64,000 nucleotides of DNA, taken from NCBI GenBank assembly GCA_036675565.1, contig JAKFER010000047.1:105756-169755 (forward strand). The letters run 5' to 3'. The number at the start of each line of letters is the position of its first letter. Positions within the stretch are counted from its first letter, which is position 1. Positions 1 to 64,000 of this stretch are shown here, piece by piece. The stretch is from Chitinophagaceae bacterium. Its GTDB lineage: Bacteria; Bacteroidota; Bacteroidia; Chitinophagales; Chitinophagaceae. Under the pieces are notes generated by a model. The model worked only from the letters and a program-made list of their open reading frames with translations, made no database searches and was not told the origin of the DNA. The position numbers were made by a program, and so were the translations under genes.

Positions 1-268
1 CCTGGATAACCGGATCCAGCTTTACCCCAACCCGGTTAGCCAGAATACATTTGCGGTTCGCTTCAATAGTTTGCAGGCAGGCAATTATCGTATTGAGCTT
101 CGGGATGTAATGGGCAGAACGATTCTTCAACAAAAAGTAAACGTATTGGGTAACGACCAAAGTGAATCAATCAACATCAATCCTGCATCTGCTAAAGGAG
201 TTTATATGGTGCAGGTTATAAATGAACAAAACAAAACCGTTTTTTCTCAAAAATTGGTTGTTCAGTAA
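1..268 (+). CDS. 3' fragment of a secreted protein ending in a T9SS (Por) C-terminal sorting domain; 5' end lies outside the window
   Basis: Frame is open from the window edge (codons from nt 2). The tail ...LYPNPVSQNTF...GVYMVQV...QKLVVQ* fits the ~80-aa Por_Secre_tail pattern, and a hairpin terminator follows. Confidence 0.75.
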   Translation, partial: LDNRIQLYPNPVSQNTFAVRFNSLQAGNYRIELRDVMGRTILQQKVNVLGNDQSESININPASAKGVYMVQVINEQNKTVFSQKLVVQ

Positions 269-289
269 TATTGATTTTATCAATAGAAA

Positions 290-318
290 AGCGTTGGACC
301 TCATCCAGCGCTTTTTTG
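290..318 (+). terminator. Rho-independent terminator after the T9SS-cargo gene
   Basis: AGCGTTGGA (290-298) pairs with TCCAGCGCT (304-312): 9 bp with one G-U, 5-nt loop, then TTTTTTG. Confidence 0.65.
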
Positions 319-476
319 TTGCCGGTAATTGATGACAAACTGTTTCTTAGCCAGGTAAGCCCCGATTTTGTTAAAAATGATTAAAATGGCAACCTGTAAA
401 TCTGGTTTATCGATATTATTATAGAAGTGAATGCTTTTAAAAAATTTGGCCGGACAGACCCCTATGTTGGCTATTG

Positions 477-501
477 AGCAGGCTGTTATAGCCTGCTTTT
501 G
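477..501 (+). terminator. Orphan hairpin plus U-run in the obg upstream region (possible end of a small transcript)
   Basis: AGCAGGCT (477-484) pairs with AGCCTGCT (490-497): 8-bp perfect stem, 5-nt loop, followed by TTTG. No annotated ORF ends here. Confidence 0.3.
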
Positions 502-569
502 TATTTATATCCCAGTTTGTATTGGTTGGATAAAAAATCGATAGATCAGCCACTTCATTTTGAACCAAG

Positions 570-577
570 TATCTTTG
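570..577 (+). promoter_or_regulatory. Candidate Bacteroidota -7 promoter box (TAnnTTTG) for obg
   Basis: TATCTTTG lies 20 nt upstream of the GTG start at 597. No well-spaced -33 TTTG was seen. Confidence 0.3.
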
Positions 578-596
578 CCCTTTCAAAAAATTAATA

Positions 597-1595
597 GTGC
601 AGAAAAGCAATTTTGTTGACCAAATCAGGATCTTTTGTCGCAGTGGACATGGAGGCGCAGGTATCAAACATTTTTTACGCAGCAAACTAACAGCGTTTGG
701 TGGGCCGGATGGAGGCGATGGGGGTCGTGGCGGACATATCATTTTAAAAGGGAACAAAAACCTTTGGACCTTATTACACCTGCGATATTATAAAAATGTA
801 CTTGCCGAAGATGGAGATAAAGGTGGTGATACCAATAAAACGGGGCGTAATGGAAAAGATATCATCCTGGAAGTGCCATTAGGTACTATTGCCACAGATG
901 AAGAAACTGGGGAAAAAGAAGCGGAGATCCTGGAGCATGGACAGGAAGTAATCTGGCTCAGTGGTGGCCGTGGCGGATTAGGGAATTCAAATTTTGCTAC
1001 ACCAACCAACCAGGCACCTGAACATGCGCAACCTGGCGAACCGGGTCATGAAGGATGGAAAGTGCTGGAACTAAAAGTCTTGGCTGATGTGGGATTGGTG
1101 GGCTTTCCTAATGCCGGCAAATCAACGCTGCTATCCGTTATTACAGCAGCCAAACCAAAGATTGCAGATTACGCATTTACAACCATCACACCTAATTTAG
1201 GTATCGTTCCATACCGGGATGATAAGAGTTTTTGTATTGCCGATCTGCCCGGGATTATCGAAGGTGCCGCAGAAGGCAAAGGACTTGGGCACCGGTTTCT
1301 TCGCCATATAGAACGTAACCCCGTTTTACTTTTCCTGGTACCAGCGGATAGTGCAGATCATAAACACGAATACGAAGTGCTGGTGAAAGAATTGGAAGAA
1401 TTCAATCCTGAATTATTGAATAAACAATTTGTAATCGCTGTCAGTAAGAGTGATATGCTGGATGATGAATTAAAGGAAGCGATCCGTAAAGAACTACCTG
1501 CTAATGTTCCTCATTTGTTTATTTCGTCAGTCACAGGGCAGGGTTTAACAGAATTAAAAGATCTTTTGTGGAAAGTGTTAAACGAACCCTTGTAA
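597..1595 (+). CDS. obg: GTPase Obg/CgtA
   Basis: N-terminal Gly-rich Obg fold ([20 protein letters not shown]), G1 GFPNAGKST and DLPGIIEGA motifs. GTG start. Confidence 0.95.
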
Positions 1596-1626
1596 GCATT
1601 CCACCGCTGTTTACTATCTTTGAAGC

Positions 1627-2214
1627 ATGCCGAAGAATGCTCAAAAAAAATCAACGAAAAAAGAAATAATACTCGAAAAGGCCGCTGTTATGTTCCGCGA
1701 AAAAGGGTTTAGCGCTACATCCATGCGTGACCTGGCTGAAAGTGTTGGCATTGAAGCCGCCAGTCTTTATAATCATATTCAATCCAAATCCCAGATCCTG
1801 CAGGAAATTGTATTTCGTGCCGCTGACGATTGTAACCAGCATTTGGAAATATTAACCAATGAAAATGTTTCCTGTTCTGTAAAAATCGAATCTATCATTC
1901 GTTTTCATGTACAAATGATGTTGAACCGGTTCGAAGATTACCACGTGATGACCCATGAGTGGATCCATTTATCAGAACCGCATTTATCCGGGTTTATCAC
2001 CCAGCGCCGCACCTATGTACAGAAACTTGAATCCATCGTTGAAGAATGCATTCAAAAAAAAGAATTTAAACCCATCATTCCATATGTTGCTGTATTGACC
2101 ATCTTATCAGCTGTGCGTGGTTTGGAATTCTGGCATCGCAGCCAGAAAAAAATTACACCTGCCGAACTGGAAGAAAACATGGTTACCCACTTGATCAGCG
2201 GGTTAAAAAAATAA
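1627..2214 (+). CDS. TetR/AcrR family transcriptional regulator (candidate paa regulator, inferred from adjacency to paaE)
   Basis: N-terminal HTH region ILEKAAVMFREKGFSATSMRDLAESVGIEAASLYNH is typical TetR_N. It sits directly upstream of paaE. Confidence 0.85.
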   Translation: MPKNAQKKSTKKEIILEKAAVMFREKGFSATSMRDLAESVGIEAASLYNHIQSKSQILQEIVFRAADDCNQHLEILTNENVSCSVKIESIIRFHVQMMLNRFEDYHVMTHEWIHLSEPHLSGFITQRRTYVQKLESIVEECIQKKEFKPIIPYVAVLTILSAVRGLEFWHRSQKKITPAELEENMVTHLISGLKK

Positions 2215-2280
2215 ATACAATTTTAATTTGAATTTTCCTCTTAACTGGTTCAATAATTTGTTTGCCTAACGATTGCTTTC

Positions 2281-3360
2281 ATGATCCATTTTCACCCATT
2301 AACGATAAAAGAAATAAACCAGGAAACAGATGATTGCGTTTCCATGGTGTTTGATGTTCCGGAAGATTTAAAAAATAAGTTCCGTTTCAACCAGGGACAA
2401 AGTTTAACCATGCGTACGCATTTGAATGGGGAAGAAGTAAGACGAACCTATTCTATTTGCAGCAGTCCATTTGATGATGAGTGGCGGGTGGCTATCAAAA
2501 AAGTGGATGGGGGTTTGTTTTCAACTCACGCCAACGAACAGTTGAAAAAAGGCGATGTGATTGAAGTGATGCCGCCTGTTGGAAAATTCTATACAGAACT
2601 GGACCCCCAGCATAAAAAAAATTATGTTGCCTTTGTTGCTGGCAGCGGTATCACACCTGTATTATCCATCATCAAAACTACTTTGCTTACAGAGCCCGGG
2701 AGTACGTTTACACTGGTTTATGGCAATCGCAATAAAAACTCAATCATATTCAAAGAGGAACTCGAAGCTTTAAAAGATAAATACCTGGATCGCTTCAGGA
2801 TTTATCATATTCTGAGCCGCGAACGAACCGATGTGCCTTTGAATGAAGGAAGAATTGATGCTCAAAAACTGGAACTGCTTTTCGAGAAACTCATTAACAT
2901 AGATAACTGTGATGATTTTTTTCTTTGTGGCCCGGAAGAAATGATATTTACCGCAAAAGGTTTTTTAGAAAAGCATAATGTACCAGTTAATAAAATTCAT
3001 TTTGAATTATTCACCATTCCCGGTGTGAAACAATCCACAGTTCAAACAACCATCACAAAAGAATTGAATGAAGGCCCGCAGGCAACGGTAAGTGTGAGAG
3101 TGGATGGAATTTTATTCGATTTTAAATTGGGATATGAAAGTAACAGCATTTTAGATGCCGCTTTAAAAGAAGGCGCTGATTTACCTTTTGCCTGTAAGGG
3201 TGGTGTTTGTTGTACCTGCAAAGCAAAGCTGCTGGAAGGTGAAGTGAAGATGGATGTAAACTGGGGCCTTGAACCGGACGAAGTGGAAGCCGGTTTTATT
3301 CTTACATGTCAAAGCCATCCCACAACAGAAAGAGTAGTTGTTGATTTTGATGTGAAATAA
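2281..3360 (+). CDS. paaE: Phenylacetyl-CoA epoxidase reductase subunit PaaE (PaaK): FAD/NAD(P)-binding plus a plant-type 2Fe-2S domain
   Basis: RTYSICS flavin motif, GSGITP NAD motif, C-terminal CKGGVCCTCKAKL...C ferredoxin cluster. Length is close to E. coli PaaE. Confidence 0.85.
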   Translation: MIHFHPLTIKEINQETDDCVSMVFDVPEDLKNKFRFNQGQSLTMRTHLNGEEVRRTYSICSSPFDDEWRVAIKKVDGGLFSTHANEQLKKGDVIEVMPPVGKFYTELDPQHKKNYVAFVAGSGITPVLSIIKTTLLTEPGSTFTLVYGNRNKNSIIFKEELEALKDKYLDRFRIYHILSRERTDVPLNEGRIDAQKLELLFEKLINIDNCDDFFLCGPEEMIFTAKGFLEKHNVPVNKIHFELFTIPGVKQSTVQTTITKELNEGPQATVSVRVDGILFDFKLGYESNSILDAALKEGADLPFACKGGVCCTCKAKLLEGEVKMDVNWGLEPDEVEAGFILTCQSHPTTERVVVDFDVK

Positions 3361-3403
3361 ATTCTACTTATAATTTTAAGCTGACAGCATTATAACCATT
3401 CCT

Positions 3404-4606
3404 TTATCTCCCAAACCTATAAAACTGGCTTAACTGGTTTGGCTTATCTTGTAACAGATCGATAATGATTTCCACAGCCTGTATGGAAAATGTAATTCCA
3501 TTGCCACCAAATCCTAATACAAAAAGAGCATTTTCATATTCTGGTGATTTACCGATATAAGGTAGTCCATCTTTTGTTTTTCCAAAAACGCCTCCCCAAC
3601 TATGATCCTGGATGAAATCTACATCTCCTAATATTTTTTCAAGATTTGCTACCAGTTTTTTCGATTTGAGTTCTTTCGTTTTTGAATTCAACAACGATGC
3701 TTTATAGTTTGAATCTTCACCACCTACCAAAAGTCTGCCATCATCTGTTGTGCGCATATATAAATAAGGATCATTGGTATCCCATACCAATGTGTTTTGC
3801 AAATTGTCTGGTAATACAATGCCATCTTCACTGATAGTTGCCCATGTATAAATTAATTTAGCAACTTTTTCTTTCAGCATGCCGGTTGTTTCAAACCCGG
3901 TACAAAAAATAACTTTTTGACCCTTGATCAAATGGCCTTCAGAAGTAGTTAATAAAACACCTTCTTTTTTAAAATTGTAATCTTTAATGATTGTTTGATC
4001 GTAAACCTTCAATCCCTTTTTCACATTCATGGCAATCAGTTCATGCGCCAGTTTATAAGCATCCACACTGCCGGCTTTCGAGGAAAGTATTCCGCCATAA
4101 CTTTTAATACCATACTGATCCAGGATATTTTTAGCTGTTAGCCATTCTACACCCAACTGATGTTTATCGCGAATGGCAAATTCTTTTTCAAGGTTTGTTG
4201 CTGCTTTTTTATTGTGAGCAATGTAAAGTGAATCTTGTTTTTTAAAACCGCAATCAATTTTAAAATGATCAATTAAAGTATCAAGTTTGTCAATAGCTTC
4301 TATACCGCTTTTGTAACATTGCGCAGCTTCTTCTTCACCAATCATCTCCGCGAGTTTATACAGTGGTGTATCAATTTCATACTGCAGCATACTGGTAGTG
4401 GCTGAAGTGCTACCCATCGCAATATCTCTTTTATCAACAAGGATAGAATTGTAACCTTCTTGTATCAAAGCATGGCTGATGAGTGCGCCGGTTATACCCC
4501 CACCGATAACAATGATATCAGTCGTTACATCTTCCCTTAACATAGGGTAGGTATTCAAAAGCCCATTCTTTAATAACCAGAATGACTCAAATGTTCTTAA
4601 TCGCAT
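3404..4606 (-). CDS. FAD-dependent oxidoreductase (DAO family)
   Basis: N-terminal Rossmann motif DIIVIGGGITGALISHAL; 400 aa, typical of DAO-type enzymes. Confidence 0.8.
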   Translation of the reverse strand: MRLRTFESFWLLKNGLLNTYPMLREDVTTDIIVIGGGITGALISHALIQEGYNSILVDKRDIAMGSTSATTSMLQYEIDTPLYKLAEMIGEEEAAQCYKSGIEAIDKLDTLIDHFKIDCGFKKQDSLYIAHNKKAATNLEKEFAIRDKHQLGVEWLTAKNILDQYGIKSYGGILSSKAGSVDAYKLAHELIAMNVKKGLKVYDQTIIKDYNFKKEGVLLTTSEGHLIKGQKVIFCTGFETTGMLKEKVAKLIYTWATISEDGIVLPDNLQNTLVWDTNDPYLYMRTTDDGRLLVGGEDSNYKASLLNSKTKELKSKKLVANLEKILGDVDFIQDHSWGGVFGKTKDGLPYIGKSPEYENALFVLGFGGNGITFSIQAVEIIIDLLQDKPNQLSQFYRFGR

Positions 4607-4665
4607 AGATGCTCTTTAGTTGAATGTATAATGGAATGGACGTTAAAATTGTTCGATAGTGAGCA

Positions 4666-4696
4666 TTAAAAAACCCAGCCTTTCAAACTGGGTTTA
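4666..4696 (-). terminator. Rho-independent terminator ending the PUL1 enzyme genes
   Basis: AAACCCAG (4671-4678) pairs with CTGGGTTT (4688-4695). On the minus strand the stem is followed by TTTTTTAATG. It lies 23 nt downstream of the GH30 stop. Confidence 0.6.
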
Positions 4697-4718
4697 ATAT
4701 ATTATTTTATTAAGAGCA

Positions 4719-6215
4719 TTAAAATATCAATGTAGCAATGGAATGCGGCAAAGCTGTTAATTCAGCAGCCTGTCCATTGATCCATAAAAAATAAGGCGTT
4801 TTAATATCTCCCTGGTTCATAACAACAACAACCGTTTTTCCATCTTCATTACGAAAAGCAGTTGTGAGTAACTGGCTGCGGCTGGCAGAAGCAATAACTC
4901 TTTTTGCTCCTGGTTTTATGAATTTTGAAAAATGACCAATATAATAATATGAATTAGTGAATATTAATTTACCGGTCTTTGTATCCGCATGTACCGGTGC
5001 AAAACAAAAATTCTGTACATGGTTTGGTCCACCAGTTTCATCCAGTAAAATATTCCAGTCTGTAAATCCAACCATACCATTATTAAAATCGTTGATCATG
5101 CTGCGCCCATATTCTTCTCCCAATACCCAGGCATTATAACGTTTGGCATCAAAACTTTCAACCGTTCCTTCTGTAAAGAAAATATTTTTGTCAGGATATG
5201 CTTCATGAACCCTTTTAATATTATCATACATCGGTTGGCCACCGCTCCAGTCTTCATACCAATGAAATCCAATACCCCAGATATATTTGGAAGCTTCGGG
5301 ATCATCAAAATAAGTTTGGGCACGTTGATAAATCAAATCGCGGTTATGATCCCAAACAATAATTTTTTTATCCTGCAAACCTTCTTTTGCCATCGTTGGT
5401 CCTAAATGGTTTTTCAAGAAATCTCTTTCTTCTTCGGCAGTATACAAACAACTTTCCCAACGCTGTGTAGCCATGGGTTCATTTTGAATGCTGATACCCC
5501 AAATAGGAATGCCTTCTTTCTCATATTCTTTGATGAATTTAGTATAGTAAGTTGCCCAGCTATTATAAAATTGCGGCAATAATTTTCCACCCTGTTTCAT
5601 GTTGTTATTATCTTTCATCCAGGCTGGCGGGCTCCATGGACTGGCAAAAAGATCAAGCTTGCCACCAGCAGCTTCTTGTGCTTTTTTAATGAAAGGGATT
5701 TTGAATTTTTTATCCGGTGCAACATTGAATGTTTTGAGTGATGAATCACCATCTGCAACATAGGTGTACATGCCGCTGCTAAAATCACAACTGTTGATAT
5801 TGGTCCTGGCAACAGTATAACCAATACCTTTTTCTTTATCAAAATGAGCCTCTAAGAATTGTTGCTGCGCTGCTGCGGGTAATTTATAAAATGTTTCCGC
5901 CGATGCATCGGTTAATGCAGCACCGATTCCGAAGAATGTTTGAAAAGTTTTGGTTGGATCTACAAATACCGCAACCTGGTTTTCTTTTGGTTGATCCATG
6001 GGAGTAAAACTCAATGTATCGGTAAGGGTTAAACGAAGATCGCTGCTGTCTGCCGTTGTGTAAACGATCACTTGTTTACCTTCTGTTGTAAATGGAACAG
6101 GAGGTGGAGAAGATAGCGTTCCTGTTTTTTCGGTTTGATCTGCACAACTGAATAAAAAAATGACGGATGATAAAATGAATATTTTTTTCACAAATTTAAT
6201 TTTTGAAGTTACCAT
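4719..6215 (-). CDS. Glycoside hydrolase family 30 (glucosylceramidase/beta-glucanase-like) lipoprotein
   Basis: SPWSPPAWMK and SIQNEP (acid/base) ... FFTEG (nucleophile) motifs; lipobox LFSC. The ATG overlaps the upstream stop (ATGGTAA). Confidence 0.8.
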   Translation of the reverse strand: MVTSKIKFVKKIFILSSVIFLFSCADQTEKTGTLSSPPPVPFTTEGKQVIVYTTADSSDLRLTLTDTLSFTPMDQPKENQVAVFVDPTKTFQTFFGIGAALTDASAETFYKLPAAAQQQFLEAHFDKEKGIGYTVARTNINSCDFSSGMYTYVADGDSSLKTFNVAPDKKFKIPFIKKAQEAAGGKLDLFASPWSPPAWMKDNNNMKQGGKLLPQFYNSWATYYTKFIKEYEKEGIPIWGISIQNEPMATQRWESCLYTAEEERDFLKNHLGPTMAKEGLQDKKIIVWDHNRDLIYQRAQTYFDDPEASKYIWGIGFHWYEDWSGGQPMYDNIKRVHEAYPDKNIFFTEGTVESFDAKRYNAWVLGEEYGRSMINDFNNGMVGFTDWNILLDETGGPNHVQNFCFAPVHADTKTGKLIFTNSYYYIGHFSKFIKPGAKRVIASASRSQLLTTAFRNEDGKTVVVVMNQGDIKTPYFLWINGQAAELTALPHSIATLIF

Positions 6216-7660
6216 ATATACGTACCCACTCCACCAACTGGTAAATGGGTTGCTACTTTTTTGCCTTTGAATTGAATATTGAATGATGCAGCCGTATTTG
6301 CATCATTTAAAACGATGAGAACATTTTTGCCTGTGGGTGTTACAAAGGCAGCACTGTGCAAACTGCCTGAATTGTTACTCGCTACTCTAACCGATCCGGC
6401 TGGTACAAATTTAGAAGCATGTGCAATGATGTAATAGGAAACATTTCTTGTAACGTTAGAACCACTGATTGTTAAAGCACCTTTACATTCTGTGCAACCA
6501 CCGGGCGTATGTGGTCCGAAATTAGGATCGTTAGCCAGGTTCCATTCTAATGCTGTTCGGCTCCAGTTACGCATGGTTCCAATGATCACATTCTTTAAAT
6601 GCCATTGCAGGTCACCATCAAAAGTTCCTTTAGATCCTGTCCATTGTTCGGTAAAATAAACATGCTTATCAGGGTGCGCATTGTGAACAGTTGTCATGCC
6701 GCTAACATCGCCTGCATACAAATGAAACGCAGACCCATTGATATATTTTTTTGCATCGGGATCATTTAAAATCGAAATTGGATAATCTGTGCGATCAAGG
6801 TTGTGATCATAAATAATGATTTTGGTTGAAATGCCGGCTGCCTGGAAGGCTGGTCCCAGGCTGTTCTTGATAAAATTGCTTTGTTGTTCGGCTAGCATAA
6901 GTAAACTTGGATTGTTGCCCGGATGTAGTGGTTCATTTTGTATTGTGATGGCATCGATGGTAATGCCCTGCGCCTTCATTTGCTGAATATATTTTACAAA
7001 ATATTGCGCATATGCATCATGATATTCCGGTTTTAAACTTCCACCAATTGAGCTTCCATTATCCTTCATCCAAACCGGTGGGCTCCATGGTGAACCCATT
7101 ATTTTTATGTTTGGATTGATCGCTAAAATTTCTTTCAGTAATGGAATAACACCGGTGCCGTTTGCCATGTCGGGCTCCAAACTAAAATTATTTAAAGCAG
7201 GATCAGTTTGACCTGCAGGCATATCATTATAGGTATATACACTGGCACTTAAATCTGAAGCGCCAATAGCTACACGCAGGTAACTTATTCCAATTGAGTT
7301 ATCGTTTTTACCAAACAGCTCCTGCAGCAATGCGGTTTTACCGGAAGCACTCATTCCATTGATCAGTGTTGCACTGCCACTGGTTAATGTATAACCAAAA
7401 CCATCAATGGTTTGAAACTTTTGGTCAGGTTCTACCGTGATGGTTGGATAAACATTTACGGGTGTTCCAAATGCAAGTATATCAGTTTGCTTTTTTAATA
7501 ATATGGATTGATCGGCTTTTGTTAACCAGAAATCAACTTCATTTTTGATTACTACTGGCGGAGTAACAGGTGGTGTTGGATCGTCTCCATTTTTTTTAGA
7601 ACAATTTGATTGAATGGTTAATAGCCAGATCAAACTCAGTGATAAAATTTTAAAACTCAT
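6209..7660 (-). CDS. Glycoside hydrolase family 30, consistent with an endo-beta-1,6-glucanase type
   Basis: SPWSPPVWMK, TIQNEP and YFTEQ motifs. I place the start at the ATG at 7660 (MSFKILSLSL... signal peptide); the ORF-track start at 7738 adds a non-signal-like extension. Confidence 0.8.
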   Translation of the reverse strand: MSFKILSLSLIWLLTIQSNCSKKNGDDPTPPVTPPVVIKNEVDFWLTKADQSILLKKQTDILAFGTPVNVYPTITVEPDQKFQTIDGFGYTLTSGSATLINGMSASGKTALLQELFGKNDNSIGISYLRVAIGASDLSASVYTYNDMPAGQTDPALNNFSLEPDMANGTGVIPLLKEILAINPNIKIMGSPWSPPVWMKDNGSSIGGSLKPEYHDAYAQYFVKYIQQMKAQGITIDAITIQNEPLHPGNNPSLLMLAEQQSNFIKNSLGPAFQAAGISTKIIIYDHNLDRTDYPISILNDPDAKKYINGSAFHLYAGDVSGMTTVHNAHPDKHVYFTEQWTGSKGTFDGDLQWHLKNVIIGTMRNWSRTALEWNLANDPNFGPHTPGGCTECKGALTISGSNVTRNVSYYIIAHASKFVPAGSVRVASNNSGSLHSAAFVTPTGKNVLIVLNDANTAASFNIQFKGKKVATHLPVGGVGTYIW

Positions 7661-7697
7661 TATATAATTTTTAAAAAACTTGAGATAGCAAATTATT

Positions 7698-8720
7698 TTA
7701 TTGATACACCCGCACATAATCAACTTCCATAGCCGCATTATTAAATGCAGCGTCTACCGGACCGGGCCAGTTTCCACCCAAAGCCACATTCAGGATAATA
7801 AAAAATTCCTGGTTAAAAGGCAGGGTTGCACTGTTTGTAAATGTGTAGAACACTACATCGTCTACAGAAAATTTAATGGACCCGGGAGTCCATTCGGCAG
7901 CGTATTTATGAAATGCTGTTGTGGCATTTGTAATGGTTGTTGATCCTCCCACACTATTACCACCAGAATGTTCCGGGTAATGTAAGGTGCTGTGGATTTT
8001 ATTTAGTTCCCGGCCCAGGTGTTCCATGATATCTATTTCACCACTGGCGGGCCATCCAACAGTAGAAAAATTATTTCCCAGCATCCATATAGCGGGCCAG
8101 GTTCCAACACCGGCAGGCAACTTTGCCCTTACTTCAATCTTTCCATACTTAAATGCATATTTTCCTTTTGTAAGTAACCTTGCGGAAGTAAATTCACTGC
8201 CACTAAAATTCTCTCTTTTAGCCATTATTTTTAAAGTGCCATCAGATACAATAACATTTTCAGCCCTGTTGGTATAATACTGCAATTCATTATTCCCCCA
8301 ACCACCGGCACCAAGATCGTAACCCCATTTTGCAGCATCCGGTGCACCAGCTGTTTCAAATTCATCAGTCCAAACCAACGTCCTTTCTTTTTGTATGGCA
8401 ACAGTTATTGATTTGGAAATACTTTGATTCGTACTGTTTTTCGCTACAACTGTAACAGTATATGTGGCAGATGCAGTGTATGTATGCGTCACTACACCAT
8501 TTGCACTTACCTGGTTACTGCCATCACCAAAATCAAAAAGATAAACTACCGCATTGGTAGCAGTCGCCGTAAAAGAAACATTGCCGCTGTTATCTGTACT
8601 GACTACTGCATTGATATTAAGATTTGCCGGGGGACTAACCTCAGTACCACCGGATGATTTTTTATCGCATGCTGAGGTGACAAAAACAAATGCTATTAAA
8701 AAGCTTAAAACTGGTTTCAT
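7698..8720 (-). CDS. GH16 beta-1,3-glucanase (laminarinase-like) with an N-terminal PKD domain; lipoprotein
   Basis: Catalytic GEIDIMEH (ExDxxE) motif, a WPAIWMLG strand, an N-terminal PKD-like repeat and lipobox TSAC. Confidence 0.85.
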   Translation of the reverse strand: MKPVLSFLIAFVFVTSACDKKSSGGTEVSPPANLNINAVVSTDNSGNVSFTATATNAVVYLFDFGDGSNQVSANGVVTHTYTASATYTVTVVAKNSTNQSISKSITVAIQKERTLVWTDEFETAGAPDAAKWGYDLGAGGWGNNELQYYTNRAENVIVSDGTLKIMAKRENFSGSEFTSARLLTKGKYAFKYGKIEVRAKLPAGVGTWPAIWMLGNNFSTVGWPASGEIDIMEHLGRELNKIHSTLHYPEHSGGNSVGGSTTITNATTAFHKYAAEWTPGSIKFSVDDVVFYTFTNSATLPFNQEFFIILNVALGGNWPGPVDAAFNNAAMEVDYVRVYQ

Positions 8721-8800
8721 ATTTTTATTTATTATACAGCATTTGGAATGGTTATAATTTCATCCCTGTTGGAGATAAGTTTTATTGATGATCAATCCAG

Positions 8801-8837
8801 AAAAAATAAAAGGAGGAGATAAACCCTCCTCCTTTTA
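8801..8837 (-). terminator. Rho-independent terminator between the SGBP-like genes and the GH genes of PUL1
   Basis: 11-bp stem, 8808-8818 pairing with 8826-8836 (AAAAGGAGGAG/CTCCTCCTTTT), 7-nt loop. On the minus strand it is followed by ATTTTTT. Confidence 0.65.
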
Positions 8838-8886
8838 AACTAATAAAAACACAAAGTGAAAAATGTACCTGTATTGTTTGGGTTCA

Positions 8887-9813
8887 TTACTGCGCCTTTA
8901 ATTTGAGATACCAGGCATTGCCGGTTTCAGTTCCCCTAACTCTTAAATACATAGTTGTTGGAGTGATAGACAAAATTTCGTATTCTTTTTGCACGGCTCC
9001 ATAACCAATAAAGGTGGTGTTACCTGCTAACTGAATACTTGTACTGGTAGATACTGAAGAAGAAACACCGCTGCTGGATGGAACAAAACTAAAGTTTGAA
9101 GTGCCGCCTGCATATGGATAACATCCTTCATCACCTGATGCTGGTATGCCGGGTAATGTTGTTAAAGCACCTGTTTTGGTGAAAGCCCCATCGGGTGTGT
9201 TAGTCTGCAAAGTATAATTGTTTCCTGTTTGTTTGAAAACATAACTGGCAGAATAAAAGCATGCACAGCAAGATGATTTTTCAAATGGTCCACCAGCCCA
9301 CCATTCTGGTGTAACTGAAGCTGCATTCCATGGACCTACACCAAAGTGACCAGCCAAAGGTTCATCAACAATCCAGGTTTTAGATCCGGTACCGACTAAG
9401 TTGGAAACGATCTCCGGATCAGGTATAAAATTACTTTTTACAGAGATGTCTTTGGTGATGGTAGATGAACTTCCACCCTTACCATAAACAACCGCAGTGA
9501 TTGTATAATTATTTACACCTTCTGTGGTATACTTATGTGTGATGGTTCCTGTTGGTAAAAAAACCAAATCAACAGGAGTATTTGCGTCAAAATCAACTTT
9601 GTAAGAAATCGCATTGTCCGCGGTAACCGTTATTTCTACATCGCCAGAGCCATCACCATTGGGATTAGCGGCATCTTGTCCTGCAATAACAGTATTTATC
9701 TGGAGATTGGTTGGTGGTGTTAAATCACCAAACGAATACTCCTTTTTTTCGCAGCTGATAAAAACAAGGATCAGCATGGCAATGGCTAAAAGAGGTTTAA
9801 ATGTGTTATTCAT
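8887..9813 (-). CDS. PKD-domain surface lipoprotein (SusE/F-position candidate glycan-binding protein)
   Basis: Lipobox FISC, one PKD-like repeat (VEITVTADNAISYKVDF...YTITAVVYG), and a position two genes downstream of SusD. Confidence 0.6.
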   Translation of the reverse strand: MNNTFKPLLAIAMLILVFISCEKKEYSFGDLTPPTNLQINTVIAGQDAANPNGDGSGDVEITVTADNAISYKVDFDANTPVDLVFLPTGTITHKYTTEGVNNYTITAVVYGKGGSSSTITKDISVKSNFIPDPEIVSNLVGTGSKTWIVDEPLAGHFGVGPWNAASVTPEWWAGGPFEKSSCCACFYSASYVFKQTGNNYTLQTNTPDGAFTKTGALTTLPGIPASGDEGCYPYAGGTSNFSFVPSSSGVSSSVSTSTSIQLAGNTTFIGYGAVQKEYEILSITPTTMYLRVRGTETGNAWYLKLKAQ

Positions 9814-9825
9814 TAGTTTATGTTT

Positions 9826-10911
9826 TTAATTAGTTAGTCTGAAATTATCCAGGTAAATCGTTTCACCGGCACCGTTAGCCGCATCATTAAAACGCAATAC
9901 CAGTTGTGTAAACCTTGCAGTTGCAGGAATAGCAGCGTTTGAACTAAAATCAAATTCTAATTCTTCCCACTGCCCGGATTTTGTTATTGCTGTTTTAACT
10001 ACTGCACCCCATGGATTGGCGTCGGAAGTACCCACAGCCCATTCTAATTCAACATTCAATTTCTTGCCTACATTGGCCACATCGGGATTATAAACCATCA
10101 CTTTAATTTTTTTCCCTTGTGCAAAATTGATAGGAATATTTAAAGGACTATATGTACCACTCCATGATGGAGCACCAATGGGTTTAAAATATTTACCCAC
10201 CATATCACTGGTATTTATACCGCCTTTAGCAGGATTTGCAACTTTAGAAAACTGGACATCTCCAAAAGTTCCAAAGAAATAATCCATGGTTGGACTTTCA
10301 AATGACAATGGGAAACCAAATAGGGTTTTGGTTGCCTGTGTTGTTGCTGCGCCGCCGCTTTGTGCAACCACTTTCAATTCGTAAGGTCCACCCGCTGGAT
10401 AAATTTTCGCCGGAAGTGTTTGTCCAACCGCTAATGGAGTACCTACTTCATTAGCAACATCACCATAATAGACTAAAAATGAATTGGCATACAATGCGGA
10501 TGCACTCACCCGCATATCGCTTTCAATTTTAATTTCTAAATTTTCCGGTGCCCTGTATGTTAACTGCAATGGATATGAATTGGCAGTTGTTTTGCCGGCT
10601 ATATCCGTAGTTGTAATGTTTACAGTATAACTTCCTTCCGGATAAACATGCAATGCAGTGTGACCAGGCTTTATGGTTTCAGATGCAGAACCATGTCCAA
10701 AATCAATAGTGAATGATGATGCACCTTCACCTGTAGGCGTAATTTTTACGACACCTGAATTATCATCACTGATATCAAAAATACTTGCCAGGTTCGATGT
10801 ACTGGAAGCATTCAGAAAAGAAAGATCATCATCAATCCCTTCCTGTTTACTGCAGCTGATGGCAATAATGACCAGTAATCCTAAGCTGATTATTAAATTT
10901 ATTTTCTTCAT
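9826..10911 (-). CDS. PKD-domain plus CBM-like surface lipoprotein (candidate SGBP)
   Basis: Lipobox AISC, PKD-like repeats, and a C-terminal jelly-roll-like tail ending TIYLDNFRLTN. It lies immediately downstream of SusD. Confidence 0.6.
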   Translation of the reverse strand: MKKINLIISLGLLVIIAISCSKQEGIDDDLSFLNASSTSNLASIFDISDDNSGVVKITPTGEGASSFTIDFGHGSASETIKPGHTALHVYPEGSYTVNITTTDIAGKTTANSYPLQLTYRAPENLEIKIESDMRVSASALYANSFLVYYGDVANEVGTPLAVGQTLPAKIYPAGGPYELKVVAQSGGAATTQATKTLFGFPLSFESPTMDYFFGTFGDVQFSKVANPAKGGINTSDMVGKYFKPIGAPSWSGTYSPLNIPINFAQGKKIKVMVYNPDVANVGKKLNVELEWAVGTSDANPWGAVVKTAITKSGQWEELEFDFSSNAAIPATARFTQLVLRFNDAANGAGETIYLDNFRLTN

Positions 10912-10924
10912 TTTACTTTATTTC

Positions 10925-12442
10925 TTATTGATAATTCGGGTTTTGAACCAATAGGGTACCTTGTAATTCGTCGAAAGGAATGGGGAAGATTTCATTTTTG
11001 CCAGCTACAAATCCCCTGCTTCCTAATACCGTAGCTGCATCACCCCATCTAACTAAATCGAAAAACCGGTGACCTTCTCCAGCTAATTCCAGCCTGCGTT
11101 CTTCTTTAATGGCTGTCATAGAAACGGGTATAGATGGCAATCCAACCCTGGCCCTAACGGCATCTAACAACGCCTGTGCTCTTGTGCCAGTTCCACCCAA
11201 AGCCTCTGCTTCCATTAAATAAGTATCAGCCAAACGAATGATGTAAGTGTTTTGGCGGAAGTTTAATTCCTGTGCACCACCACCCGTTCTGACATCAGAT
11301 TGTCTTGGCAAAAATTTATTCAGAAAATACCCGGTGTTCTGGTAACCTTCAATATAATCCGCATGACCGGCAGCTTTAAGTGCTTTCAGATCGAAAACGG
11401 TCGCATTAAATCTTGGATCATTTTTGATGAAGTCATAAAAATCCTGTGTGAATACATTAAAGCTCCAGCCTGATGGAAGATCTGGTGCTGGTGAACCCGC
11501 AGGTTTTGAATAGCTTCTTGGTCCTACCATTACGTTAACGGAATTGCCTTCGTCATTGGCTCCTCCCCACCATCCCCAATCAGAATTACCTGCACTGGTA
11601 TGTGAAGCTTCCAGGATAGACTCACTGTTAAACTTATTACCCGTTACCCATAAGTCGCTAAAATTATCTAACAAGTCGTAACCATATTGGCTTGGTTGTC
11701 CCGGAACAGGTCCGTTAACTTCTGCAAATTGTGCAGCTGCCTGAGAATTCTTTCCCTGGTATAAAAGAACTTTACCTAACAATGCCTGTGCTGCTCCTTT
11801 AGTGAAACGACCTGCTTCTGTTGCAGCCGGAACAGTAGGAGGTAAAGCTGTGATTGCTTCGGTTAAATCCATTTCAATCTGTGCATACACCGCTTCGGGT
11901 GCTGCCTGTGTAACCTCGTAGATATTGGTGGCCGTCAATGGTTCTAAAAGCAATGGCACATTTTTAAACATTCTAACCAGGTTAAAATAAGATAGTGCCC
12001 TGAGTGCTTTTGCTTCAGCCTCAAACCTTGCCTTTAATGTAGCATCCATGTCTGTATCAGGTAATTTTTGCAGCAGTGTATTGGCTTTAAAAATCCCCTG
12101 GTAATGATCGTTCCAAAAACTGCCAGGCATGATCTGCGCATTCAGCGTGTAATTGGAAAATCCTTGTATGCCTGCACCATCTGTTGGTCCGCCACCACCT
12201 GCATAATGATCATCAGATCCTGCATTCATCATCGTGATCATGTTTTCAAAACCACCTGAATTTTTTCGCAGTACATCATATACGCCAACCAATGCACCAA
12301 ATGCCTGTGTTTGGTCTTTGTAATAATTCGCCGTTAGAAACTGACCCTGCGGTTCAATATCTACAAAGTCTTTGCTGCAGGATGCGAATGAGCATATCAT
12401 TGCCCCGGCAATCAGTAAATATTTATTTTTCATCATTTTCAT
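10925..12442 (-). CDS. SusD/RagB family nutrient-binding outer-membrane lipoprotein
   Basis: Lipobox FASC, TPR-like SusD signature regions (RALSYFNLVRMF; RRLELAGEGHRFFDLVRWG), and pairing with the upstream SusC. Confidence 0.9.
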   Translation of the reverse strand: MKMMKNKYLLIAGAMICSFASCSKDFVDIEPQGQFLTANYYKDQTQAFGALVGVYDVLRKNSGGFENMITMMNAGSDDHYAGGGGPTDGAGIQGFSNYTLNAQIMPGSFWNDHYQGIFKANTLLQKLPDTDMDATLKARFEAEAKALRALSYFNLVRMFKNVPLLLEPLTATNIYEVTQAAPEAVYAQIEMDLTEAITALPPTVPAATEAGRFTKGAAQALLGKVLLYQGKNSQAAAQFAEVNGPVPGQPSQYGYDLLDNFSDLWVTGNKFNSESILEASHTSAGNSDWGWWGGANDEGNSVNVMVGPRSYSKPAGSPAPDLPSGWSFNVFTQDFYDFIKNDPRFNATVFDLKALKAAGHADYIEGYQNTGYFLNKFLPRQSDVRTGGGAQELNFRQNTYIIRLADTYLMEAEALGGTGTRAQALLDAVRARVGLPSIPVSMTAIKEERRLELAGEGHRFFDLVRWGDAATVLGSRGFVAGKNEIFPIPFDELQGTLLVQNPNYQ

Positions 12443-12481
12443 TTCAATGTTTTTAAATAATTAAACTTTAATGCACCTGGT

Positions 12482-15400
12482 TTAAAAATTCAACTGTAAA
12501 CCAGCCAGGATAGAACGTGCCTGCGGATATATTCCTTTATCAATTCCAAAAACACCACCACCAATTTCTGGATCATAACCAGTGTAATCAGTTAAGGTGA
12601 ATAAATTTTCAGATGTTACATATATACGTAAACTGCTTGCACCAATTTTTGATACCAGGCTGTTGTCGAATGTGTAACCTAACTGAACAACTTTCAATCT
12701 TAAATAATCTCCTTTCTCCAAATAGAAATCAGACATGTTTCCAAAATTGCCATTTGCATCGCTGGTTGAAAGTCTTGGAAATGTATTAGATGTTCCTTCG
12801 CCGGTCCAGCGACTTAATGCTTTGGTTTGATAATTTGCATTTCCGATATCTAACCTGCGTAAACCCTGGAAAATTTTATTACCAGCTGCTCCCTGTCCAA
12901 ATACCATCACATCAAAACCTTTATAAGCAGCATTTAATGTTAAACCAAAAGTATATTTTGGAATGCTTGAACCTAAATTGGTTTTGTCATCTTCGGTAAT
13001 GGATCCATCACCATTTACATCTACCCAACGAAAATCACCAGGAACTGCTTCAGGTTGAATCATGTTACCACCTGAATTTTTGTGGTTATTGATTTCTGCC
13101 ATGTTTTGAAATATTCCGGCAGTTTTATAGCCATAGAAATAGTTGAATGGTTGTCCAACCTCAATTCTTGTTACAGCACCCATGGATTGGAAGCCTGCTC
13201 CACCAGGAATAAAGTCAGCATCAGTATCTACTAAAGTCACTTCATTTTTTAAATAAGCAACATTTCCATTAGCTGAGAAGGTAACTTCTCCAAAAGTTTT
13301 GCGATAACCTAATTCCAGTTCAACACCGCTGTTTTCCATATCTGCAATATTGCCAACAGGAGCTGATGATACACCTACATAACCCGGTATACGGATGGGC
13401 CGTAAAATGCCTGAAGTAACTTTTTTGTAAAAGTCCATGGTAATATTGAAGTTGCGTAAGAAAGTTGCATCAAAACCAATATTAGCCTGCGAAGTTTCTT
13501 CCCAACGCAAATCAGGGTTGTCAAGAGATGTTGGTGCATATCCTGTTGTTATTGTGCCGGAATTGCCAATGGTGTAATTAAATCCACCAGCAACTGTAGA
13601 AAGATAACCAAAGTCACGAATGGCATCATTACCAACAACACCATATCCACCTCTTAATTTAAATGTATTCACTACATCATTAAACGTCCAGAAATCTTCT
13701 TCAGACACATTCCATCCTAAAGAGAATGAAGGGAAATAACCATATTTGTTATTCAAACCAAACCTGGATGAACCATCCCGGCGAAGTATACCTGTAAATA
13801 AATATTTTCCCTGGAAGTTATAATTCACCCGGCCGAACAAAGAAGATAATTTATGATTGGTAAAATCATATCCTCCTGATGTTCTGTCTGCCTGTGGAAT
13901 ATCGAAGTTGAAAGAAGCATCTTCATAACTGGTAATGGGCAGGTTAAACAAAGTAATTGAAGACCCTCCGCCATTATTCTCTACATATGCTCCCTGGCCT
14001 AATAAAACACTGAAATCATGTTCGCCAAATTTTTTAGCGAATGAGATTGTATTTTCAATATTCCAGTTGAAGGTGTTATTGTTGTTTTTGCCGTAATTAT
14101 TTTTAAGTACAGAATTGGTTGAACTTAAGAAAAACACCGGTGTAAAATATTGATCGCCCCAAAATGCCAGTTTGCCACCTACAGAAGATCTAACCTTGAT
14201 TTCTTTTGTAATGGCAGCTTCTAAATAAGCATTACCAATCAAATCATCAGACCAGTTATAATTTCCTAGCCTGGTTTGGATATATGCCATTGGGTTTGTC
14301 ATTTCCTGGCCTACGATAGAAGATATACCATAAGGATTACCGTTAGCATCCCTGATCACCGGGTTTACACTGTATGGCGCTGAGTTTGCAACAACAGGAT
14401 CCGTAACGATCAATGGTGTAATAGGATCAAGATTGATTGCAGAACTTAAAGGACCACCATATTCGCTATTTGTATTACCCAGGCCAACACCTTTCTGGTG
14501 TGAGTATCCTAAGGTTTGGCCAAAGGTGAAAATATTGGAGATTTTATGGGTTGAATTTAAACGGATACTATGCCTTGTAAAATTGGAAATATCAGTAGCT
14601 ACAATTCCTTCCTGGTCCTGTAAACCAAACGAAAGGTAAAAAGTTGACCTTTCATTACCACCACTTAAACTGATTTCATGAGAGAACCTGCGGGCATTAT
14701 TATTAAAAATATGATCCTGCCAGTCCGTTCCTTTACCTAGAACACTCAGGTCCGGGAACATTATATTTCCACCACCACCAAGCGATCTTTCATTTAACAA
14801 TGCGCCATACTGCGTAGCATTTAACAGATCCAGCACTCTTGCCGGTTGCGAAACACCATAAAAACCGTTATAGCTTACATTAATCTTTCCGGCTTTACCT
14901 TTTTTGGTGGTTACCAAAATAACACCAGTGGCAGCCCTTGTTCCGTATATAGCTGCAGATGTTGCATCTTTCAAAACTTCTATAGATTCTATATCGGCTT
15001 GGTTAAGATAACCCATGGCACCCTGGTCTACAATTACACCATCAACAACCCATAACGGGTCATTGCCTCCGCCAAAAGTTGTGATACCTCTCACTCTTAT
15101 TGTTGAAGGAGCACCGGGCTGACCAGAATTCTGCAAAATGGTAACACCAGATACACGTCCCTGCAGTGCTTGTTCAATACGACCGTTCGGAACTTTTTCC
15201 AGGTCCTTAGCCCTCACACTGGAAATAGCACCTGTAACCAAACTTTTCTTTTGTGTACCGTAACCAACTACCACAACTTGTTCACCAATTGATACGGCAG
15301 GTAAAAGCTGTATAGTAATTGAAGTTTGGTCACCAATATTTACTTCTTTTTCTTCGAAACCTATATATGAGATGACTAAAATTGAATTAGGTTCTGCTTC

Positions 15401-15853
15401 AATGGTGAATTCTCCATTCGAATTTGTTTGCGTACCGTTTGTAGTACCTTTTACCAACACACTGGCACCTGCTAACGGCTGGCCCGTATCATCCGTAATC
15501 TTACCTGTAATGATAGCAGCAACGGATTCAATGGCTGCTGAGGTATTGATTACGGAAACTTCTTTTCTCTTTACGATAATTGTTTTTTCAGAAATCGTAT
15601 AATCTAACGGCTGGTTTTTAAAACAAACATTCAGCACATCTTCAACACTTGCGTTTTTTACATTAACCGAAACTCTTTTTGCTTCTTTCAATACTTCATC
15701 AGCATAAAAGAACTGGTAGCCAGTTTGTTTCCTGATCTCTTCAAAAACTTTTTGAAGAGAAATATTATTTTGATTCAAGGATACCTTTTGAGCGTAACCT
15801 TTTGCGCTTACCTGCAGGCAGGCAGCAACTAATAAAATCGTAGTGAGTTTCAT
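12482..15853 (-). CDS. SusC/RagA TonB-dependent transporter with an N-terminal STN signalling extension
   Basis: STN-like region (ISLQKVFEEIRKQTGYQFFY), carboxypeptidase-regulatory-like domain (ITGKITDD..GASVLVKGT), plug and barrel, and C-terminal ...LQLNF. I place the start at the ATG at 15853 (MKLTTILL signal). Confidence 0.9.
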   Translation of the reverse strand: MKLTTILLVAACLQVSAKGYAQKVSLNQNNISLQKVFEEIRKQTGYQFFYADEVLKEAKRVSVNVKNASVEDVLNVCFKNQPLDYTISEKTIIVKRKEVSVINTSAAIESVAAIITGKITDDTGQPLAGASVLVKGTTNGTQTNSNGEFTIEAEPNSILVISYIGFEEKEVNIGDQTSITIQLLPAVSIGEQVVVVGYGTQKKSLVTGAISSVRAKDLEKVPNGRIEQALQGRVSGVTILQNSGQPGAPSTIRVRGITTFGGGNDPLWVVDGVIVDQGAMGYLNQADIESIEVLKDATSAAIYGTRAATGVILVTTKKGKAGKINVSYNGFYGVSQPARVLDLLNATQYGALLNERSLGGGGNIMFPDLSVLGKGTDWQDHIFNNNARRFSHEISLSGGNERSTFYLSFGLQDQEGIVATDISNFTRHSIRLNSTHKISNIFTFGQTLGYSHQKGVGLGNTNSEYGGPLSSAINLDPITPLIVTDPVVANSAPYSVNPVIRDANGNPYGISSIVGQEMTNPMAYIQTRLGNYNWSDDLIGNAYLEAAITKEIKVRSSVGGKLAFWGDQYFTPVFFLSSTNSVLKNNYGKNNNNTFNWNIENTISFAKKFGEHDFSVLLGQGAYVENNGGGSSITLFNLPITSYEDASFNFDIPQADRTSGGYDFTNHKLSSLFGRVNYNFQGKYLFTGILRRDGSSRFGLNNKYGYFPSFSLGWNVSEEDFWTFNDVVNTFKLRGGYGVVGNDAIRDFGYLSTVAGGFNYTIGNSGTITTGYAPTSLDNPDLRWEETSQANIGFDATFLRNFNITMDFYKKVTSGILRPIRIPGYVGVSSAPVGNIADMENSGVELELGYRKTFGEVTFSANGNVAYLKNEVTLVDTDADFIPGGAGFQSMGAVTRIEVGQPFNYFYGYKTAGIFQNMAEINNHKNSGGNMIQPEAVPGDFRWVDVNGDGSITEDDKTNLGSSIPKYTFGLTLNAAYKGFDVMVFGQGAAGNKIFQGLRRLDIGNANYQTKALSRWTGEGTSNTFPRLSTSDANGNFGNMSDFYLEKGDYLRLKVVQLGYTFDNSLVSKIGASSLRIYVTSENLFTLTDYTGYDPEIGGGVFGIDKGIYPQARSILAGLQLNF

Positions 15854-16068
15854 GATCCGGAAGATTTTTTTATTAAAATCTACCTTTTTAAAACCCGATT
15901 TCAATTGAGCAGTTAAATACATAGTTTATTTGTTTGTATAATAATGAATGAAGTCTGGCAGTTGCCGTTTTCCGCTGCTAACGGTAATGGCAGTACGTTT
16001 TTTATGAATCGCTATCCATCCCTGCCGGATGGGAATACTGAATATTTATAAATCATAATGATTATATT

Positions 16069-17286
16069 TTAATGAGAAACAATAATTTTTCTTCCTTCAA
16101 TGGTAAAATTTACTTCACCCGTGAGCTCTAATAACTCAAACATTTTATTGGCATTTTCCGTGCGGGGAAGCTGCCCTGAAAAAGGTGTCTCTACGTAATC
16201 TTTATATACAAAGTCCACGTCATACCATCTTGACATTTGTCTTAAAATAGTTTTCAGATCGGCACTTTTATATTGAAAGCGGCCATTTTTCCAGGCTACA
16301 GCTTCTTCTGTGTCGGCATCTTCAATCACATTTATTTTACCATTCGTATTTATTCCTGCCTGTTGACCAGGTTTTAAAATCCGGGATGTTTGTTTGTCTT
16401 TGGCAGGTGATGAAACTTTCACCAATCCTTCAAGCAATGTTGTTTTTACCTGGTCCTCATCTTCGTAAGCATTTACATTAAAATGAGTCCCCAAAACCTC
16501 TATTTCAACACCCTTACCGGTTGTTGCCTGGTGTTTTACAATGAATGGCATTTTCTTTTCTTTATTCAGAAGTTGAGGAGCTACTTCAAAGTAGGCTTCG
16601 CCTGTTATTTCCACTTTGCGTTCATTACCAATAAATACAACAGGGAATCGAATGGATGATGCGGCATTTAACCAGACTTTTGAGCCATCTGATAAGGTTA
16701 CATTATACTGACCACCGCGTGGGGTTGATATTTTATTGTAAAACGCTTCATCATTTTGCGTTACCTGTTTCCCATTTACGGTATATGCCAGTAATCCATT
16801 CCTTAATTTTTGGACTTTGATATTTCCTTGTATGCCAATTGTGCCGTCTGAAGCGCTATCCAGGACAATGGTAGATCCATCGGCAAGGGTTAAAATTGCC
16901 TTGTTACCGCCAGGCGCAATGTCATTTTTAAACTGGGGTTCGCGGGGAATATTTTTTACAATTTCCTGTTTAGGCGATTTACTTAAGAATATGAAAAAGA
17001 TACTGGCGGTAACTACAGCAAATACGATTGTTGCTGCAACGCCCAATTGTAATTTGCGGCTTGGTTTTACAACTTGGCGGCCATTTTCTTTTTGTAAAGT
17101 TTCCTTTAACCTGTCCCTGATTCTTGAAGAAACCTGGAATTTGGAGTTATCACTGTTTGCGTTTACTTCAACATCTATGTCATTAAATGAATCATACCAT
17201 TTATCTAACTGGTATTTCTCTTCGGGGGTTGCAGTACCGTTTTGGAATTTTTCAATCAGTACCAGTATATTGTCTGGAATGTGCAT
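16069..17286 (-). CDS. FecR-family anti-sigma factor
   Basis: N-terminal LIEKFQNGTATPEE anti-sigma motif, a single TM segment, a FecR domain and a C-terminal DUF4974-like region. It sits between the ECF sigma gene and the STN-SusC gene. Confidence 0.85.
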   Translation of the reverse strand: MHIPDNILVLIEKFQNGTATPEEKYQLDKWYDSFNDIDVEVNANSDNSKFQVSSRIRDRLKETLQKENGRQVVKPSRKLQLGVAATIVFAVVTASIFFIFLSKSPKQEIVKNIPREPQFKNDIAPGGNKAILTLADGSTIVLDSASDGTIGIQGNIKVQKLRNGLLAYTVNGKQVTQNDEAFYNKISTPRGGQYNVTLSDGSKVWLNAASSIRFPVVFIGNERKVEITGEAYFEVAPQLLNKEKKMPFIVKHQATTGKGVEIEVLGTHFNVNAYEDEDQVKTTLLEGLVKVSSPAKDKQTSRILKPGQQAGINTNGKINVIEDADTEEAVAWKNGRFQYKSADLKTILRQMSRWYDVDFVYKDYVETPFSGQLPRTENANKMFELLELTGEVNFTIEGRKIIVSH

Positions 17287-17383
17287 ATAGGATAAGTGTG
17301 TTGAAGAACACCCAGCACCTATGCGCCATACATTTTTTTTTATTTAAGGATGTAAATATGGGAATGAGGAGGGAAGTGGCAGA

Positions 17384-17941
17384 TTAAAAGATCGAAAAGA
17401 ATGCTTTTGAAGCCAGTTTCAATTGCTTCAGTGCTTTGTTAATCTGGTTTTCAACGGTGCTTGTCGAAATGTTTAGTTTTTCGGCTATTTGCTTAACAGG
17501 CATATTTTCGTTGCGACTATAATTAAAAACCAGCCTGCATCTTTCAGGTAGCCTGTTCACTTCATTGTTCACCGTTTCTAAGATTCGTTTGTAATGCAGG
17601 GATGATTCAATAGTCATTTCAACAACCAGGGGTTGATCAAATGTGTTTTTGTATAAACGCTCTCTTTCTTTCTTTTTAATTTTATCCAGCACCATATATT
17701 TAACAGCGGTAGCTAAATAATTATCCAAAGATTCAATAGTTACTGCTTGCCTGTTTGCCCATAAGCTGGCAAATACATCATGCACAATATCTTCGGCTGT
17801 TTCTATTTCTTTCAGCCTGCAATAGGCCATAGCAAACAGTTTTTGCCAAAACCGTTCGTATAATTCTGTGAAGGCAAATTCATCATTATCAGAAAGTAAT
17901 CCTAACAGATCCTTGTTATCATATAGCTGGTACTTTCGCAT
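17384..17941 (-). CDS. ECF-type RNA polymerase sigma-70 factor
   Basis: Sigma-70 region 2 (DIVHDVFASLW) and region 4 HTH (MPVKQIAEKLNISTSTVENQ). ATG at 17941; the track's start at 17956 is a TTG. Confidence 0.85.
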   Translation of the reverse strand: MRKYQLYDNKDLLGLLSDNDEFAFTELYERFWQKLFAMAYCRLKEIETAEDIVHDVFASLWANRQAVTIESLDNYLATAVKYMVLDKIKKKERERLYKNTFDQPLVVEMTIESSLHYKRILETVNNEVNRLPERCRLVFNYSRNENMPVKQIAEKLNISTSTVENQINKALKQLKLASKAFFSIF

Positions 17942-18215
17942 TTGGGGCAATCGCAATTTTTTATAAATTACTATAAACTTTGCAAGTTAATTGAATTTGT
18001 TTTTTAATGATCAGTATTTACCCGTTTGAATTTACAGGACTTTAAACATAAATATCAACACTTAGCAGTTTCTGGCCAACGCAGTATTTACAACAGCAAA
18101 TTAAATGGATGGCTAGACAATAACCCTGATTTTAATCATAAATATTATTTCAGAAATCAGGAAAACATGATCATCCAGGATTATCGCAGATACTGATTAA
18201 AGACAGTAAAGGAGT

Positions 18216-19004
18216 TCAATTTGATGCTTTTACCTGCATAAATATCCATTCGAAAAGTTTTGGTTCTGAAAATGCAGGGTCCCAGCTGTTGTGATTGGCC
18301 TCCGGGTATAACGTAAATTTTACGTTTGCTTTTTCTTTTTTTAATGATTCAACCATTTTTTCAGAGTGGGATGGAGGTACAACATCGTCCTTTGCTCCAT
18401 GAAATATCCACCAGTTTACGTTTTTCATTTGTTTGGCCGTTTTTATATGGGCACCACCACAGATGGGAAAAGCTGCGGCAAACAAACCGGGATTACGATA
18501 AACCAGTTCAAAAGTGCCCATGCCACCCATGGATAAACCACCAACATACACTTGTTTTTTATTGACAGGATAGGTTTCCATTACATATCCTACAAGTTGG
18601 TTTAACAATTCCATGTAGCGGGTTGGTTGTTCATCTTTCACAAAATGAAAAACCCTGCTATTATCATCATGCAATCTCAATACATTACTCCAGTAACTGT
18701 TTGACCGGCATTGAGGAAAAATTACGATTGCAGGATATTTTTTCCTGATAGAATCTCTCAAAAATACTTTGGCTCCATGCACCAATTGCTTTTCATTATC
18801 GGTACCCCTTTCTCCTGCACCATGTAAAAAAAATACGACAGGGTATTTTTTTGATTGATCATAGTTTTCCGGCAATAATAAACGATAGGGTAACGTATCA
18901 CCTCCCTGTACCAGCCATTTTTTCTGGAAAAGTGAAAGATCTTGTGCAGCAACAATGACCGTTAGTGAAAGGAGAAATATTGAAGTGAATATTTTTTTTA
19001 GCAT
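18216..19004 (-). CDS. Alpha/beta-hydrolase esterase (phospholipase/carboxylesterase or prolyl-oligopeptidase-like)
   Basis: GLSMGG nucleophile elbow, a late H in NHNSWD, and a signal peptide from MLKKIFTSIFLL. The start at 19004 avoids overlapping the sulfatase stop. Confidence 0.7.
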   Translation of the reverse strand: MLKKIFTSIFLLSLTVIVAAQDLSLFQKKWLVQGGDTLPYRLLLPENYDQSKKYPVVFFLHGAGERGTDNEKQLVHGAKVFLRDSIRKKYPAIVIFPQCRSNSYWSNVLRLHDDNSRVFHFVKDEQPTRYMELLNQLVGYVMETYPVNKKQVYVGGLSMGGMGTFELVYRNPGLFAAAFPICGGAHIKTAKQMKNVNWWIFHGAKDDVVPPSHSEKMVESLKKEKANVKFTLYPEANHNSWDPAFSEPKLFEWIFMQVKASN

Positions 19005-19020
19005 GTCATCCATTTTTAAA

Positions 19021-20511
19021 TTAATAGCTTCCTTTGTAAAGATTATCAATCCGATTATTGATGGTTCTTTTTAATGGGATCTGTAAACCATTGGTTTCTT
19101 CAAGCCATTTAAATAAATCATTTTTTAATTCAATTCCTATTTGCCGGTAACTGGTATCGCGAATCAGGTTATTCATTTCAAAAGGATCATTTTGCAGATC
19201 AAACAATTCATTGATATCCCATACACCATTATAATAAATATACTTATACCTGTCTGATCGAACGGCAAAAGTGGTAGGCGTTTGCGGGAATGCAGATTCC
19301 CAATAATACTCATAAAAAACTTTATCTCTTTGCCATCCATTTGCATTTCCCTTTAACAGGTTTGAAAAAGAAAACCCCTGCATTTGTTTGGGTTTTGAAA
19401 TGCCAGCCAGTTCAAGAAAGGTTGGTGCTATATCAACATTCATCACTACTTTATCTACCACTGAATTGGGTTTTACCATCCCAGGTGCCCAGACAAGCAT
19501 TGGTACCCGCATGCTTTCTTCATAGGCATGGCGTTTATCAATCAAACCATGTTCGCCAAAAGAAAATCCATTATCGCCCATATAAACAACCATGGTGTTT
19601 TGTTCAAGACCTTCAGCCTTCACCCAATCCAATACTTTTTCAACACTTTCATCTACCGCCTGCAATGTTTCAAGATACAGGTGATAAAATTTGTCAAAGG
19701 GTATCTGGCCGTGATACATATAATCAACACCATGCCAGCTATACCGTTGCTTGCGAACCCAGGTGGGTATGTCGCTGTAATTTACTTTTGATTGCGGAGC
19801 GGTAGGTATACCGTAATATTTACTGCTATCCGTTGCCGTTAGATACATGCTGGGCGGTGTTACTATTGGTAAAGTTGCATACATTCCCTTATGTCTTTCT
19901 GCAGGTTCAAATTCAGCATGTACTCCTTTATGTGATAGATAAACAAAGAAGGGTTTATTCTTTTTCCTGTTATTCATCCATTCAATGGCATTCTTTGTCA
20001 GGAGGTCCGTAACATAACTGCCTTCAGCTTGCGGAACCACCTTTCCATTGATGTTGAAAACCGGGTTTAAATAAACACCCTGGCCGCGAAAACTTAACCA
20101 ATGATCAAATCCAGGTTGCGGCTGATCATCTGTATTGCCCATATGCCATTTACCAAAAAAAGCTGTTTGGTATCCTTTCTCCTGCATGTATTTTGGGAAA
20201 AAAATAAGATTGGTTGGCAGGGGGGCATCATTGTCAACCACTGTATGACTATGAGCATACTGGCCGGTTAAAATGGATGCACGACTAGGAGAACAAAGTG
20301 CTGTTGAAACAAATGCATTTTTAACATGTGCTCCTTCTTTGGCCATGCGGTCCATACCAGGTGTTTGTAATCCCTGTATTTTATTCATGAAACCCATGGC
20401 ATCATAACGGTGATCATCAGACAAAATAAAAATGATGTTCATTTGTTTTTGCTGTGCACACAACACACCGTTCAAGAACATGGCTATCGTTATAATTAAT
20501 AAATTTTTCAT
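19021..20511 (-). CDS. Cys-type sulfatase (S1 family)
   Basis: SDDHRYD metal site and the CSPSRASILTG formylglycine motif, plus a signal peptide from MKNLLIITIAMF (ATG at 20511). Confidence 0.85.
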   Translation of the reverse strand: MKNLLIITIAMFLNGVLCAQQKQMNIIFILSDDHRYDAMGFMNKIQGLQTPGMDRMAKEGAHVKNAFVSTALCSPSRASILTGQYAHSHTVVDNDAPLPTNLIFFPKYMQEKGYQTAFFGKWHMGNTDDQPQPGFDHWLSFRGQGVYLNPVFNINGKVVPQAEGSYVTDLLTKNAIEWMNNRKKNKPFFVYLSHKGVHAEFEPAERHKGMYATLPIVTPPSMYLTATDSSKYYGIPTAPQSKVNYSDIPTWVRKQRYSWHGVDYMYHGQIPFDKFYHLYLETLQAVDESVEKVLDWVKAEGLEQNTMVVYMGDNGFSFGEHGLIDKRHAYEESMRVPMLVWAPGMVKPNSVVDKVVMNVDIAPTFLELAGISKPKQMQGFSFSNLLKGNANGWQRDKVFYEYYWESAFPQTPTTFAVRSDRYKYIYYNGVWDINELFDLQNDPFEMNNLIRDTSYRQIGIELKNDLFKWLEETNGLQIPLKRTINNRIDNLYKGSY

Positions 20512-20568
20512 GTGCATGTATATAGCCTGGTGAATTGTCAATGCAATCTAAAAAATGATTCGTATTTA

Positions 20569-22545
20569 TTAATACTTATGCCTCACAAGCCTGATTAAAA
20601 AACCACCACCCGGCGCCATAATAATTTTTAGTTTTTTATTTTGCCTGATCGTTTGTTCTGTAATCGTATAATCGCTTCCGTATGAATGTGCATTTAATCC
20701 ATCACTACAGATGGTGGCAGCATAATTTTTATTTTCAATCATATCAAGTGTCAAAGTTATTTCTCTTGCAGTTTCATTATTCATGCCGGCAATAAACCAG
20801 TCGTTATCTTTTGTTCTTGCTGTGATAATATATTCTCCAATTTTTCCCTGCAGTATTTTTGTATCATCCCATATTGTTGGAATGGAGCCTAGTAAATCCA
20901 TAAAAGCAGGTTCTTTTATACCCTGGCTTGGATTACCGCTGAATATTTGCAGCGGACTATCATAAACAGCGAACATAGCCAATTGGTGACAACGTGTACC
21001 CATGCTCATGGGATTTTTTGCAATAGGTCTGAACTGGTCTTTTTGCGCATTCAACAATAATCCGGGTTCATAGTCTAATGGTCCTGAAAGCATACGGGTA
21101 TATGCAATGGCTACATTATGTTCAGGTGTGGCCAAATCACTCCAGATATTCCATTCTGCTCCTAACACACCTTCTTGTGTAACTGCATTGGGCCAGGTTC
21201 GGTTAAATCCTTTAGGTGGAAAAGCGCCATGAAACATTACAGTGATTTGATGATCTGCACATGCTTCTGCAATCCGGTGATAAAAATTAACCATCTTCTG
21301 ATCATCGCGATCCATAAAATCTGTCATAATGCTTTGCACACCCCATTTATTAAATTGTTTCAATGCGCTGTCCAATTGCCTGTCAAGCGTAGAACACAAT
21401 GTCCATAGCATGAGTCGTACATCATTCTTTTTTGCATAAGCGGCTAATGTGTCCATGTTAATATTTGGATTGATATCAAACAGGTCTTTATAATTGCTCC
21501 AGCCGGCATCAAGCATGATTTGATTAAATCCAAACTTCTTTGCAAAGTCTATATAAAATTTATAGGTGTCCGTATTGATCCCTGCAACAAAGGGCACATT
21601 GAATAAACTGATTCCATTGATCCATTCATCGGTTCCTTTGCCGGTTTTTATCCATGATGGATCTTTGATTTTTGAAGGGTCGCTTAATAAATAAACCAGG
21701 TCATTTTCCGGCAGATCAATATCATTTTTTGCAATCATTACTACCCGCCAGGGCAACATGCGTGTTCCTTTTATTTTGGCGATATAATTAGTTCTTTCTT
21801 CCACGATTAATTGTGGAAATTCGCCTTCTGTCATTTTTTCTTTTAAAGGATAAGGTGCAAATACCCCTGATAGCATCCCGTTGTTTTGTTTTAAAAACAT
21901 TCCCGGGTATTCATACAGGTTAGCATCCGTTATTCCAAGATGGTAACCATTTTTAAGGGACACCACAACAGGTGCATAGGTAATCAGTGTATCGGGTAAT
22001 GAGGAAAGGGCGATATTTTTATATTGGCCTTCGAAACTGGTATGAAAAATATCCCTGTCGATTTGTTTTTCAATATGTGCATACCAGATTTGCGGAGGTG
22101 CTTCAAAACTAAAATCAACTGTTTCATTTTTAACCAGGATAGAATCCCTGAACCCAGTTCCTATTCTATAGGCCATACCATTATTGAACAAACGAAATTC
22201 AATGCTGAATGGCTGTTTGAATGTTAGGGTCAGTTGATTAAAATGGTTATCTATAATCTTGCGCCTGTATGGAACAGGAACCGTTACTTTTTCTGATGTG
22301 TGACTGTATTTGTATTTTTTGACAGATAATTTATCAGTTAGTTTACGTCCATTATATAGTTCCAGGTCAATGCCGTTATTGGTTTGTAAAACATGTCCAT
22401 TTGCAGAGAGGATATAGGTCAGCTTTTCTTTTGCGTTAACCGATAATTTTAAAGTTGAATCGGGTGAATACAATATATAAGACTCCTGCGAAAAGCTACC
22501 GAAGTATATCAACAAACCAAAGCATGCAGCAAGCAAACTCTTCAT
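20569..22545 (-). CDS. Glycoside hydrolase family 97 (alpha-glucosidase/alpha-galactosidase family)
   Basis: SusB-like N-terminal beta-sandwich (SPDSTLKLSV...LTYIL), a central TIM barrel with MLDAGWS, and ~650 aa, typical of GH97. Confidence 0.75.
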   Translation of the reverse strand: MKSLLAACFGLLIYFGSFSQESYILYSPDSTLKLSVNAKEKLTYILSANGHVLQTNNGIDLELYNGRKLTDKLSVKKYKYSHTSEKVTVPVPYRRKIIDNHFNQLTLTFKQPFSIEFRLFNNGMAYRIGTGFRDSILVKNETVDFSFEAPPQIWYAHIEKQIDRDIFHTSFEGQYKNIALSSLPDTLITYAPVVVSLKNGYHLGITDANLYEYPGMFLKQNNGMLSGVFAPYPLKEKMTEGEFPQLIVEERTNYIAKIKGTRMLPWRVVMIAKNDIDLPENDLVYLLSDPSKIKDPSWIKTGKGTDEWINGISLFNVPFVAGINTDTYKFYIDFAKKFGFNQIMLDAGWSNYKDLFDINPNINMDTLAAYAKKNDVRLMLWTLCSTLDRQLDSALKQFNKWGVQSIMTDFMDRDDQKMVNFYHRIAEACADHQITVMFHGAFPPKGFNRTWPNAVTQEGVLGAEWNIWSDLATPEHNVAIAYTRMLSGPLDYEPGLLLNAQKDQFRPIAKNPMSMGTRCHQLAMFAVYDSPLQIFSGNPSQGIKEPAFMDLLGSIPTIWDDTKILQGKIGEYIITARTKDNDWFIAGMNNETAREITLTLDMIENKNYAATICSDGLNAHSYGSDYTITEQTIRQNKKLKIIMAPGGGFLIRLVRHKY

Positions 22546-22573
22546 GAAGCTGGTACTTTGAAAAAATTGTCTT

Positions 22574-24874
22574 CTATTTTACCCATTGGATCCTGGATTG
22601 TTTAACATCCTGTGAGTTGGTTCCGATCATGATCATAAATTCACCAGGCTCCCAATCATATATAAGATCGTAATTGTAAAATTTTAAATCTTCCGGGGTA
22701 ATATCAAAGCTTACCGTTTTTGTTTCACCTGCCTTCAATTCAATTTTTTGAAATCCTTTTAATTCTTTTACCGGCCTGGTTACGCTGCCAACAATGTCGC
22801 GGATGTATAATTGCACAACTTCTTTTCCATCCCTGTTTCCGCTATTGGTAACATCAACACTGGCTGTGAGGGTTTGATTGCCGGTTAGATTTGAGCTGCT
22901 TAGTTTCAATTCACCGTATGTGAATTTCGTATAACTCAATCCATAACCAAATGGATACAGCGGATCGTTTGAAACATCCAGGTAATTGCTGCGAAATTTT
23001 TGAAACCATTTGCCTTCAGGCAATGGACGGCCTGTGTTTTTATGTGCATAGTAAATGGGCACCTGTCCAACATTTTGCGGGAAAGTTGCTGTCAATTTAC
23101 CGGAAGGATTTACATCACCAAACAATACATCTGCAACCGCATAACCCGCTTCGCTTCCACCAAACCAAACATTTAAAATAGCGGGTACATTTTTTTGTTC
23201 CCAGCTTAGCGCTAATGGGCGACCAGTAAATAAAACCAGTACAACGGGTTTGCCTGTTTTTAAAAGTGCATCTAACAATCTTCGCTGTACTTCGGGCACT
23301 TCAATATTGGTACGGCTGCTGGCTTCACCACTCATCTCTGCTGCCTCACCACCTGCGAAAACAATAACATCAGACTGGTTTGCAATATTCAATGCTTCAT
23401 CCATTAATTCTTTTTCAGTGCGGTTATCCCTGTTTAATGTTTTTCCAAACATGGTGGAATGTTGTTCCAATACACTGTCTTCCGTAAGGTTTGAACCTTT
23501 GGCATATAATACTTTTGCATTGTTACCCAGCACTTCTTTCATACCGGTAATAACTGCGGTTGCTTTGGAAAAATTTGCGGCAACACTCCAGGTGCCCGGC
23601 ATATTTTCTTTGGCATCTGCCAATGGCCCGATGAGTGCAATGGTTCCGGATTTTTTTAATGGTAAAATATTTCCTTCATTCTTCAGCAACACAAAACTTT
23701 CTGCAGATATTTTCCTGGCTTCCTGCCTGTGTGCATTAGAAAAGACTTCATTTTTTGCACGTTCTTCACTTCCATAACGATACGGGTCTTCAAACAATCC
23801 TAATTTATATTTTGCTTCCAGGATGCGGCGGCAAGCAGTTTCAATTTGTTGCTGCGTAACTTTTCCTTCTGCTAAAGATTTTTTTAAAGTGGTTAATAAA
23901 CCTTCACCAACCATATCCATATCTACACCAGCATTCAATGCCATGGCCGAAGCAATTTGCAGATCGCCTACACCATGATCTATCATTTCATTGATGCCTG
24001 TATAATCCGTTACAACAAAGCCATCAAAGCCCCATTGGTTCCTTAATACTTCCGTCAGTAACCATTTATTACCTGTTGCGGGTATGCCATCCACTTCGTT
24101 AAAAGAAGCCATCACGCTGCCAACACCTGCATCTACTGCAGCCTTGTATGGTGGCATATAATCATTGAACATGCGCTGGCGGCTCATATCAACCGTATTA
24201 TAATCCCTGCCAGCTTCAGATGCACCATATAATGCGTAATGTTTTACGCATGCCATCAAAGTATTATTTTTTGAAAGATCATCCTGCTGGTAACCTCTAA
24301 CCATTGCTTTCGCAATTTGAGAACCGAGATACGGATCTTCTCCATTGCCTTCTGAAACCCTTCCCCAGCGTGGATCGCGGGAAATATCAACCATCGGAGA
24401 AAAAGTCCAGTTGATGCCATCGGCACTGGCTTCCTGTGCAGCTATCTGTGCACTGCGTTCAATCAGATTCATATCCCAGGTGCAACTTAAACCTAACGGT
24501 ATAGGAAATACGGTTTCGTAACCATGAATAACATCCATACCAAACAACAAAGGAATTTTTAAACGGCTTTGTTCAACAGCAACCTTTTGCACATCCCTGA
24601 TCTTGGCAATTGATTTGATATTAAATAAACCACCAACCTGGCCTGCTTTTATTTTTTCTGCAATGTTTGAACTGCTTGCCTGACCTGTTGTAATATCCCC
24701 GGCCCCAGGTAAATTCAATTGACCGATCTTTTCTTCCAACGTCATTTTCGCCATTAGATCCGTAATGAATTTATCCATGGGTGAAGAAGCAGCTGAAGTT
24801 TCTGTTTGCGTATTCTGGGGCGTACTGCATCCCAAGAAAATGACCGTTGCAATTGCCAGTAATATTCTTTGCAT
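22574..24874 (-). CDS. bglX: GH3 beta-glucosidase (BglX-like), lipoprotein
   Basis: GH3 N-domain (KHYALYG, GFDGFVVTDY nucleophile region), C-domain and a terminal FnIII-like domain. Lipobox LGCS. Confidence 0.9.
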   Translation of the reverse strand: MQRILLAIATVIFLGCSTPQNTQTETSAASSPMDKFITDLMAKMTLEEKIGQLNLPGAGDITTGQASSSNIAEKIKAGQVGGLFNIKSIAKIRDVQKVAVEQSRLKIPLLFGMDVIHGYETVFPIPLGLSCTWDMNLIERSAQIAAQEASADGINWTFSPMVDISRDPRWGRVSEGNGEDPYLGSQIAKAMVRGYQQDDLSKNNTLMACVKHYALYGASEAGRDYNTVDMSRQRMFNDYMPPYKAAVDAGVGSVMASFNEVDGIPATGNKWLLTEVLRNQWGFDGFVVTDYTGINEMIDHGVGDLQIASAMALNAGVDMDMVGEGLLTTLKKSLAEGKVTQQQIETACRRILEAKYKLGLFEDPYRYGSEERAKNEVFSNAHRQEARKISAESFVLLKNEGNILPLKKSGTIALIGPLADAKENMPGTWSVAANFSKATAVITGMKEVLGNNAKVLYAKGSNLTEDSVLEQHSTMFGKTLNRDNRTEKELMDEALNIANQSDVIVFAGGEAAEMSGEASSRTNIEVPEVQRRLLDALLKTGKPVVLVLFTGRPLALSWEQKNVPAILNVWFGGSEAGYAVADVLFGDVNPSGKLTATFPQNVGQVPIYYAHKNTGRPLPEGKWFQKFRSNYLDVSNDPLYPFGYGLSYTKFTYGELKLSSSNLTGNQTLTASVDVTNSGNRDGKEVVQLYIRDIVGSVTRPVKELKGFQKIELKAGETKTVSFDITPEDLKFYNYDLIYDWEPGEFMIMIGTNSQDVKQSRIQWVK

Positions 24875-24892
24875 GATAATTGATTTTCTATT

Positions 24893-25561
24893 TTAATTAT
24901 TTAAATAAGGCTCAAGAGCTTTTTTCCATATCGCGTATCCCTTAGCATTCATATGCAGGTTATCAGCCAGGAAAATATCTTTCATAGGTTTGCCATTTTC
25001 ATCCAGCATTTTTGAAAACACATCTACAAACACGATATTTTTTTGATGGCTTAATCTTTCTTTAATTAGTTTATTTGCTTTCTTCATGTCAGGCATTAAT
25101 GACAACCTGGAAATACTTGGTTTTATTGAAATGTACACAATAGGCACCAGTGGTAATTTATTTCGGATCAAATGAATCAATGTATCTATCCTGTTGGCTA
25201 CTTCATCAGGAGTTGCCGGTGGAGATGAAGCCAGGTCATTTTCGCCCACATAAATAACTATTTGTTTGGGGTTGTAAGGGAAAATGATGTCATCAGCATA
25301 ATGAATTACATGCGGTGTACTGGACCCGCCAAATCCCCTGTTAATAACCGTTATACCTGGGAAATCATTTTGTAAATCCTTCCACATCCTGATTGACGAA
25401 CTGCCTACAAATAAAACAGCATTTGATGCAGGCATCTGGCTACTATCAGCTTTTTTAAATTCGACGATCTCATTATAAAAAGGAGCATCCTGCGCCTGGG
25501 CAACAGGTGAAAGAATCAATAAAAGGTTAAAAATGCTTAAAACCAAAAAAACACGTTTCAT
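24893..25561 (-). CDS. SGNH/GDSL hydrolase (carbohydrate or acyl esterase)
   Basis: Block I FVGSSS, block III GEND and block V DNLH; signal peptide present. Confidence 0.75.
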   Translation of the reverse strand: MKRVFLVLSIFNLLLILSPVAQAQDAPFYNEIVEFKKADSSQMPASNAVLFVGSSSIRMWKDLQNDFPGITVINRGFGGSSTPHVIHYADDIIFPYNPKQIVIYVGENDLASSPPATPDEVANRIDTLIHLIRNKLPLVPIVYISIKPSISRLSLMPDMKKANKLIKERLSHQKNIVFVDVFSKMLDENGKPMKDIFLADNLHMNAKGYAIWKKALEPYLNN

Positions 25562-25612
25562 ATTTATTAAATTTTCAATTTACAGTACGACTTGTCAACT
25601 TAAGGTATCAAA

Positions 25613-26038
25613 TTATTTATAAATGGATTTGGATGAAAATAAGACATGATCCAGGCTGAACTTTCCACCACCATAAAAAAGGAAAATGATGGACAGTAAA
25701 ATAAAAAGAAATGGGTGCTGGTCTTCGTACCAAAACTTTCCATGACCAATAAAAAAAGTAATATAAATCATTACAAAAAGTAACAGCAGTGCGCCGATTC
25801 TTGTAAGAAAACCAATTGTCAGCATGATGCCGGCCAACAGTTCGATAATTTTTCCGATATAAACCATCAAAACAGGAGCAGGTAATTTTTGAAATACATC
25901 CCATCCAAAATAAACTTTCATTTTCTCATCATCAAAAACTTCGTAACCATGATAGATCATCAATAACCCAATGATGATTCTGACTATGGCCAGGACTCCT
26001 TCGATTTTGAATGGGGTGGATGAAAAAAATCTTTTCAT
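25613..26038 (-). CDS. DoxX family inner-membrane protein
   Basis: 141 aa with four hydrophobic segments; RIIIGLLMIYHG...GKFSLD is typical of DoxX. Confidence 0.75.
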   Translation of the reverse strand: MKRFFSSTPFKIEGVLAIVRIIIGLLMIYHGYEVFDDEKMKVYFGWDVFQKLPAPVLMVYIGKIIELLAGIMLTIGFLTRIGALLLLFVMIYITFFIGHGKFWYEDQHPFLFILLSIIFLFYGGGKFSLDHVLFSSKSIYK

Positions 26039-26059
26039 TGTTTTAAAGTTACATTGCTA

Positions 26060-27838
26060 CTATTTTATTTCCAGCACAGGATACCTTTTTGAAACCCCAT
26101 TTTCATTGATTGATTCAATGGTGAAATAATAAGTCTTTTGCGAATCCATTGTTTTCAGCCAATATTCATTATTACTATGAACCATAATGCTGGTATACAA
26201 TTTATCCGGGTTTGTGCCGTAATAAATATTGTAAGCAAAAGCATTATCCACAGGACTCCATTTTATGAACGCACTGCGCTTGTCTTTTTCTGTTCGTAAC
26301 ACAATGAATTGTTTTACGGAATCCGGTTTTTCACCATTGCCATTTCCAAAAACCCTGAACCCGCTTAATGCAAATTTGCCCGTTGGCATATGAATGTTCT
26401 CCAGTTTGATATAACGGGCTTGCACAGGTGTTGGCAATTCCACATAATCGTGCGGTACATCCGTTGTATTTTTAGATTTGTCATGCAGGATTTTCCATTT
26501 CTTTCCATCCAAGGAATGGTATAATTTATATTGATGATATTGATCTGTTCGTTTCCCTAGCCTGTCATCTGCAACATCCTGGTCTGCATAATTTATCTGT
26601 ACAGCATTGACCGTTGATATTTTTCCTAGGTCAGATTGAAAATATTCTCCTGCATTGGAACTGGATGCACTCCAGTATGTTTTCATTAATTCGTCTACTG
26701 CATGATTAGCATGATATCCACCCAATGTTGAAGAAACCTGGACAGGTTTATTATAATTCAGCAGCATCCAACCTGTAAAATAGGGCGACTTGCCATTTAC
26801 TTCATAACTGCTGTTAAATCCTGCAGCAGGAATATAATGCGGGTAATCACCAAAGGTGGTATTGCACCACATTTGGTCATCTTCATCAAAGCCAGTGGGC
26901 CAGATGCCCAATCGTCTTTCAAAAGTATTTTTTACCGACACCACCGTGGTGGAGACATGCCAATAGCGATTAAAATTATCCATAAATGTTGCACCATGAC
27001 CGGCACCTCTTACATAACCTCCCAGTTTAAAACTAAGCGGATCAGATTGAGCTGTAAAAGGACCAAGTGGATTATTGCCGACCAATAATCCATCTGCATA
27101 TCCACTGAACTCTGTACCAGGTGCGCCATATTGCAAATAATATTTGTTTTTGTATTTGGTCATATGTGATCCTTCAATAAAGGGATCAAGAAAAGTATTG
27201 TCCATATGTTCACCAAATCGTTGCCATCCAAAACGCCAGGGTTCAAGTAAATACATTTCCAGTCGGGTACCTATGGGTTGCATGGTTTTCCTGTTTAACT
27301 CAATGCCATACATCGGGTATTTATTGCTGCTGCCATTGTACATGTATAAACGGCCATCATCATCCGTAAAAAAAGATGGATCCCAGCCGCCAATCTCAAA
27401 TGAATCAACCAATGGCTTCCATTCATTATTTTTTGGATCTGTACTCATCCAGATGGAAAACTTAGATGTATAAGTTGAACCGAATACGATCATGGTATCG
27501 CCAATGATGCCCACACCGGGTGCACATAATTCATCATAAGTACCGGTATTCCATGGACGTAAAAATTTTTTGGAAACAAAATTCCATTTCAGCATATCAC
27601 TGCTCCACCAATATCCCCATTGGTTGGTGCTGAACAAATAATAATCACCTTTATAATTTACAATCACAGGATCGGCTGTAGCCCTGTGTCTTCCCCATTC
27701 ACTAAAATTTGGAATGGGCGTGTATCCATAGTCGATATTGATCGGGTTGCAATATGTTTTTTGTTGTGCAGATGTATTAAACCCAAAAACCAGCATCAGT
27801 AAAAAAAAGGAAAGAATATATTTTTGTGAATGCTTCAT
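26060..27838 (-). CDS. GH43-like five-bladed beta-propeller hydrolase with F5/8 type C (discoidin) and FN3-like domains
   Basis: ATADPVIVNYKGDYYLFST (catalytic Asp context), a discoidin-like YWSASSSNAGEYFQSDLG...QINYAD segment, and a C-terminal FN3-like module. Confidence 0.7.
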   Translation of the reverse strand: MKHSQKYILSFFLLMLVFGFNTSAQQKTYCNPINIDYGYTPIPNFSEWGRHRATADPVIVNYKGDYYLFSTNQWGYWWSSDMLKWNFVSKKFLRPWNTGTYDELCAPGVGIIGDTMIVFGSTYTSKFSIWMSTDPKNNEWKPLVDSFEIGGWDPSFFTDDDGRLYMYNGSSNKYPMYGIELNRKTMQPIGTRLEMYLLEPWRFGWQRFGEHMDNTFLDPFIEGSHMTKYKNKYYLQYGAPGTEFSGYADGLLVGNNPLGPFTAQSDPLSFKLGGYVRGAGHGATFMDNFNRYWHVSTTVVSVKNTFERRLGIWPTGFDEDDQMWCNTTFGDYPHYIPAAGFNSSYEVNGKSPYFTGWMLLNYNKPVQVSSTLGGYHANHAVDELMKTYWSASSSNAGEYFQSDLGKISTVNAVQINYADQDVADDRLGKRTDQYHQYKLYHSLDGKKWKILHDKSKNTTDVPHDYVELPTPVQARYIKLENIHMPTGKFALSGFRVFGNGNGEKPDSVKQFIVLRTEKDKRSAFIKWSPVDNAFAYNIYYGTNPDKLYTSIMVHSNNEYWLKTMDSQKTYYFTIESINENGVSKRYPVLEIK

Positions 27839-27962
27839 TATTTATTATTTGGATATTCTAAATCTATATTTCGAGCTTCACATAAATAGCCAGTTGGTCA
27901 GTTGCACAATTTAAAACTTATGTTCCTTTAGAAAAAAATAAACAACTGTTTATGGTAAACAT

Positions 27963-29123
27963 TTAAACCATAGGCCATTTGAATGTGGATTTTAATATTA
28001 TTTTTTTCCCTGTATCGGCTGATGCCCTTGTAGCTTCAATCACTTCCAATACATGTAATGCGTGATCTGCGGCTATACGGGGTTCCATGGCGCTAACCAT
28101 GGATTCTGCTATAACCGTTGCACCTTCCTGCCAGACATATGTGCCCGGATCCTTTACAAATCTTTCCGGCTTTTCATTTTCATGTGTTACCAGGTCTACT
28201 CCATTTGGCGCCCAGTCATATCCTATCAATCCCATATTGCCATGACTGCCCCAGATCTGTACGGTTGGTTTTTCCTGTCCTGTTCCTTCATGTCCATAGG
28301 GATCAAAATAATTAAAGCCGCACATCACATGAGATAAAATTCCATTGGCATGTTCCATAATAACCTGTGCATTATCTTCCGCTTCAACTTTTATGGTTCC
28401 TTTATTATCCACTGTTCTTTCAGGTGTAATGATGCTCGTCATAGCAACAACAGATTTTGCAGGCCCCAATAAACCGGTCAATGTTGCCAGGTTATAAACA
28501 CCAAGGTCGGGTAAACTTCCTCCACCTTTTTCATAAAAGAAAGCAGACCATAACGGTCCTGTGTGACCGTAATGTGCATGCGCTGCGGCGACCTTTCCCA
28601 ATTTACCTTCCTGTAATGTCTTTGACATAAAAGCAAATTGCGGACTGTTGACTACAGCAGGAGCTCCCCATATCCTTATTTTTTTGTTTTGGGCAAGATC
28701 AAAAAGTGCTTTCCCTTCGGCATAGGTGTTTGCCATTGGCTTTTCACTCCAGACATGAATACCAGACATTAAAGCCTGTTTATTCAGACGGCCATGTTCC
28801 TGCATGTCAGTAAGATTTACCAGGAGATCAAACTTTGGTCCTGCCAGCATTTTATCAATATGGGGGTAATGATTGGGAATATTGTATTCTTTTGCCCGAT
28901 GAGCAGCTCGCTCTGGTATAATATCGCAGGCACTTACTAATTCCACATAAGGTGATTTTGTAAGATGTGGAAGGTATTGGGTTGATACACTTCCACAACC
29001 AATGACACCAACTTTTATTTTCTTATTTTCTGATAAGGCCAGGGTTTCTAATGAAGAAAGCAACATGGCCGCACCAGCCAAAGTGGTACGCTGTAAAAAC
29101 TCCTGGCGAGATATCCTATTCAT
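27963..29123 (-). CDS. TAT-exported Gfo/Idh/MocA family NAD(P)-dependent oxidoreductase
   Basis: Twin-arginine leader SRQEFLQRTTLAGAA; Rossmann motif KVGVIGCGSVS; EKP motif (WSEKPMA). Confidence 0.85.
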   Translation of the reverse strand: MNRISRQEFLQRTTLAGAAMLLSSLETLALSENKKIKVGVIGCGSVSTQYLPHLTKSPYVELVSACDIIPERAAHRAKEYNIPNHYPHIDKMLAGPKFDLLVNLTDMQEHGRLNKQALMSGIHVWSEKPMANTYAEGKALFDLAQNKKIRIWGAPAVVNSPQFAFMSKTLQEGKLGKVAAAHAHYGHTGPLWSAFFYEKGGGSLPDLGVYNLATLTGLLGPAKSVVAMTSIITPERTVDNKGTIKVEAEDNAQVIMEHANGILSHVMCGFNYFDPYGHEGTGQEKPTVQIWGSHGNMGLIGYDWAPNGVDLVTHENEKPERFVKDPGTYVWQEGATVIAESMVSAMEPRIAADHALHVLEVIEATRASADTGKKIILKSTFKWPMV

Positions 29124-29177
29124 AAATACAAAATTTATTGATAAATACCTGTTGATCCTGGTGGAAGTTTGATTATC

Positions 29178-30542
29178 TCATTTCAAATGCGGACTTTCGA
29201 ATCCCAATTTTTTTAATCCTGTTTTTATCTCAGGGCTACTCATAAACAGGTCCCATATAAAACCGGTTTTATGATTTTCCATCATCACAACAATAGGCCC
29301 CTGGTCAATGGCTAAATATCTTTGTGGATGCCAATTGGCTGTTTCGCTGAATGCATCATAAAAACCATATGGTCCCCATAGGCTGTCTTTTTTGGCTGTA
29401 TACCAGTGATGCATAGCCGCCATTGATTCTTTGGGAGTATACGGCATAGATGCAAGAGCGGCTGTTGGAGCGATTACACCAAGGTCTCTTTTTTCCCCCG
29501 GTGCATGGCCTGCGTAACCCCTGACGGAATAGCTGGATGTAAGTCCCCAACTATTTGGTCCGTAACCTTTGTAACCTAATTTGTTTTCAACACACCAGTT
29601 ATAATTTATCAGTGCCTGGTTTTGATTTTCTTTCCAATAATCAGCATACTGATCTTTCAATCCACGCGGATCAAGCCCCAAATAAGAATAGTGTGCCCAA
29701 AACAAAGGGCCACCATATTCTTCCGCGCCATTATGTTTTAACTGTAATGGATAACCGTATTTTGTTGTACTTCCTTTGATGGCTCCATTCTTTGCCCAGC
29801 CTTCATGATACACTTCCGCAGGCACAGCATGTGTTGGAGAAGATGCAGCAAGTACATACATGATCAGGCATTCATTGTAACCGCTCACCGGGAAATTCAT
29901 TCGCCATGCATGGTTTGGGCTCCAATGCCAGTACAATGTATTTTGCCCGTTCCTATACCAGTTAAAATCAACTGCACGCCAAAGATCATCTGCCCGTTTA
30001 GCTATTGCTTTCTCCTGTGCGGTTCCATTTTGCAGGTATTGTCTAACACATAATAATCCCTGCAGCATGAAAGAAGTTTCAACTAAATCGCCTCCATCAT
30101 CATAGCGACTGAAAGGTTTTGTCTTTCCTGTTTCGCCATTCCACCAATGTGGCCAAACACCATGGTAAGTATCAGCAGTTTCCAAAAAATTCATAATTCT
30201 TTCTAATCTCTCCAATCCTTGTTCCCTGGTTATCCATCCTCTTTCCATTCCAATTAAAATAGCCATTACGCCAAATCCACCACCACCACTGGTTACTACC
30301 ATTTTATCATTTTGCGGGTACACGCCATCCACATGAAATCTTTCCCTGGCTAAACCACTGTTTGGTTCAGCGCCATCCCAGAAATACTGAAAGGTTCCTT
30401 TTTGTATAGCCGTATAAATGCTGTCCATATCCGCAGGTATTGCATTAATTGTTTTGGCGGAAGTAGTTTTGGGAGGGTTGCTGCATGCATGTAAAAAGAT
30501 CATGTAAATAAAAATGGCTGGCAGAAAAAAAATTTGTCTCAT
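29178..30542 (-). CDS. GH144-like (PF10091 'glucoamylase-like') candidate endo-beta-1,2-glucanase; lipoprotein
   Basis: Lipobox LHAC. FQYFWDGAEPNSGLARER and later (alpha/alpha)6-type W-rich blocks resemble the family that includes Chitinophaga endo-beta-1,2-glucanase. Family assignment is from memory, not from a search. Confidence 0.6.
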   Translation of the reverse strand: MRQIFFLPAIFIYMIFLHACSNPPKTTSAKTINAIPADMDSIYTAIQKGTFQYFWDGAEPNSGLARERFHVDGVYPQNDKMVVTSGGGGFGVMAILIGMERGWITREQGLERLERIMNFLETADTYHGVWPHWWNGETGKTKPFSRYDDGGDLVETSFMLQGLLCVRQYLQNGTAQEKAIAKRADDLWRAVDFNWYRNGQNTLYWHWSPNHAWRMNFPVSGYNECLIMYVLAASSPTHAVPAEVYHEGWAKNGAIKGSTTKYGYPLQLKHNGAEEYGGPLFWAHYSYLGLDPRGLKDQYADYWKENQNQALINYNWCVENKLGYKGYGPNSWGLTSSYSVRGYAGHAPGEKRDLGVIAPTAALASMPYTPKESMAAMHHWYTAKKDSLWGPYGFYDAFSETANWHPQRYLAIDQGPIVVMMENHKTGFIWDLFMSSPEIKTGLKKLGFESPHLK

Positions 30543-30589
30543 GGCGTATGATTTTTTCTAGATGTATAAGCAATCAGGTTTTTATGTCA

Positions 30590-32269
30590 TTAAAGATTGG
30601 GACTTTGAAAACCAAGATTTGTCATTCCTGTTTTTATTTCCGGCGCACTCATAAACAGATCCCAAATAAGTCCTGTACGATAATTTTCAATCATTAAAAT
30701 GATTGGTCCCTGGTCAATAGCCAGGAATGAATTGGCAAACCATTGGTCATGCAGGGAAAACGCATCTACAAATCCATACTCTTTCCATAGTTTATCGCCC
30801 AGAACATAATAATAAAATTTCAATGAGGCCATAGATTGATCAGGTGTATACGGAAAAGATGATAAGGCGGCTGTTGGTGCAATAACGCCTACATCATTTG
30901 TTGGCGAACTGGCCGTATAACCATTTTGAATATCACTGGCCGTAAGTCCCCAAACTGAATCACTGTAACCAAAATAATTTTTAGGATTTGATTGGATGTA
31001 TTTATAATTTATCAGTGCATGGTTTGTATTCTGTTGCCAGTAGTCGGCATAAGCATCGGTAAGATCTTTTGGATTAATTCCTAGAAATGAATAATGGGAA
31101 AAGAAAAGCGGGCCGCCCTGTGCAGGGCCTAACGGTAATGTATGGCCGTAATACGTGTTTCCATTCTTCATGCTGCCATTAGATGCCCAGCCATTATCAT
31201 ATACGGATTTTGGAATGGCATGGGTAGGGGATGATGCAGCCAGTACATAGGTTATTAAACTTTCGTTCCAGCCTGTAATTTTGTGATTCATTTCCCAGCC
31301 ATAATTCGGGCTCCAGTGCCAGTATAAAACATCTTCATTATTCTTCCTGAACCAGTCCCATTCCACGCGGTGCCAAATGGTGTTAATGTCGTTGCGTAAG
31401 GCAGTTTCGGCTGCATCATTACTATTAAAATACTGGCGGGCTGTTAATAATCCGGCCACGAGGAAAGAAGTTTCAACCAAATCCGCTCCATCATCTTTAG
31501 CACTGAAAGGGATTACAACTCCTGTATTACCATTTAACCAATGCGGGAATGCGCCATGAAAATGTTGTGCGGTATTTTTTAAAAATCCAACAATTTTTTG
31601 CAATCTTTCAAGGCCCTGGGCACGGGAAATAAAATTTCGTTCAATCGCTACCGGTAGTGCCATGATACCAAAACCAGAGCCACCAGTTGTAACCAGGTCG
31701 CCGGAGGTATTTCTTTCTCTCGCCAGCCCGCTGTTTGGATGCGCAAAGTCCCAGAAATATTTAAATGTTTGTTGTTGTACGAGAGTTAATAAAGCAGCGT
31801 TGCTAATGATAGGAAACTTATAGGTTGAATCAAGTCTGGTAAGAAATGAAAAAATGACCGGGGTTTGTAATTTTCCTCCCGACTTTGATTGCAATCCCGT
31901 TGTTATTGAAATGTTGTGCCGGGTAAGATATTTTAATGGTGCATTTGGGGCGATCACAATAGTACTATCGCCGTTTTCCAGTTTGGTATTAAATCCAATG
32001 CTTGTTCCTGTTTTATCAGTAAACGAGATGTTTTGCTGAACGGAATTGTTTTGTATAGGTGCTTTAAATTTTATTTTAATTGAAGGAGAAACATTTGTAT
32101 TTCTATACTCTGATAAATTGTTTACCCCATCAACGCTGGTTGATTGCATGCCAAAAGATACAGGAGCTGGTGGAGGCGGAGCAGGATCAGGTTCTGATGA
32201 ACTTTTAGAACAGTTCAAAAAGACCAGGCAGATAAAGCAATGGATTATTATAATATGTAAACTTTTCAT
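30590..32269 (-). CDS. GH144-like paralogue with an N-terminal Ig-like domain; lipoprotein
   Basis: Lipobox LNCS, a ~140-aa Ig-like N-domain, then a region colinear with 29178-30542 (FKYFWDFAHPNSGLARER ... AIDQGPII(L/V)M(I/M)EN(Y/H)(R/K)TG(L/F)IWDLFMS(A/S)PEIKTG). Confidence 0.6.
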   Translation of the reverse strand: MKSLHIIIIHCFICLVFLNCSKSSSEPDPAPPPPAPVSFGMQSTSVDGVNNLSEYRNTNVSPSIKIKFKAPIQNNSVQQNISFTDKTGTSIGFNTKLENGDSTIVIAPNAPLKYLTRHNISITTGLQSKSGGKLQTPVIFSFLTRLDSTYKFPIISNAALLTLVQQQTFKYFWDFAHPNSGLARERNTSGDLVTTGGSGFGIMALPVAIERNFISRAQGLERLQKIVGFLKNTAQHFHGAFPHWLNGNTGVVIPFSAKDDGADLVETSFLVAGLLTARQYFNSNDAAETALRNDINTIWHRVEWDWFRKNNEDVLYWHWSPNYGWEMNHKITGWNESLITYVLAASSPTHAIPKSVYDNGWASNGSMKNGNTYYGHTLPLGPAQGGPLFFSHYSFLGINPKDLTDAYADYWQQNTNHALINYKYIQSNPKNYFGYSDSVWGLTASDIQNGYTASSPTNDVGVIAPTAALSSFPYTPDQSMASLKFYYYVLGDKLWKEYGFVDAFSLHDQWFANSFLAIDQGPIILMIENYRTGLIWDLFMSAPEIKTGMTNLGFQSPNL

Positions 32270-32329
32270 TTTATTATTTATTCATTAATCCACCTATACT
32301 CTAAATCTTCCCTGGATGTAGAATTATTC

Positions 32330-35300
32330 TTAATTATTTAATTGCATAAAAATCATGCTATCGTTATTCCTCGCAATCATTAACAGGTTTCGCTGATCAT
32401 TCATCCTGATCCATTTTAAATCCCTTATCTGGCCTTTTATATTCATTAAATCCTGTTGTGGTATATGTTTGATTTTATTATCCCGGGTTATGGAGAAGAT
32501 TGACAGAGGCTGCGCATCATATCTTCCTTCATAAGGTATCACATCAAAAAAATTTCCTCCTGCTACATATGCTTGTTCTTTTTCTTTGTTAAGGAAAGCT
32601 TTTTGGAATGCAAAAACCGGGGCCATTTGCAATGTTGCGGGAAGATCCTGTATATCAAAATTTCCATTTCCATCCCCATAACAAATAACGGACCCTAATC
32701 TTTCGGCTGTAAATGGTTTTACGGTATCGATCCATCCATAAAATACTTCCTTCATAGGAACACCAGCGTAATCTCCATAAAGTAAATAGTGCTTTCTTAA
32801 GAGAGGGAGTGGCCTCTCTACCTCATCTTTGGCCAGGAACGGGTATTCAGTTCCATTTAATGTATATGATAATAGCTGTTCTGTTTTTCCATTATTATCA
32901 AAATCTCCTACATACATTTTAAGTGGTCCATTTTTACCACTCCAGAATTTATTGTTCCATCCCCAGTTTCCTGCAAGTATGTCTGCATGACCATCACCAT
33001 TTACATCATCTACCAAAACTGTTTGCCAAAGCCCGGTTGATTTATTTATGCTTGTTGATTGAAATTTTCCATTTTTATTTATAAAGATTTGAATAGGCAT
33101 CCATTCACCGGTAACTATCAAATCATTCCATCCATCTTTATTTATGTCATTAAAAGCAGCTGCAGTAACGATACCAATATTTTGCAATGCAATTTTATGC
33201 TGTGGAGCGATTGAAAAATTTCCTCTACCATCATTTAATAACAAGTGTGAGGTTTGGGGAATCCCATAGGCATTGGCATCAGCCAATGTGCCAACAAAAA
33301 TATCCACGTCACCATCATTGTCAATATCTGCAAACGCAACACATGATTTATTTGAAAAAATTCCGGGTAATGATTTTGATTTTATAAAATTACCCTTACC
33401 ATCATTTATATATAAGCGATCTGCAAGGGCAGGATGATTGCCGGTATATTCATTTCCACCACTGACCACATAAAGATCAGGATGCTGATCTCCATTTGCA
33501 TCAAAGAAAACGGCATCAACATCTTCAGCTAACGCATCGTCCGTAAAAACTTTGTTTTCAACTGGTAAAAAGTAGCCATTTCCCTGTTGGATAAATATTA
33601 CGCCGGCTTGCCCTTTTGCACCACATGTATAGATATCATCCAACCCATCACCATTGATATCTGCTATGGCTGTTTTAGGCCCTCTTGTTGATTGTGCATG
33701 TGGAATCAGGTACTGAAAACTAAAATCATCAAAATTATTTTCCAGGTGCTTCCAGGGAAAACTTACCTGCTTTGTAAGGTCTTTGAATAATGATTGATCT
33801 GAAGGAAAAAAAGAGGCATATTCAAAAATAACCGATGCATCTTTTTCATTTACTGTTAAAGGCTTATTTGCCGGAATATTTTTTAACACCTGGTATTTTT
33901 GATTGGGCCACACTACCAGGATGCTGTCAATATTTGACAATGAATCTAATCCAAAATGCAATCGTGCATCAGACGAAGATTGAAAGCCTCTTGTTAACAT
34001 CAGTTGCTGGTATTGCAATCCCGATTTTGTAAAAAGGTATGCCTTTGCACCAATGCCAAAAGTATTCATCCCGTTACCTTTAAGGGAAATTGAAATATTA
34101 TTTTTTGCAGGTGTATTGTTTTTTAAAATAACCGCAGGTGAATTAATAGCGCTGATAACCAGATCGAGATTGCCATCGTTATTTAAATCCGCATAAGCGG
34201 CACCGGTATAAAAACCTTTCATTTTTGAAGTTCCCCAGTCCTCACTAACATCCTTGAATTGCAAGTCGCCATATCCTTTAAATAAAAAGGGGTATGAACT
34301 GCCGTCAGGCATTTTTTCTAAAGCGACCTTATCTAAATTATTATCGCCCGTCATTCTTTTTTGCGATTCAAGACTGGAGACAAATTTTATAAAATCAAGA
34401 TCGACCGGTCGTTGTAAAATGCCACTTGATACAAATAAATCTTTCTTGCCGTCATTATCAAGATCAGCAAACAGCGGCGCCCAGCTCCAGTCTGTTGCAG
34501 AAACGCCGCTCAATAAGGCTGTTTCACTAAAGCTGCTGCCACTTCCATTATTGCGTTGTAAAACGTTTTTCGAGTATTGATGCTGGTAACCGTTATCCGT
34601 AAGTTTTAATTGATATATATCCGGGTTTTCATCGCTTCCATAAGTTTTGAGAATTTTTTCATCAGCAGGAAGCATGTCTACTGTAATAATATCCAGTTGC
34701 CCATCATTATTATAATCGGCAATATCATTACCCATACTGAAACGAGAATAATGTCCGAAAACTTTTGCGCCGGTTTCGGTAAATGTGCCATCGCCATTAT
34801 TGACATAATAATAATCGTTTTCATGAAAATCATTACCTACATATATATCATCCCAACCATCATTATTGATATCCGCTACTGCTAAACCAAGACCATAGCC
34901 TAAACTGCTCTGAAAAATTCCAGCTTCTTTAGAAACTTCAGTAAATTTTTTCACAGTGGAGTTCATATCATTTCGATAAAGCCTGTCTCCGGAAAGCGTA
35001 TCAATCTTTCGCCGGTTGCTTGTATCAACTATATTGGCATGAGGCCTTTCCGAATGATTTAAAAGATAACAATCGAGGTCGCCATCCCGGTCATAATCAA
35101 AAAAAGCAGCCTGCGTTGAAAAACCGGCAAAATCAAGTCCATAGGTAGCTGCACTTTCCGTAAAACTAAGATTGCCATTATTAATAAAAAGCTGGTTATG
35201 ACCTTGCAGGCCATGAACATTACTTACAGCAGAAACATACATATCCAGGTATCCATCACCGTTAACATCCGCCATAGTTACCCCGGAGCACCAGTCAGCA

Positions 35301-35650
35301 TTGCCTGCTACTGCCGCTTTATCTGTTATATCTTCAAACTCAAAATCCCCTTTGTTTAAGTATAGTTTATTTGCACCCTTGTTATTTGAAGTAAAGTATA
35401 TGTCCGTTAAGCCATCATTATTAATATCACCTGTTGCAACGCCACCACCGTTATAGTAATAGATGTAGTAAAGTATATTAAAATTTTCCCGTTGAGGTAA
35501 CTGGTTGGTAAAAGTGATGTTTGTTTTTAAAGAAGGCAGTGATTCGAAAATTGATTTTTTTTTATTGCAATGCGAACAAAGAATGGCTATTAATACAAAT
35601 GCTGGTATGGCTAAATATTTTTTTATATGATTGTTTTTAAAAATAAACAT
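32330..35650 (-). CDS. FG-GAP/VCBS repeat protein with UnbV/ASPIC domain (CRTAC1 family)
   Basis: Many D-x-N-x-DG-x-xD(I/L) FG-GAP/VCBS repeats and a central RGFQSSSDARLHFGL UnbV_ASPIC signature; 1106 aa with a signal/lipobox region. Confidence 0.8.
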   Translation of the reverse strand: MFIFKNNHIKKYLAIPAFVLIAILCSHCNKKKSIFESLPSLKTNITFTNQLPQRENFNILYYIYYYNGGGVATGDINNDGLTDIYFTSNNKGANKLYLNKGDFEFEDITDKAAVAGNADWCSGVTMADVNGDGYLDMYVSAVSNVHGLQGHNQLFINNGNLSFTESAATYGLDFAGFSTQAAFFDYDRDGDLDCYLLNHSERPHANIVDTSNRRKIDTLSGDRLYRNDMNSTVKKFTEVSKEAGIFQSSLGYGLGLAVADINNDGWDDIYVGNDFHENDYYYVNNGDGTFTETGAKVFGHYSRFSMGNDIADYNNDGQLDIITVDMLPADEKILKTYGSDENPDIYQLKLTDNGYQHQYSKNVLQRNNGSGSSFSETALLSGVSATDWSWAPLFADLDNDGKKDLFVSSGILQRPVDLDFIKFVSSLESQKRMTGDNNLDKVALEKMPDGSSYPFLFKGYGDLQFKDVSEDWGTSKMKGFYTGAAYADLNNDGNLDLVISAINSPAVILKNNTPAKNNISISLKGNGMNTFGIGAKAYLFTKSGLQYQQLMLTRGFQSSSDARLHFGLDSLSNIDSILVVWPNQKYQVLKNIPANKPLTVNEKDASVIFEYASFFPSDQSLFKDLTKQVSFPWKHLENNFDDFSFQYLIPHAQSTRGPKTAIADINGDGLDDIYTCGAKGQAGVIFIQQGNGYFLPVENKVFTDDALAEDVDAVFFDANGDQHPDLYVVSGGNEYTGNHPALADRLYINDGKGNFIKSKSLPGIFSNKSCVAFADIDNDGDVDIFVGTLADANAYGIPQTSHLLLNDGRGNFSIAPQHKIALQNIGIVTAAAFNDINKDGWNDLIVTGEWMPIQIFINKNGKFQSTSINKSTGLWQTVLVDDVNGDGHADILAGNWGWNNKFWSGKNGPLKMYVGDFDNNGKTEQLLSYTLNGTEYPFLAKDEVERPLPLLRKHYLLYGDYAGVPMKEVFYGWIDTVKPFTAERLGSVICYGDGNGNFDIQDLPATLQMAPVFAFQKAFLNKEKEQAYVAGGNFFDVIPYEGRYDAQPLSIFSITRDNKIKHIPQQDLMNIKGQIRDLKWIRMNDQRNLLMIARNNDSMIFMQLNN

Positions 35651-35726
35651 ATATAAAAGGCGGAGATACTAAGTAAACAATCTTATCTGGTTAAATAAAA
35701 AATAAAAAGTGTTGACTATGGAAGAT

Positions 35727-35763
35727 AAAAAAATGGGTTGCAAAATTCAGTTGCAACCCATTT
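35727..35763 (-). terminator. Rho-independent terminator between the LamG lipoprotein gene and the VCBS gene of PUL2
   Basis: 13-bp perfect stem, 35731-35743 pairing with 35751-35763 (AAATGGGTTGCAA/TTGCAACCCATTT), 7-nt loop, followed by a T-run on the minus strand. Confidence 0.7.
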
Positions 35764-35780
35764 ATCCTATTCAAAGAAAT

Positions 35781-36632
35781 TTATAATTTATTAGTGTGCA
35801 AGTTGGCTACTTCAGCAGGTGTCAAAGCTTTAGTAAAAATGCGAAACTGATCCAATGCACCATTAAAAGATTTTGCCCATCCCTCAGCACCATGATTTGC
35901 AAGCGTAGGTGAAACCTGGAAAGCAAATGAACCAAGAACAAGACCAGTAACATTTTCCCAAACCAATGGTCCATAATTACCACCACCCAATACTTTTTTA
36001 TTTACGGTGGTTGGTTGACCATCTGCGTATACCGTTAATTCGGAAGTGGCAGCGCTATAGGTTATAGCAATATGCGTCCATTTATTAAGTGCACCGGGTA
36101 TTTTAACTTCTGTCCATTCTTCTCCATTACCACTGGCTACACCTGCATTATACATGTGAACCTTTATAAAAGCTTCAGCACCATTATCAAGATTTTCCAG
36201 GAACACTTCAAAATTTCCCCAAAATTCTGTGCTTTTTGAAATGGCAAACAATCCCTGTGCGCCACCTGTAACAGGTCCCACACCATTCATCCAAAAAGCA
36301 ATCGAGAAACTACCTGGCGATTTTAATGCATCTGGAACTGTTCTAACTACCATATATCCACCCGCTCCTACCTGAGCAGCTTCTCCTTCTGTAACACCGG
36401 GCACAAATGAAATACTTGTTGCTGAAGTAGATAATCTTAATTCACCAGTATCCCTGGTGTCCCCATTAAAATGCCAATAGCTTTTGCTGTCTAATAGAGT
36501 CAACGGCGGTGGAGGTGGATCCAGGATAAGCTCCCCTAAGGCTGGTCTGTCCAGTTTTTGACATGCTGTTAAAAGCAAACCAAACATAATAACCAGGGAG
36601 CATCCAAACAATATTATTTTAGTTGATTTCAT
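35781..36632 (-). CDS. LamG/concanavalin-A-like lectin-fold lipoprotein (SusE/F position)
   Basis: Lipobox LTAC; FSIAFWMNG and ALDQFRIFTKALTPAEV are typical of Laminin_G_3-type domains. It lies directly downstream of SusD. Confidence 0.65.
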   Translation of the reverse strand: MKSTKIILFGCSLVIMFGLLLTACQKLDRPALGELILDPPPPPLTLLDSKSYWHFNGDTRDTGELRLSTSATSISFVPGVTEGEAAQVGAGGYMVVRTVPDALKSPGSFSIAFWMNGVGPVTGGAQGLFAISKSTEFWGNFEVFLENLDNGAEAFIKVHMYNAGVASGNGEEWTEVKIPGALNKWTHIAITYSAATSELTVYADGQPTTVNKKVLGGGNYGPLVWENVTGLVLGSFAFQVSPTLANHGAEGWAKSFNGALDQFRIFTKALTPAEVANLHTNKL

Positions 36633-36657
36633 ATTTTTCAGTTTTGAAATTTAAATT

Positions 36658-38160
36658 TTAATAATTCGGGTTTTGTATTAAAATACCACCTGATTTATCA
36701 ATTTCTTCTTGAGGGATGGGTAGCAATCGATGTTTGAGTTGGTAACCCGGGCTACCCGAAGCCGGTAATACAGTGATATCAATACCCCATCTTACTAAAT
36801 CCCAAAATCTGGATTCCTCCATAGCCATTTCAACAAAACGTTCATGCCGGATGGCTTGTCTTAATGCATCCTGGTCTGTTGTTGTAACTGGTGGAAGGAT
36901 GGTATTGTTGTTTCCCCTGGCTCTTGCTCTTACCATTTCAAGCCATGCTAATGCTTCGGTCGTATTTTGCGTGCCTCCCAACTCATTAGCCGCTTCGGCA
37001 GCCATTAGTAATACATCGGCATAGCGCAATATTCTATGATTCATCCACCTGCCGAACCGGCTGTTTAAAGCTACCCTGTCTGCAGGATTTGTATATATTT
37101 TTTTGTTCCAATAAGGCCTTGCAATCGTTGGCTGTGGAGGAACTGTTTCACCAAACAGTGGATCTGTTTGACCAGAGTATAATATGGTTGCATCCTTACG
37201 AGGATCTCCGGTTTCATATTCATCTACGAGTTTTTGAGTAGGCACATTCCAGCCCCAACCCAGATCCCATGCTCCTGCACCTCTTACTCCCTGCACGTTG
37301 GCGTAAGGAATACCAAGATCTAATGCTGGTCTGAAAATCGCCTGTATCTCGAAAATAGATTCAGGACCATTTTCACCTGTATGCCTGAATTGACTGCCAT
37401 AATTGGAAACCAAACCATACTTGTTTAATGCTATTACGCTTTTTGCGGAAGTTAGTGCTGCAGCCCAGTTATTCCGCCATAAATGCGTTTGAGCCTGCAG
37501 TGTTAACGCAGCTCCTTTTGTCAATCGACCGGTATATTGCGCATCCCAATCCTGGGGTAATACAGAAGTAGCTTCCATTAAATCCTGGTCAATCAATGTA
37601 AAGATCTCGTTTGATGTAGATTTTGGAATATTTACCTGCGCTGCATCAGTCACTTTAAAATCTACTAAAGGAACTTCACCAAAAGAACGGACCAGGTTAA
37701 AAAAAGCATAGGCACGTAAAAATTTGGCTTCAGCTTTATTGATCAAAGTGTTTTGATCTGTAGCTCCAATGGAATCTATGTCATCAATAATAGCATTGGC
37801 AGCAATGATTACTGCATAATGATTGGTCCAGTATGTCTGTATCAAACCATTACTTTTATCATACTGAAAATCATCAAACATCTGCCCATGATTGGCGCCA
37901 TCTGCCTGTGTACTTCCTTTTTCAGATTCATCTGATCGGAAGCTGTGGACAGCTAAATAATGAATGGAGTTAAACCCATCCGTTCTCAATAAGGAATAAA
38001 GTGCAAAAACTTTACTATCAAATGATCCTGCCGGAACATCTTCATCAATATATCGACCTAATGGCTGGCGGTCCAGGAAATCCTTTTTACAGGATGAAAT
38101 TCCGATCAGCAAGACCACCATTGGTAATAAGCTCCATTTTAAATAATATATTTTTTTCAT
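36658..38160 (-). CDS. SusD/RagB family lipoprotein
   Basis: Lipobox ISSC; LRAYAFFNLVRSFG and RHERFVEMAMEESRFWDLVRWG signature regions. Confidence 0.9.
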   Translation of the reverse strand: MKKIYYLKWSLLPMVVLLIGISSCKKDFLDRQPLGRYIDEDVPAGSFDSKVFALYSLLRTDGFNSIHYLAVHSFRSDESEKGSTQADGANHGQMFDDFQYDKSNGLIQTYWTNHYAVIIAANAIIDDIDSIGATDQNTLINKAEAKFLRAYAFFNLVRSFGEVPLVDFKVTDAAQVNIPKSTSNEIFTLIDQDLMEATSVLPQDWDAQYTGRLTKGAALTLQAQTHLWRNNWAAALTSAKSVIALNKYGLVSNYGSQFRHTGENGPESIFEIQAIFRPALDLGIPYANVQGVRGAGAWDLGWGWNVPTQKLVDEYETGDPRKDATILYSGQTDPLFGETVPPQPTIARPYWNKKIYTNPADRVALNSRFGRWMNHRILRYADVLLMAAEAANELGGTQNTTEALAWLEMVRARARGNNNTILPPVTTTDQDALRQAIRHERFVEMAMEESRFWDLVRWGIDITVLPASGSPGYQLKHRLLPIPQEEIDKSGGILIQNPNY

Positions 38161-38170
38161 ACTAAGAAAT

Positions 38171-41100
38171 TTAAAAATTTAAATTAAGGCCTGCTGAATA
38201 AACTGCGGGTACAGGATAGGTTCCATTATCTATTCCAAATGCGGTTGCACTACCACCAATTTCCGGTGTATAACCAGTATTGTTGGCAAATGTTGCAAGG
38301 TTTTGAGCATTTAAATAAATACGCAATGATTTTATTCCAACACTACTTAACATGTTTTGTCCAAATGTGTACCCTAACTGTAAATTCCGGATTCTGAAGA
38401 AACTGCCATCTTCAATATTATAAGTTGAATTTTGGTAGTTATTGGCTCTTCTTGTACTTAAAATAGGTTCCCAGTTAGATGAACCAGGACCATTCCATCG
38501 GTCAATCCGCTGTTCCAGGTAATTAAAATCAGCAAATGTACCCTGTGTCCATGCCCTGAAAATCTCATTTCCATAAACGCCTTGCATATCAACACCGATA
38601 TCAAAACCTTTATAGTTGAAGGAGATACTACCACCATAAATAAAATCTGGTGTAGGGTTTCCTATTAATGTTCTGTCATCAACTGTAATTTCACCATCAC
38701 CATTGATGTCTCTGTATTTTATATCACCCGCAGAAACGGCACCGATTTGACTGGTAGGACTTTTGGTTACTTCTGTATTTGATTGATAAATTCCATCATG
38801 TACATAACCGTAGAAATAACCTATCGGAAAACCAGCAGTTGTTCTTGCAGCACCGTTGATAATGGCAAAACCTGTTTTGTTAAGCCTGGTTACATTATTT
38901 TTTATCGTGGTAAGGTTTCCGGAAATTGAATATCCAAAATCTTCATTTATATCCTCGTTCCAGCTAGCTGTAAATTCAAAACCTTTGTTTTCAATTTCTC
39001 CCAGGTTTCCTAATCCGGGCAATGTTCCGGAAGGACCTTCAATTAAAGTAAGTACATCCTTGGTTACTTTATTATAATAATTGGCCTCAAAGAATAGCCT
39101 GTTGTTGAAAGTATTCAGCTCAAATCCAAATTCATAGCTATGAACTGTTTCCCAGTTTAAGTTTGGATCTGGAATATACTGGGGTTCTAAAGCGGCAACT
39201 ACATTATTTCCAAAAACACCAGAATTTGCATTAGTCAACGTAGGATAAGCAGGGTACCTGTAACGGTCATCAATATTCTTATTTCCTAAAATACCCCATG
39301 AGCCTTTTAGTTTCAGGTAGTCCAGGAATTCCTGGTCTCCAAAAAAATCTTCCTTGCTGATAACCCAACCAACTCCAATTGCTCCAAAATTTTTCCATTG
39401 GTTGCCTAGAGAATAAAACTGGCTGCTTCCATCTCTTCTAAAAGAAGCATTCAATAAATATTTGCCCTCATAATTATATAATGCTCTTGCTAAATAAGAA
39501 AGCGATGCATCTTCCCAGGCACTTCCTGATCCAAGTTTTGTAGATGGATCTCCAACTGCATCCACATACCATTTATCTGGATTGTTTGGAATTATCTGGG
39601 AAGTTCCTTGTTGAACAGAAGAATTTGTTCCTTCAAATGCCCTGTAGTATGTAGTAACACCACCCAACACAGTCAGATCATGCCCGCCAAATTTCTTTTT
39701 GTAGGTAAGCAAATAATCCATCTGTGTTTTAGGATATATATCCTGGCTTTGATTAACAGATGTGGTTCTGCGTGTTGTATCTCTTTTGTCAGCCCCAACA
39801 ATTTCAGGGTTAAAAACTGATAAAATTGGCGCATAGCTCCTGGAAGTGTTGAAGCCATAATCGGCGAATAACTGAACGCGGAAATTAAAGTTTCTCAAAA
39901 AATTTACATCGCCATAAATGCTACCCACAGCCCGGTATTCCCTGGCAATTAATGTATTTTTTTCTGATTCAACATTTACCAAAGGATTAAAAACCTGGGC
40001 TCTTTGAAATGAAGGTAGTGTATGGTATAACCCGGTCGTTGGGTCTAAAACCGGTGCAATAGGTGCGGCCCTGATGGCAGATCCCACACTTCTTTCCTGT
40101 GGCATTTCGGCCCGGTATGCATTCATTGTGATGCCGAATTTTAATCCCCTTGTCACCCTTAATTCATCACTAAAATTGAGCGTATATTTTTTGTATTGTT
40201 CATGTTTGATGATTCCTTCTTCATTTATATAACCCAAGCCCAGGTAGAAACGATTTTTTTCTGTGGCCCCTGTTATACTGATATTGTTATAATTAATTAT
40301 TGCATCCTGGAAAATTTCATCCTGCCAATCTGTATTAGCATTCCACAACGTATAATCAAAAGCATTTGCTCCCTGGTTAATGAGCTGTTCGGTATATAAT
40401 TCTTTAAACTGCGCTGCATTTGTCATTTGAATTTTATCCTGGACTTTTTTAACACCAATGGAGGTATTGAAATTCACCAGCATTTGACCCGCTTTTGCCT
40501 TTTTGGTAGTAATTGCAATAGCACCATTGGCACCACGTACTCCAAAAATCGCTAATGAAGAAGGATCTTTCAAAACTTCAATAGATTCAATATCAGCCGG
40601 ATTTAAAAAGTTGATGTTGTCATTCAGGATACCATCTACTATATAAACCGGTTTCACACCATTAATGGTATTTGTACCCCGAATACGAATATCTGGTTCT
40701 GCACCCGGGCGTCCTGAATTTACAACAGACAGACCTGCTACTTTACCTTGCAATAAACCTAATGGATTTGCTGATGGCTTATTGGCAATTTCTTCACCTT
40801 TGATGGTAACGATAGAACCAGTAAGATCTCTTTTAGCAGCAGTACCATATCCAATTACAACCACAGCGTCCATCGCTAAAGAAGAAGGAAGCAGCGTAAT
40901 ATCAAGTGATGTCCTTCCTGCCAGGGCAACTTCCTGTGTTTCGTAACCCACATAAGAAAATACAAGGGTTACATTTGTATTTTCCACATCAATCGAAAAT
41001 TTTCCTTCCGCATTGGTTGTAGTCCCGGTGGTTGTTCCTTTAACCTGAACGGATACTCCACTGAGTGGCATGGCGCCATCCCCCAGTACCGTACCGGTAA

Positions 41101-41485
41101 TTAATTCAAATATTTTTTTATTTGCTACTTCCCCTTCCCTGATCACCACCAGGTTGTTCTGCATTACAGTATATGTGAGTGATTTATTTTTAAAAAGGAG
41201 GTTTAAAACATCCATAACTTCTGCATTTATTACAGAAATGGCTGTTTTTTCTTTTATGCCTTTAATGTTTTCGTTATACAGAAAACGAAAATCAGTTTGT
41301 CCTTCAATATCGGCTAAAACCTTATTTATTGAAGTGCTTTTGTAGTTCAGGTTTACTTTGCTTTGTCCAAAGCCTGTTGCTGAAACATTTAAAACAAGCA
41401 ACAATATAAATATCCCTGTCAGGTTTACAATGCGTAAAGCCCTTGACATGGATGCTGCAGGATTTTTCATTAAAAAAAATTTCAT
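38171..41485 (-). CDS. SusC/RagA TonB-dependent transporter with an STN signalling extension
   Basis: STN-like region (INKVLADIEGQTDFRFLY), CarbopepD_reg-like domain (ITGTVLGD..GVSVQVKGT), barrel, and C-terminal GLNLNF. Likely start is the ATG at 41485 (or 41470). Confidence 0.9.
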   Translation of the reverse strand: MKFFLMKNPAASMSRALRIVNLTGIFILLLVLNVSATGFGQSKVNLNYKSTSINKVLADIEGQTDFRFLYNENIKGIKEKTAISVINAEVMDVLNLLFKNKSLTYTVMQNNLVVIREGEVANKKIFELITGTVLGDGAMPLSGVSVQVKGTTTGTTTNAEGKFSIDVENTNVTLVFSYVGYETQEVALAGRTSLDITLLPSSLAMDAVVVIGYGTAAKRDLTGSIVTIKGEEIANKPSANPLGLLQGKVAGLSVVNSGRPGAEPDIRIRGTNTINGVKPVYIVDGILNDNINFLNPADIESIEVLKDPSSLAIFGVRGANGAIAITTKKAKAGQMLVNFNTSIGVKKVQDKIQMTNAAQFKELYTEQLINQGANAFDYTLWNANTDWQDEIFQDAIINYNNISITGATEKNRFYLGLGYINEEGIIKHEQYKKYTLNFSDELRVTRGLKFGITMNAYRAEMPQERSVGSAIRAAPIAPVLDPTTGLYHTLPSFQRAQVFNPLVNVESEKNTLIAREYRAVGSIYGDVNFLRNFNFRVQLFADYGFNTSRSYAPILSVFNPEIVGADKRDTTRRTTSVNQSQDIYPKTQMDYLLTYKKKFGGHDLTVLGGVTTYYRAFEGTNSSVQQGTSQIIPNNPDKWYVDAVGDPSTKLGSGSAWEDASLSYLARALYNYEGKYLLNASFRRDGSSQFYSLGNQWKNFGAIGVGWVISKEDFFGDQEFLDYLKLKGSWGILGNKNIDDRYRYPAYPTLTNANSGVFGNNVVAALEPQYIPDPNLNWETVHSYEFGFELNTFNNRLFFEANYYNKVTKDVLTLIEGPSGTLPGLGNLGEIENKGFEFTASWNEDINEDFGYSISGNLTTIKNNVTRLNKTGFAIINGAARTTAGFPIGYFYGYVHDGIYQSNTEVTKSPTSQIGAVSAGDIKYRDINGDGEITVDDRTLIGNPTPDFIYGGSISFNYKGFDIGVDMQGVYGNEIFRAWTQGTFADFNYLEQRIDRWNGPGSSNWEPILSTRRANNYQNSTYNIEDGSFFRIRNLQLGYTFGQNMLSSVGIKSLRIYLNAQNLATFANNTGYTPEIGGSATAFGIDNGTYPVPAVYSAGLNLNF

Positions 41486-41639
41486 ATGTTTATTTTTATT
41501 GCTTTTAATTGTCATATGCAATTTGCCATGAGGGATTGTGATTGATATTCCTCTTATATTATTGCTCATTTCATATGAATTAATTGAGTTGATTAACCAA
41601 AAAATAGCGGTTTAATTAAGATTTTATCCATATTCTGTT

Positions 41640-42725
41640 TTATGGGGCACTGATAAAAACTTCATTTGATTCATTTATTTGAAATTTAAAAGGTTCCGCA
41701 ATTTGAAGAGCAGTTAGTGCCTGGTTGATTGTTTCATTTTCAAATGAACCATTGAAACTGAGCGATTTTACGTGGTCGTCAGTAAAAATAATTTTTACAT
41801 CAAACCATCTTTCCATTTTCCTGGCTAGTTGATCAAATTTATCTCCGCGAAAAATTAAGCGATTATAAATCCAGGCTGTTTCTGAAAGGTCAGTGTTTTT
41901 AAGGGCAGAATCGATTGTAGAAATAAAATAACTCTTTTCGAAGACAGTCAATGTATTATTAGTGCTGCCTGAAACTTGATTTTTCTCAGAATAAATTTGC
42001 TTGGCAACCATAATTTTTTGATTGGGTTTTATCCGGATAGGCACCCGGTCTCCCAATCTTTTTAATTCTACTTCTCCTTGCAATAAAGTGGTTTCCACAA
42101 CTTCGTCTCCCGGGTATGATCTCACTGTGAAACGGGTACCTAAAACATTGATGTCAATGTTGTCAGCATGTACTATGAAGGGCCTTTGCTCATCACGGAT
42201 TATATCAAAATATCCTTCACCTGTTAATGTCACTTCTCTTAGTGTATCGGAAAACTGGTTATAGGTAAGTAAAGAACCTGCATTTAAAAATACAACAGAT
42301 CCATCCGGTAGTTGTGATTTAATGCGACTTCCATTGGGCGCCTCAATTACCTTAGCCGAATTAATGCGAATTGGTTGAAAAGATTTAAATACGGTTAAGA
42401 GAAAAAAACCAACACCTGCAATGCACGCAACTGCAAACCAGGTAATAATTTTTCTTTTTTTTATGTTGCGAACCCTTTGTTCAAATAATGCAAGGTCTTT
42501 ATCTTCATTTGAAATAGATAACCCGCTGATTATTTCATTTTCTTTCTCAAATAAGTTTATAAATTGGGGTGATGATGTTTGCCAAAGGCTCAGCATAACA
42601 TCATATTGTTGTTGTAGCGCAGGATTTTGGGATAATAAATTATTGAATGTGGCGACTTCCAATTCAGTTGCTTCACCGCTTATATTGCGGGCCATTAAAT
42701 GCCATATTTTATTTTGATCAGTCAA
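41640..42725 (-). CDS. FecR-family anti-sigma factor
   Basis: N-terminal ARNISGEATELE motif, one TM segment and a FecR/DUF4974 architecture. The track start at 42725 is a TTG; an alternative ATG lies at 42695. Confidence 0.85.
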   Translation of the reverse strand: MTDQNKIWHLMARNISGEATELEVATFNNLLSQNPALQQQYDVMLSLWQTSSPQFINLFEKENEIISGLSISNEDKDLALFEQRVRNIKKRKIITWFAVACIAGVGFFLLTVFKSFQPIRINSAKVIEAPNGSRIKSQLPDGSVVFLNAGSLLTYNQFSDTLREVTLTGEGYFDIIRDEQRPFIVHADNIDINVLGTRFTVRSYPGDEVVETTLLQGEVELKRLGDRVPIRIKPNQKIMVAKQIYSEKNQVSGSTNNTLTVFEKSYFISTIDSALKNTDLSETAWIYNRLIFRGDKFDQLARKMERWFDVKIIFTDDHVKSLSFNGSFENETINQALTALQIAEPFKFQINESNEVFISAP

Positions 42726-42866
42726 GGTTGGTCATGGTCTGTCTTAAAGGGACAGTTTTTTAAAGCATATCTACTAAAGAAAAAAAATATTTTTTTACGT
42801 AGGTTTTTGAAATGCCAGGAAGAACTAATTCAATAGCTGGGAATGCAGGTTATTGCAACGATCTAT

Positions 42867-43454
42867 TTACAAGGATTTCCGGGTGAGCTGAAAACGAAAA
42901 CTTTTTTGTTTTTCAACTTGTAATGATTGGCAAATTCTTTTAACGGCGATGGCCATTTGAACATCGATCGTATTTACAGAAATGTTCAATATCTGTGATA
43001 CCTCTTTGTACTTTAAACCATCTTCTCTAACTAGTTTAAAGATCATTTTGCAACGTGCCGGTAGATCGTTGACAGCTTTATGCATTCGTTGCAGCATCTC
43101 ATTGGTGATCATCTGGTCGTGTGGATTTTCAACTTTATTGTCAATTTCAAAATCCAGGAAATCGTAAGGAGCGGTTACCAGTGCTTTGGCCTTGCGGGAA
43201 AGTTCGTTTAAAGAGCGGTTTTTAACCGAAACATATAAATAAACGGGAAGGTTTTCAATTTTTGATATGCTATCCCGGTTATTCCATAAGGACACAAAAA
43301 TATCTTCAACAATTTCTTCGGCTATTTCACGGTTATGTATAATAGTATATGAAAAACGGCAAAGTTTATATTGAAACAAGCTATAAAGTTTGGCAAAAGC
43401 CTTTTGATCGCCTATTGCAATATTAGATTGTATAGCTTGAGTGCAATCGTTCAT
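42867..43454 (-). CDS. ECF-type RNA polymerase sigma-70 factor
   Basis: Region 2 (EEIVEDIFVSLW) and region 4 HTH (LKYKEVSQILNISVNTIDVQ). It is divergent from paaA. Confidence 0.85.
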   Translation of the reverse strand: MNDCTQAIQSNIAIGDQKAFAKLYSLFQYKLCRFSYTIIHNREIAEEIVEDIFVSLWNNRDSISKIENLPVYLYVSVKNRSLNELSRKAKALVTAPYDFLDFEIDNKVENPHDQMITNEMLQRMHKAVNDLPARCKMIFKLVREDGLKYKEVSQILNISVNTIDVQMAIAVKRICQSLQVEKQKSFRFQLTRKSL

Positions 43455-43613
43455 AGCAACTAACCAGGTTTAAAAAACAAAGCCTTAATTGCAAGGTAAC
43501 AACTTAGCAAATAAAATGTTTAAAAGGTTTCTGTTGTTTTCAATTGCTTTAAATAAATCCCAACGCTAATGAAATGATTTGAAATTTAGCCTTTCCCTGC
43601 CTGAACTTTATCG

Positions 43614-43621
43614 TAAATTTG
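43614..43621 (+). promoter_or_regulatory. Candidate TAnnTTTG -7 box for paaA
   Basis: TAAATTTG lies 21 nt upstream of the ATG at 43642. Confidence 0.3.
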
Positions 43622-43641
43622 ATACCTGTAAATTGCGTCAT

Positions 43642-44577
43642 ATGGAACAAGAATTATTCGATCAGAAACTTGATAAAGAGATCCGCATTGAGCCGCGAGA
43701 CTGGATGCCGGAAAAATATCGTCAGACTTTGATACGCCAGGTAAGCCAGCATGCACATAGTGAAATAGTTGGAATGTTACCAGAGGGCAACTGGATCAGC
43801 CGGGCTCCTTCTTTAAAAAGAAAACAAATATTAATAGCGAAAGTGCAGGATGAAGCTGGTCATGGGCTCTACTTATATTCCGCTGCTGAAACGCTGGGTA
43901 TCAGTCGTGATGAGATGATTGATCAATTACATTCTGGGAAGGCAAAATATTCATCCATTTTTAATTATCCTGCAACTACCTGGGCGGATATGGGAGCGAT
44001 AGGCTGGTTGGTTGATGGTGCTGCCATTATGAACCAGGTTCCTCTTTGCCGTGCATCTTACGGACCATATAGCCGTGCAATGATCCGCATTTGTAAAGAA
44101 GAAAGTTTTCACCAGCGCCAGGGTTTTGAAATATTATTAATGTTATGCCAGGGCAGTCCTGAACAAAAAGCAATGGCGCAGGATGCATTCAATAGATGGT
44201 GGTGGCCAAGCCTGATGATGTTTGGTCCGCACGATAGTGATTCCCCCCATACCGAACAAAGTATGCAATGGAAGATCAAGCGTTTCAGCAACGATGAATT
44301 AAGACAACGATTTGTAGATATGATCGCCGAACAGGCAAACGTTCTTGGACTCACAGTTCCGGATCCCGATCTGAAATGGAACGAAGAGCGAAAGCATTAT
44401 GATTTTGGTGAAATTAACTGGGACGAATTCTGGAACGTGGTAAAAGGTAATGGTCCCTGTAATAAGGAACGTCTTACTGCCCGTCGTAATGCACATGAAG
44501 AAGGTGCATGGGTGCGGGAAGCTGCAGTAGCATATGCTGAAAAAAGAGCCATGCGGCAAAAACAGAACGCAGCGTGA
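43642..44577 (+). CDS. paaA: 1,2-phenylacetyl-CoA epoxidase catalytic subunit PaaA
   Basis: Colinear with E. coli PaaA from [61 protein letters not shown] at 43642; the track start at 43579 is a TTG extension. Confidence 0.95.
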
Positions 44578-44719
44578 GTAGTTGGATGGTTGAATGGTTG
44601 TTAAGTTTGAATGTCCAAGTTGGAATTAGGGTATTGGGAATTTGGAATTGGGCTTACAATTAGTCAAATGGTTAATGTATTAAACTAAGCACTAAACTCT
44701 AAACCCTAAACAAATTAAA
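44578..44719 (+). repeat. Composite intergenic repeat, copy A (GGTTGA-rich block, tandem TGGAATT repeats, CTAAAC-type A/C-rich block) filling the paaA-paaB spacer
   Basis: GTAGTTGGATGGTTGAATGGTTGTTAAGTTT...GTTGGAATTAGGGTATTGGGAATTTGGAATTGGG...AATTAGT...GTATTAAACTAAGCACTAAACTCTAAACCCTAAAC shares its block order with 56955-57124. Confidence 0.6.
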
Positions 44720-44833
44720 ATGAGGAATCTTTTAAAAAAATATTATTACGGTGATTATGATGCCATAGAAGGTGGTGGTTTACCAAATGATTCAGAGAAA
44801 AAAGTTGATAAAAACGCTGTTTCTTTAACGCCA

Positions 44834-45127
44834 ATGGTAAGTGGTTCAACGGCCTGGCCACTATGGGAAGTTTTTATTCGCAGCAAACAAGGCCTGGATC
44901 ATAAACATGCAGGTAGTTTGCATGCTGCCGATGCTGCAATGGCTATTGAAAATGCACGGGATGTGTACACACGCCGTCAGGAAGGTGTAAGTATCTGGGT
45001 GGTTGAAAGCAAACATATCCACGCCACCAATCCTGATGATGCCGAAAGTTTTTATGAGCCCGCAAACGACAAGGTTTATCGTCATCCAACATTTTATGAT
45101 TTACCTGATGAAGTGAAGCATATGTAA
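44834..45127 (+). CDS. paaB: 1,2-phenylacetyl-CoA epoxidase subunit PaaB
   Basis: MVSGSTAWPLWEVFIRSKQGL.HKHAGSLHAAD...VYRHPTFY aligns from residue 1 of E. coli PaaB. The ORF is open back to the ATG at 44720 (a 38-aa extension of uncertain reality). Confidence 0.9.
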   Translation: MVSGSTAWPLWEVFIRSKQGLDHKHAGSLHAADAAMAIENARDVYTRRQEGVSIWVVESKHIHATNPDDAESFYEPANDKVYRHPTFYDLPDEVKHM

Positions 45128-45133
45128 CTGATG

Positions 45134-45168
45134 TTGGAATTGGGGATTTGGAATTTGGAATTGGGTGG
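45134..45168 (+). repeat. Left TGGAATT tandem-repeat arm
   Basis: GTTGGAATTGGGGATTTGGAATTTGGAATTGGGTGG: four units with a 7-8-nt period. Confidence 0.7.
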
Positions 45169-45192
45169 TGAAATTCACAAAAACTTTAGGCG

Positions 45193-45209
45193 TTTGAATA
45201 GTATTCAAA
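45193..45209. promoter_or_regulatory. Perfect 8+1+8 palindrome upstream of the four-helix-bundle gene
   Basis: TTTGAATA-G-TATTCAAA, 16 nt upstream of the ATG at 45225. Confidence 0.3.
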
Positions 45210-45224
45210 TTAATTAATTAAAAA

Positions 45225-45619
45225 ATGCCCGCATCAAATTCATATAAAGGTTTTAAGGATTTAGACTGCTGGAAAAAAGGCAGAGAATTAAGAAATATAA
45301 TTTCAGCGTTGGTGAAAAAATTCCCACCTGAAGAAAAGTATCAACTGGTGTCACAAATGATTCGATCCCGTCGTTCTGTTACAAACAATATGGCCGAAGG
45401 TTATGGAAGGTTTACGTATACTGATACCCGGCATTTTTTTATCCAGGCTAGGGGTTCAGTTACTGAAATAATCGATCATTTGGTAATTGCGCTTGATGAA
45501 AATATATCTCAAAAGAAGATTTTTCCGCAATAGAGATTATGTGTGAATCCGTATTTAAATTAATAAATGGCTATATCAATTATTTAGATAAACAAAATAA
45601 AGAATCATATCCTCAATAG
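45225..45619 (+). pseudogene. Four-helix-bundle protein gene (23S rRNA intervening-sequence protein / DGR Avd family, PF05635), disrupted by a 1-nt frameshift
   Basis: Frame 0 gives ...FKDLDCWKKGRELRNII..KFPPEEKYQLVSQMIRS..S.TNNMAEGYGRF...ARGS..E and stops at 45533. The family-typical C-terminus (KEDFSAIEIMCESVFKLINGYINYLDKQ) continues in another frame to 45619. One extra A in the A4 run at 45511-45514 restores a ~130-aa ORF. Confidence 0.75.
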
Positions 45620-45644
45620 ATTTTTTAAGTTGGTCTTTAAAAAT

Positions 45645-45672
45645 AATTCCTAATTCCCAATCCCAAATTCCT
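45645..45672 (-). repeat. Right TGGAATT tandem-repeat arm (inverted)
   Basis: Plus strand reads AATTCCTAATTCCCAATCCCAAATTCCT; the reverse complement is AGGAATTTGGGATTGGGAATTAGGAATT. It ends 1 nt before the paaC ATG (G45673 intervenes). Confidence 0.7.
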
Positions 45673-45673
45673 G

Positions 45674-46483
45674 ATGCAATCATATCAACTCTTTACCCAC
45701 TCTCTTCACCTCGCCGACAATGCTTTGATCCTTTCCCAGCGAAATAGTGAATGGTGTGGCCATGGACCGGTGCTGGAACAAGACATAGCTATTACCAATA
45801 TTTCACTCGACTTACTGGGACAAGCCAAGAACTTTTACGCCTATGCCGCGGAATTGTACAATGGTTTTTCGGATGATGAAAAAAATGCGGCTGACCATGT
45901 TATTCCAAGGCCATGGAAAAATTATGGAAGAGAGATTAATGAAGATGATCTTGCTTTTTTGCGGGATGAAAATCAATACCTTAATTTTTTAATGCTTGAA
46001 TTGCCCAGAGGAGATTGGGCGTTTACAACTTTGCGTCAATTCCTTTTCAGTGCCTGGCAATTTGATTTGTATACGAATTTGATGAAAAGTCCGGACGCAA
46101 CTATTGCAGCCATTGCAGATAAATCGCTTAAAGAAGTGACTTACCATTTGCGCTGGAGCAGTGAGTGGGTTATTCGTCTGGGTGATGGTACAGATGAAAG
46201 TCATGCCCGTATGCAAAAAGCTGTTGATGATCTTTGGATGTATACCGGGGAAATGTTTGAACCTTTTATGGATCAATCTTTGGTTCTGGGACTCGATTCA
46301 AAAGTTCTGCAGCAGTCCTGGTTCAGCCGCGTAAAAGATATTTTTGACGAAGCTACCCTGAACATGCCTGTTAGTGGATGGATGCAAACAGGTGGAACGA
46401 GTGGCAGGCATACGGAACACCTTGGATATATATTGGCAGAGATGCAATACCTGCAAAGAACTTTTCCAAACGCAACCTGGTAA
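45674..46483 (+). CDS. paaC: 1,2-phenylacetyl-CoA epoxidase structural subunit PaaC
   Basis: LADNALILSQRNSEWCGHGP.LEQDIA..NI.LD..GQA is typical PaaC/PaaI-oxygenase; the gene follows paaB and precedes paaD. Confidence 0.9.
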   Translation: MQSYQLFTHSLHLADNALILSQRNSEWCGHGPVLEQDIAITNISLDLLGQAKNFYAYAAELYNGFSDDEKNAADHVIPRPWKNYGREINEDDLAFLRDENQYLNFLMLELPRGDWAFTTLRQFLFSAWQFDLYTNLMKSPDATIAAIADKSLKEVTYHLRWSSEWVIRLGDGTDESHARMQKAVDDLWMYTGEMFEPFMDQSLVLGLDSKVLQQSWFSRVKDIFDEATLNMPVSGWMQTGGTSGRHTEHLGYILAEMQYLQRTFPNATW

Positions 46484-46491
46484 TTTTTTAA

Positions 46492-47010
46492 ATGAACAAA
46501 ACATCCTTACATACAACTGATCCTGCATTGGTAACACACCAGATCTGGAAGATCCTCGAAGAAGTGAACGATCCGGAAGTGCCTGTATTGTCGGTTATTG
46601 ATTTGGGTATTGTGAGGGATGTTGTTTTTAATGATAACCAATACGAAGTAATTATTACACCTACTTATTCTGGTTGTCCTGCAATGGATGTAATTAATAT
46701 GAATATTCGGCTTAAGTTAATGGAGTATGGAATGAGGGATGTTTTGGTAAAACAGGTTTTATCTCCAGCCTGGACAACAGACTGGATGTCTGAAGCCGGC
46801 AAAGAAAAATTAAAAGCATTTGGTATTGCACCTCCCAATCCGAAGCAACAGGTTTGCAGCACGGCTTTATTTGCTGATGAATCAGTGCAATGTCCGCATT
46901 GCAGCTCTTATAATACAACCCGCATCAGCGAGTTTGGCAGCACGGCCTGTAAATCTCTTTATCGCTGCGAACAATGTAAAGAGCCGTTTGATTATTTTAA
47001 ATGCCATTAA
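46492..47010 (+). CDS. paaD: Phenylacetyl-CoA epoxidase subunit PaaD (PaaJ)
   Basis: DUF59/MIP18-like N-domain (VNDPEVPVLSVIDLGIV...TPTYSGCPA) and a C-terminal Cys4 ribbon (CPHCSS...CEQCKEPF). Confidence 0.9.
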   Translation: MNKTSLHTTDPALVTHQIWKILEEVNDPEVPVLSVIDLGIVRDVVFNDNQYEVIITPTYSGCPAMDVINMNIRLKLMEYGMRDVLVKQVLSPAWTTDWMSEAGKEKLKAFGIAPPNPKQQVCSTALFADESVQCPHCSSYNTTRISEFGSTACKSLYRCEQCKEPFDYFKCH

Positions 47011-47021
47011 AAACAATGTGG

Positions 47022-47052
47022 CAATTTGATAATTTGAAAATTTGAAAATAGG
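47022..47052 (+). repeat. Degenerate AATTTGA tandem repeat (possible decayed TGGAATT-type block)
   Basis: CAATTTGATAATTTGAAAATTTGAAAATAGG directly after the paaD stop, with the same 7-8-nt period as the TGGAATT arms. Confidence 0.3.
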
Positions 47053-47140
47053 TTTTTCGAAGATTTTGTAATACTGCCTTTATACAATTTCGGTTAAACC
47101 CTTGATTATTTATTAAGGGAATTTGTTGTTAATACTGGAC

Positions 47141-47164
47141 AACTAAACACCTAAACGTTTAAAC
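47141..47164 (+). repeat. CTAAAC-type A/C-rich block
   Basis: AACTAAACACCTAAACGTTTAAAC resembles 44683-44710 and 57089-57119. Confidence 0.4.
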
Positions 47165-47169
47165 AATTC

Positions 47170-48111
47170 TCACTTAAAAGCATCCACTTCCCGGTAAGCT
47201 TTTATCAATGCAATTTCACCATCTTTTCCCGGTTGTGCATTACCGTGCTCCATGCCTACAATTCCTTTAAAACCTTTGTTGTAAATATGCTTGAAAATAT
47301 TTTTGTAGTTCATTTCACCGGTTGTGGGTTCTTTGCGGCCCGGGTTATCTCCAACCTGTAAATAAGCAATCTCCTCCCAGCATCGATCTATATTGGCAAT
47401 GATGTCGCCTTCATTACGCTGCATGTGATAGGCATCGTATAAAATCTTACATGCCGGGCTATTCACCGCTTTGCAGATCATATATGTCTGATGCGAATGA
47501 CGGAGAAAAAGATCCGGGTTATCACTCAATGGTTCCAATACCATCACCAATCCATGTTTATCCAGGATCTCGCTGCCCTTACGTAATGCCGTTATAACAT
47601 TTGCAGTCTGCATTTCATGCGATAAACTGCGATCATAATTTCCCGGTACAACGGTCATCCATTTTGCATTAACCCTTTTGGCCACTTCAACTGCATCCTT
47701 GCAATCTTTGATCATTTTATCTATCCATTCCTGCTTGCCGGTTGTTAATGTAGTTTTCCAGTGCCAGTTATCTGTCGTAATAACAAACACCCCCATTCTC
47801 ATTCCCAATTTTGCCAGGGTATCTCCAATCTTTTTTTGTTGTTCCGGTGTGCGGGCCATCATCCCATTATCTTCAATACTTCTGAAACCCTGTTCGTGTG
47901 CCCATTTTATCTGGTCCGTAAAAGATTCGCCTCCGTGTTGACGGAACATGCCATCATGAAATGCATAATCCAGGTTAAACAATTTATTGTTATTTGCTAA
48001 ATCATTTATTGAAGATGAAGGTGAATGAGTTACTGATGCAAACGATTGCGCAACGGAAGCAAACCCAGCGCCTGTCAATAATGAGTTTTTTAGAAAGTTT
48101 CTACGTTCCAT
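47170..48111 (-). CDS. TAT-exported xylose-isomerase-like TIM-barrel protein (sugar phosphate isomerase/epimerase or hydroxypyruvate-isomerase-like)
   Basis: Twin-arginine leader MERRNFLKNSLLTGAGFAS from the ATG at 48111; AP_endonuc_2-type barrel blocks (VLEPL, YDAYHMQ, VGMEH). Confidence 0.8.
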   Translation of the reverse strand: MERRNFLKNSLLTGAGFASVAQSFASVTHSPSSSINDLANNNKLFNLDYAFHDGMFRQHGGESFTDQIKWAHEQGFRSIEDNGMMARTPEQQKKIGDTLAKLGMRMGVFVITTDNWHWKTTLTTGKQEWIDKMIKDCKDAVEVAKRVNAKWMTVVPGNYDRSLSHEMQTANVITALRKGSEILDKHGLVMVLEPLSDNPDLFLRHSHQTYMICKAVNSPACKILYDAYHMQRNEGDIIANIDRCWEEIAYLQVGDNPGRKEPTTGEMNYKNIFKHIYNKGFKGIVGMEHGNAQPGKDGEIALIKAYREVDAFK

Positions 48112-48149
48112 ATTTTTTATCTTTGAGAATAAATGTAAGGTTTCATATA

Positions 48150-49139
48150 ATGTGCAGATTGTTCCTGATTGTTTTATTGATTTCTTCATCCGCGTACGGA
48201 CAAACTTCTAGGTTTCAATTTACGGAAAATAAAATGGGATCGCCGTTTCGAATTATTTTTTATCACACGGATTCCGCCGAAGCAAGTCTGGTGGCCCAAG
48301 AAAGTTTTGATCTTGTTGATTCGTTGAATTTAATTTTCAGTGATTATGATACTAAAAGTGAAATAAGCCAACTGGCTGTTCATGCTGGCAAACATCCCCA
48401 AAAAATATCACCAGCTTTGTTTGATGTAATGAAATTATCTGTTGAAGCCAATCAAAATTCGCAAAATGCTTTTTCCATATATGCAGGGGCATTAACCAAA
48501 TTATGGCGCCATGCAAGAAGCGAAAATAAATTTCCTGAAAAAAAGACAGTCAAAAAAGCACTTCGCTTATCCTCTAAAAAATATTTTAAATTTTTTCCCC
48601 GCGATGCTTCAATGTTCATTTCAGCAAATGGAGCCTCATTGGATTTTGGTGGCATCGTAAAAGGTTATACCGCACAAAAAGTGATTGAACTTCTTCATGC
48701 CAAAAATAATCACCATGCACTTGTGGATGCCGGAGGCGATATAGTTATGAGCAAACCTCCTCCGGGAAAAAAAGGCTGGTCCATTGCAGTAAGTTTACCT
48801 GGTGATGAAGAGGAATTGGTTGAGCAACAATTGCTATTAAGTGATAAGGCTGTTGCTACATCCGGGAACATGTATCAATTTATTGAACATGATGGTAAAA
48901 AATATTCACACATTATCAATCCAAAAACCGGGTATGGTATTACAGATCAGCGGCAGGTAACAGTTATTGCAAATGATGGTGCCACCGCAGACTGGCTTGC
49001 AACTGCATGCAGTATTTTACCCATATCCAAAGCTTTGAAACTTGCCGAATCTGAAAATGCATCTTTGTTAATTCTTGAAATATCTGGTGGGGTTATTTCA
49101 GCCCATAAATCGGCTACATTTAACCGTTATCTTAAATAA
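48150..49139 (+). CDS. apbE: FAD:protein FMN transferase ApbE (exported)
   Basis: Signal peptide MCRLFLIVLLISSSAYG, then ApbE blocks (MGSPFRI, S.ISQL, DFGGIVKGY, VDAGGDI, ATSGNMYQF...HIINPKTG). Confidence 0.85.
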   Translation: MCRLFLIVLLISSSAYGQTSRFQFTENKMGSPFRIIFYHTDSAEASLVAQESFDLVDSLNLIFSDYDTKSEISQLAVHAGKHPQKISPALFDVMKLSVEANQNSQNAFSIYAGALTKLWRHARSENKFPEKKTVKKALRLSSKKYFKFFPRDASMFISANGASLDFGGIVKGYTAQKVIELLHAKNNHHALVDAGGDIVMSKPPPGKKGWSIAVSLPGDEEELVEQQLLLSDKAVATSGNMYQFIEHDGKKYSHIINPKTGYGITDQRQVTVIANDGATADWLATACSILPISKALKLAESENASLLILEISGGVISAHKSATFNRYLK

Positions 49140-49169
49140 TATCATTGCAAACTTCAATATCTTAGTCAA

Positions 49170-50123
49170 ATGAAATTATGTGTTAGCCTTTTTGCCTTTT
49201 TATTTACGTCGATGTTGTTGGCGCAGGAAAATCCTGAATTTAAAAAATATACACAAAGTATTCCGGGCACGCCTGTATCTTTTAATCTGGTGCCAATACC
49301 AGGTGGTGTTTTTACAATGGGCAGTAAGGCAAATGAAAATGGAAGAGAGGTTGATGAAGGACCACAAACTGAATTTAAAATATCTCCTTTCTGGATGGGC
49401 CAATTTGAAGTAACGCAGGATGAATACTTAAGTTTTTTCAGGGATATAAATATTGCCGTTAACAGTGATGCTGATGCCGTTACAAGACCCAGTCCTCCAT
49501 ATATTGATTTTTCTCCGGGAATGGGCAAAGAAGGAAAATTTCCTGCAAACAGCATGCAACAGTATGGCGCATTAATGTATTGCCGCTGGCTTTATAATAA
49601 AACGGGCATTTTTTTCAGGCTGCCAACAGAAGCTGAATGGGAATATGCGGCAAGGGCCGGATCTGCTACTACCTATTTTTTTGGTGATGATGAAAAGGAT
49701 TTAGCTGATTTTGCATGGTATAAAAAAAACAGCGGCGGTAAATATCATGAAGTTGGATTATTAAAACCCAATCATTGGGATTTATATGATATGTATGGCA
49801 ATGTTGCAGAATGGACCCTGGATCAATATGATGCAAACTATTTTGAACGAATGAAATCAGAAAAAAATAATCCTGTACTGATCCCTGATAAAAAACATCC
49901 ACGTACCATAAAAGGAGGCAGTTATTTGGACGAAGCCACTGAATTAAGATCGGCTAACAGGATAAAATCAGAACTAAAATGGAACCAGCGTGATCCGCAA
50001 ATCCCAAAAAGTAAATGGTGGAATACGGATGCTCCATTTATTGGATTTCGGATTGTAAGACCGGTTGAACAACCAACACCTGCAGCCATTGAATCATTCT
50101 TTAAATTACATCTTGGTAAATAA
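49170..50123 (+). CDS. Formylglycine-generating-enzyme (SUMF1/FGE-sulfatase domain) family protein, exported
   Basis: Signal peptide; the LPTEAEWEYAARAG signature, GNVAEWTLD, and RGGS-like IKGGSY...R.ANR blocks. Confidence 0.8.
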   Translation: MKLCVSLFAFLFTSMLLAQENPEFKKYTQSIPGTPVSFNLVPIPGGVFTMGSKANENGREVDEGPQTEFKISPFWMGQFEVTQDEYLSFFRDINIAVNSDADAVTRPSPPYIDFSPGMGKEGKFPANSMQQYGALMYCRWLYNKTGIFFRLPTEAEWEYAARAGSATTYFFGDDEKDLADFAWYKKNSGGKYHEVGLLKPNHWDLYDMYGNVAEWTLDQYDANYFERMKSEKNNPVLIPDKKHPRTIKGGSYLDEATELRSANRIKSELKWNQRDPQIPKSKWWNTDAPFIGFRIVRPVEQPTPAAIESFFKLHLGK

Positions 50124-50137
50124 TAAAACTGACTATT

Positions 50138-51466
50138 ATGAATGAAAAAAACTCACGCCGTGAATTTGTAAAAAATGCTGGCATCCTCGGTGGTGGTATC
50201 CTTGCCATGCCTGTTATTTCGAAAGCCAATTTTTTTTCTGAAAATGATAAAGTCATTAAGGTAGCTGTTGTTGGTTGCGGAGGACGTGGCACAGGAGCAG
50301 CATTGCAGGCTTTACTAAGCAAACAGAATGTAAAAGTGGTCGCACTGGCTGATGCTTTTCGCGACAGGCTGGATAGTTGTTATAAAACATTGTCGGCAGA
50401 TGATCTGTCTGATTGGGGAATGGATGGCAGTGTAAAAGATCGTGTGGATGTTCCGGAAGCCAGGAAATTTGTTGGCTTTGATGCATACGAAAAAGCGATT
50501 CCTTTAGCCGATGTCGTCATATTAGCTACACCTCCAGGTTTCAGACCTTATCATTTCGAATCCTGCATAAATCATGGCAAACATGTATTTATGGAAAAGC
50601 CTGTGGCAGTGGATCCGGCAGGGATTCAAAAAGTATTACAGGCTGCAGCATCAGCCAAACAAAAAAAATTAAACGTGGTTGTTGGTTTGCAACGGCGTTA
50701 CCAGGATTCATACAGGGCTTTATATGAAAATAAACACCTGGTTGGAGATATCACTTCCGCACAAGCCTGGTGGAACAGTGATGGGGTTTGGGTTAAACCA
50801 AGGAAATATAACCAGACAGAAATGGAATACCAGATGCGTAATTGGTATTACTTTAACTGGCTTTGCGGTGATCATATTGTGGAACAGCATATTCATAATA
50901 TAGATGTGATCAATTGGTTTAAAGGTGCCTACCCGGTAAAAGCACAGGGTCTTGGTGGCCGGCAGGTTCGTAATGGAAAAGATCATGGAGAAATTTTTGA
51001 TCATCATTTTGTAGAATTTCATTACGCCGATGGCACCATATTGAACAGCCAGTGCCGTCATATTCCCGGAACAATGAGTAAGGTTGATGAATTAATGATC
51101 GGTACAAAAGGAAAAATTTATGGAGATGCAGCCATGATCAAAGATCCTAAGGGTAAAACGCTTTTTCAATTTGATAAAAAGAAAGACAGGAATCCATACC
51201 AGACGGAACATGACGAACTGTTTGCCGCCGTTGCAAAAAACCAGTACAAATTCGCGGATGCAGAAATTGGGGCTTACAGTACATTATCCGCAATAATGGG
51301 TAGAATGGCAACTTATTCGGGACAGGTCCTGGATGCTGAAAAATTATTGGATTCAGGTATTAGTATTATGCCAAAGGAATTTGATTTTAACGCAGCACCA
51401 CCGATTGTTCCTGATAGTTACGGCTTCTATCCTGTTGCTGTTCCGGGGAAAACAAAATACTTATAA
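50138..51466 (+). CDS. TAT-exported Gfo/Idh/MocA family oxidoreductase
   Basis: SRREFVKNAGILGGG twin-arginine leader, VAVVGCGGRGTGA Rossmann motif, MEKPVA motif, and a conserved MRNWYYFNWLCGDHIVEQHIHNIDV block. Confidence 0.85.
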   Translation: MNEKNSRREFVKNAGILGGGILAMPVISKANFFSENDKVIKVAVVGCGGRGTGAALQALLSKQNVKVVALADAFRDRLDSCYKTLSADDLSDWGMDGSVKDRVDVPEARKFVGFDAYEKAIPLADVVILATPPGFRPYHFESCINHGKHVFMEKPVAVDPAGIQKVLQAAASAKQKKLNVVVGLQRRYQDSYRALYENKHLVGDITSAQAWWNSDGVWVKPRKYNQTEMEYQMRNWYYFNWLCGDHIVEQHIHNIDVINWFKGAYPVKAQGLGGRQVRNGKDHGEIFDHHFVEFHYADGTILNSQCRHIPGTMSKVDELMIGTKGKIYGDAAMIKDPKGKTLFQFDKKKDRNPYQTEHDELFAAVAKNQYKFADAEIGAYSTLSAIMGRMATYSGQVLDAEKLLDSGISIMPKEFDFNAAPPIVPDSYGFYPVAVPGKTKYL

Positions 51467-51524
51467 CGGAGTGATGATAAAAAATCGGTCGATAGCTTTT
51501 TAAATTGTTTAAAAATTTAAATGA

Positions 51525-52298
51525 ATGTCATCTGTATTATTTGAGCTAAGAGAAGGAGTAGGCTGTATAACATTCAACAGGCCTGAAAAATTAAACTCTT
51601 TCAATGGCGAAATGGCTTTGAGCCTGCAAAAGATGCTTGATGACTGCCGTTCAGATGAAATACGCTCTGTCTATATAACGGGATCGGGTAAAGCATTTTC
51701 AGCAGGGCAGGACATTGAAGAACTGACGGGTCCAAATCCGCCATCAACCAATAAAATACTGGCGGAACATTTTAACCCTGTGATTAATAAAATAAGGACT
51801 CTTGAAAAACCGGTAATTGCCGCCGTAAATGGTGTGGCAGCCGGGGCAGGAACCAATATTGCACTTTGCTGCGATGTGGTTGTTGCTTCAAAAAGCGCAT
51901 CCTTCATCCAGGCTTTTTCAAAAATCGGATTGATACCCGATAGTGGGGGAACCTACTTTTTACCCCGGTTGATTGGCTGGCAAAAAGCCAGCGCCCTGAT
52001 GATGTTGGGTGAAAAGATAGGTGCCGATGAAGCGGAAAGATTGGGTATGATCTATAAATGTTTTGAGGATGATGAATTTGCAGTAAGTGCATTCTCTATT
52101 GCAAAAAAATTAGTACAAATGCCAACTACCGGCCTGGCCTATACGAAGAAAGCGCTGCAATCATCTTTTACCAATACGCTTGATGATCAATTAAAGCTGG
52201 AAGACAAATTGCAGCAATTGGCCTCCGAAACCCACGACTACAAGGAAGGTGTGCAGGCTTTCATGGAAAAACGCAAACCGGTTTTTAACGGAAAATAA
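51525..52298 (+). CDS. paaG: 2-(1,2-epoxy-1,2-dihydrophenyl)acetyl-CoA isomerase PaaG (crotonase fold)
   Basis: Colinear with E. coli PaaG: NRPEKLNSFN, AGQD, VNGVAAGAG, FSKIGLIPD.GGT, DY.EGV.AF.EKR.P.F.GK. Confidence 0.8.
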   Translation: MSSVLFELREGVGCITFNRPEKLNSFNGEMALSLQKMLDDCRSDEIRSVYITGSGKAFSAGQDIEELTGPNPPSTNKILAEHFNPVINKIRTLEKPVIAAVNGVAAGAGTNIALCCDVVVASKSASFIQAFSKIGLIPDSGGTYFLPRLIGWQKASALMMLGEKIGADEAERLGMIYKCFEDDEFAVSAFSIAKKLVQMPTTGLAYTKKALQSSFTNTLDDQLKLEDKLQQLASETHDYKEGVQAFMEKRKPVFNGK

Positions 52299-52338
52299 TT
52301 TTCTCTTGAAAAAGAAAGCTACTCATATTGTAGACCAG

Positions 52339-52725
52339 ATGATGGAAAATGATTATTTCTCCCAATGGCTAGGTGTGGAAAGGATGGAGGAGAAAGATGG
52401 CTATTGTCGTTTGAAAATGAAAATCAGGAAAGAAATGTGCAATGGATTTGGCATTGCGCATGGTGGCATCAGTTATTCTTTGGCAGACAGTGCCCTTGCT
52501 TTTGCATCTAACAGTCATGGGAAGCATGCCGTTTCTATTGAAACATCTATATCTCACATTAAACCACTCAAAAGTGGGGATACTATTATTGCGACTGCAG
52601 AAGAAGTTAGTTGTAGCAACCGGTTAGCTAACTACCTGGTACGGGTTGAAAACGAAAAACAGGAGTTGGTTGCTCTTTTTAAAGGAGTGGTTTTTAGAAA
52701 GGATACAAGCTGGAACCTGGAATAA
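52339..52725 (+). CDS. paaI: Hotdog-fold acyl-CoA thioesterase PaaI
   Basis: NGFGIAHGGISYSLADSALAFA matches the PaaI motif. ATG at 52339 (a TTG at 52306 is also possible); the track start at 52249 overlaps paaG. Confidence 0.8.
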   Translation: MMENDYFSQWLGVERMEEKDGYCRLKMKIRKEMCNGFGIAHGGISYSLADSALAFASNSHGKHAVSIETSISHIKPLKSGDTIIATAEEVSCSNRLANYLVRVENEKQELVALFKGVVFRKDTSWNLE

Positions 52726-52770
52726 TTTTCATGGAGATATGATTGAAAGAAATTAAATTTAGAATAACAT

Positions 52771-52800
52771 TCCTCTAAACCATTTCTAACATCTAAACTA
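52771..52800 (+). repeat. CTAAAC-type A/C-rich block immediately upstream of a start codon
   Basis: TCCTCTAAACCATTTCTAACATCTAAACTA ends 5 nt before the ATG at 52806. Compare CCTCTAAACTGATT-ATG at 57110-57127. Confidence 0.35.
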
Positions 52801-52805
52801 GGCTT

Positions 52806-53537
52806 ATGAGAAAACTTTCATTATGGGCACGTGGGCATATTATGCTTACCCGCTTCTTAATTGGTTTGCTATATGTTGTTTTGAATTTATTGGCGTTATT
52901 CTTAGGCGACTTATTATTTTCTGCAGACATAGTCCTTCCTATTTTATTTATTTATCTCCCTCTTGCATTATTTTTTACAGGATTAATAATTTACCCGGTT
53001 AAAGAAAGAAAACACAGCTACAAAAATTTTTATTTTCAACAAAAATCGGCAGATCTGTTGCTGGCAGTATCAACCTTTCTTATTGTAGTTTATGGAGGTA
53101 ATGCTTTCAATAAGACCTCTCAAACCCCTCTCTCATCTGCCTATGCCACCAGTTTTTCCATTCCTTCAAATAAACTGGTAAATACAAGCTCTAAAATTGA
53201 ATCTAAGGAGGAGTCTAAACCGGCAGCAAAGAAACCCGTTTCCAAGAAAGAATTAAAAAAGAAACTCAAAAGTAAATGGAAAGAATTTCGCAAACATTAT
53301 AAGGAATCTACCAAAGGAGAAAAGGCAGCGCTTATCATTCTCTCAATTATTATTGCTGCGGGGTTATTACTGTTATTGGCAGGATTATCATGCGAACTTT
53401 CATGTGCAGGTTCAGATGGGGCAGCCGTTGTAGTTGGTCTTTTGGGAACCGGGTTAATCATCTTTTTATTGGTGCGGGTTATCCAAAGAATTAATCGGGG
53501 TCCACGAGTTAAAAAAGCCCCCGCTGAAACCACCTGA
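52806..53537 (+). CDS. Hypothetical multi-pass membrane protein with a Lys/Ser-rich linker
   Basis: Hydrophobic segments at both ends and a central KESKPAAKKPVSKKELKKKLKSKWKEFRK stretch. I recognise no family. Confidence 0.5.
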   Translation: MRKLSLWARGHIMLTRFLIGLLYVVLNLLALFLGDLLFSADIVLPILFIYLPLALFFTGLIIYPVKERKHSYKNFYFQQKSADLLLAVSTFLIVVYGGNAFNKTSQTPLSSAYATSFSIPSNKLVNTSSKIESKEESKPAAKKPVSKKELKKKLKSKWKEFRKHYKESTKGEKAALIILSIIIAAGLLLLLAGLSCELSCAGSDGAAVVVGLLGTGLIIFLLVRVIQRINRGPRVKKAPAETT

Positions 53538-53581
53538 TTCACTCTAAAATTTTTTCATCAATTTTGAATGAAAGCAAGTGC

Positions 53582-54172
53582 ATGTTTTATGAATTTGACG
53601 GCTTCAGACCAGTTGTAGATACATCTTCTTTCGTTCATCCCCAGGCGGTAGTTACAGGCAATGTAATTATTGGCAAGAATGTTTACATCGGTCCGGGTGC
53701 TATGCTGCGTGGAGATTGGGGTGCAATCATTATTGAGGATGGGTGTAATGTGCAGGAAAATTGTATCATTCATATGTTTCCCGGAGTTACGGTTCATTTG
53801 AAAGAGGCGGCACATATTGGACATGGTGCAGTAATTCATGGAGCAACTATTGGCAAAAATTGTCTGGTTGGAATGAATGCGGTGATCATGGATAATGTGG
53901 ATTTGGGTGATGAATGTATAGTGGGTGCATTAACTTTTATAAAACAAGGAGAAATAATTGCTGCACGATCGGTAGTTGTCGGTAATCCTTCAAAGGTTAT
54001 AAAAAAAGTGAGTGATGAAATGCTGCAATGGAAAACAGAAGGCACTCAATTATACCAGCAATTACCCCAGGAAATGCATTTACATGCAAAACCTTGTGAA
54101 CCATTACAGGAAATTCCGGCTGACCGTCCTAAACAGAAAGTGAATTATAAACCCTGGAATAAAAAATCATAA
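53582..54172 (+). CDS. paaY: PaaY-type hexapeptide-repeat (gamma-carbonic-anhydrase-like) protein
   Basis: Colinear with E. coli PaaY: Y.FDG..PVV...SFVHP.AV..G.V..GK.VY.GP.A.LRGD.G....DG.N.Q.NC..H ... VGMNAV.MD. ATG at 53582. Confidence 0.8.
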   Translation: MFYEFDGFRPVVDTSSFVHPQAVVTGNVIIGKNVYIGPGAMLRGDWGAIIIEDGCNVQENCIIHMFPGVTVHLKEAAHIGHGAVIHGATIGKNCLVGMNAVIMDNVDLGDECIVGALTFIKQGEIIAARSVVVGNPSKVIKKVSDEMLQWKTEGTQLYQQLPQEMHLHAKPCEPLQEIPADRPKQKVNYKPWNKKS

Positions 54173-54234
54173 AATTCATTAAGCACATTCGCCGGAAACT
54201 TCTTATTCCTTTTAAAAGTGATTAAATTGCATGG

Positions 54235-55356
54235 ATGCCCAGCAAGATCCGCCGCTTTACTATTAAGGTCCTGGTTGCAATCAATGTTTTTATAGCATTG
54301 CTTTTTTTGTTATCATGCCTTGCTCCTTACCTGCATCCTCATAAGTACTGGTATGTTTCCATGTTAGGATTAGGTTTTGCGGGCTTATTGATCTCCCTGA
54401 TTCTTATGTTTTTTTTCTGGTTGATCTTTCAACCCAAATATGCATTGATCTGTCTTATTCCTTTGTTGATTGGATGGAAAAGCATCAGTGTATTTTTTGC
54501 TGCCAATCCTATCAGCGAATATAATTTTACAAAAGATCCAAAACACATTCGGGTTGCATCATGGAATGTTGCCAGGTTTATTGAATTAAGCCGGAATAAT
54601 AATAAGGGAAGTCAAACCCGGTTAAAAATGATGGAATTATTAAAACAACAGGACGCCGATATTGTTTGCCTGCAGGAATTTCAGACATCAACCAAACCGG
54701 AATATTACGACAACATTGCACACATTCAAAAGAACCTTGGTTATAAATATTTTTATTTTGATTTCAGGGAAGATGGCAACCGTTTGTTCTATAGTTCCAT
54801 CATTTTTTCACGTTATCCCATTATCAGCAGTGGCGTGGTTCATTACCCCCGGCCTACTATTCCTGAAGCGCTGATACATGCAGATATAAAAATCGGCGGT
54901 GATACCATTCGTTTTTATTCCACACATTTTCAGTCCGTTCAATTTCAGCAGGAGGATTATCAAAAAATCGATGAGATCACCCGCCAGCAAGACAGCATTC
55001 TACATAACTCCCGCAGCATTTTTTCCAAATTAAAATGGGGTATTATTCATCGTGGCACACAGGCTGATATAGTAAAAACTTTGTTGAATGATGCGCCATA
55101 TCCTCTTGTTTTTTGTGCTGATCTGAACGATGTACCCAATTCTTACGCATATTTTACTACGCGGGGAAAAATGCAGGATGCTTTTCTGGAAAAAGGATTT
55201 GGTGTGGGACGCACATTTTCTTCCCTTTCGCCCACTTTAAGGATCGATTATATTTTTGCATCGGATCATTTTAAGATCCAGCAGTTTAACCGCGAGGTAA
55301 AAAATTACTCGGATCATTATCTTTTGGTGGCAGATATCGAGTTAAAAAATAATTGA
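54235..55356 (+). CDS. Membrane-anchored endonuclease/exonuclease/phosphatase (EEP) family protein
   Basis: Three N-terminal TM segments followed by EEP blocks (SWNV, DIVCLQEF, C-terminal SDHYLLV). Confidence 0.75.
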   Translation: MPSKIRRFTIKVLVAINVFIALLFLLSCLAPYLHPHKYWYVSMLGLGFAGLLISLILMFFFWLIFQPKYALICLIPLLIGWKSISVFFAANPISEYNFTKDPKHIRVASWNVARFIELSRNNNKGSQTRLKMMELLKQQDADIVCLQEFQTSTKPEYYDNIAHIQKNLGYKYFYFDFREDGNRLFYSSIIFSRYPIISSGVVHYPRPTIPEALIHADIKIGGDTIRFYSTHFQSVQFQQEDYQKIDEITRQQDSILHNSRSIFSKLKWGIIHRGTQADIVKTLLNDAPYPLVFCADLNDVPNSYAYFTTRGKMQDAFLEKGFGVGRTFSSLSPTLRIDYIFASDHFKIQQFNREVKNYSDHYLLVADIELKNN

Positions 55357-55399
55357 TCCAGCGCTTTTGTATTAACAATATATCTCTGGCGATATCGCT

Positions 55400-55407
55400 T
55401 ATTTTTG
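55400..55407 (+). promoter_or_regulatory. Candidate TAnnTTTG -7 box for cysS
   Basis: TATTTTTG lies 42 nt upstream of the ATG at 55449. Confidence 0.3.
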
Positions 55408-55448
55408 CGATTCATTTTAAAGCAAGCCTGCGGGCATAATCAGGATTT

Positions 55449-56954
55449 ATGAGCGATCTCAAAGTTTACAATTCATTAACCAGGAAAAAAGAAGTTTTTG
55501 AAAGTATAACACCCGGTCATGCCGGCATGTATGTTTGCGGTCCTACAGTAAGTGGAGAAAGTCATTTAGGACATGCACGCCCTTATATTACATTCGATGT
55601 GGTTTATCGCTACCTGATGCACCTTGGGTATAAAGTTCGTTATGTACGTAACATAACAGACGCCGGCCATTTTGAAGAAGAAGGTCGTGAAGCGGAAGAT
55701 AAAATTTCAAAAAAGGCTGTTCTTGAAAAATTGGAGCCTATGGAACTGGTACAGAAATACACCAACTTGTATCACTGGGCTATGGATCAATTCAATTGCC
55801 TGCCGCCTTCGATAGAGCCTACAGCTACTGGACATATCGTGGAGCAGATCAACATGATTGAAACATTGATTAAAGCAGGGTATGCTTATGAAATAAATGG
55901 CAGTGTATATTTTGATGTAAAAAAGTATGCAGCCAATTATGATTATGGTAAACTGAGTGGCCGGGTGATAGAAGATATGCTGGAAACTACCAGGGAATTG
56001 GAAGGGCAGGAAGAAAAAAGGAATAAGGCTGATTTCGCATTATGGAAAGCTGCACCGGCAGAACACATTATGCGCTGGAAAAGCCCTTGGGGAGAAGGTT
56101 TCCCGGGATGGCATATCGAATGTTCTGCAATGGCTACCAAATATTTGGGTGCGCAATTTGATATTCACGGTGGTGGAATGGACCTGCAGTTTCCACATCA
56201 TGAAAGCGAGATTGCTCAAAGTACCATTTGCAATCATGTTGCCCCTGTCCGTTATTGGATGCATAATAATATGATCACTATCAACGGCCGTAAAATGGGT
56301 AAAAGCTATAACAATGTGATCCGGCTGACCGAATTGTTTACCGGTGATCATCCTTTATTGGAAAAAGCCTATTCGCCCATGACGGTGCGTTTCTTCATAC
56401 TTCAAACGCATTACCGCAGTACGCTTGATTTCGGGAATGATGCCCTGCTGGCTGCTGAAAAAGGATTGAAACGTTTAATGGAAGCCCATGAATGGTTTCA
56501 GAAAATGAACATTTCTAACGATGATGGACATGCGGGAAATGTAAACCAGGAACTGGATGAAAAAGTGATTAGGTTGTTGAACGAGTTTGATGAATTTATC
56601 AATGATGATTTCAGCACGGCGAAAGTGCTGGCTAATATGTTCGAACTGGTGCCCATTATTAATTCCTTAAAAGATAAAAACATACCTGTTCATTCCTTAC
56701 ATGCTGCAACCCTGGAAATTTTGCAACAAAAAATGAAAGTTTATATAGAAGACATATTGGGATTAAAGACCGAAACCTTGGCAGAAGGTGAAAAGTTGAA
56801 TGGTGTGTTGCAGGTATTAATAGACTTACGTAAACAGGCCCGCGAAAAAAAGGACTGGGCCACATCTGATAAGATCCGTAACCAACTGGCCGAGATCGGG
56901 ATTTTGTTGAAAGATGAAAAAAATGGGGATATGAGTTGGGGAATGGTTGATTAG
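55449..56954 (+). CDS. cysS: Cysteine--tRNA ligase
   Basis: HLGHAR (HIGH) and KMGKSYNN (KMSKS) motifs, the CysRS Zn-site context (CGPT, HIECS) and a C-terminal DALR-2-like domain. Confidence 0.97.
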   Translation: MSDLKVYNSLTRKKEVFESITPGHAGMYVCGPTVSGESHLGHARPYITFDVVYRYLMHLGYKVRYVRNITDAGHFEEEGREAEDKISKKAVLEKLEPMELVQKYTNLYHWAMDQFNCLPPSIEPTATGHIVEQINMIETLIKAGYAYEINGSVYFDVKKYAANYDYGKLSGRVIEDMLETTRELEGQEEKRNKADFALWKAAPAEHIMRWKSPWGEGFPGWHIECSAMATKYLGAQFDIHGGGMDLQFPHHESEIAQSTICNHVAPVRYWMHNNMITINGRKMGKSYNNVIRLTELFTGDHPLLEKAYSPMTVRFFILQTHYRSTLDFGNDALLAAEKGLKRLMEAHEWFQKMNISNDDGHAGNVNQELDEKVIRLLNEFDEFINDDFSTAKVLANMFELVPIINSLKDKNIPVHSLHAATLEILQQKMKVYIEDILGLKTETLAEGEKLNGVLQVLIDLRKQAREKKDWATSDKIRNQLAEIGILLKDEKNGDMSWGMVD

Positions 56955-57124
56955 TTGAAAGGTTGATAAGTTTCTTAGTATTGGAATTTGGAATTAGGAT
57001 ATTTGGAATTAGGCTGGAATTAGTTGATTAGTTGAATGATTATAGGTTGATACGTTCCAGGAATTGGATAAAAATAACTGTATTAAAAACAACTAAACGC
57101 TCAACCCTCACCTCTAAACTGATT
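56955..57124 (+). repeat. Composite intergenic repeat, copy D, filling the cysS to alkA-like spacer
   Basis: TTGAAAGGTTGATAAGTTT...TTGGAATTTGGAATTAGGATATTTGGAATTAGGCTGGAATTAGT...GTATTAAAAACAACTAAACGCTCAACCCTCACCTCTAAAC has the same block order as 44578-44719. Confidence 0.6.
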
Positions 57125-57739
57125 ATGGATTATCTCGCTCATCTTGCAAAAGATAAGAAACTGGCAAAAGTTTTAAATGGGCAAAAGCCGTTTAAACTGA
57201 AGATCAGGAAAAATATTCCACTGAGACTTTGTGCATCGATCATGAGCCAGCAACTTTCCGTTAACGTAGCCGAAGTTATTTTCCGAAGATTTTTAGAACT
57301 CTATGATGGAGAAGAGCCCACTTCACAACAAATTGTTGATACATCTTTTGAAAAGCTTAGAAGCATTGGATTGTCAAATGCCAAAGTATCCTACGTTCAG
57401 AATGTTGCTCACTTTTGTATGGAACATAAAATTGATGATAAAAAGCTGAAGAAGATGAGTGATGAAGATATCATCGGATTACTTATGCAAATTAAAGGAG
57501 TGGGCAAATGGACAGTAGAAATGTTATTAATGTTTACGCTGGGTCGCCCGGATATTTTTGCCATTGATGATTATGGTATTCAAAGCGCTATGAAAAAGAT
57601 CTATGGTTTGGATGACAGCAATAAAAAAGAATTTCGTGAAAAGCTATTGAAGATCTCCGCTAAATGGAGCCCGTTTCGTACTTATGCCTGCCTGCATTTA
57701 TGGAACTGGAAGGATAACAAGCCTTTGAATGAAAAATAG
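57125..57739 (+). CDS. DNA-3-methyladenine glycosylase II family (AlkA-like, HhH-GPD)
   Basis: HhH-GPD block IKGVGKWTVEMLLMFTLGRPDIFAIDDYG. ATG at 57125; the track's TTG start at 57032 lies inside the repeat. Confidence 0.8.
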   Translation: MDYLAHLAKDKKLAKVLNGQKPFKLKIRKNIPLRLCASIMSQQLSVNVAEVIFRRFLELYDGEEPTSQQIVDTSFEKLRSIGLSNAKVSYVQNVAHFCMEHKIDDKKLKKMSDEDIIGLLMQIKGVGKWTVEMLLMFTLGRPDIFAIDDYGIQSAMKKIYGLDDSNKKEFREKLLKISAKWSPFRTYACLHLWNWKDNKPLNEK

Positions 57740-57832
57740 ATTTTGAGTTGAATTCATGTAGTTTGGAAAGTAATTTTATCTGAGCTCTTTTCCATGACGT
57801 TTATTCCAAATCTTTTCAGGTCATGGTTGTGC

Positions 57833-57875
57833 AACAAAAAAAAGCCCCGGGGTTTTAACATCCCGAAGCCTTTTA
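57833..57875. terminator. Bidirectional hairpin terminator between the alkA-like (+) and fasciclin (-) genes
   Basis: GCCCCGGG (57844-57851) pairs with CCCGAAGC (57862-57869), including two G-U pairs. It is flanked by an A8 run upstream and TTTT downstream. Confidence 0.6.
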
Positions 57876-57899
57876 TATTAAACCAAAGGTACAGCAGCA

Positions 57900-58856
57900 T
57901 TAAAGTGTAGGAAGCAGCACCTGGTCAATGACATGAACTACGCCATTGGTTCCAAGAATATCAACAGCAACAATGTTACTTGGTGTTGCATTGCTGATAC
58001 CTTTTACTTTAGCACCACCAGTAAGTGTAAACGTAACTGTTTCTCCCTGTACTGTTGCCGGCATTAATCCTTCTGTTAGATTGTAAGAAAATACACGGCC
58101 TGGTATCAAATGATAAGTAAGAATGGTAGCCAATGCATCATTTGGAACAGCGGCAAGGTTATCAAAATTCAGGTCTTCCAGGAGATTTGAAAAAGCCTGG
58201 TTTGTTGGTGCCATTACAGTAAATGGACCCCCGGTTGCCAACGTATTAATGGTTGGTTCGCCTAATTGTAAAACAGCTGCAACCAATGTGCTTAGATCTG
58301 GGCTGCTCTGTGCCAGTTCTACCAGGTTTTTGGATGGTGGCATTAATACCTTGTCGATAACATGAATAATACCATTGCTGGCCATCAGGTCTTTTGCAGT
58401 AACCATGGCATTGTTTACCCATACTTTACCATCTTTTCCAGACACATAAAAATCTTTATCTGCCAATGTTTTTACAGGCAGTGCACTGGCGCCCTGAACA
58501 TCTGCAGATTTTACAACTGTGCCTAATACATGGTAAAGCAGAATGCCTTGTAAAACATCAGCCGGAGCATCCTGAACCGATTTTACATCCGGGAAACCGG
58601 CTGCTTTAAATGCATCGTCCGTTGGTGCAAATACGGTAAAAGTCCCCTCACCAGATAATGTAGAAGCCAGTCCGGCTTTTACTACGGCAGCATATAAAAA
58701 GGAATGCTGCGGAGACATTTTAACCAGTTCCGCAATGGTTTTTTTCTGTGTGTTATCCAACGCTTTGGGATTCGCGTCTTTTTTACAGGCAGTAAATAGC
58801 AGCACTAAACTGGCTGCAAAAGCAATGTTTTTGAGTAATAATATTGTTTTTTTCAT
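57900..58856 (-). CDS. Tandem fasciclin (FAS1) domain lipoprotein
   Basis: Two FAS1 repeats (FTVFAPTDDAF...NGIIHVIDKVL; FTVMAPTNQAF...NGVVHVIDQVL); lipobox FTAC. Confidence 0.85.
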   Translation of the reverse strand: MKKTILLLKNIAFAASLVLLFTACKKDANPKALDNTQKKTIAELVKMSPQHSFLYAAVVKAGLASTLSGEGTFTVFAPTDDAFKAAGFPDVKSVQDAPADVLQGILLYHVLGTVVKSADVQGASALPVKTLADKDFYVSGKDGKVWVNNAMVTAKDLMASNGIIHVIDKVLMPPSKNLVELAQSSPDLSTLVAAVLQLGEPTINTLATGGPFTVMAPTNQAFSNLLEDLNFDNLAAVPNDALATILTYHLIPGRVFSYNLTEGLMPATVQGETVTFTLTGGAKVKGISNATPSNIVAVDILGTNGVVHVIDQVLLPTL

Positions 58857-58892
58857 GATGAAGTGTTTTTATATGTAACAGTAACCAGCTTC

Positions 58893-58930
58893 ATTTTGTT
58901 TAAATAAAAACAAAAATATTTAAACAAAAT
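58893..58930. promoter_or_regulatory. Perfect 14-bp inverted repeat in the divergent fasciclin/nei promoter region
   Basis: ATTTTGTTTAAATA (58893-58906), a 10-nt spacer, then TATTTAAACAAAAT (58917-58930); 37 nt upstream of the fasciclin ATG. Confidence 0.4.
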
Positions 58931-59074
58931 GTGTAAACTACTCATATCCAGTTATAAAATGTTAAACATTTTAATAAAAAATTTATCAAGGGAATTGGGA
59001 AAAATCAGTATCCCAGTTAAAAATGGAATATAAGAGCAGGATTATAATAGTATAATTATTGCATATCATGAAAA

Positions 59075-59803
59075 GTGCCTGAAGGACCTTCTATATTATA
59101 CCTGAGAGATCAATTGATGCCTTTTAAAGGGAAGATTGTGAGGAATGCAGGTGGCTATGGTAAAATGCCAACAGGTTGGATGAAAGGAAAAAAGCTATTG
59201 GATATCCTGACCTGGGGTAAACATTTATTATTTGTTTTTGCCAATGGTACAGTAAGGGTTCACTTAATGTTATTTGGGAAAATATTAGTCAATGAAAGAA
59301 AAGATGTAAACCGCTCATTCTTTCTTGAATTTGCCAAAGGTGAAATTAATGGTTATGTAGTAAAGGCTCAAAAACTAAAAGGAACACCTGCTGATGAATA
59401 TAATTGGCTCATTGATATTATGAGTGATGAATTTGACCCTGCATATGTAAAAAAACTTTTAAAAGAACATTCAAAAGAAACGATCGATGATGTTTTAATG
59501 AATCAGGATGTGTTTGCAGGTGTTGGGAACAAGATCAGGAATGAAGCACTGTTCAGGGCAGGAATTCATCCTCTAAGTAAAGTTGGAAGAATACCTGCGG
59601 CTAAGATGAACAAACTCATTAAAGAAGTAGTAAAGTATGCGAATATTTTTTATAAGAACCTGTCAACATCAGGTAAGCATGATTTCTTCGAGATTTATAA
59701 AAAGGAATATGCAGCAGATGGTAGCGAAGTGACGATGAAAGTTTTACCCCGCACCAAACGAAAGATTTACTATAGTGAACACAAGCAAAAATTATATGAC
59801 TAA
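59075..59803 (+). CDS. Fpg/Nei family DNA glycosylase/AP lyase, zincless type
   Basis: The GTG start gives M-PEGPSI (catalytic Pro2/Glu3). H2TH block NQDVFAGVGNKIRNEALFRAGIHP. There is no Cys in the C-terminal ~60 aa. Confidence 0.8.
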   Translation: MPEGPSILYLRDQLMPFKGKIVRNAGGYGKMPTGWMKGKKLLDILTWGKHLLFVFANGTVRVHLMLFGKILVNERKDVNRSFFLEFAKGEINGYVVKAQKLKGTPADEYNWLIDIMSDEFDPAYVKKLLKEHSKETIDDVLMNQDVFAGVGNKIRNEALFRAGIHPLSKVGRIPAAKMNKLIKEVVKYANIFYKNLSTSGKHDFFEIYKKEYAADGSEVTMKVLPRTKRKIYYSEHKQKLYD

Positions 59804-59884
59804 GATTTCACTTCAATTATCAACAGCAATTATAAATATCACTCTTGTGGCATAGTTTTTTTACATACCCGCGAAACAAGTAGT

Positions 59885-60715
59885 ATGAAAAAAATATTTA
59901 CGTTTAGTGGGTGGGGTTTTATATTAATGATGGTTTTCACTTCCTGTGTATCCAGTAAAAAATATAATGAATCCCAATCTGCACTTGCAGAAGCCCAACA
60001 AAAATATCGGGGCGATAGTGCATTTTATGCCCAAAAATTCGGTGACCTCGATAAAAGTGTAAGGGAACTGGAAGAACGTAAAGCAACATTGCAGAAACAG
60101 ATTGAAGCAATGAATAATGAGATTGACAGTATCAATCGCCAGTCCGCTACCCAGCAGGGGTTACTCAGCGAACAGCAAAAGAGAATTGATTATTTGCAGT
60201 CATTGATCGATCAGCAACGTAAAACAGTAAACGATTTAAAGAATAAGATTGCTAATGCACTTACATCCTTTAGTGCAAACGATCTTACCGTGAGCGAAAA
60301 AAATGGCAAAGTATATGTTAGCCTGTCTGAAAATTTATTATTCCCATCAGGAAGTGCGGTAGTAAATAAAAAAGGTATTGAAGCATTAGGAAAGTTGGCA
60401 GAGGTTTTGAATAAGAATCCTGATATCAATATAAATATTGAAGGACATACGGATACCGTACCTATTCGTGGACGTTACCAGGATAACTGGGAACTGAGTG
60501 TGGCAAGAGCAACCTCGATTGTCCGCATTCTTACCAATACTTATAAACTGGACCCGGTAAGGATCATTGCATCAGGACATAGTCAATATGATCCTGTAGA
60601 TACAAACTCAACGCCAGAAGGAAGGGCAAAGAACAGGCGGACAGAAATTATTTTAATTCCTAAGTTGGATGAATTATACAGGTTGATAGAACAGGGAGCA
60701 GCAGACAATTCTTAA
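59885..60715 (+). CDS. OmpA/MotB-family peptidoglycan-binding lipoprotein with an N-terminal coiled coil
   Basis: Lipobox FTSC, a heptad-rich region, and a C-terminal OmpA_C block (GHTD..P......NWELS..RA..V...L, NRRTEI). Confidence 0.85.
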   Translation: MKKIFTFSGWGFILMMVFTSCVSSKKYNESQSALAEAQQKYRGDSAFYAQKFGDLDKSVRELEERKATLQKQIEAMNNEIDSINRQSATQQGLLSEQQKRIDYLQSLIDQQRKTVNDLKNKIANALTSFSANDLTVSEKNGKVYVSLSENLLFPSGSAVVNKKGIEALGKLAEVLNKNPDININIEGHTDTVPIRGRYQDNWELSVARATSIVRILTNTYKLDPVRIIASGHSQYDPVDTNSTPEGRAKNRRTEIILIPKLDELYRLIEQGAADNS

Positions 60716-60734
60716 CTCCATATATATCTAAAGA

Positions 60735-60765
60735 AAAAGCGCCGATTTATACCGGCGCTTTTTTC
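60735..60765. terminator. Bidirectional terminator between the ompA-like (+) and epimerase (-) genes
   Basis: AAAGCGCCG (60736-60744) pairs with CGGCGCTTT (60753-60761), with A-runs and T-runs on both sides. Confidence 0.7.
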
Positions 60766-60767
60766 AT

Positions 60768-61880
60768 TTATACACTTATTTTTTCCATTTTCTGTAACCA
60801 AGCTTCATCAATGGTGGCACCAAGACCGGGTTCTGTTGGCACTTTTACTTCACCATTCGGTAAATAAACAATACCTCCCTGCACCGGGTCTGTGGTAAAC
60901 ATCAGTGGTGTATCAAAATCACAATAGTGAATATTGGGGCTGCAAAGTGCAAGATGGGCAGAAGCGGTCATGCCTAATCGTGATTCCATAAAACCTCCAA
61001 CCTGCATAGGCATATCTTCCTTATCAGCCAGTTCAATTATTTTTTTAGCATTGTATAAACCACCGCTTTTACCCAGTTTAATATTGATAGAATCACAGGC
61101 TTCCAGGTCAATCAGCCTTTCTGCATCATGATGATCACAACAGGTTTCATCGGCCATGATGGGAATAGGGCTGTTATCTTTTACTTTCTTCAACTTCATG
61201 AATTTCCAGCGTGCAATGGGCTCTTCACAATGCTGGATCTTATATTCTTCCAATGCCTGCAAAATATCTATGGCAGTTTTTACTTTCCATCCCTGGTTGG
61301 CATCTATCCGAAGTGGAATATCCTTACCAATGGCCAAACGGATGGCTCTTATGCGCTCAACATCTTTTTCTTTGGATTGCCCCAGCTTTACTTTGATTGC
61401 GGTGAAACCGGCTTCTTTATATTTTAATGCATCTGCTGCCATTTTCTCCGGTTCACCTATGCTTACAGTCATATCCGTGAACAATTGCTTATCTGTTTTT
61501 CCACCTAAAAATTCATAGAGCGGTAATCCTGCATGTTGTGAAGCAATATCATACAGTGCCATATCGAAAGCGCTTTTAATGCTGCTGTTACCAAAAATGG
61601 TTTTATCCATTCGTTTTATACAATCTTTAAGGTCCAGCGGATCTTGTCCCTTCAATGCTTTGCCAAGGTATTGACCAACTACAAAACAGGTGTCAATGCT
61701 TTCACCATTTATGGACAGGTAGGGACTGCATTCGCCATACCCGGAAATACCTTCATTTGTTTTGATTACAACAATGATATTTTCAGCATTGTCAATTTTA
61801 CCCAACGAGATCACAAAAGGTTCGTGTAATGGAATGTAAAGTTTATAAATATCTACCTGTTCGATTTTTAATGATGCCAT
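60768..61880 (-). CDS. Dipeptide epimerase (L-Ala-D/L-Glu epimerase type; enolase superfamily MR/MLE)
   Basis: MR_MLE N- and C-domains: KVKLG, RIDANQGW, CEEP and ADE metal/acid-base blocks, KLGKSGG. Confidence 0.85.
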   Translation of the reverse strand: MASLKIEQVDIYKLYIPLHEPFVISLGKIDNAENIIVVIKTNEGISGYGECSPYLSINGESIDTCFVVGQYLGKALKGQDPLDLKDCIKRMDKTIFGNSSIKSAFDMALYDIASQHAGLPLYEFLGGKTDKQLFTDMTVSIGEPEKMAADALKYKEAGFTAIKVKLGQSKEKDVERIRAIRLAIGKDIPLRIDANQGWKVKTAIDILQALEEYKIQHCEEPIARWKFMKLKKVKDNSPIPIMADETCCDHHDAERLIDLEACDSINIKLGKSGGLYNAKKIIELADKEDMPMQVGGFMESRLGMTASAHLALCSPNIHYCDFDTPLMFTTDPVQGGIVYLPNGEVKVPTEPGLGATIDEAWLQKMEKISV

Positions 61881-61975
61881 GGTTTGAATTTGTAAAGTGG
61901 GTAAAATTATATGATCGTTGCCATTAATGCAATGAATGTTAGCATGATTTATGATTACATAACAAAAATGAATGT

Positions 61976-62509
61976 ATGAGATGGATTGTATTAGTATGTG
62001 CGTGCCTCACTTTTACCGCTTGCAGTAAAGATGTTGTTGAATTACCACCTGCTACACAAGTCGGTGAAAATACATTTGGGGCCAAACTCGATGGTGAATT
62101 CTGGATACCAGCCGGATTTGGTATCGTTCCTACTGCACCTTTACTGGAAGCCCGTTTTATTGATGATAATATTAAAATTAATGCCCGCAACTTTTCTGTT
62201 TCACCAACCGAAACAGAATTCGAGATCTATTTAAAAAATGTCACGGAACCGGGTATTTATTATTTGAATAAAAAAGTATCGATCTATCCTAATCAAACAG
62301 AAAATTATGCTTACCACATCAAACGTAAAATAACACCACTGGATCAATGGGTAACTAATGCCAATTTTAGCGGCGTGGTAAATATTACCAAAGTTGACAG
62401 GGTCAATAAAATTGTAGCAGGTACTTTCGAATTCAGGGCAGAAAGTATGTCCAACCCTGGTGAATACATTACCGTAACAGAAGGACGGTTTGATATCAAA
62501 ATGATCTGA
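61976..62509 (+). CDS. Hypothetical lipoprotein
   Basis: Lipobox FTAC and a 177-aa beta-rich sequence. No family recognised. Confidence 0.5.
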   Translation: MRWIVLVCACLTFTACSKDVVELPPATQVGENTFGAKLDGEFWIPAGFGIVPTAPLLEARFIDDNIKINARNFSVSPTETEFEIYLKNVTEPGIYYLNKKVSIYPNQTENYAYHIKRKITPLDQWVTNANFSGVVNITKVDRVNKIVAGTFEFRAESMSNPGEYITVTEGRFDIKMI

Positions 62510-62511
62510 TC

Positions 62512-63180
62512 TTAAAACAGGATCCGCAATCCGAAGTTTGCAGCAAATAACATCGGGGTATTTTTATTTTCCAATAATAATGGAGTAGGATATTGGCTGG
62601 TTAACACCCAGCTGCGGCCTTCGAGGTATAAATAAAGATCGCCCCTGATCGGTACTTCGCCACCCAATGCTACATCCAATGTTAAACGTTGAAAGCGTCC
62701 CTCCTGGTTTATAGGTTGTGCTGGCGGCTGATATAAGGAGGTATCCAGGTTCATTTGGTAATTATTCCGGGCATTGGCCATGATCAACCCAAAACCGGCA
62801 TATCCATATACATTCCAGTTTTCTTCAGCATATGCATTTCCCTTAAAATAACGTTTATATCCAACCGAAATCGTTTTGTAATTAATTTCAGCCCGGTTAT
62901 TAATATCAATTTGCTGCGGTTGCGTACCTGGTTGGCGGGCAATAGCTTTAACCTGGTTTACAAATTCACCCGGTGAATAATAAGATACAAACAGGTATAT
63001 GCCTTCAATAGGAGTAAGGTGAAAATTGGCATTTACCGTTTGACCGAAAGCCCAGAATTTTTGTGTTGAATGATAGCTTCTTAAAACACTGGCATCCGTA
63101 GCTATACTAAATCTTTTCTGTGCTACCAACGTTGAGCCCAGCATTAATATGACCAGTAATGTAAAACTGATTTTTTTCAA
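62512..63180 (-). CDS. Hypothetical outer-membrane beta-barrel protein
   Basis: Signal peptide, alternating aromatic/hydrophobic strands, and a C-terminal ...NFGLRILF typical of an OMP terminal Phe. Confidence 0.5.
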   Translation of the reverse strand: MKKISFTLLVILMLGSTLVAQKRFSIATDASVLRSYHSTQKFWAFGQTVNANFHLTPIEGIYLFVSYYSPGEFVNQVKAIARQPGTQPQQIDINNRAEINYKTISVGYKRYFKGNAYAEENWNVYGYAGFGLIMANARNNYQMNLDTSLYQPPAQPINQEGRFQRLTLDVALGGEVPIRGDLYLYLEGRSWVLTSQYPTPLLLENKNTPMLFAANFGLRILF

Positions 63181-63224
63181 AAAGAAGTAATTGGTATTTG
63201 CAATGTTAAGAAATTAATAGGCGT

Positions 63225-63254
63225 AAAAAAAACCACCCTTTTTACAGGGTGGCT
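63225..63254 (-). terminator. Rho-independent terminator after the S46 peptidase gene
   Basis: CCACCCT (63233-63239) pairs with AGGGTGG (63246-63252). On the minus strand it is followed by T8. Confidence 0.65.
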
Positions 63255-63270
63255 TTCTATTCAGCGTTTA

Positions 63271-64000
63271 TTATTTTGCCAGTTTTAATTCTTTGATCAA
63301 ATGAGATGCACCGCCCAATTTATCAATACACCACAGTACATAACGGATATCTACACATATAGTGCGGTTATATACTTTATCGAATGCCAGTTTATGACTT
63401 AAAGCTTCGTAGTTTCCATCAAATGCAAGGCCGATCAATTCTCCATTGCCATTAATAACCGGGGAACCTGAATTACCACCGGTAATATCATTAGTGGTAA
63501 TAAAATTAATGACAAGGTCATTTCTTTTTTTGTCTTTGTATTGTCCGAAATCTTTTTTCTTCAGCAATTCAATTTCATTTTGTGGCAGATCAAATTCATA
63601 ATCACCAGGTATATACTTTTCAAGTATGCCTTTGGAGGTTGTAACATAATCGTATTTTACTGCATCTTTTGGCCTGTAAGGTTCAACACTGCCATAACTT
63701 ACCCGCATGGTAAAAGTAGCATCCGGATACATGACCTTTTTAGGATCCATTTCCATAACGCCTTTCAAATACAATCTTCCCAATTCATTATTGGATGTCA
63801 CAAACTGTGCATAATAAGGAGCGTATTTGGTATTATAATTTTTGATAAAAGTGCTGGCCAGGTTAAAAGCAAGATCCTGTTGCAACGTATTGGCATCCGG
63901 GTTTTTTACAAATGCATTCCATTTTTCATCATCAAAAATGATGGTGTTATTAAAAACTTCTGAAGCATATTTACGGTAAGTGGATTCTTCATCAAGCGGG
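63271..64000 (-). CDS. S46 family dipeptidyl-peptidase (DPP7/DPP11-like), C-terminal part; 5' end lies outside the window
   Basis: TTNDITGGNSGSPVINGNGELIGLAFDGN catalytic Ser block. I translated the frame by hand from 63886 to 63999 with no stop, so the track's TTG at 63885 is not the true start. Confidence 0.85.
   Translation of the reverse strand, partial: PLDEESTYRKYASEVFNNTIIFDDEKWNAFVKNPDANTLQQDLAFNLASTFIKNYNTKYAPYYAQFVTSNNELGRLYLKGVMEMDPKKVMYPDATFTMRVSYGSVEPYRPKDAVKYDYVTTSKGILEKYIPGDYEFDLPQNEIELLKKKDFGQYKDKKRNDLVINFITTNDITGGNSGSPVINGNGELIGLAFDGNYEALSHKLAFDKVYNRTICVDIRYVLWCIDKLGGASHLIKELKLAK

Follow-up and report, generated by a model that had tools for sequence, protein, structure and literature searches.

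Which polysaccharide would be degraded by a locus in which two GH144-like genes and a GH3 gene lie beside genes for a sulfatase, two esterases, a GH43-like enzyme and a GH97 enzyme? A first-pass annotation of the 64,000-nt window of Chitinophagaceae DNA that we analysed had read this locus as a beta-1,2-glucan locus with an unexpected set of accessory enzymes. Beta-1,2-glucan is a polymer produced by other bacteria. Sixteen co-directional open reading frames on the minus strand span positions 43454 to 18216, with an intergenic spacing of -29 to 141 nt. Their coordinates were all confirmed, and Pfam profile matches, from which our domain calls were made, bore out the annotated gene list and order as well as every domain call. 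In minus-strand order, the features are as follows.

42867-43454, minus strand: ECF-type sigma factor (Sigma70_r2, r4_2, Sigma70_ECF)
41640-42725, minus strand: FecR-type anti-sigma factor (FecR, FecR_C)
38171-41569, minus strand: N-terminally extended SusC-like TonB-dependent transporter (CarbopepD_reg_2, Plug)
36658-38160, minus strand: SusD-like lipoprotein (SusD_RagB, SusD-like_3; lipoprotein signal ...GISSC)
35781-36632, minus strand: LamG/ConA-like lipoprotein (Laminin_G_3)
35731-35763, minus strand: terminator-like hairpin separating the SusCD/LamG genes from the enzyme genes (13-bp stem, 7-nt loop, T-run)
32330-35650, minus strand: FG-GAP/VCBS beta-propeller and UnbV_ASPIC lipoprotein, 1106 aa (FG-GAP_3 x10, UnbV_ASPIC)
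30590-32269, minus strand: GH144b, lipoprotein combining a Pro-rich linker and an Ig-like Big_5 domain with a catalytic domain (Big_5; PF10091, E 5e-72)
29178-30542, minus strand: GH144a, CpSGL ortholog, predicted endo-beta-1,2-glucanase (PF10091, E 2e-80)
27963-29123, minus strand: exported Gfo/Idh/MocA oxidoreductase with an SRQEFL leader (GFO_IDH_MocA N and C domains)
26060-27838, minus strand: GH43-fold enzyme with an F5/8 type C (CBM32-like) domain and a C-terminal beta-sandwich (Pfam GH43, 67.8 bits; F5_F8_type_C)
25613-26038, minus strand: DoxX membrane protein (DoxX)
24893-25561, minus strand: SGNH/GDSL esterase (Lipase_GDSL_2; motifs GSSS and DNLH)
22574-24874, minus strand: lipoprotein, BT_3567/JMB19063-type GH3 beta-glucosidase (three GH3 domains)
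20569-22545, minus strand: GH97 enzyme, retaining alpha-galactosidase clade (N-terminal, catalytic and C-terminal GH97 domains)
19021-20541, minus strand: Cys-type (formylglycine) S1 sulfatase (Sulfatase, SGSH_C)
18216-19049, minus strand: alpha/beta-hydrolase esterase, PHB-depolymerase/CE1-like (Abhydrolase_2, Esterase)

The assignment to GH144 had originally been made from family features and not from a search, and the PF10091 matches place both genes at 29178-32269 in that family and not in another. The founder of GH144 is CpSGL (Cpin_6279; PDB 5GZH/5GZK), the endo-beta-1,2-glucanase of Chitinophaga pinensis, which is reportedly highly specific for beta-1,2-glucan. GH144a (454 aa) is 69% identical to CpSGL over 429 aa (5gzh, E 7e-221), while GH144b, in which the annotated Ig-like N-domain was recovered as Big_5, shares 55% identity with it and gives PDB matches to 4gl3 (E 2e-160) and CpSGL (8e-148). 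The seven key residues D135, D139, E142, E211, F268, Y330 and D400, which have catalytic or clan-defining roles (PMC12102758), are all common to CpSGL, GH144a and GH144b. The two genes are the only GH144 genes of the 4.98-Mb genome. The GH3 protein, earlier assumed to finish the degradation of sophoro-oligosaccharides, matches JMB19063 from compost (3u48, 1304 bits) and BT_3567 from Bacteroides thetaiotaomicron (5xxl, 1184 bits) over its full length, has the same three-domain layout and an intact nucleophile motif (GFVVTDY); resemblance to these sophorose-degrading enzymes fits the proposed role, and activity on sophoro-oligosaccharides is predicted here. We consider it probable that the locus is a PUL under ECF sigma/anti-sigma control for substituted bacterial beta-1,2-glucans, both cyclic glucans and osmoregulated periplasmic glucans.

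The transporter had been described as an STN-SusC; its SusC identity was confirmed, but the STN match (residues 95-144) is weak (21 bits; cut-off 28.4). The transporter shares 78-79% identity with the SusC proteins of two related loci (L050 and L074). Lipoprotein-type signals, with a Cys after the h-region, are present in the SusD, LamG, FG-GAP/UnbV, GH3 and both GH144 proteins. The LamG/ConA-like lipoprotein, probably a surface glycan-binding protein, is encoded 3' of SusD in 50 of 80 related loci (49 with one type, 14 with the window's type and 13 with both), and an ortholog of the FG-GAP/UnbV protein occupies the same position in nine of the 80, with 55-66% identity. The terminator proposed after the LamG gene was found there as the hairpin at 35763-35731 of the minus strand.

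We examined the recurrence of the accessory genes in the 80 related loci, which are mostly from Chitinophagaceae, and, with a neighbourhood cut-off of 15 kb from a GH144 gene, in a phylum sample of 401 genomes. The recurrent order is sigma, FecR, SusC, SusD, LamG, (GH144b), GH144a, GH43-like, SGNH, GH3, (sulfatase), esterase. GH3 is present in 38 of the 80 loci, the alpha/beta esterase in 33 (often immediately 3' of a GH144 gene), the GH43-like enzyme in 25, the SGNH gene in 21 (directly upstream of GH3 in most of them), the sulfatase in 13-14 (13 clear orthologs and one 36% match) and an FGE gene in 6-7 sister loci; an FGE ortholog is also encoded in the genome studied here. Within the phylum sample, GH144 occurs in 133 genomes (33%), in exactly two copies in 88 of them, and in 64 of the 69 genomes with a GH43-like homolog. 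The GH43-like homologs lie within the cut-off in 36 of 69 cases and the sulfatase orthologs in 10 of 27, the latter, at 53-76% identity, adjoining GH144 across several of the phylum's families. The sulfatase, GH43-like, SGNH and esterase genes are conserved partners of GH144, and their presence cannot be called unexpected, as it first had been.

A composite locus, in which a beta-1,2-glucan core (SusCD, both GH144 genes and GH3) by chance adjoins GH97, sulfatase, esterase and Gfo/DoxX genes serving other substrates, would account for the variable gene content 3' of GH144a among related loci and for the rarity of GH97 (1 of 80 loci) and of Gfo/Idh/MocA orthologs (5 of 80, with DoxX recurring alongside). 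We regard it as very improbable, since synteny with GH144 is kept across many genera and classes by the genes for the sulfatase, both esterases and the GH43-like enzyme, neighbouring genes overlap or are only 18-54 nt apart, and the enzyme block contains no strong terminator.

GH97 is the sole enzyme of the decorated set that is peculiar to this lineage. Together with the sulfatase and the GH43-like enzyme, it had been named as misfitting a plain beta-1,2-glucan, in its case as an enzyme of alpha-linkages; it is indeed an odd member, and its clade is that of the alpha-galactosidases. Membership in the alpha-glucosidase clade was rejected, as the match to BT1871 (3a24, E 3.5e-140) far exceeds that to SusB (5e-36); against NF053844 the protein scores 647 bits, under the 800-bit cut-off. 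The GH43-like enzyme had no match in a sequence search of the PDB. Its AF2 model (pLDDT 70) matches GH43 folds (top 5msx, E 4e-19), and D56, D153 and E222 are invariant across 21 homologs; it is an uncharacterised subfamily tied to GH144. We know of no role on glucans for GH43 or GH97 enzymes. The top PDB match of the Gfo/Idh/MocA protein is the glycoside 3-oxidising DgpA (3e-21). Its leader, annotated as a TAT signal, is TAT-like and conserved in orthologs (as SRQQFL) but not canonical, because SRQEFL contains a single Arg.

Catalytic motifs are intact in both esterases, the sulfatase, the GH43-like enzyme and GH3. The alpha/beta esterase carries a GLSMG motif and matches TIGR01840 weakly; the TTG start places its first 29 nt inside the sulfatase gene, and translation probably begins instead at an internal Met (MLKKIF...). 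The suggestion that the two esterases act on substituents of cyclic glucans receives indirect support from the related loci, where a GDPD (glycerophosphodiesterase) gene in 13 of 80 and a metallophosphoesterase gene in 14 of 80 adjoin a GH144 gene, which fits phosphoglycerol-substituted glucans; these phosphodiesterases are absent from the present locus. The sulfatase has a CSPSR motif at residue 83 and, with 7p24, 5g2v and 7lha as top PDB matches (E 1e-72 to 1e-78), appears nearest to hexose-6-O-sulfatases. With the S1_11-type enzymes (BT4656, 5G2V; 7P24; 7LHA) it shares the motif and the Sulfatase and SGSH_C architecture; the relationship is a moderate one by PDB match, not a SulfAtlas subfamily assignment, and its setting is a glucan PUL rather than a mucin, GAG or porphyran one. 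We know of no natural sulfated beta-1,2-glucan, and a literature search for one found none.

The sulfatase and GH43-like enzyme had been taken to indicate a complex or undescribed glycan, a reasonable suggestion that agrees with the remark of Lapebie et al. that PULs with GH144 plus a sulfatase may target an unknown sulfated glycan (PMC6499787). The substrate might accordingly be an undescribed heteroglycan with beta-1,2-glucosyl stretches, for instance an exopolysaccharide, or an algal or fungal glycan, that is sulfated and decorated with galactose or pentose; in its breakdown GH144 would be just one among several activities that cleave backbone or side chains. Deep conservation of the sulfatase (with FGE in sister loci) and of the GH43-like/CBM32 enzyme as GH144 partners, and the alpha-galactosidase clade of GH97, speak for it, as does a Bacteroides xylanisolvens PUL (Bxy_22780/Bxy_22790) in which the GH35 enzyme adjoining GH144 is a beta-1,2-galactosidase inactive on sophoro-oligosaccharides (PMC11739564). 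Both PULs carry a glycosidase beyond glucan cleavage, GH35 there and the GH43-like and GH97 enzymes here, which hints at a decorated substrate. Yet CpSGL, to which GH144a is 69% identical, is reported to be highly specific, many related loci have nothing beyond SusCD, GH144 and either an esterase or a GDPD, as would suit simple substituted glucans, and known cyclic glucans need no more than GH3, two GH144 enzymes and esterases. We consider the heteroglycan unlikely and retain substituted bacterial beta-1,2-glucans as the preferred substrate, although four points weigh against them: no natural sulfated form is known, GH43 and GH97 enzymes have no recognised part in glucan breakdown, the phosphodiesterases of sister loci are missing here, and CpSGL lies outside any PUL.

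Homology and synteny suggest how such glucans could be used. Oligosaccharide transit, relayed via the N-terminal extension of SusC, would cause FecR to free the sigma factor and the operon to be transcribed, and the hairpin 3' of the LamG gene would hold SusCD/LamG transcripts above those of the enzymes. SusD and the LamG lipoprotein, perhaps joined by the FG-GAP/UnbV protein, would bind the glucan at the surface, where GH144b, proposed to be a surface endo-beta-1,2-glucanase with an Ig-like spacer domain and a Pro-rich tether, would open and fragment it. Periplasmic GH144a would reduce the fragments to sophoro-oligosaccharides, and the GH3 enzyme would convert these to glucose in the periplasm. 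The SGNH and alpha/beta esterases would strip O-acyl groups (succinyl, acetyl or methylmalonyl), the formylglycine sulfatase would take off an anionic ester, with 6-O-sulfate the likeliest candidate, and the GH43-like/CBM32 and alpha-galactosidase-like GH97 enzymes would cleave glycosyl decorations. Sugar oxidation is a possible role for the exported Gfo/Idh/MocA protein together with DoxX.

The gene for CpSGL itself stands alone, with no SusC/D, GH3, sulfatase or esterase gene within 15 kb on either side in C. pinensis, whereas GH144a lies in a 16-gene PUL beside a longer paralog; the founder enzyme, being outside any PUL, therefore sets no precedent for such accessory genes. The literature describes GH144 PULs as abundant and includes a version with a sulfatase (PMC6499787, PMC8072126): Lapebie et al. 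(2019) predicted a GH144 and sulfatase PUL type whose sulfatase they tied to marine organisms (PMC6499787), and a Maribacter/Zobellia cluster comprises two GH144 genes, GH3, susCD and a sulfatase (PMC8072126). The present locus shares this core of SusCD, two GH144 genes, GH3 and a sulfatase, has FG-GAP/UnbV, Gfo/Idh/MocA and DoxX, GH43-like and GH97 genes in addition, and extends the sulfatase association from marine organisms to a Chitinophagaceae-type genome and to soil and freshwater MAGs. PULs that unite GH144 with a sulfatase are on record in silico only, their biochemistry being absent from the literature, and the regular pairing of the extra enzymes with GH144 across the phylum points to a decorated natural glucan, so far undescribed.

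Sixteen open reading frames lie on the minus strand of the window, from 43454 down to 18216, separated by spacers of −29 to 141 nt. The genes for the SusC-like transporter and SusD are 10 nt apart and are followed by 12 genes on the same strand, the adjacent-pair arrangement by which a polysaccharide utilisation locus (PUL) is recognised. The gene-by-gene calls of the first-pass annotation, made from the sequence alone, were all borne out by Pfam; the features are listed from the upstream end.

upstream end of the locus, minus strand: ECF sigma factor, clear Pfam match
upstream end of the locus, minus strand: FecR, clear Pfam match
upstream end of the locus, minus strand: SusC-like transporter, CarbopepD_reg_2 and Plug domains with an N-terminal extension (Pfam)
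upstream end of the locus, minus strand: SusD (Pfam)
minus strand: LamG lipoprotein, Laminin_G_3 domain (Pfam)
35763-35731, minus strand: 13-bp hairpin followed by a T-run
32330-35650, minus strand: FG-GAP/UnbV protein, 1106 aa, ten FG-GAP_3 repeats and UnbV_ASPIC (Pfam)
30590-32269, minus strand: GH144b, 559 aa, PF10091 (GH144) with an N-terminal Big_5 Ig-like domain
29178-30542, minus strand: GH144a, 454 aa, PF10091 (GH144)
minus strand: exported Gfo/Idh/MocA oxidoreductase (Pfam)
minus strand: GH43-like protein, GH43 (67.8 bits) and F5/8 type C domains (Pfam)
minus strand: DoxX (Pfam)
minus strand: SGNH esterase, GSSS and DNLH motifs
minus strand: GH3, three GH3 domains (Pfam)
minus strand: GH97, three domains (Pfam)
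19021-20541, minus strand: sulfatase, Sulfatase and SGSH_C domains, PF00884 at 3e-56
18216-19049, minus strand: alpha/beta-hydrolase esterase, GLSMG motif

The hairpin separates the LamG gene from the enzyme block. The SusC-like transporter, with its N-terminal extension, gave a weak STN match (21 bits versus a Pfam cut-off of 28.4), and lipoprotein-type signals were found on SusD, the LamG protein, the FG-GAP/UnbV protein, GH144a, GH144b and GH3. Six more paralogs of the FG-GAP/UnbV protein, about 39% identical, are encoded elsewhere in the genome, two of them in tandem on contig C36 and three on C144. A promoter scan using the sigma-70 consensus, which is inapplicable to Bacteroidota, returned sites no commoner than in shuffled sequence.

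The GH144 assignment, which had been made from family features and not by a search, holds: both proteins match PF10091 (E = 2e-80 and 4.7e-72), confirming the family. GH144a matches CpSGL (Cpin_6279, PDB 5gzh), the endo-beta-1,2-glucanase of Chitinophaga pinensis on which GH144 was founded, at E = 7e-221, with 69% identity across 429 aligned residues, while GH144b matches 4gl3 at 2e-160 and CpSGL at 8e-148, being 55% identical to the latter. According to Nakajima et al. 2025 (PMC12102758), CpSGL has E211 as its general acid and most plausibly E142 as its base; D135 and D139 are sensitive to mutation, and the clan is defined by F268 and Y330. Alignment places the equivalent residues at D148, D152, E155, E224, F281 and Y343 in GH144a and at D259, D263, E266, E336, F389 and Y451 in GH144b; D400 of CpSGL is also kept in both paralogs. 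From these matches we assign both proteins to the GH144 endo-beta-1,2-glucanase family. The whole 4.98-Mb genome contains no further GH144 gene.

Such a pair is common. In an even sample of 401 genomes from across the Bacteroidota, 133 (33%) encode GH144 (E ≤ 1e-40); they represent 85 of 179 genera, and exactly two copies are present in 88 of these 133, usually a few kb apart, one of about 450-480 aa and the other longer. Orthologs of the sulfatase (≥ 53% identity) were found in 27 other genomes, 10 of which carry them within 15 kb of a GH144 gene; these ten span several families and classes, and chance would account for about 1%. A homolog of the GH43-like protein (E ≤ 1e-60) is encoded in 69 other genomes, 64 of which have GH144 as well, versus 33% of the whole sample. 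The two genes lie within 15 kb on one contig in 36 of the 69, the rest being mostly on separate contigs of fragmented assemblies. Six of the sampled genomes (G146, G183, G315, G395, G471 and G483) contain open reading frames, about 2900 aa long and weakly matching PF10091, that resemble cyclic beta-1,2-glucan synthases; if that is what they are, the glucan may also be a product of some Bacteroidota. No such synthase-like frame was found in the window's own genome.

GH144 PULs have been listed among abundant PUL types (Lapebie et al. 2019, PMC6499787), and susCD with GH3, two GH144 genes and a sulfatase was described as conserved in Maribacter and Zobellia in a Maribacter genome paper (PMC8072126). 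The GH35 enzyme of a Bacteroides xylanisolvens GH144 PUL acts as a beta-1,2-galactosidase and does not attack sophoro-oligosaccharides (PMC11739564). Our literature search found no paper characterising such a GH144 PUL or its sulfatase, GH43-like enzyme or esterases, and the present locus is a further member of a kind of PUL known from genome surveys only. An accessory set might have been expected around CpSGL itself. This was ruled out, as the C. pinensis gene is an orphan with no homolog of SusC/D, GH3, sulfatase or esterase within ±15 kb (G037:C1:7899000-7932999), and the founder enzyme therefore gave no hint of accessory genes. Unlike C. pinensis, Chitinophaga japonensis carries its CpSGL ortholog in a sigma-FecR-SusCD-GH144-sulfatase locus.

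To place the accessory genes, we mapped all 16 proteins onto 80 loci with close relatives of GH144a (66-78% identity), mostly from Chitinophagaceae isolates and MAGs, and counted matches within ±10 kb; with many of the contigs being short, these counts are lower bounds. A recurring order emerged of sigma factor, FecR, SusC, SusD, LamG, (FG-GAP/UnbV), (GH144b), GH144a, GH43-like, SGNH, GH3, (sulfatase) and esterase. GH3 is present in at least 38 of the 80 loci, the esterase in at least 33, the GH43-like gene in at least 25, SGNH in at least 21 and the sulfatase in at least 13-14 (13 clear orthologs and one 36% match), followed by FG-GAP/UnbV (at least 9), Gfo/Idh/MocA and DoxX (at least 5 each) and GH97 (at least 1). 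The first-pass annotation had proposed a beta-1,2-glucan locus with an unexpected enzyme set. Its interpretation is supported with a single correction, namely that the accessory set recurs in related loci and is usual for PULs of this family. That the locus is merely a composite of unrelated functions appears very improbable to us, except for GH97, with its one related locus.

Sister loci also carry genes that are missing from the window. A metallophosphoesterase lipoprotein of about 330 aa immediately follows GH144a in 14 of the 80 loci (for instance L001:11444-12424 and L039:9739-10728, and 12 others), and a glycerophosphodiester phosphodiesterase (GDPD) gene adjoins GH144a or the esterase in 13 (for instance L010:14732-15559). 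The window's genome encodes only a 34%-identical homolog of the former, on contig C214, and a 57%-identical, unlinked copy of the latter, on C289. The metallophosphoesterase and the sulfatase occur together in 10 of the 13 sulfatase loci, the GDPD loci being mostly a separate set; the idea that the sulfatase substitutes for the phosphodiesterases of sister loci was rejected on the ground of this co-occurrence. A DUF2961 protein, of the family that we take to be now called GH172, was found in 2 of the 80 loci, both Flavisolibacter GH144 PULs, between metallophosphoesterase and sulfatase (L008:12532-13998 and L013). Cyclic glucans and osmoregulated periplasmic glucans (OPGs) are known to carry phosphoglycerol, succinyl, methylmalonyl and acetyl groups at O-6, and phosphodiesterases and esterases adjoining a beta-1,2-glucanase agree with these substituents. 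That the substrate is an undescribed heteroglycan with stretches of beta-1,2-linked glucose, and not a classical periplasmic glucan, seems to us unlikely.

The sulfatase carries the motif CSPSR at residue 83, which follows the formylglycine pattern C-x-P-x-R, and probably starts at MKNLL. Its best solved relatives (7p24, 5g2v and 7lha; E = 1e-72 to 1e-78), which we take to represent the 6-O-sulfatase subfamily S1_11, are GlcNAc-6- and L-Gal-6-sulfatases, that is, hexose-6-O-sulfatases. A formylglycine-generating enzyme (FGE) gene adjoins the sulfatase in 6-7 of the 80 loci, and lies between sulfatase and esterase in several (L039:15393-16313, L012:14022-15041 and L008:15735-16670). The window's genome gave seven FGE-domain matches. 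One of them, on contig C154, shares 61% identity with the FGE encoded within sister PULs; for the FGE-domain gene at about 49287-50057, which lies in the window itself, the figure is just 27%. Motif and available maturase together identify the protein, at the level of sequence, as an S1 formylglycine sulfatase.

The GH43-like protein gave nothing useful against the PDB by sequence (no match better than 2e-4), and only a fold search placed it. Its AlphaFold model (21 homologs, pLDDT 70) matches GH43 structures with E = 4e-19 to 1e-10, the best being BT_3662 (5msx, 4e-19), and as modelled the protein has the GH43 five-bladed beta-propeller. D56 (in ADP), D153 (WDP) and E222 (IEG) are invariant among the 21 homologs and, judging from these motifs, would be the GH43 base, modulator and acid, respectively. 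The family is very large and unusually conserved, with thousands of members and more than 80% identity across genera, and is annotated in databases only as 'family 43 glycosylhydrolase' or 'beta-xylosidase'. The gene is interrupted in two relatives, by an in-frame TAG in G146 (G146:C1:41840-43627) and by a split into two matches in G166 (G166:C1:4746874-4748709).

The GH3 protein matches the compost beta-glucosidase JMB19063 with 1304 bits and BT_3567 (5xxl), the Bacteroides thetaiotaomicron GH3 enzyme that degrades sophoro-oligosaccharides, with 1184 bits. With the nucleophile motif GFVVTDY at residue 289, it is predicted to be a BT_3567-type beta-glucosidase. GH97 matches the retaining alpha-galactosidase BT1871 (3a24) at E = 3.5e-140 and SusB at 5e-36. 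It shares the DFMDRDDQ block unchanged with BT1871, with an inferred offset in residue numbering, and its score against NF053844 (647 bits) is under the 800-bit NCBIfam equivalog cut-off; by sequence it probably belongs with BT1871 and not with the SusB-type alpha-glucosidases. A role for GH97 on the one alpha-1,6 linkage found in cyclic glucans of the Xanthomonas type is unsupported, given its probable alpha-galactosidase clade and its being missing from 79 of the 80 related loci. The nearest solved relative of the Gfo/Idh/MocA protein is the glycoside 3-oxidising enzyme DgpA (3e-21). Its leader, called TAT in the first-pass annotation, reads SRQEFL (SRQQFL in orthologs) and, having a single Arg, is TAT-like and conserved but not canonical. 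The alpha/beta-hydrolase esterase frame has a TTG start that overlaps the sulfatase gene by 29 nt; an internal Met (MLKKIFTSIFLL...) opens the signal peptide, so that translation probably starts some 48 nt further downstream.

We consider it likely that the locus as a whole is a PUL for substituted beta-1,2-glucans. Signals would cross the envelope from SusC through FecR to the sigma factor. Capture of the glucan at the cell surface would fall to SusD and the LamG protein, possibly with the FG-GAP/UnbV protein, and the long tethered GH144b would make the first cut. After import of the fragments, GH144a and GH3 would yield glucose in the periplasm, with the two esterases stripping acyl groups, the sulfatase removing an anionic ester, and the GH43-like enzyme and GH97 taking off glycosyl decorations. 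One possibility for the Gfo/Idh/MocA protein and DoxX is glycoside 3-oxidation with electron transfer to the membrane.

More tentatively, the sulfatase, accompanied in sister loci by its FGE and a metallophosphoesterase, and the GH43-like/CBM32 protein could be dedicated de-decoration enzymes for an undescribed, widespread, sulfated beta-1,2-glucan with glycosyl side groups, made by soil, freshwater and marine bacteria. If so, the sulfatase would be either a glucan (Glc-6-O) sulfatase, the first of its kind, or a formylglycine-dependent phosphodiesterase acting on phosphoglycerol groups, and the activity of the GH43-like subfamily would be new to GH43. In Proteobacteria, beta-1,2-glucans act in symbiosis, virulence and osmoprotection, and to our knowledge their recycling in soil and water has barely been studied. 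The locus is a compact, complete example from which every accessory enzyme can be cloned and tested. The steady company that GH144 keeps with a formylglycine sulfatase, phosphodiesterases, two types of esterase and a GH43-like enzyme suggests that the natural substrate is decorated in chemically unrecorded ways, and the GH144 enzymes could serve as probes for this missing glycan.

Follow-up and report, generated by a model that had tools for sequence, protein, structure and literature searches.

Within the 64-kb window, by which we mean the whole stretch of DNA analysed here, the genes paaA and paaB are separated by a 142-nt spacer (copy A) that carries no ORF and is built from short tandem arrays. 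What is this spacer, where did it come from, and does it do anything for the genes on either side of it? The initial annotation saw in it a member of an intergenic repeat family with a second copy (copy D) downstream of cysS, and proposed a REP/MITE-like element, an mRNA processing or stability element or a protein-binding array as possible roles. We examined these proposals against the sequence of the window, the orthologous spacers of related bacteria and the gene-carrying elements found in the same operon.

Copies A and D are homologous repeats that fill two spacers

Re-reading of the gene borders showed that the coordinates first given for the two copies are correct. Copy A fills everything between the paaA stop codon (TGA, 44575-44577) and the paaB start codon (ATG at 44720), and copy D lies between the cysS stop codon (TAG, 56952-56954) and the next ATG at 57125, which belongs to an HhH-GPD glycosylase gene. 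The identities of PaaA, PaaB, CysS and the HhH-GPD protein were confirmed with Pfam. The paaB start is secure, because its N-terminal ..YYGDY.. motif is common to homologues. The two copies and the parts of A are as follows.

44578-44719, plus strand: copy A, the entire paaA/paaB spacer, an ORF-less array composite (TRF, local alignment)
44578-44613, plus strand: block 1 of A, a G-rich, C-poor octamer array of the GGTTGAww type (TRF array at 44581-44600, period 8; unit number up or down in orthologues L172-L178)
44620-44654, plus strand: block 2 of A, a GGAATTn heptamer array with the arm word of clade-4 IVP cassettes (TRF array at 44622-44652, period 7, GGAATTG; family D8; arm match of the cassette profile; duplex with 45641-45676)
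44655-44686, plus strand: centre of A (..AATTAGTCAAATGGTTAATGTATTAA..), partly common to D and the orthologues (alignment)
44687-44711, plus strand: block 3 of A, a C-rich, G-poor CTAAACn heptamer array ending 8 nt 5' of the paaB ATG (TRF array at 44692-44711, period 7, CTAAACC; kept in L173-L178 and, at the D site, in L179)
56955-57124, plus strand: copy D, the cysS/HhH-GPD spacer, a paralogue of A with the same three blocks and extra block-1-type words (alignments, local score; TRF arrays at 56981-57010, period 7, and 57019-57035, period 8)

In both copies, a G-rich, C-free GGTTGAww array is followed by the GGAATTn array, a short centre and a C-rich, G-free CTAAACn array, the last of which stops 5-8 nt before the following ATG. 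Local alignment of A with D gave a score of 60, compared with 19.4±2.8 for shuffled sequences (z = 14) and a maximum of 34 among 725 other 170-nt tiles of the window, and column identity in a MAFFT alignment was 72%. The copies lie 12.4 kb apart and can be aligned over their full length, the non-repetitive centre included. The word TTGGAATTNGG is not enriched as such when one mismatch is allowed (16 found, 11.7 expected); all eight of its exact matches are inside three arrays, namely A, 45134-45165 and D. Taken together, these results confirm that A and D are real, homologous repeat copies. The proposal of a repeat family with a constant order of blocks, each copy reaching precisely from one gene's stop codon to the next gene's start codon, is thus borne out, and the similarity of its two members does not drop to background on proper alignment.

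An IVP cassette occupies the neighbouring paaB/paaC spacer

One spacer downstream of A, the stretch 45134-45672 is a full, decaying IVP cassette, with the following parts.

45134-45168, plus strand: cassette 5' arm, a GGAATTn array in the paaB/paaC spacer (TRF, inverted-repeat search, fold)
45225-45533, plus strand: IVP/four-helix-bundle ORF (PF05635, TIGR02436), truncated by a frameshift (profile matches)
45645-45672, plus strand: cassette 3' arm, an AATTCCn array that is the inverted complement of the 5' arm and ends at the paaC ATG (TRF, inverted-repeat search, fold, duplex)

Pfam analysis identified the paa genes around copy A and the cassette as a paaABCD operon. The ORF at 45225-45533 matches PF05635 (23S rRNA-intervening-sequence protein) at 1.5e-23 as well as TIGR02436 ('four helix bundle protein'), and the nearest solved structure to its product is Xcc0516 (PDB 2GSC). 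It is cut short by a 1-nt frameshift, and DNA homology to related cassettes runs on to about 45609. The arms form a 27-nt inverted repeat with 89% complementarity (score 42, compared with 13.5±3 for shuffles), and when the 556-nt region is folded, the minimum-free-energy structure pairs them.

The cassette was absent from the features listed in the initial annotation, which had described several short pieces in this part of the window as partial or decayed copies of the repeat. The array words are indeed present in these pieces, but those at 45134-45168 and 45645-45672 represent the cassette's inverted arms and not decayed copies. Further arrays in the window are the following.

47022-47052, plus strand: G-type array AATTTGAw 3' of the paaD stop, in a convergent spacer (TRF)
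47141-47164, plus strand: C-type CTAAAC array adjoining the stop of the minus-strand gene 47170-48189 (sequence reading)
52771-52800, plus strand: solo CTAAAC-type array ending 6 nt 5' of the ATG at 52806 (sequence reading)

The pieces at 47022-47052 and 47141-47164 are array DNA as well, but they represent one G-type and one C-type array of a single convergent spacer, and the complementarity between these two halves is at chance level. A lone GGGAATTGGGA at 58990, which had also been counted with the family, does not stand out from chance, GGAATT being found 60 times in the window. In three spacers of the window, a CTAAAC array stops 5-8 nt short of an ATG, and nine of the 15 plus-strand CTAAAC hexamers lie within four of its spacers.

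IVP genes are bracketed by clade-specific inverted arrays

To place the window cassette, 80 Bacteroidota loci were collected via PaaA. IVP genes were present in the paaB/paaC spacer of L011, L012, L017, L064 and L066 and in the paaA/paaB spacer of L065. Every IVP gene of the Bacteroidota loci has a short-period G-rich array on its 5' side and a complementary C-rich array on its 3' side, with arm words that vary among elements (GGAATT, GGTTGAT, GTGAGTA, GAAATCGAAAT, GAGCTATGA and others). Complementarity of the flanks was above the 95th percentile of 292 control ORFs for 14 of the 17 IVP genes. A metagenome scan with a 9-sequence IVP alignment added 80 IVP loci; in the combined set from genomes and metagenomes, 74 of 88 non-redundant IVP elements have arms of this kind (G-array 5', complementary C-array 3'), and the C content of the 5' arm is 2.8%. 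Which repeat word is present depends on the IVP protein clade. Cassettes lie after the stop codon of one gene and before the start codon of the next, both genes being read in the same direction, and those of clade 4 (GGAATT) were found at at least seven different gene junctions, which indicates that ORF and arms behave as a single moved unit. Decay of the cassette ORF is seen both in the window, as the frameshift, and in the related locus L173, as a 5' deletion.

On cyanobacterial plasmids, too, the genes on either side of an IVP gene are co-directional, for example cas6 and cas4 or cas10 and cmr3; the presence of IVP genes inside cas operons has already been noted in the literature. Most of the six cyanobacterial plasmid IVP genes that we examined are bracketed by a heptamer G-array and a C-array. 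The exceptions are one with direct instead of inverted arrays and one with an array on a single side.

ORF-less array elements are common, and neighbouring arrays have a preferred polarity

A TRF census of 1.47 Mb revealed 74 G-type and 76 C-type arrays, and periods 7 and 8 predominate among the arrays of both types in relatives. Where neighbouring arrays are at most 800 nt apart, 20 pairs have the G-array first and two have the C-array first. The spacing of these pairs falls into two classes, one of 370-480 nt with an IVP ORF inside and one of 8-150 nt without an ORF. The short class includes clean hairpins, such as the paaA/paaB spacer of L025, and also non-complementary composites like A (L008:5903-6072 and L050). 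ORF-less array elements, hairpins and A-like non-complementary composites alike, are common. Between co-directional genes, sense G-arrays favour the half of the spacer next to the stop codon (26:4), and sense C-arrays the half next to the start codon (21:10).

Copy A as a probable relative of the cassettes

What connects copy A with the cassettes is best seen from profile searches in both directions. A DNA profile of clade-4 cassettes matched A and D over the GGAATT arm only, and with this profile neither a remnant of the IVP ORF nor an AATTCC 3' arm was detectable in either copy. A second profile, built from A, D and their orthologues, gave full-length matches in those sequences alone; beyond the orthologues, no further full-length copy was found in 1.8 Mb of related DNA, and the window itself has two. 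The next-best matches of this profile (E 3e-9 to 2e-6) were on the minus strand and aligned blocks 1 and 2 with compound 3' arms of the form [AATTCC][TCAACC], which belong to the IVP cassettes L097, L123, L125 and L144. Blocks 1 and 2 of A are the mirror image of these compound arms. In addition, IVP cassettes of another clade fill the paaA/paaB spacer itself in L092 and L122. CTAAAC, the word of block 3, was not found as an arm among the cassettes sampled. A likeness by eye between the centre of A and LINGYI codons received no support, as the cassette profile matches the arm part alone.

Copies A and D have no PF05635/TIGR02436 ORF and no complementary termini, and they do not lie in a 23S rRNA gene. 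Since neither an ORF remnant nor an AATTCC arm is detectable in them, the case for their descent from a full cassette is made solely by the arm words they have in common with it, by position and by architecture. On these grounds we consider it, on balance, probable that A is an ORF-less, non-hairpin relative of IVS-like cassettes, that is, a tolerated, co-transcribed spacer derived from the cassette system.

Copy A does not fold on itself

The strand-asymmetric composition of A had led to the proposal that its G/U-rich half pairs with its A/C-rich half in long, G-U-tolerant intramolecular helices, as a processing or stability hairpin, with the 7-nt complementarity TTAGGGT/ACCCTAA as an example. 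This composition would fit such a hairpin, and the minimum-free-energy fold of A indeed joins block 2 with block 3. However, as RNA, A and D are no more stably folded than shuffles (z = -0.14 and +0.22), and the duplex of blocks 2 and 3 reaches -17.0 kcal/mol with a z of -1.5. Watson-Crick complementarity between the G-half and the C-half is at chance in A (p 0.90) and in D (p 0.72), and likewise in 47022-47164 and in the orthologues; the 7-nt match is itself at chance level. An RNA hairpin was therefore rejected for A and D, because fold z-scores are about zero and complementarity is at chance, and self-folding can practically be set aside as an explanation of A. The Rfam search that had been suggested as a check argues in the same direction, with no match at gathering threshold in the window, rRNA included; on 44300-47400, the sole match was a chance-level miRNA (E 0.76).

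Several known kinds of element were considered for A as well. A known structured RNA was ruled out by the lack of an Rfam covariance-model match. No intrinsic terminator or sigma-70 promoter was predicted inside A, where counts equalled those of shuffles, with a tool that does not model Bacteroidota-type promoters. The region 44540-44760 has no inverted repeat of at least 10 nt, D has one 10-nt pair only, and A has no terminal inverted repeats, palindromic core or readable target duplication. The term REP/MITE-like thus holds in part: the blocks are of the type that forms the arms of a gene cassette, itself found in seven or more genomic contexts, but inverted termini and a readable target duplication are missing. 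By sequence reading, the G-quadruplex potential of A is restricted to isolated GGG runs, three of them in block 2 and none in blocks 1 and 3, short of the four or more G3 runs that define the Xanthomonas/Nostoc class.

The repeat is inherited and changes by units and blocks

The window comes from an uncultured member of the Bacteroidota that resembles Chitinophagales, and its PaaA is at most 82% identical to that of any species representative. The same strain is present in several Logan and ENA assemblies. In the near-identical contigs L001-L005, no variation in repeat number was found in the arrays. The closest relatives recovered (L172-L178) have PaaB proteins 84-88% identical to that of the window. 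On all contigs that include the junction, their paaA/paaB spacers measure 142-191 nt and keep the same three blocks with different unit numbers, for example in L175 and L178. Every close-relative contig that reaches downstream of paaB has the IVP cassette in paaB/paaC. Relatives of the family exist beyond the window, both as orthologous spacers in the closest relatives and as arrays of a related type across many Bacteroidota.

In the A spacer, aligned columns are 85-88% identical, compared with 60-73% for third codon positions of paaB, although low complexity inflates the spacer figure; this difference hints at constraint and hence at a function of its own instead of a mere relic. The best-conserved part of A among relatives is block 3. 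D can be aligned with the A orthologues, centre included, and an exact 27-mer is common to D and the A orthologue of L174. At the D site, a relative with 89% identity (L179) has an 80-nt spacer in which the GGTTGA array is directly followed by ACTAAGCTCTAAACCCTAAACCCTAAAC, so that only blocks 1 and 3 are present, while L181, L183 and L184, with 77-79% identity, have a 42-nt spacer with no arrays. These comparisons show that the repeat is inherited and that it changes through gain and loss of units and of whole blocks. The presence of arrays at the A site in all close relatives recovered, together with their absence from the D site in more distant ones, suggests that the family entered the A and D spacers in the ancestor of this genus-level clade.

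A spacer of 142 nt between paaA and paaB had been called unexpected. This is true with respect to E. coli but not for Bacteroidota: among 75 Bacteroidota paa operons, the median paaA/paaB spacer is about 48 nt, and 21 of the 75 have at least 100 nt. Such long spacers often contain arrays of this kind or inserted genes.

A possible mechanism and the evidence for pairing

In a full cassette, the arms may pair in the operon transcript to give a stem of about 30 bp with a mismatch at every seventh base, which RNase III would cut by analogy with the 23S rRNA IVS. Copy A is probably co-transcribed with the paa genes. Being without a stem, it would most likely be a tolerated spacer only, its G-free 3' block forming the paaB leader, and its block 2 might provide an alternative partner for the cassette 3' arm. 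The predicted duplex between block 2 (44620-44654) and the cassette 3' arm (45641-45676) has an energy of -34.2 kcal/mol, compared with -31.4 kcal/mol for the cassette's own arms. Block 2 pairs this well because the two arms of any one GGAATT-class element match each other no better than they match foreign arms: complementarity was not element-specific, with 41.1 for own arms and 39.3 across elements (p 0.15).

Paired with each other, the arms give 6-bp helices with single mismatches in between, the median length being 30 nt. Mismatches are concentrated at the one variable base of the heptamer, phase 4 (47%), with 21% at phase 6 and 1-5% at the five other phases, and no significant excess of the G:U type (sense-strand wobble) was seen among them (87 vs 65, p 0.09). 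As own and foreign arms match equally, mismatches fall on the variable base and a significant G:U excess is lacking, the evidence for base pairing as a selected property of the cassette arms is weak. The data are equally compatible with a protein, perhaps the IVP pentamer, that recognises the repeated word.

Alternative explanations for copy A

The main rival to the tolerated-spacer reading is that A is a dedicated cis-regulatory intercistronic element, either with heptamers as targets of a protein that binds single-stranded RNA (such as S1 or Csp) or with the G-free CTAAAC array as a translation-initiation leader. Bacteroidota rarely use Shine-Dalgarno pairing, and the CTAAAC arrays do end at a short distance from an ATG in three spacers of the window, with most plus-strand CTAAAC hexamers concentrated in four spacers. 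The start-proximal bias of sense C-arrays and the stop-proximal bias of sense G-arrays, the position of block 3 as the best-conserved part and the excess of spacer identity over third positions of paaB would also suit such a role, which resembles the proposal made for TAACTGA repeats 5' of start codons (PMC4679880) and for Nostoc heptamers. On the other hand, the C-type array at 47141-47164 adjoins a stop codon in a convergent spacer, where a leader role is impossible, and the array words differ wholly among spacers and genomes, so that no single binding specificity fits. In the hairpin versions, the C-array would be sequestered, and distant relatives do with array-free spacers of 42-48 nt. 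We regard a cis-regulatory role of A as unlikely, and think the same of a CTAAAC leader specialised for translation or for protein binding in particular.

Two further explanations separate the arrays from the cassettes altogether, and both appear distinctly less plausible. If A and D were an independent miniature mobile element of the MITE or REPIN type that has only simple words in common with IVP cassettes, the existence of two paralogous copies within 12.4 kb, alignable throughout with their non-repetitive centre, would be readily explained, and the array-free cysS-site spacers of distant relatives are consistent with insertion. Yet terminal inverted repeats and a recognisable target duplication are missing, the 1.8 Mb of related sequence yielded no more full-length copies, blocks 1 and 2 specifically match cassette arms, and blocks come and go separately, as in L179, which is without block 2. 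Such an element is thus quite improbable. The same holds for neutral simple-sequence DNA produced by replication slippage, with no function and no origin shared with the cassettes, of which we are very doubtful. Unit numbers do vary between close relatives (L175 and L178), and heptameric repeats are over-represented among the simple sequence repeats of many bacterial genomes, according to Rehm et al. (PMC4692102). Slippage, however, would not be expected to produce the G-then-C order, the clade-specific words common to both arms, a three-block order kept in orthologues and in the paralogue D, or the exact 27-mer common to D and the A orthologue of L174.

Cassettes and heptamer arrays as a possible single class

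Intergenic heptamer arrays have been on record for decades and, to our knowledge, have no accepted origin or function; we also know of no role for the IVP/S23p family outside diversity-generating retroelements. Our data tie IVP genes to heptamer arrays through a complementary bracket, a clade-tracking word and an inter-cistron site in at least two phyla, and ORF-less elements like A have the words and the polarity of the cassettes in common. In the literature searched, whose coverage was partial so that an earlier description is possible, no link between IVP genes and heptamer arrays was found described. Intergenic heptamer arrays as such are already known, and the link to the cassettes is the part most worth pursuing.

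A broader interpretation, which we offer as speculation and think unlikely to hold in its entirety, is that IVP (four-helix-bundle, Avd-like) genes and clade-specific inverted heptamer arrays constitute one widespread and so far unrecognised class of mobile operon-spacer cassettes, present in Bacteroidota and Cyanobacteria and, as rRNA IVS, in other phyla. Each IVP pentamer would be specific for the word of its own arms, which have about 4-5 units, or insertion would deposit the arrays symmetrically, one at either end. A, D and perhaps much STRR and GGGAATC DNA would be non-autonomous copies or footprints, and block 2 of A would act as a working third arm that pairs with the cassette 3' arm and loops out paaB. 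If the link were confirmed, the 23S rRNA IVS would be one habitat of a general operon-spacer element, many bacterial heptamer arrays would gain a testable origin, and the mechanism would point to RNase III processing or to protein recognition of heptamers. For annotation, it accounts for long, structured-looking spacers in Bacteroidota operons.

Comparison with known systems

Intervening sequences with an S23p/IVP ORF are known from the 23S rRNA of Leptospira, Coxiella and Xanthomonas (Ralph & McClelland 1993; Warrier et al. 2016, PMC4990558). In Coxiella, RNase III cleaves the IVS in vitro; the element has an S23p ORF, a 28-bp terminal stem and, where the cut is made, two to three GACAGAT heptamers in tandem (PMC4990558). 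The window cassette resembles these elements in its protein family (PF05635), in the sense orientation of the ORF relative to the host transcript, in complementary termini corresponding to a stem of about 28 bp, in the decay of the ORF and in the tandem heptamers of the 5' stem region, whose copy number varies between strains in the IVS (PMC4990558). It differs in lying between protein-coding cistrons and not in 23S rRNA, and in arms that are whole arrays with a mismatch at every seventh base, where cutting by RNase III is suggested by analogy. Copy A differs further, having neither ORF nor stem.

REP/REPIN sequences and MITEs share with A that they are short, dispersed, intergenic and non-coding, and A may similarly be the non-autonomous kin of a gene-carrying element; as noted above, it has none of the palindromes, terminal inverted repeats or readable target duplications of these elements, and it has no RAYT or transposase known to go with it.

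Among tandem heptamers, the cyanobacterial STRR are 7-bp repeats located between genes that can form hairpins, with their function given as unknown; one such hairpin lies in the hupS/hupL spacer, between two subunit genes of a single enzyme (PMC2670836). In our data, such heptamer arrays flank IVP genes on cyanobacterial plasmids. The STRR differ from A in phylum and in their words (CCCCAGT, TTGGTCA and CAACAGT), and A is not a hairpin.

The G-rich heptamer arrays of Xanthomonas (GGGAATC) and Nostoc (GGGGAyT) are intergenic, mostly with about four units, and were interpreted as G-quadruplex formers (Rehm et al. 2015, PMC4692102). The Xanthomonas arrays lie near the end of the upstream ORF and include 70-75 convergent (inverted) pairs, of which Nostoc has few; the text mentions neither S23 nor 'hypothetical protein' and draws no link to IVP (PMC4692102). 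GGGAATC resembles GGAATTn, the GGGAATT of the window and GGGANTN being only loosely alike, but these arrays belong to another phylum with other words, and GGAATTn and GGTTGAww are without the G-runs that a quadruplex needs.

Heptamers near start codons have been described for Nostoc, and TAACTGA direct repeats are known from Beggiatoaceae, cyanobacteria and a few Bacteroidetes (MacGregor 2015, PMC4679880). The TAACTGA repeats, like block 3 of A, are tandem heptamers that end a few nt from a start codon, and in Bacteroidetes they occur beside other heptamer repeats (PMC4679880). They differ in a word that has both G and C and in being direct repeats only, with no G-then-C architecture or IVP link described. 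The window units GGTTGAww, GGAATTn and CTAAACn match none of the published words (GGGAATC/GGGANTN, GGGGAyT and TAACTGA). A and D nevertheless consist of head-to-tail 7- or 8-nt units, at least two to three in number, in non-coding DNA, and A belongs with STRR, GGGAATC and TAACTGA to the known class of intergenic heptamer arrays.

The IVP cassette of the window and its predicted pairing with copy A

Copy A, which makes up the whole paaA|paaB spacer (44578-44719), can pair with a cassette lying 1 kb downstream in the paaB|paaC spacer, where a gene for a 23S rRNA-intervening-sequence protein (IVP) sits between inverted arms. The GGAATTn heptamer array of copy A, termed block 2 (44618-44656), is predicted to pair with the 3' arm of this cassette (45641-45676) at -34.2 kcal/mol, whereas the cassette's own 5' arm pairs with the same 3' arm more weakly (-31.4 kcal/mol). 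A stem formed by block 2 and the 3' arm would loop out paaB together with the IVP gene.

The IVP gene itself (45225-45620) is a pseudogene. An A-run near 45495 is 1 nt shorter and thus shifts the reading frame; the coding sequence for the conserved C-terminal helix (..KLINGYINYLDK..) carries on in frame +1 and reaches its TAG at 45618-45620. Five independent assemblies carry the identical sequence of the frameshifted gene. The close relative L173 has the same cassette (L173:2030-2260), in which the IVP ORF lacks its first ~150 nt and 76 aa remain. Between its paaA and paaB, this relative has a spacer that matches copy A at 100% identity, yet the nucleotide identity of the adjoining paaB is just 88%, a contrast that suggests a mosaic or recombination.

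Flank complementarity was scored for 292 control ORFs as well as for IVP elements. One of the control ORFs reached a score of 99, far above every IVP element, and may be another small gene with inverted-repeat flanks.

Arrays and inserts in the window and in other paa loci

Two further regions of the window contain repeats:

29173-31779: two adjoining ~1.4-kb segments, 71-82% identical across 50-140-nt stretches (repeat families D1, D2, D6, D9 and D16), probably tandem paralogous genes
47022-47164: convergent spacer between paaD and a minus-strand gene (47170-48189), with an AATTTGAw array of the G type, then a hairpin resembling a terminator (47099-47119), then a CTAAAC array

The AATTTGAw and CTAAAC arrays of this spacer are not complementary to each other.

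In some relatives, a C-rich, G-free (C-type) array is read as the first PaaC codons, e.g. MTQLINQSTDQLISY.. and MPITNSEFPITNSQLLITNQLI.. (L097:576-625; L134, downstream of 5378; L123; L144); the PaaC coding sequence at these loci has absorbed array DNA. A separate short hairpin-like repeat (CCCCAAACCCCTCCAAAGGAGGGGCTT and variants) recurs in several Chitinophagaceae, either at the paaA 3' end or inside a paa spacer:

L009:11345-11375
L014:10930-10945
L017:10915-10945
L030:10945-10975
L064:8655-8675
L072:1600-1630

The paaA|paaB junction is a recurrent insertion site, since unrelated ORFs are inserted there in other Bacteroidota (L019, L036 and L040, at about 10930-11400; L072:1690-2210; L057). 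One insert is 2.2 kb long; the others are a small lipoprotein-like gene and an ORF of 170 aa that lies between TTGTGATATC inverted repeats.

Plasmid-borne IVP genes

On cyanobacterial and Riemerella plasmids (L166-L171), IVP genes lie between co-directional genes, namely cas6|cas4, cas10|cmr3 and integrase|hypothetical. Inverted heptamer arrays flank the IVP gene in four of the six cases, with the following words:

Calothrix: GGGTGTA
Nostoc C052: GGAGTCA
Picosynechococcus: GGAGATA
Riemerella: GGTTyAA

The Pseudanabaena plasmid gene has arrays on both sides in direct orientation.

Follow-up and report, generated by a model that had tools for sequence, protein, structure and literature searches.

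The 546-nt spacer that separates paaB from paaC in a Chitinophagaceae bacterium is, on balance, probably one decaying copy of a widespread promoterless cassette of ~500 nt that is built like the ORF-bearing intervening sequences of 23S rRNA. The original prediction for this locus, made on the window (the whole 64,000-nt stretch of DNA that was analysed), described a PF05635-family ORF bracketed by inverted repeats within the paaB–paaC spacer, and as an observation this is confirmed as a whole. The interpretation attached to it, in which the repeats create an RNase III-type processing site in the operon mRNA or else mark a mobile cassette, is partly supported.

A broken PF05635 gene lies between inverted arms in the paa operon

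In the window, paaA (43579–44577; PaaA by Pfam), which is the first cistron upstream of paaB, is followed by paaB itself (44720–45127, plus strand; PF06243, E = 2.4e-43), by paaC (45674–46483, plus strand; PF05138, E = 1.3e-85), and by the PaaD gene (46492–47010; by Pfam). With paaB ending at 45127 and the paaC ATG at 45674 in the list of ORFs, the spacer between the cistrons upstream and downstream of the cassette (45128–45673) has the predicted length of 546 nt. The paaB stop codon (TAA, 45125–45127) lies 8 nt ahead of the core (45136–45162) of a 5′ arm (45134–45165, plus strand), which is an array of (GGAATTN) heptamers that is rich in G and T and contains no C. On the loop side, the arm is followed by a 59-nt leader (45166–45224, plus strand) and by the small ORF. 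The 3′ arm (45645–45671, plus strand), an array of (NAATTCC) units that is rich in C and A and contains no G, is the partner of the 5′-arm core and ends 2 nt ahead of the paaC ATG. The string originally given for the left flank is such an array, but its 36 letters start at 45133 and not at 45134.

That the spacer holds one ORF of the PF05635 family is borne out by a Pfam match at 45225–45533 (102 aa, E = 1.5e-23). The product of this ORF also matches TIGR02436 (91.5 bits against a cut-off of 24; E = 3.6e-26) and PDB entry 2GSC (E = 1.7e-13), and belongs to the four-helix-bundle family of 23S rRNA intervening-sequence proteins and Avd. The frame as read ends at 45533, having been shifted by the loss of 1 nt near 45504; the last 37 residues are left out of frame, and their codons run to a stop codon at 45617–45619. 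When the frame is repaired, the reading of 131 aa extends to 45619, spans the whole Pfam profile (1–106 of 106; E = 5.9e-29), and scores 100.9 bits with PF05635, compared with 83.5 bits as read (cut-off 33.8). The deletion is real and no read error, because the DNA of three other metagenome assemblies in which the identical 102-aa ORF is called (L001–L003) breaks the frame as the window does. The window copy of the gene (45225–45619, plus strand) is a pseudogene.

The gene is also broken in L014, L017, L026, and L061, and is garbled mid-gene in L010. In L006, the nearest relative, the ORF is intact and it is the 5′ arm that has drifted (best register 14/14), which indicates that stem and ORF decay independently. 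A dN/dS of 0.03–0.06 indicates that purifying selection has long maintained the PF05635 cassette protein, even as individual copies decay.

The arms of the window copy are predicted to pair

The 16-nt register that had been quoted for the two arms is complementary at 15 of 16 positions on re-checking, and there is a longer best register in which 45136–45162 faces 45645–45671 with 24 of 27 nt (89%) complementary. Allowing ≤3 mismatches, GGAATTTGGAATTGGG occurs 11 times in the window, compared with 2.0 ± 1.4 times in shuffles. The duplex energy of the two arms is −30.5 kcal/mol; 1000 random 29-nt pieces of the window gave −10.2 ± 4.0 kcal/mol with the 5′ arm, the best of them −23.1 kcal/mol. Predicted folding of RNA contexts of 570, 950, and 1380 nt gave a mean arm pairing probability of 0.65–0.69, with 23–25 of 35 bases of the 5′ arm having a pairing probability >0.5 in the three contexts. 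The arm–arm stem dominates the predicted ensemble, in keeping with the original proposal that the arms pair. The full 571-nt region folds no better than shuffles (z = −1.25), and it is the arm helix alone that stands out. Like ORF-bearing intervening sequences, the spacer has complementary termini around an ORF, here predicted to form a stem of ~20–30 bp.

The mismatches of the window stem are periodic at 7 nt, and we considered this periodicity as a protein-binding signature; the idea was dropped, since mismatch spacing is near geometric across cassettes. GGAATT-type arrays that have neither a PF05635 gene nor a partner arm are also present in the window at 44617–44652, in the paaA–paaB spacer, and at 56975–57052, after cysS, and they count against our preferred explanation. 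An account of these solo arrays as decayed cassettes was rejected on the grounds that their folding equals that of shuffles and that nhmmer found no gene remnant in them.

Inverted arms bracket PF05635 genes across lineages

The sample comprised 90 homologous genes with sufficient flank from Chitinophagaceae genomes and metagenomes, and arms were scored by local alignment of the upstream flank to the reverse complement of the downstream flank. (RNAduplex, applied to flanks of 110–130 nt, was discarded: the duplexes it returned were long and loose, extended into coding sequence, and were no guide to whether a flank was real or shuffled.) The bracketing that the original prediction anticipated for other PF05635 copies was found in 76 of the 90, whose flanks carry inverted arms that score above all 20 shuffles with their own partner. 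The arms of these bracketed homologues have a median length of 33 nt and are 85% complementary. The median arm score of the homologues is 36, compared with 17 in shuffles. A control set of 250 genes from outside the family, taken from these loci, has flanks that likewise score a median of 17 (Mann–Whitney p = 1.5e-31), and 87% of the family genes lie above the control 95th percentile. Among 454 small genes outside the family, just 15 have a score ≥30, and many of these 15 matches have arms that are each palindromic or contain a palindrome.

The repeat unit is lineage-specific, yet each arm fits its own partner: when an upstream arm is set against the downstream arm of another locus the mean score is 20. 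What had been called TGGAATT arms are inverted arms, as claimed, but they are not specific to TGGAATT, since the unit varies between lineages. Copies that were checked separately have the same build in three of four cyanobacterial plasmid genes, where the brackets are (GGGTGTA)n, (GGGAACA)n, and (GGGAAAA)n arrays, and in two of three distant copies on viral-collection contigs (one G+C-rich). No cassette within 23S rRNA was found among the close homologues. Rfam searches of the window and of ten related loci gave no match, nor did a search of the spacer with thresholds relaxed.

These controls bear on the notion that the arms are complementary by chance, because low-complexity intergenic repeats abound in the genome. 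Such a notion would fit the presence of solo GGAATT arrays in two other spacers of the window, which fold no better than shuffles, but it is contradicted by the comparisons of own partners with other loci, with shuffles, and with non-family flanks. None of the 1000 random pieces of the window reaches the energy of the true partner with the 5′ arm, and double-sided changes preserve pairing (see below). We regard this explanation as highly improbable.

Arms and ORF form one unit in unrelated contexts

The cassette is found in at least 42 different genomic contexts, and arm type tracks protein clade across contexts that are not homologous. An alignment of five cassettes (A2), of which two come from the paaB–paaC junction and three from other sites, shows both arms and the ORF to be shared and the sequence beyond them to be unrelated. 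RNAalifold paired 23 bp of the A2 arms, with 91% of the arm cells paired as compared with 16–56% when the partner was slid, and five pairs have changed on both sides, a number reached by 7 of 500 shuffles. Template switching or gene conversion can keep inverted repeats complementary without selection, a point against our preferred explanation. Because arm type follows clade in unrelated contexts and homology ends at the arms, arms and ORF are one formerly mobile unit of ~500 nt. These sequence comparisons establish that the arms are part of the cassette and not of the target site, and that the cassette has landed in many unrelated operon stop/start junctions. A mobile cassette with terminal inverted repeats was offered as an alternative in the original prediction, and it is the part of that prediction best supported by our data. 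The terminal-inverted-repeat unit is seen in the A2 cassettes; the sole close relative of the window copy, in L006, occupies the same site.

The sharp ends of homology, the recurrence of the unit in unrelated contexts, and the prediction of arm type by protein clade would also be expected if the arms act as DNA. On this reading they would be the terminal inverted repeats of a transposable but non-autonomous cassette, recognised either by the cassette's own protein or by a trans-acting recombinase, and the RNA stem would be a by-product. We consider this possible, if somewhat doubtful. Against it, we found no excess of target-site duplications across 76 cassettes (the longest string common to both flanks has a mean length of 3.25 nt, compared with 3.46 nt in controls) and no terminal nucleotides conserved across clades, the arms being low-complexity arrays of variable unit and length. 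The sole ORF in the cassette is the four-helix-bundle gene, and no recognisable transposase is encoded. Synonymous sites are saturated in all cross-context pairs, so no recent movement is seen. In the window, the cassette is flanked by a 6-nt direct repeat, CTGATG, read from the sequence (45128–45133, plus strand, and 45671–45676, the right member including the paaC ATG); we considered this pair as a target-site duplication, and it is probably due to chance, being absent from L006 as a conserved feature and having no general counterpart in the 76 cassettes.

Cassettes are almost always co-oriented with host transcription, and no promoter was found in the window copy

From arm start to arm end the window copy measures 538 nt, and the family median is 508 nt. 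The 5′ arm lies a median of 3 nt after the upstream stop codon, and the following start codon lies a median of 8 nt after the 3′ arm. Where cassettes lie between co-directional neighbours, 56 are co-oriented and 5 are antisense (92% co-oriented; p = 5.6e-12), a bias in favour of host transcription that is unexpected for a DNA transposon. Arms are present whatever the orientation of the neighbours, even where no downstream gene needs translating. Rescue of the host operon therefore cannot be the sole role of the arms, and their presence in any orientation is consistent with a function as DNA. Most mismatches in the arms place A opposite C when read on the sense strand, and G·U-compatible mismatches number 45 in sense and 95 in antisense, counts that are non-independent because they come from repeat units and related loci. 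This pattern, which shows no preference for sense RNA and so again suits arms that act as DNA, indicates that wobble pairing offers no reason to prefer a stem in the sense RNA to an origin by mutation or at the DNA level. That the G-rich arm comes first was rejected as evidence on orientation, as it is true on both strands of any inverted repeat.

The leader (45166–45224) contains no Bacteroidetes −7 motif, no sigma-70-like excess, and no terminator, and from paaA to paaC there is neither a terminator nor an excess of promoters. In its size class (~0.4–0.8 kb) and in having no promoter motif of its own, the cassette resembles an intervening sequence.

The window copy is not a recent insertion at the paaB–paaC junction

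Most related genomes have an empty paaB–paaC junction of ~0–180 nt, in accordance with the empty sites that the original prediction suggested looking for. The window cassette is common to L006, at the same site, and over 39 nt, covering most of the 3′ arm and the paaC start, the two do not differ. In L024 (E = 5e-12) and L031 (E = 1.6e-9), this junction contains remnants of the gene. The window copy is not a recent insertion, because L006 shares it and decayed remnants occur at the same junction elsewhere. The copies at the paaB–paaC junction belong to at least three clades, among which copies from other sites are interspersed, a distribution that speaks for mobile arms acting as DNA.

An old resident gene with a regulatory hairpin, neither mobile nor related to RNase III, could also leave a copy in both the window and L006. 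In such a case the stem would control how strongly paaC or the small gene is expressed; it might, for instance, mask the paaC initiation region until translation of paaB reaches its stop. Consistent with long residence, the identities of the window copy to relatives track those of PaaC (84/89, 64/63, and 56/55%), the arms abut the stop and start codons, and the 39 identical nt cover the 3′ arm and the paaC start; moreover, leaders in these genomes are depleted in G (14.9% vs 22.5%), which is consistent with the G-free 3′ arm. Other observations argue against it: the same cassette is present in the 42 or more contexts described above and in several phyla, most relatives do with a paaB–paaC spacing that runs from a few nt to some tens, and the gene is broken or garbled in the window and in the other copies named above. 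Synonymous divergence between the window and L006 is also 1.44 for the small gene, compared with 0.57 for paaB and 0.58 for paaC. We therefore think a resident regulatory gene unlikely.

A model for the cassette in mRNA

If the spacer is, as we favour, a decaying cassette of the intervening-sequence type, then in a paaABCD transcript the arms would pair into a stem of ~24–27 bp, so that the insert is looped out and the stop codon of paaB again lies close to the start codon of paaC. By analogy with 23S rRNA, such a stem would be a likely substrate for RNase III, whose cleavage would free the ORF-bearing loop and part paaAB from paaCD; processing of the cassette stem by RNase III is plausible on that analogy.

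To our knowledge, 23S rRNA intervening sequences and their conserved ORF, which have been familiar for decades, have no agreed origin or function. The stem-plus-ORF unit would be the normal setting of the very large PF05635 family, mostly in protein-coding operons, co-oriented, and at stop/start junctions, and the rRNA cases would become a side branch of a general cassette. This raises the questions of whether RNase III cuts operon mRNAs at such stems, whether the pentamer binds its own arms, and how the unit moved without a transposase. It also provides a rule by which genome annotation could spot such cassettes and their remnants, and may account for orphan intergenic tandem-repeat arrays. 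The original prediction knew of no such cassette, and the full-text literature searched, which covered few subscription journals, likewise yielded no account of PF05635 genes bracketed by a hairpin anywhere but in rRNA, so that a prior description is possible.

Comparison with known systems

Short tandemly repeated repetitive (STRR) heptamer sequences were reportedly described in heterocystous cyanobacteria by Mazel et al. in 1990. In Geobacter metallireducens, 'global regulator sites' are paired tandem repeats, with inverted pairs between operon genes (PMC2700814). Both are intergenic arrays of 7–9-nt tandem units, like the cassette arms, and in the descriptions covered neither is linked to a PF05635 gene. 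On a broader and rather speculative view, PF05635 genes in Bacteroidota, Cyanobacteriota, and other phyla might all be carried by one as yet undescribed class of mobile cassette that lacks a promoter and whose Avd-like pentamer would recognise the arms, as RNA or DNA, and aid copying into stop/start junctions, perhaps with a reverse transcriptase in trans; 23S intervening sequences would then be a special case, and orphan heptamer arrays (the solo GGAATT arrays of the window, STRR, and the Geobacter paired sites) would be footprints.

Miniature inverted-repeat elements and non-autonomous transposons are likewise short, end in inverted repeats, occupy many intergenic sites, and have homology that stops at the repeats. 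Unlike miniature inverted-repeat elements, the cassette carries a conserved protein gene under purifying selection, has a strong orientation bias and low-complexity, lineage-specific arms, and showed no target-site duplications.

The Avd protein of diversity-generating retroelements (DGRs) belongs to the same pentamer-forming four-helix-bundle fold family as the cassette protein. Avd pentamers bind an RNA stem-loop, and in DGR RNA there is pairing between sequences upstream and downstream of the template region (preprint 10.1101/2023.10.23.563531). The window copy has paaB and paaC as neighbours, with no adjacent reverse transcriptase or template/variable repeat; the spacer contains no direct repeat of template/variable-repeat size, and defence-system models gave no match.

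The 23S rRNA intervening sequences of Leptospira and Coxiella burnetii, with their PF05635 'S23p' ORF, encode the same protein family as the cassette. They sit in helix 9, 25, or 45 of the rRNA, whereas the cassette sits in a polycistronic mRNA spacer, in this case between paaB and paaC, and its arms, unlike theirs, are arrays of 7–9-nt tandem repeats with the G-rich arm 5′. The Coxiella intervening sequence has 428–444 nt and a 28-bp terminal stem that RNase III cuts at mid-stem, and its PF05635-family ORF is decaying (PMC4990558). The window copy is similar in size (538 nt), carries its ORF in the loop of a comparable stem (27 nt, 24 of 27 complementary), and, like ORF-bearing 23S intervening sequences, is promoterless with a decay-prone ORF. 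RNase III excision, which has been demonstrated for the rRNA copies, may by analogy extend to the mRNA cassette.

A broken four-helix-bundle gene lies between complementary arms in the paa operon

The window is DNA of a Chitinophagaceae bacterium (Bacteroidota), and its nearest genome locus belongs to a Chitinophagaceae metagenome-assembled genome with a PaaB that is 88% identical. The ORF list and Pfam place paaA (43579-44577), paaB (44720-45127), paaC (45674-46483) and paaD (46492-47010) on the plus strand, and the 546-nt spacer between paaB and paaC contains a single ORF, also on the plus strand (45225-45533, 102 aa), that matches PF05635 (E = 1.5e-23), TIGR02436 ("four helix bundle protein") and the solved structure 2GSC (E = 1.7e-13). 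Compared to its closest relative this gene is broken: one base is absent after ...LDEN (45503), and the last 37 codons lie in another frame with a stop at 45617-45619. The repaired protein is 131 aa long and spans the entire Pfam profile. The truncated ORF is likewise called in three further public assemblies (L001-L003; such labels denote the loci compared), and the frame break is present in their DNA as well; the 1-nt deletion is therefore real. The window copy is an old, decaying cassette.

The top inverted repeat pairs 45136-45162 with 45645-45671 (27 nt, 24 positions complementary), which together with the Pfam match confirms the original observation of a PF05635 ORF between inverted arms in this spacer. 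The arm duplex consists of four 6-bp blocks separated by single mismatches and has an energy of -30.5 kcal/mol, compared to -10.2 +/- 4.0 kcal/mol (best -23.1) when the 5' arm is paired with 1000 random 29-nt segments from the window. As had also been proposed, the arms pair with one another when 45120-45690 is folded, in both the minimum-energy and the centroid structures, with a summed pairing probability of 5'-arm bases with the 3' arm of 0.65-0.69 for 570, 950 or 1380 nt of folded sequence. The stability of the whole region is not unusual (z = -1.25); it is the closing helix alone that stands out. Scans of the paaB-paaC spacer for an intrinsic terminator and for the Bacteroidetes -7 motif found neither, and promoter-like sites are not in excess there; as judged from these signals, the cassette most likely lies inside the paa transcript.

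The hexamer CTGATG occurs directly outside both arms (45128-45133 and 45671-45676), the right copy taking in the paaC ATG, and removal of the cassette with one copy would leave TAA-CTG-ATG, similar to the short junctions of some relatives. The pair is absent in the relative L006, and there is no general flanking-repeat signal among 76 cassettes. GGAATT-type heptamer arrays are also present at 44617-44652 (in the paaA-paaB spacer) and 56975-57052 (after the cysS stop); neither has a partner arm or a four-helix-bundle gene, the folds predicted for their spacers are no more stable than those of shuffles, and a search with nhmmer found no gene remnant in them.

Related cassettes occupy some paa loci of other Bacteroidota

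The comparison covered 80 genome loci that carry a paaB homologue, almost all of them from Chitinophagaceae and related Bacteroidota. The paaB-paaC gap is 0 to ~180 nt in most of them, often TAA and a few bases followed by ATG, and empty sites of the kind expected for an insertion are common. A PF05635-family gene is present in the paaB-paaC gap of L006 (84% identical), L014, L032, L049, L061 and L076, in the paaA-paaB gap of L009, L017 and L080, and elsewhere downstream of paa genes in L010, L020, L026, L043 and L083. It lies on the paa strand in every case, and each copy has a G/T-rich array upstream and a complementary array downstream, with units that vary among copies (GGAATTN, GGTAATT, TTGATTN, TTGATAA, AAAGTAN and ATTATTA). 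Stops or frameshifts break the gene in the window, L014, L017, L026 and L061, and the L010 copy is garbled mid-gene by what looks like a compensated frameshift pair. Short spacers hold gene remnants in L024 (nhmmer E = 5e-12) and L031 (E = 1.6e-9), and in L030 and L035 remnants were recognised by eye. At least three protein clades of the small gene occur at the paaB-paaC junction, interleaved with cassettes of other sites, and either this junction has been hit repeatedly or cassettes have spread from it.

The junction seems permissive to insertion. Other inserts found there are a ~150-codon ORF in L013 (2042-2540), by its look a putative acetyltransferase, and 1.8 kb in L062 (4364-6172). Relatives L102 and L134, like L009, L017 and L080, carry a cassette in the paaA-paaB spacer. 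L102 and L134 each have two four-helix-bundle genes in one paa operon: the contig end truncates the first, which precedes paaB, and the second belongs to a complete cassette between paaB and paaC. A different repeat, two GC-rich units ~70-100 nt apart of which at least one is itself a small hairpin (e.g. CCCTCC-AAAGG-AGGG), is found in the paaB-paaC spacers of L007, L018, L020, L022, L026, L052, L074 and L080; a similar unit upstream of paaB in L018 and L074 explains the high inverted-repeat scores of paaB in the control set described below. ORF-less paaB-paaC spacers made of tandem arrays or hairpins occur in L069 (4367-4555, 189 nt of tandem 7-nt (CATCATA/CATCCCA)n), L055 (2142-2327), L082 (3125-3221), L066, L083 and L036, some of the hairpins having the C/A-rich arm first. 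In L020 (6590-6745) a complete TTGATAA-type hairpin, G/T-rich and C/A-rich, lies directly upstream of the cassette gene in addition to the downstream arm, as if the arm set had been duplicated or nested. In L006 (3848-4040) the first ~40 nt of paaB appear to be present in two copies ~150 nt apart that flank a GC-rich palindrome, through either local duplication or an assembly artefact.

Complementary arms are a general property of the gene family

A scan of metagenome contigs added 80 loci with homologues 43-62% identical. Flanks of 100 nt or more upstream and 120 nt or more downstream were available for 90 of 101 family genes, and 76 of these 90 have an inverted repeat scoring above all 20 shuffles (median alignment score 36, compared to 17 in shuffles). 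Upstream arms paired with the downstream arm of another locus gave a mean of 20 (95th percentile 32), and the flanks of 250 other genes at the same loci a median of 17 (95th percentile 22), a value exceeded by 87% of family genes (Mann-Whitney p = 1.5e-31 against other genes). Scores of 30 or more were found for 15 of 454 small non-family genes, and in many of these 15 each arm is itself palindromic or contains a palindrome. The expectation that other PF05635 copies would be bracketed by inverted arms is therefore borne out for most copies; the unit varies and is not confined to TGGAATT.

The median arm is 33 nt long and 85% complementary, with a clear internal period of 7-9 nt in about half of the longer arms. 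In 72 of the 76 cassettes G is abundant and C scarce in the 5' arm, with the opposite composition in the 3' arm (5' arms, 694 G and 104 C; 3' arms, 92 G and 726 C); as this handedness reads alike on both strands, it is a property of the hairpin and not of gene orientation. Beside a standard cassette in L165, a divergent four-helix-bundle gene below profile detection (3774-4133) has arms of opposite handedness, C-rich first.

Two of three distant copies on contigs of a viral collection have the same build, the G+C-rich L166 and L170 with (GGCAGAA)n. In cyanobacteria, so do three of four plasmid genes examined, each co-directional with its neighbours: in Calothrix, (GGGTGTA)n arms between an integrase gene and a hypothetical gene; in Nostoc, (GGGAACA)n between a TraM-domain gene and a hypothetical gene; and in Geminocystis, (GGGAAAA)n between a parA-like ATPase gene and parB. 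The fourth, on a Pseudanabaena galeata plasmid (L173, NZ_CP112875.1 46268-46627), lies between cas6 and cas4 amid long (AAAGCTA)n and (AAAGCCA)n arrays that form no inverted repeat above shuffles. This setting may be the reason the family was listed among candidate cas genes. The STRR heptamer arrays of cyanobacteria may be arms of the same type.

Cassettes replace tight junctions and carry a selected gene

From arm start to arm end the cassettes measure a median of 508 nt (interquartile range 475-546), with a median of 3 nt from the upstream stop codon to the 5' arm and 8 nt from the 3' arm to the next start codon; they take the place of tight intercistronic junctions. Where the two neighbouring genes are co-directional, 56 cassettes share their orientation and 5 are antisense (p = 5.6e-12), and arms are found whatever orientation the neighbours have. 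The co-orientation, together with the lack of room for a promoter, suggests that expression of the cassette gene depends on host transcription. In every measurable pair dN/dS is 0.03-0.06, indicating that the small protein is useful to something over long times. Between the window (45225-45619) and L006 (4502-4882), synonymous divergence is 1.44 in the small gene, ~2.5 times that in paaB (0.57) and paaC (0.58), and 39 nt over the 3' arm and paaC start are identical; weaker codon constraint and replacement by a related cassette are both possibilities for the high divergence.

Arms and gene form one formerly mobile unit

At 90% protein identity, the cassettes that have arms and an intact gene form 71 clusters, and they are spread over at least 42 genomic contexts. 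Among cassette pairs with non-homologous flanking genes, arm similarity climbs with protein identity, from 0.22-0.27 below 60% identity to 0.52 at 70% or more. In an alignment (A2) of two cassettes from paaB-paaC junctions (L087 and L088) with three from other contexts (L090, L091 and L093), the 5' arm, ORF and 3' arm are common to all five, the ORFs share 72-77% nucleotide identity in the pairs measured, and the sequence outside is unalignable. RNAalifold predicts 23 bp between the aligned arms, with 91% of cells in standard pairs compared to 16-56% after shifting the partner by 1-3 columns, and five pairs have changed on both sides, a number reached in 7 of 500 shuffles. By these comparisons the arms belong to the cassette.

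The arms may not act purely at the level of RNA. On the sense strand most of their mismatches place A opposite C, template switching can homogenise inverted repeats without selection, and arms and ORF decay independently, L006 having an intact ORF and a drifted 5' arm and the window a broken ORF and a good stem.

The window element is a copy of a family that was formerly mobile as an arm-ORF-arm unit, inserting at stop/start junctions, co-oriented with the host operon and carrying a selected protein gene; that the window copy belongs to this family is very highly probable. The original interpretation is partly supported: the proposal of a mobile cassette in mRNA operons holds for the family, as A2 and the range of contexts indicate, and the copy in the window is an old one. 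Synonymous sites are saturated in all cross-context pairs, and no recent movement is visible.

A possible role for the stem and relation to known systems

In the operon transcript the arms would pair and loop out the insert, bringing the upstream stop and downstream start side by side again. The stem is of a length that fits an RNase III substrate and might be processed as in Coxiella 23S rRNA, where RNase III excises a homologous ORF-bearing intervening sequence with a 28-bp terminal stem and a decaying ORF, cutting mid-stem (PMC4990558). Binding of structured RNA is documented in the fold family, where the Avd pentamer grips an 11-bp stem-loop of retroelement RNA (preprint 10.1101/2023.10.23.563531). 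It is therefore a reasonable guess that the small protein binds its own arms; such binding would agree with the way arm type varies together with protein clade. By analogy with Coxiella, functional stem formation with RNase III processing is plausible but tentative; the statement that combines it with family membership we consider moderately probable.

Full-text literature searches returned no description of hairpin-bracketed PF05635 cassettes outside rRNA. Genome papers list a family gene wedged among housekeeping genes without comment, and in Flavobacterium columnare one lies between the guanylate kinase and nicotinate-mononucleotide adenylyltransferase genes. A Geobacter metallireducens study (PMC2700814) describes dozens of places between operon genes where tandem 7-9-nt repeats form inverted pairs, and interprets these as regulator sites; they may be arms of the same type as in the cassettes. 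The present finding extends the intervening-sequence build to operons transcribed as mRNA and to the greater part of a very large gene family.

The window cassette is not a diversity-generating retroelement, because it has no adjacent reverse transcriptase or repeat pair. It resembles miniature inverted-repeat elements in its ends and its spread, but differs from them in its selected gene, its strong orientation bias and its lack of target-site duplications. Among known systems the nearest is the ORF-bearing 23S rRNA intervening sequence, with which the cassette shares every structural feature tested except the defining location in rRNA.
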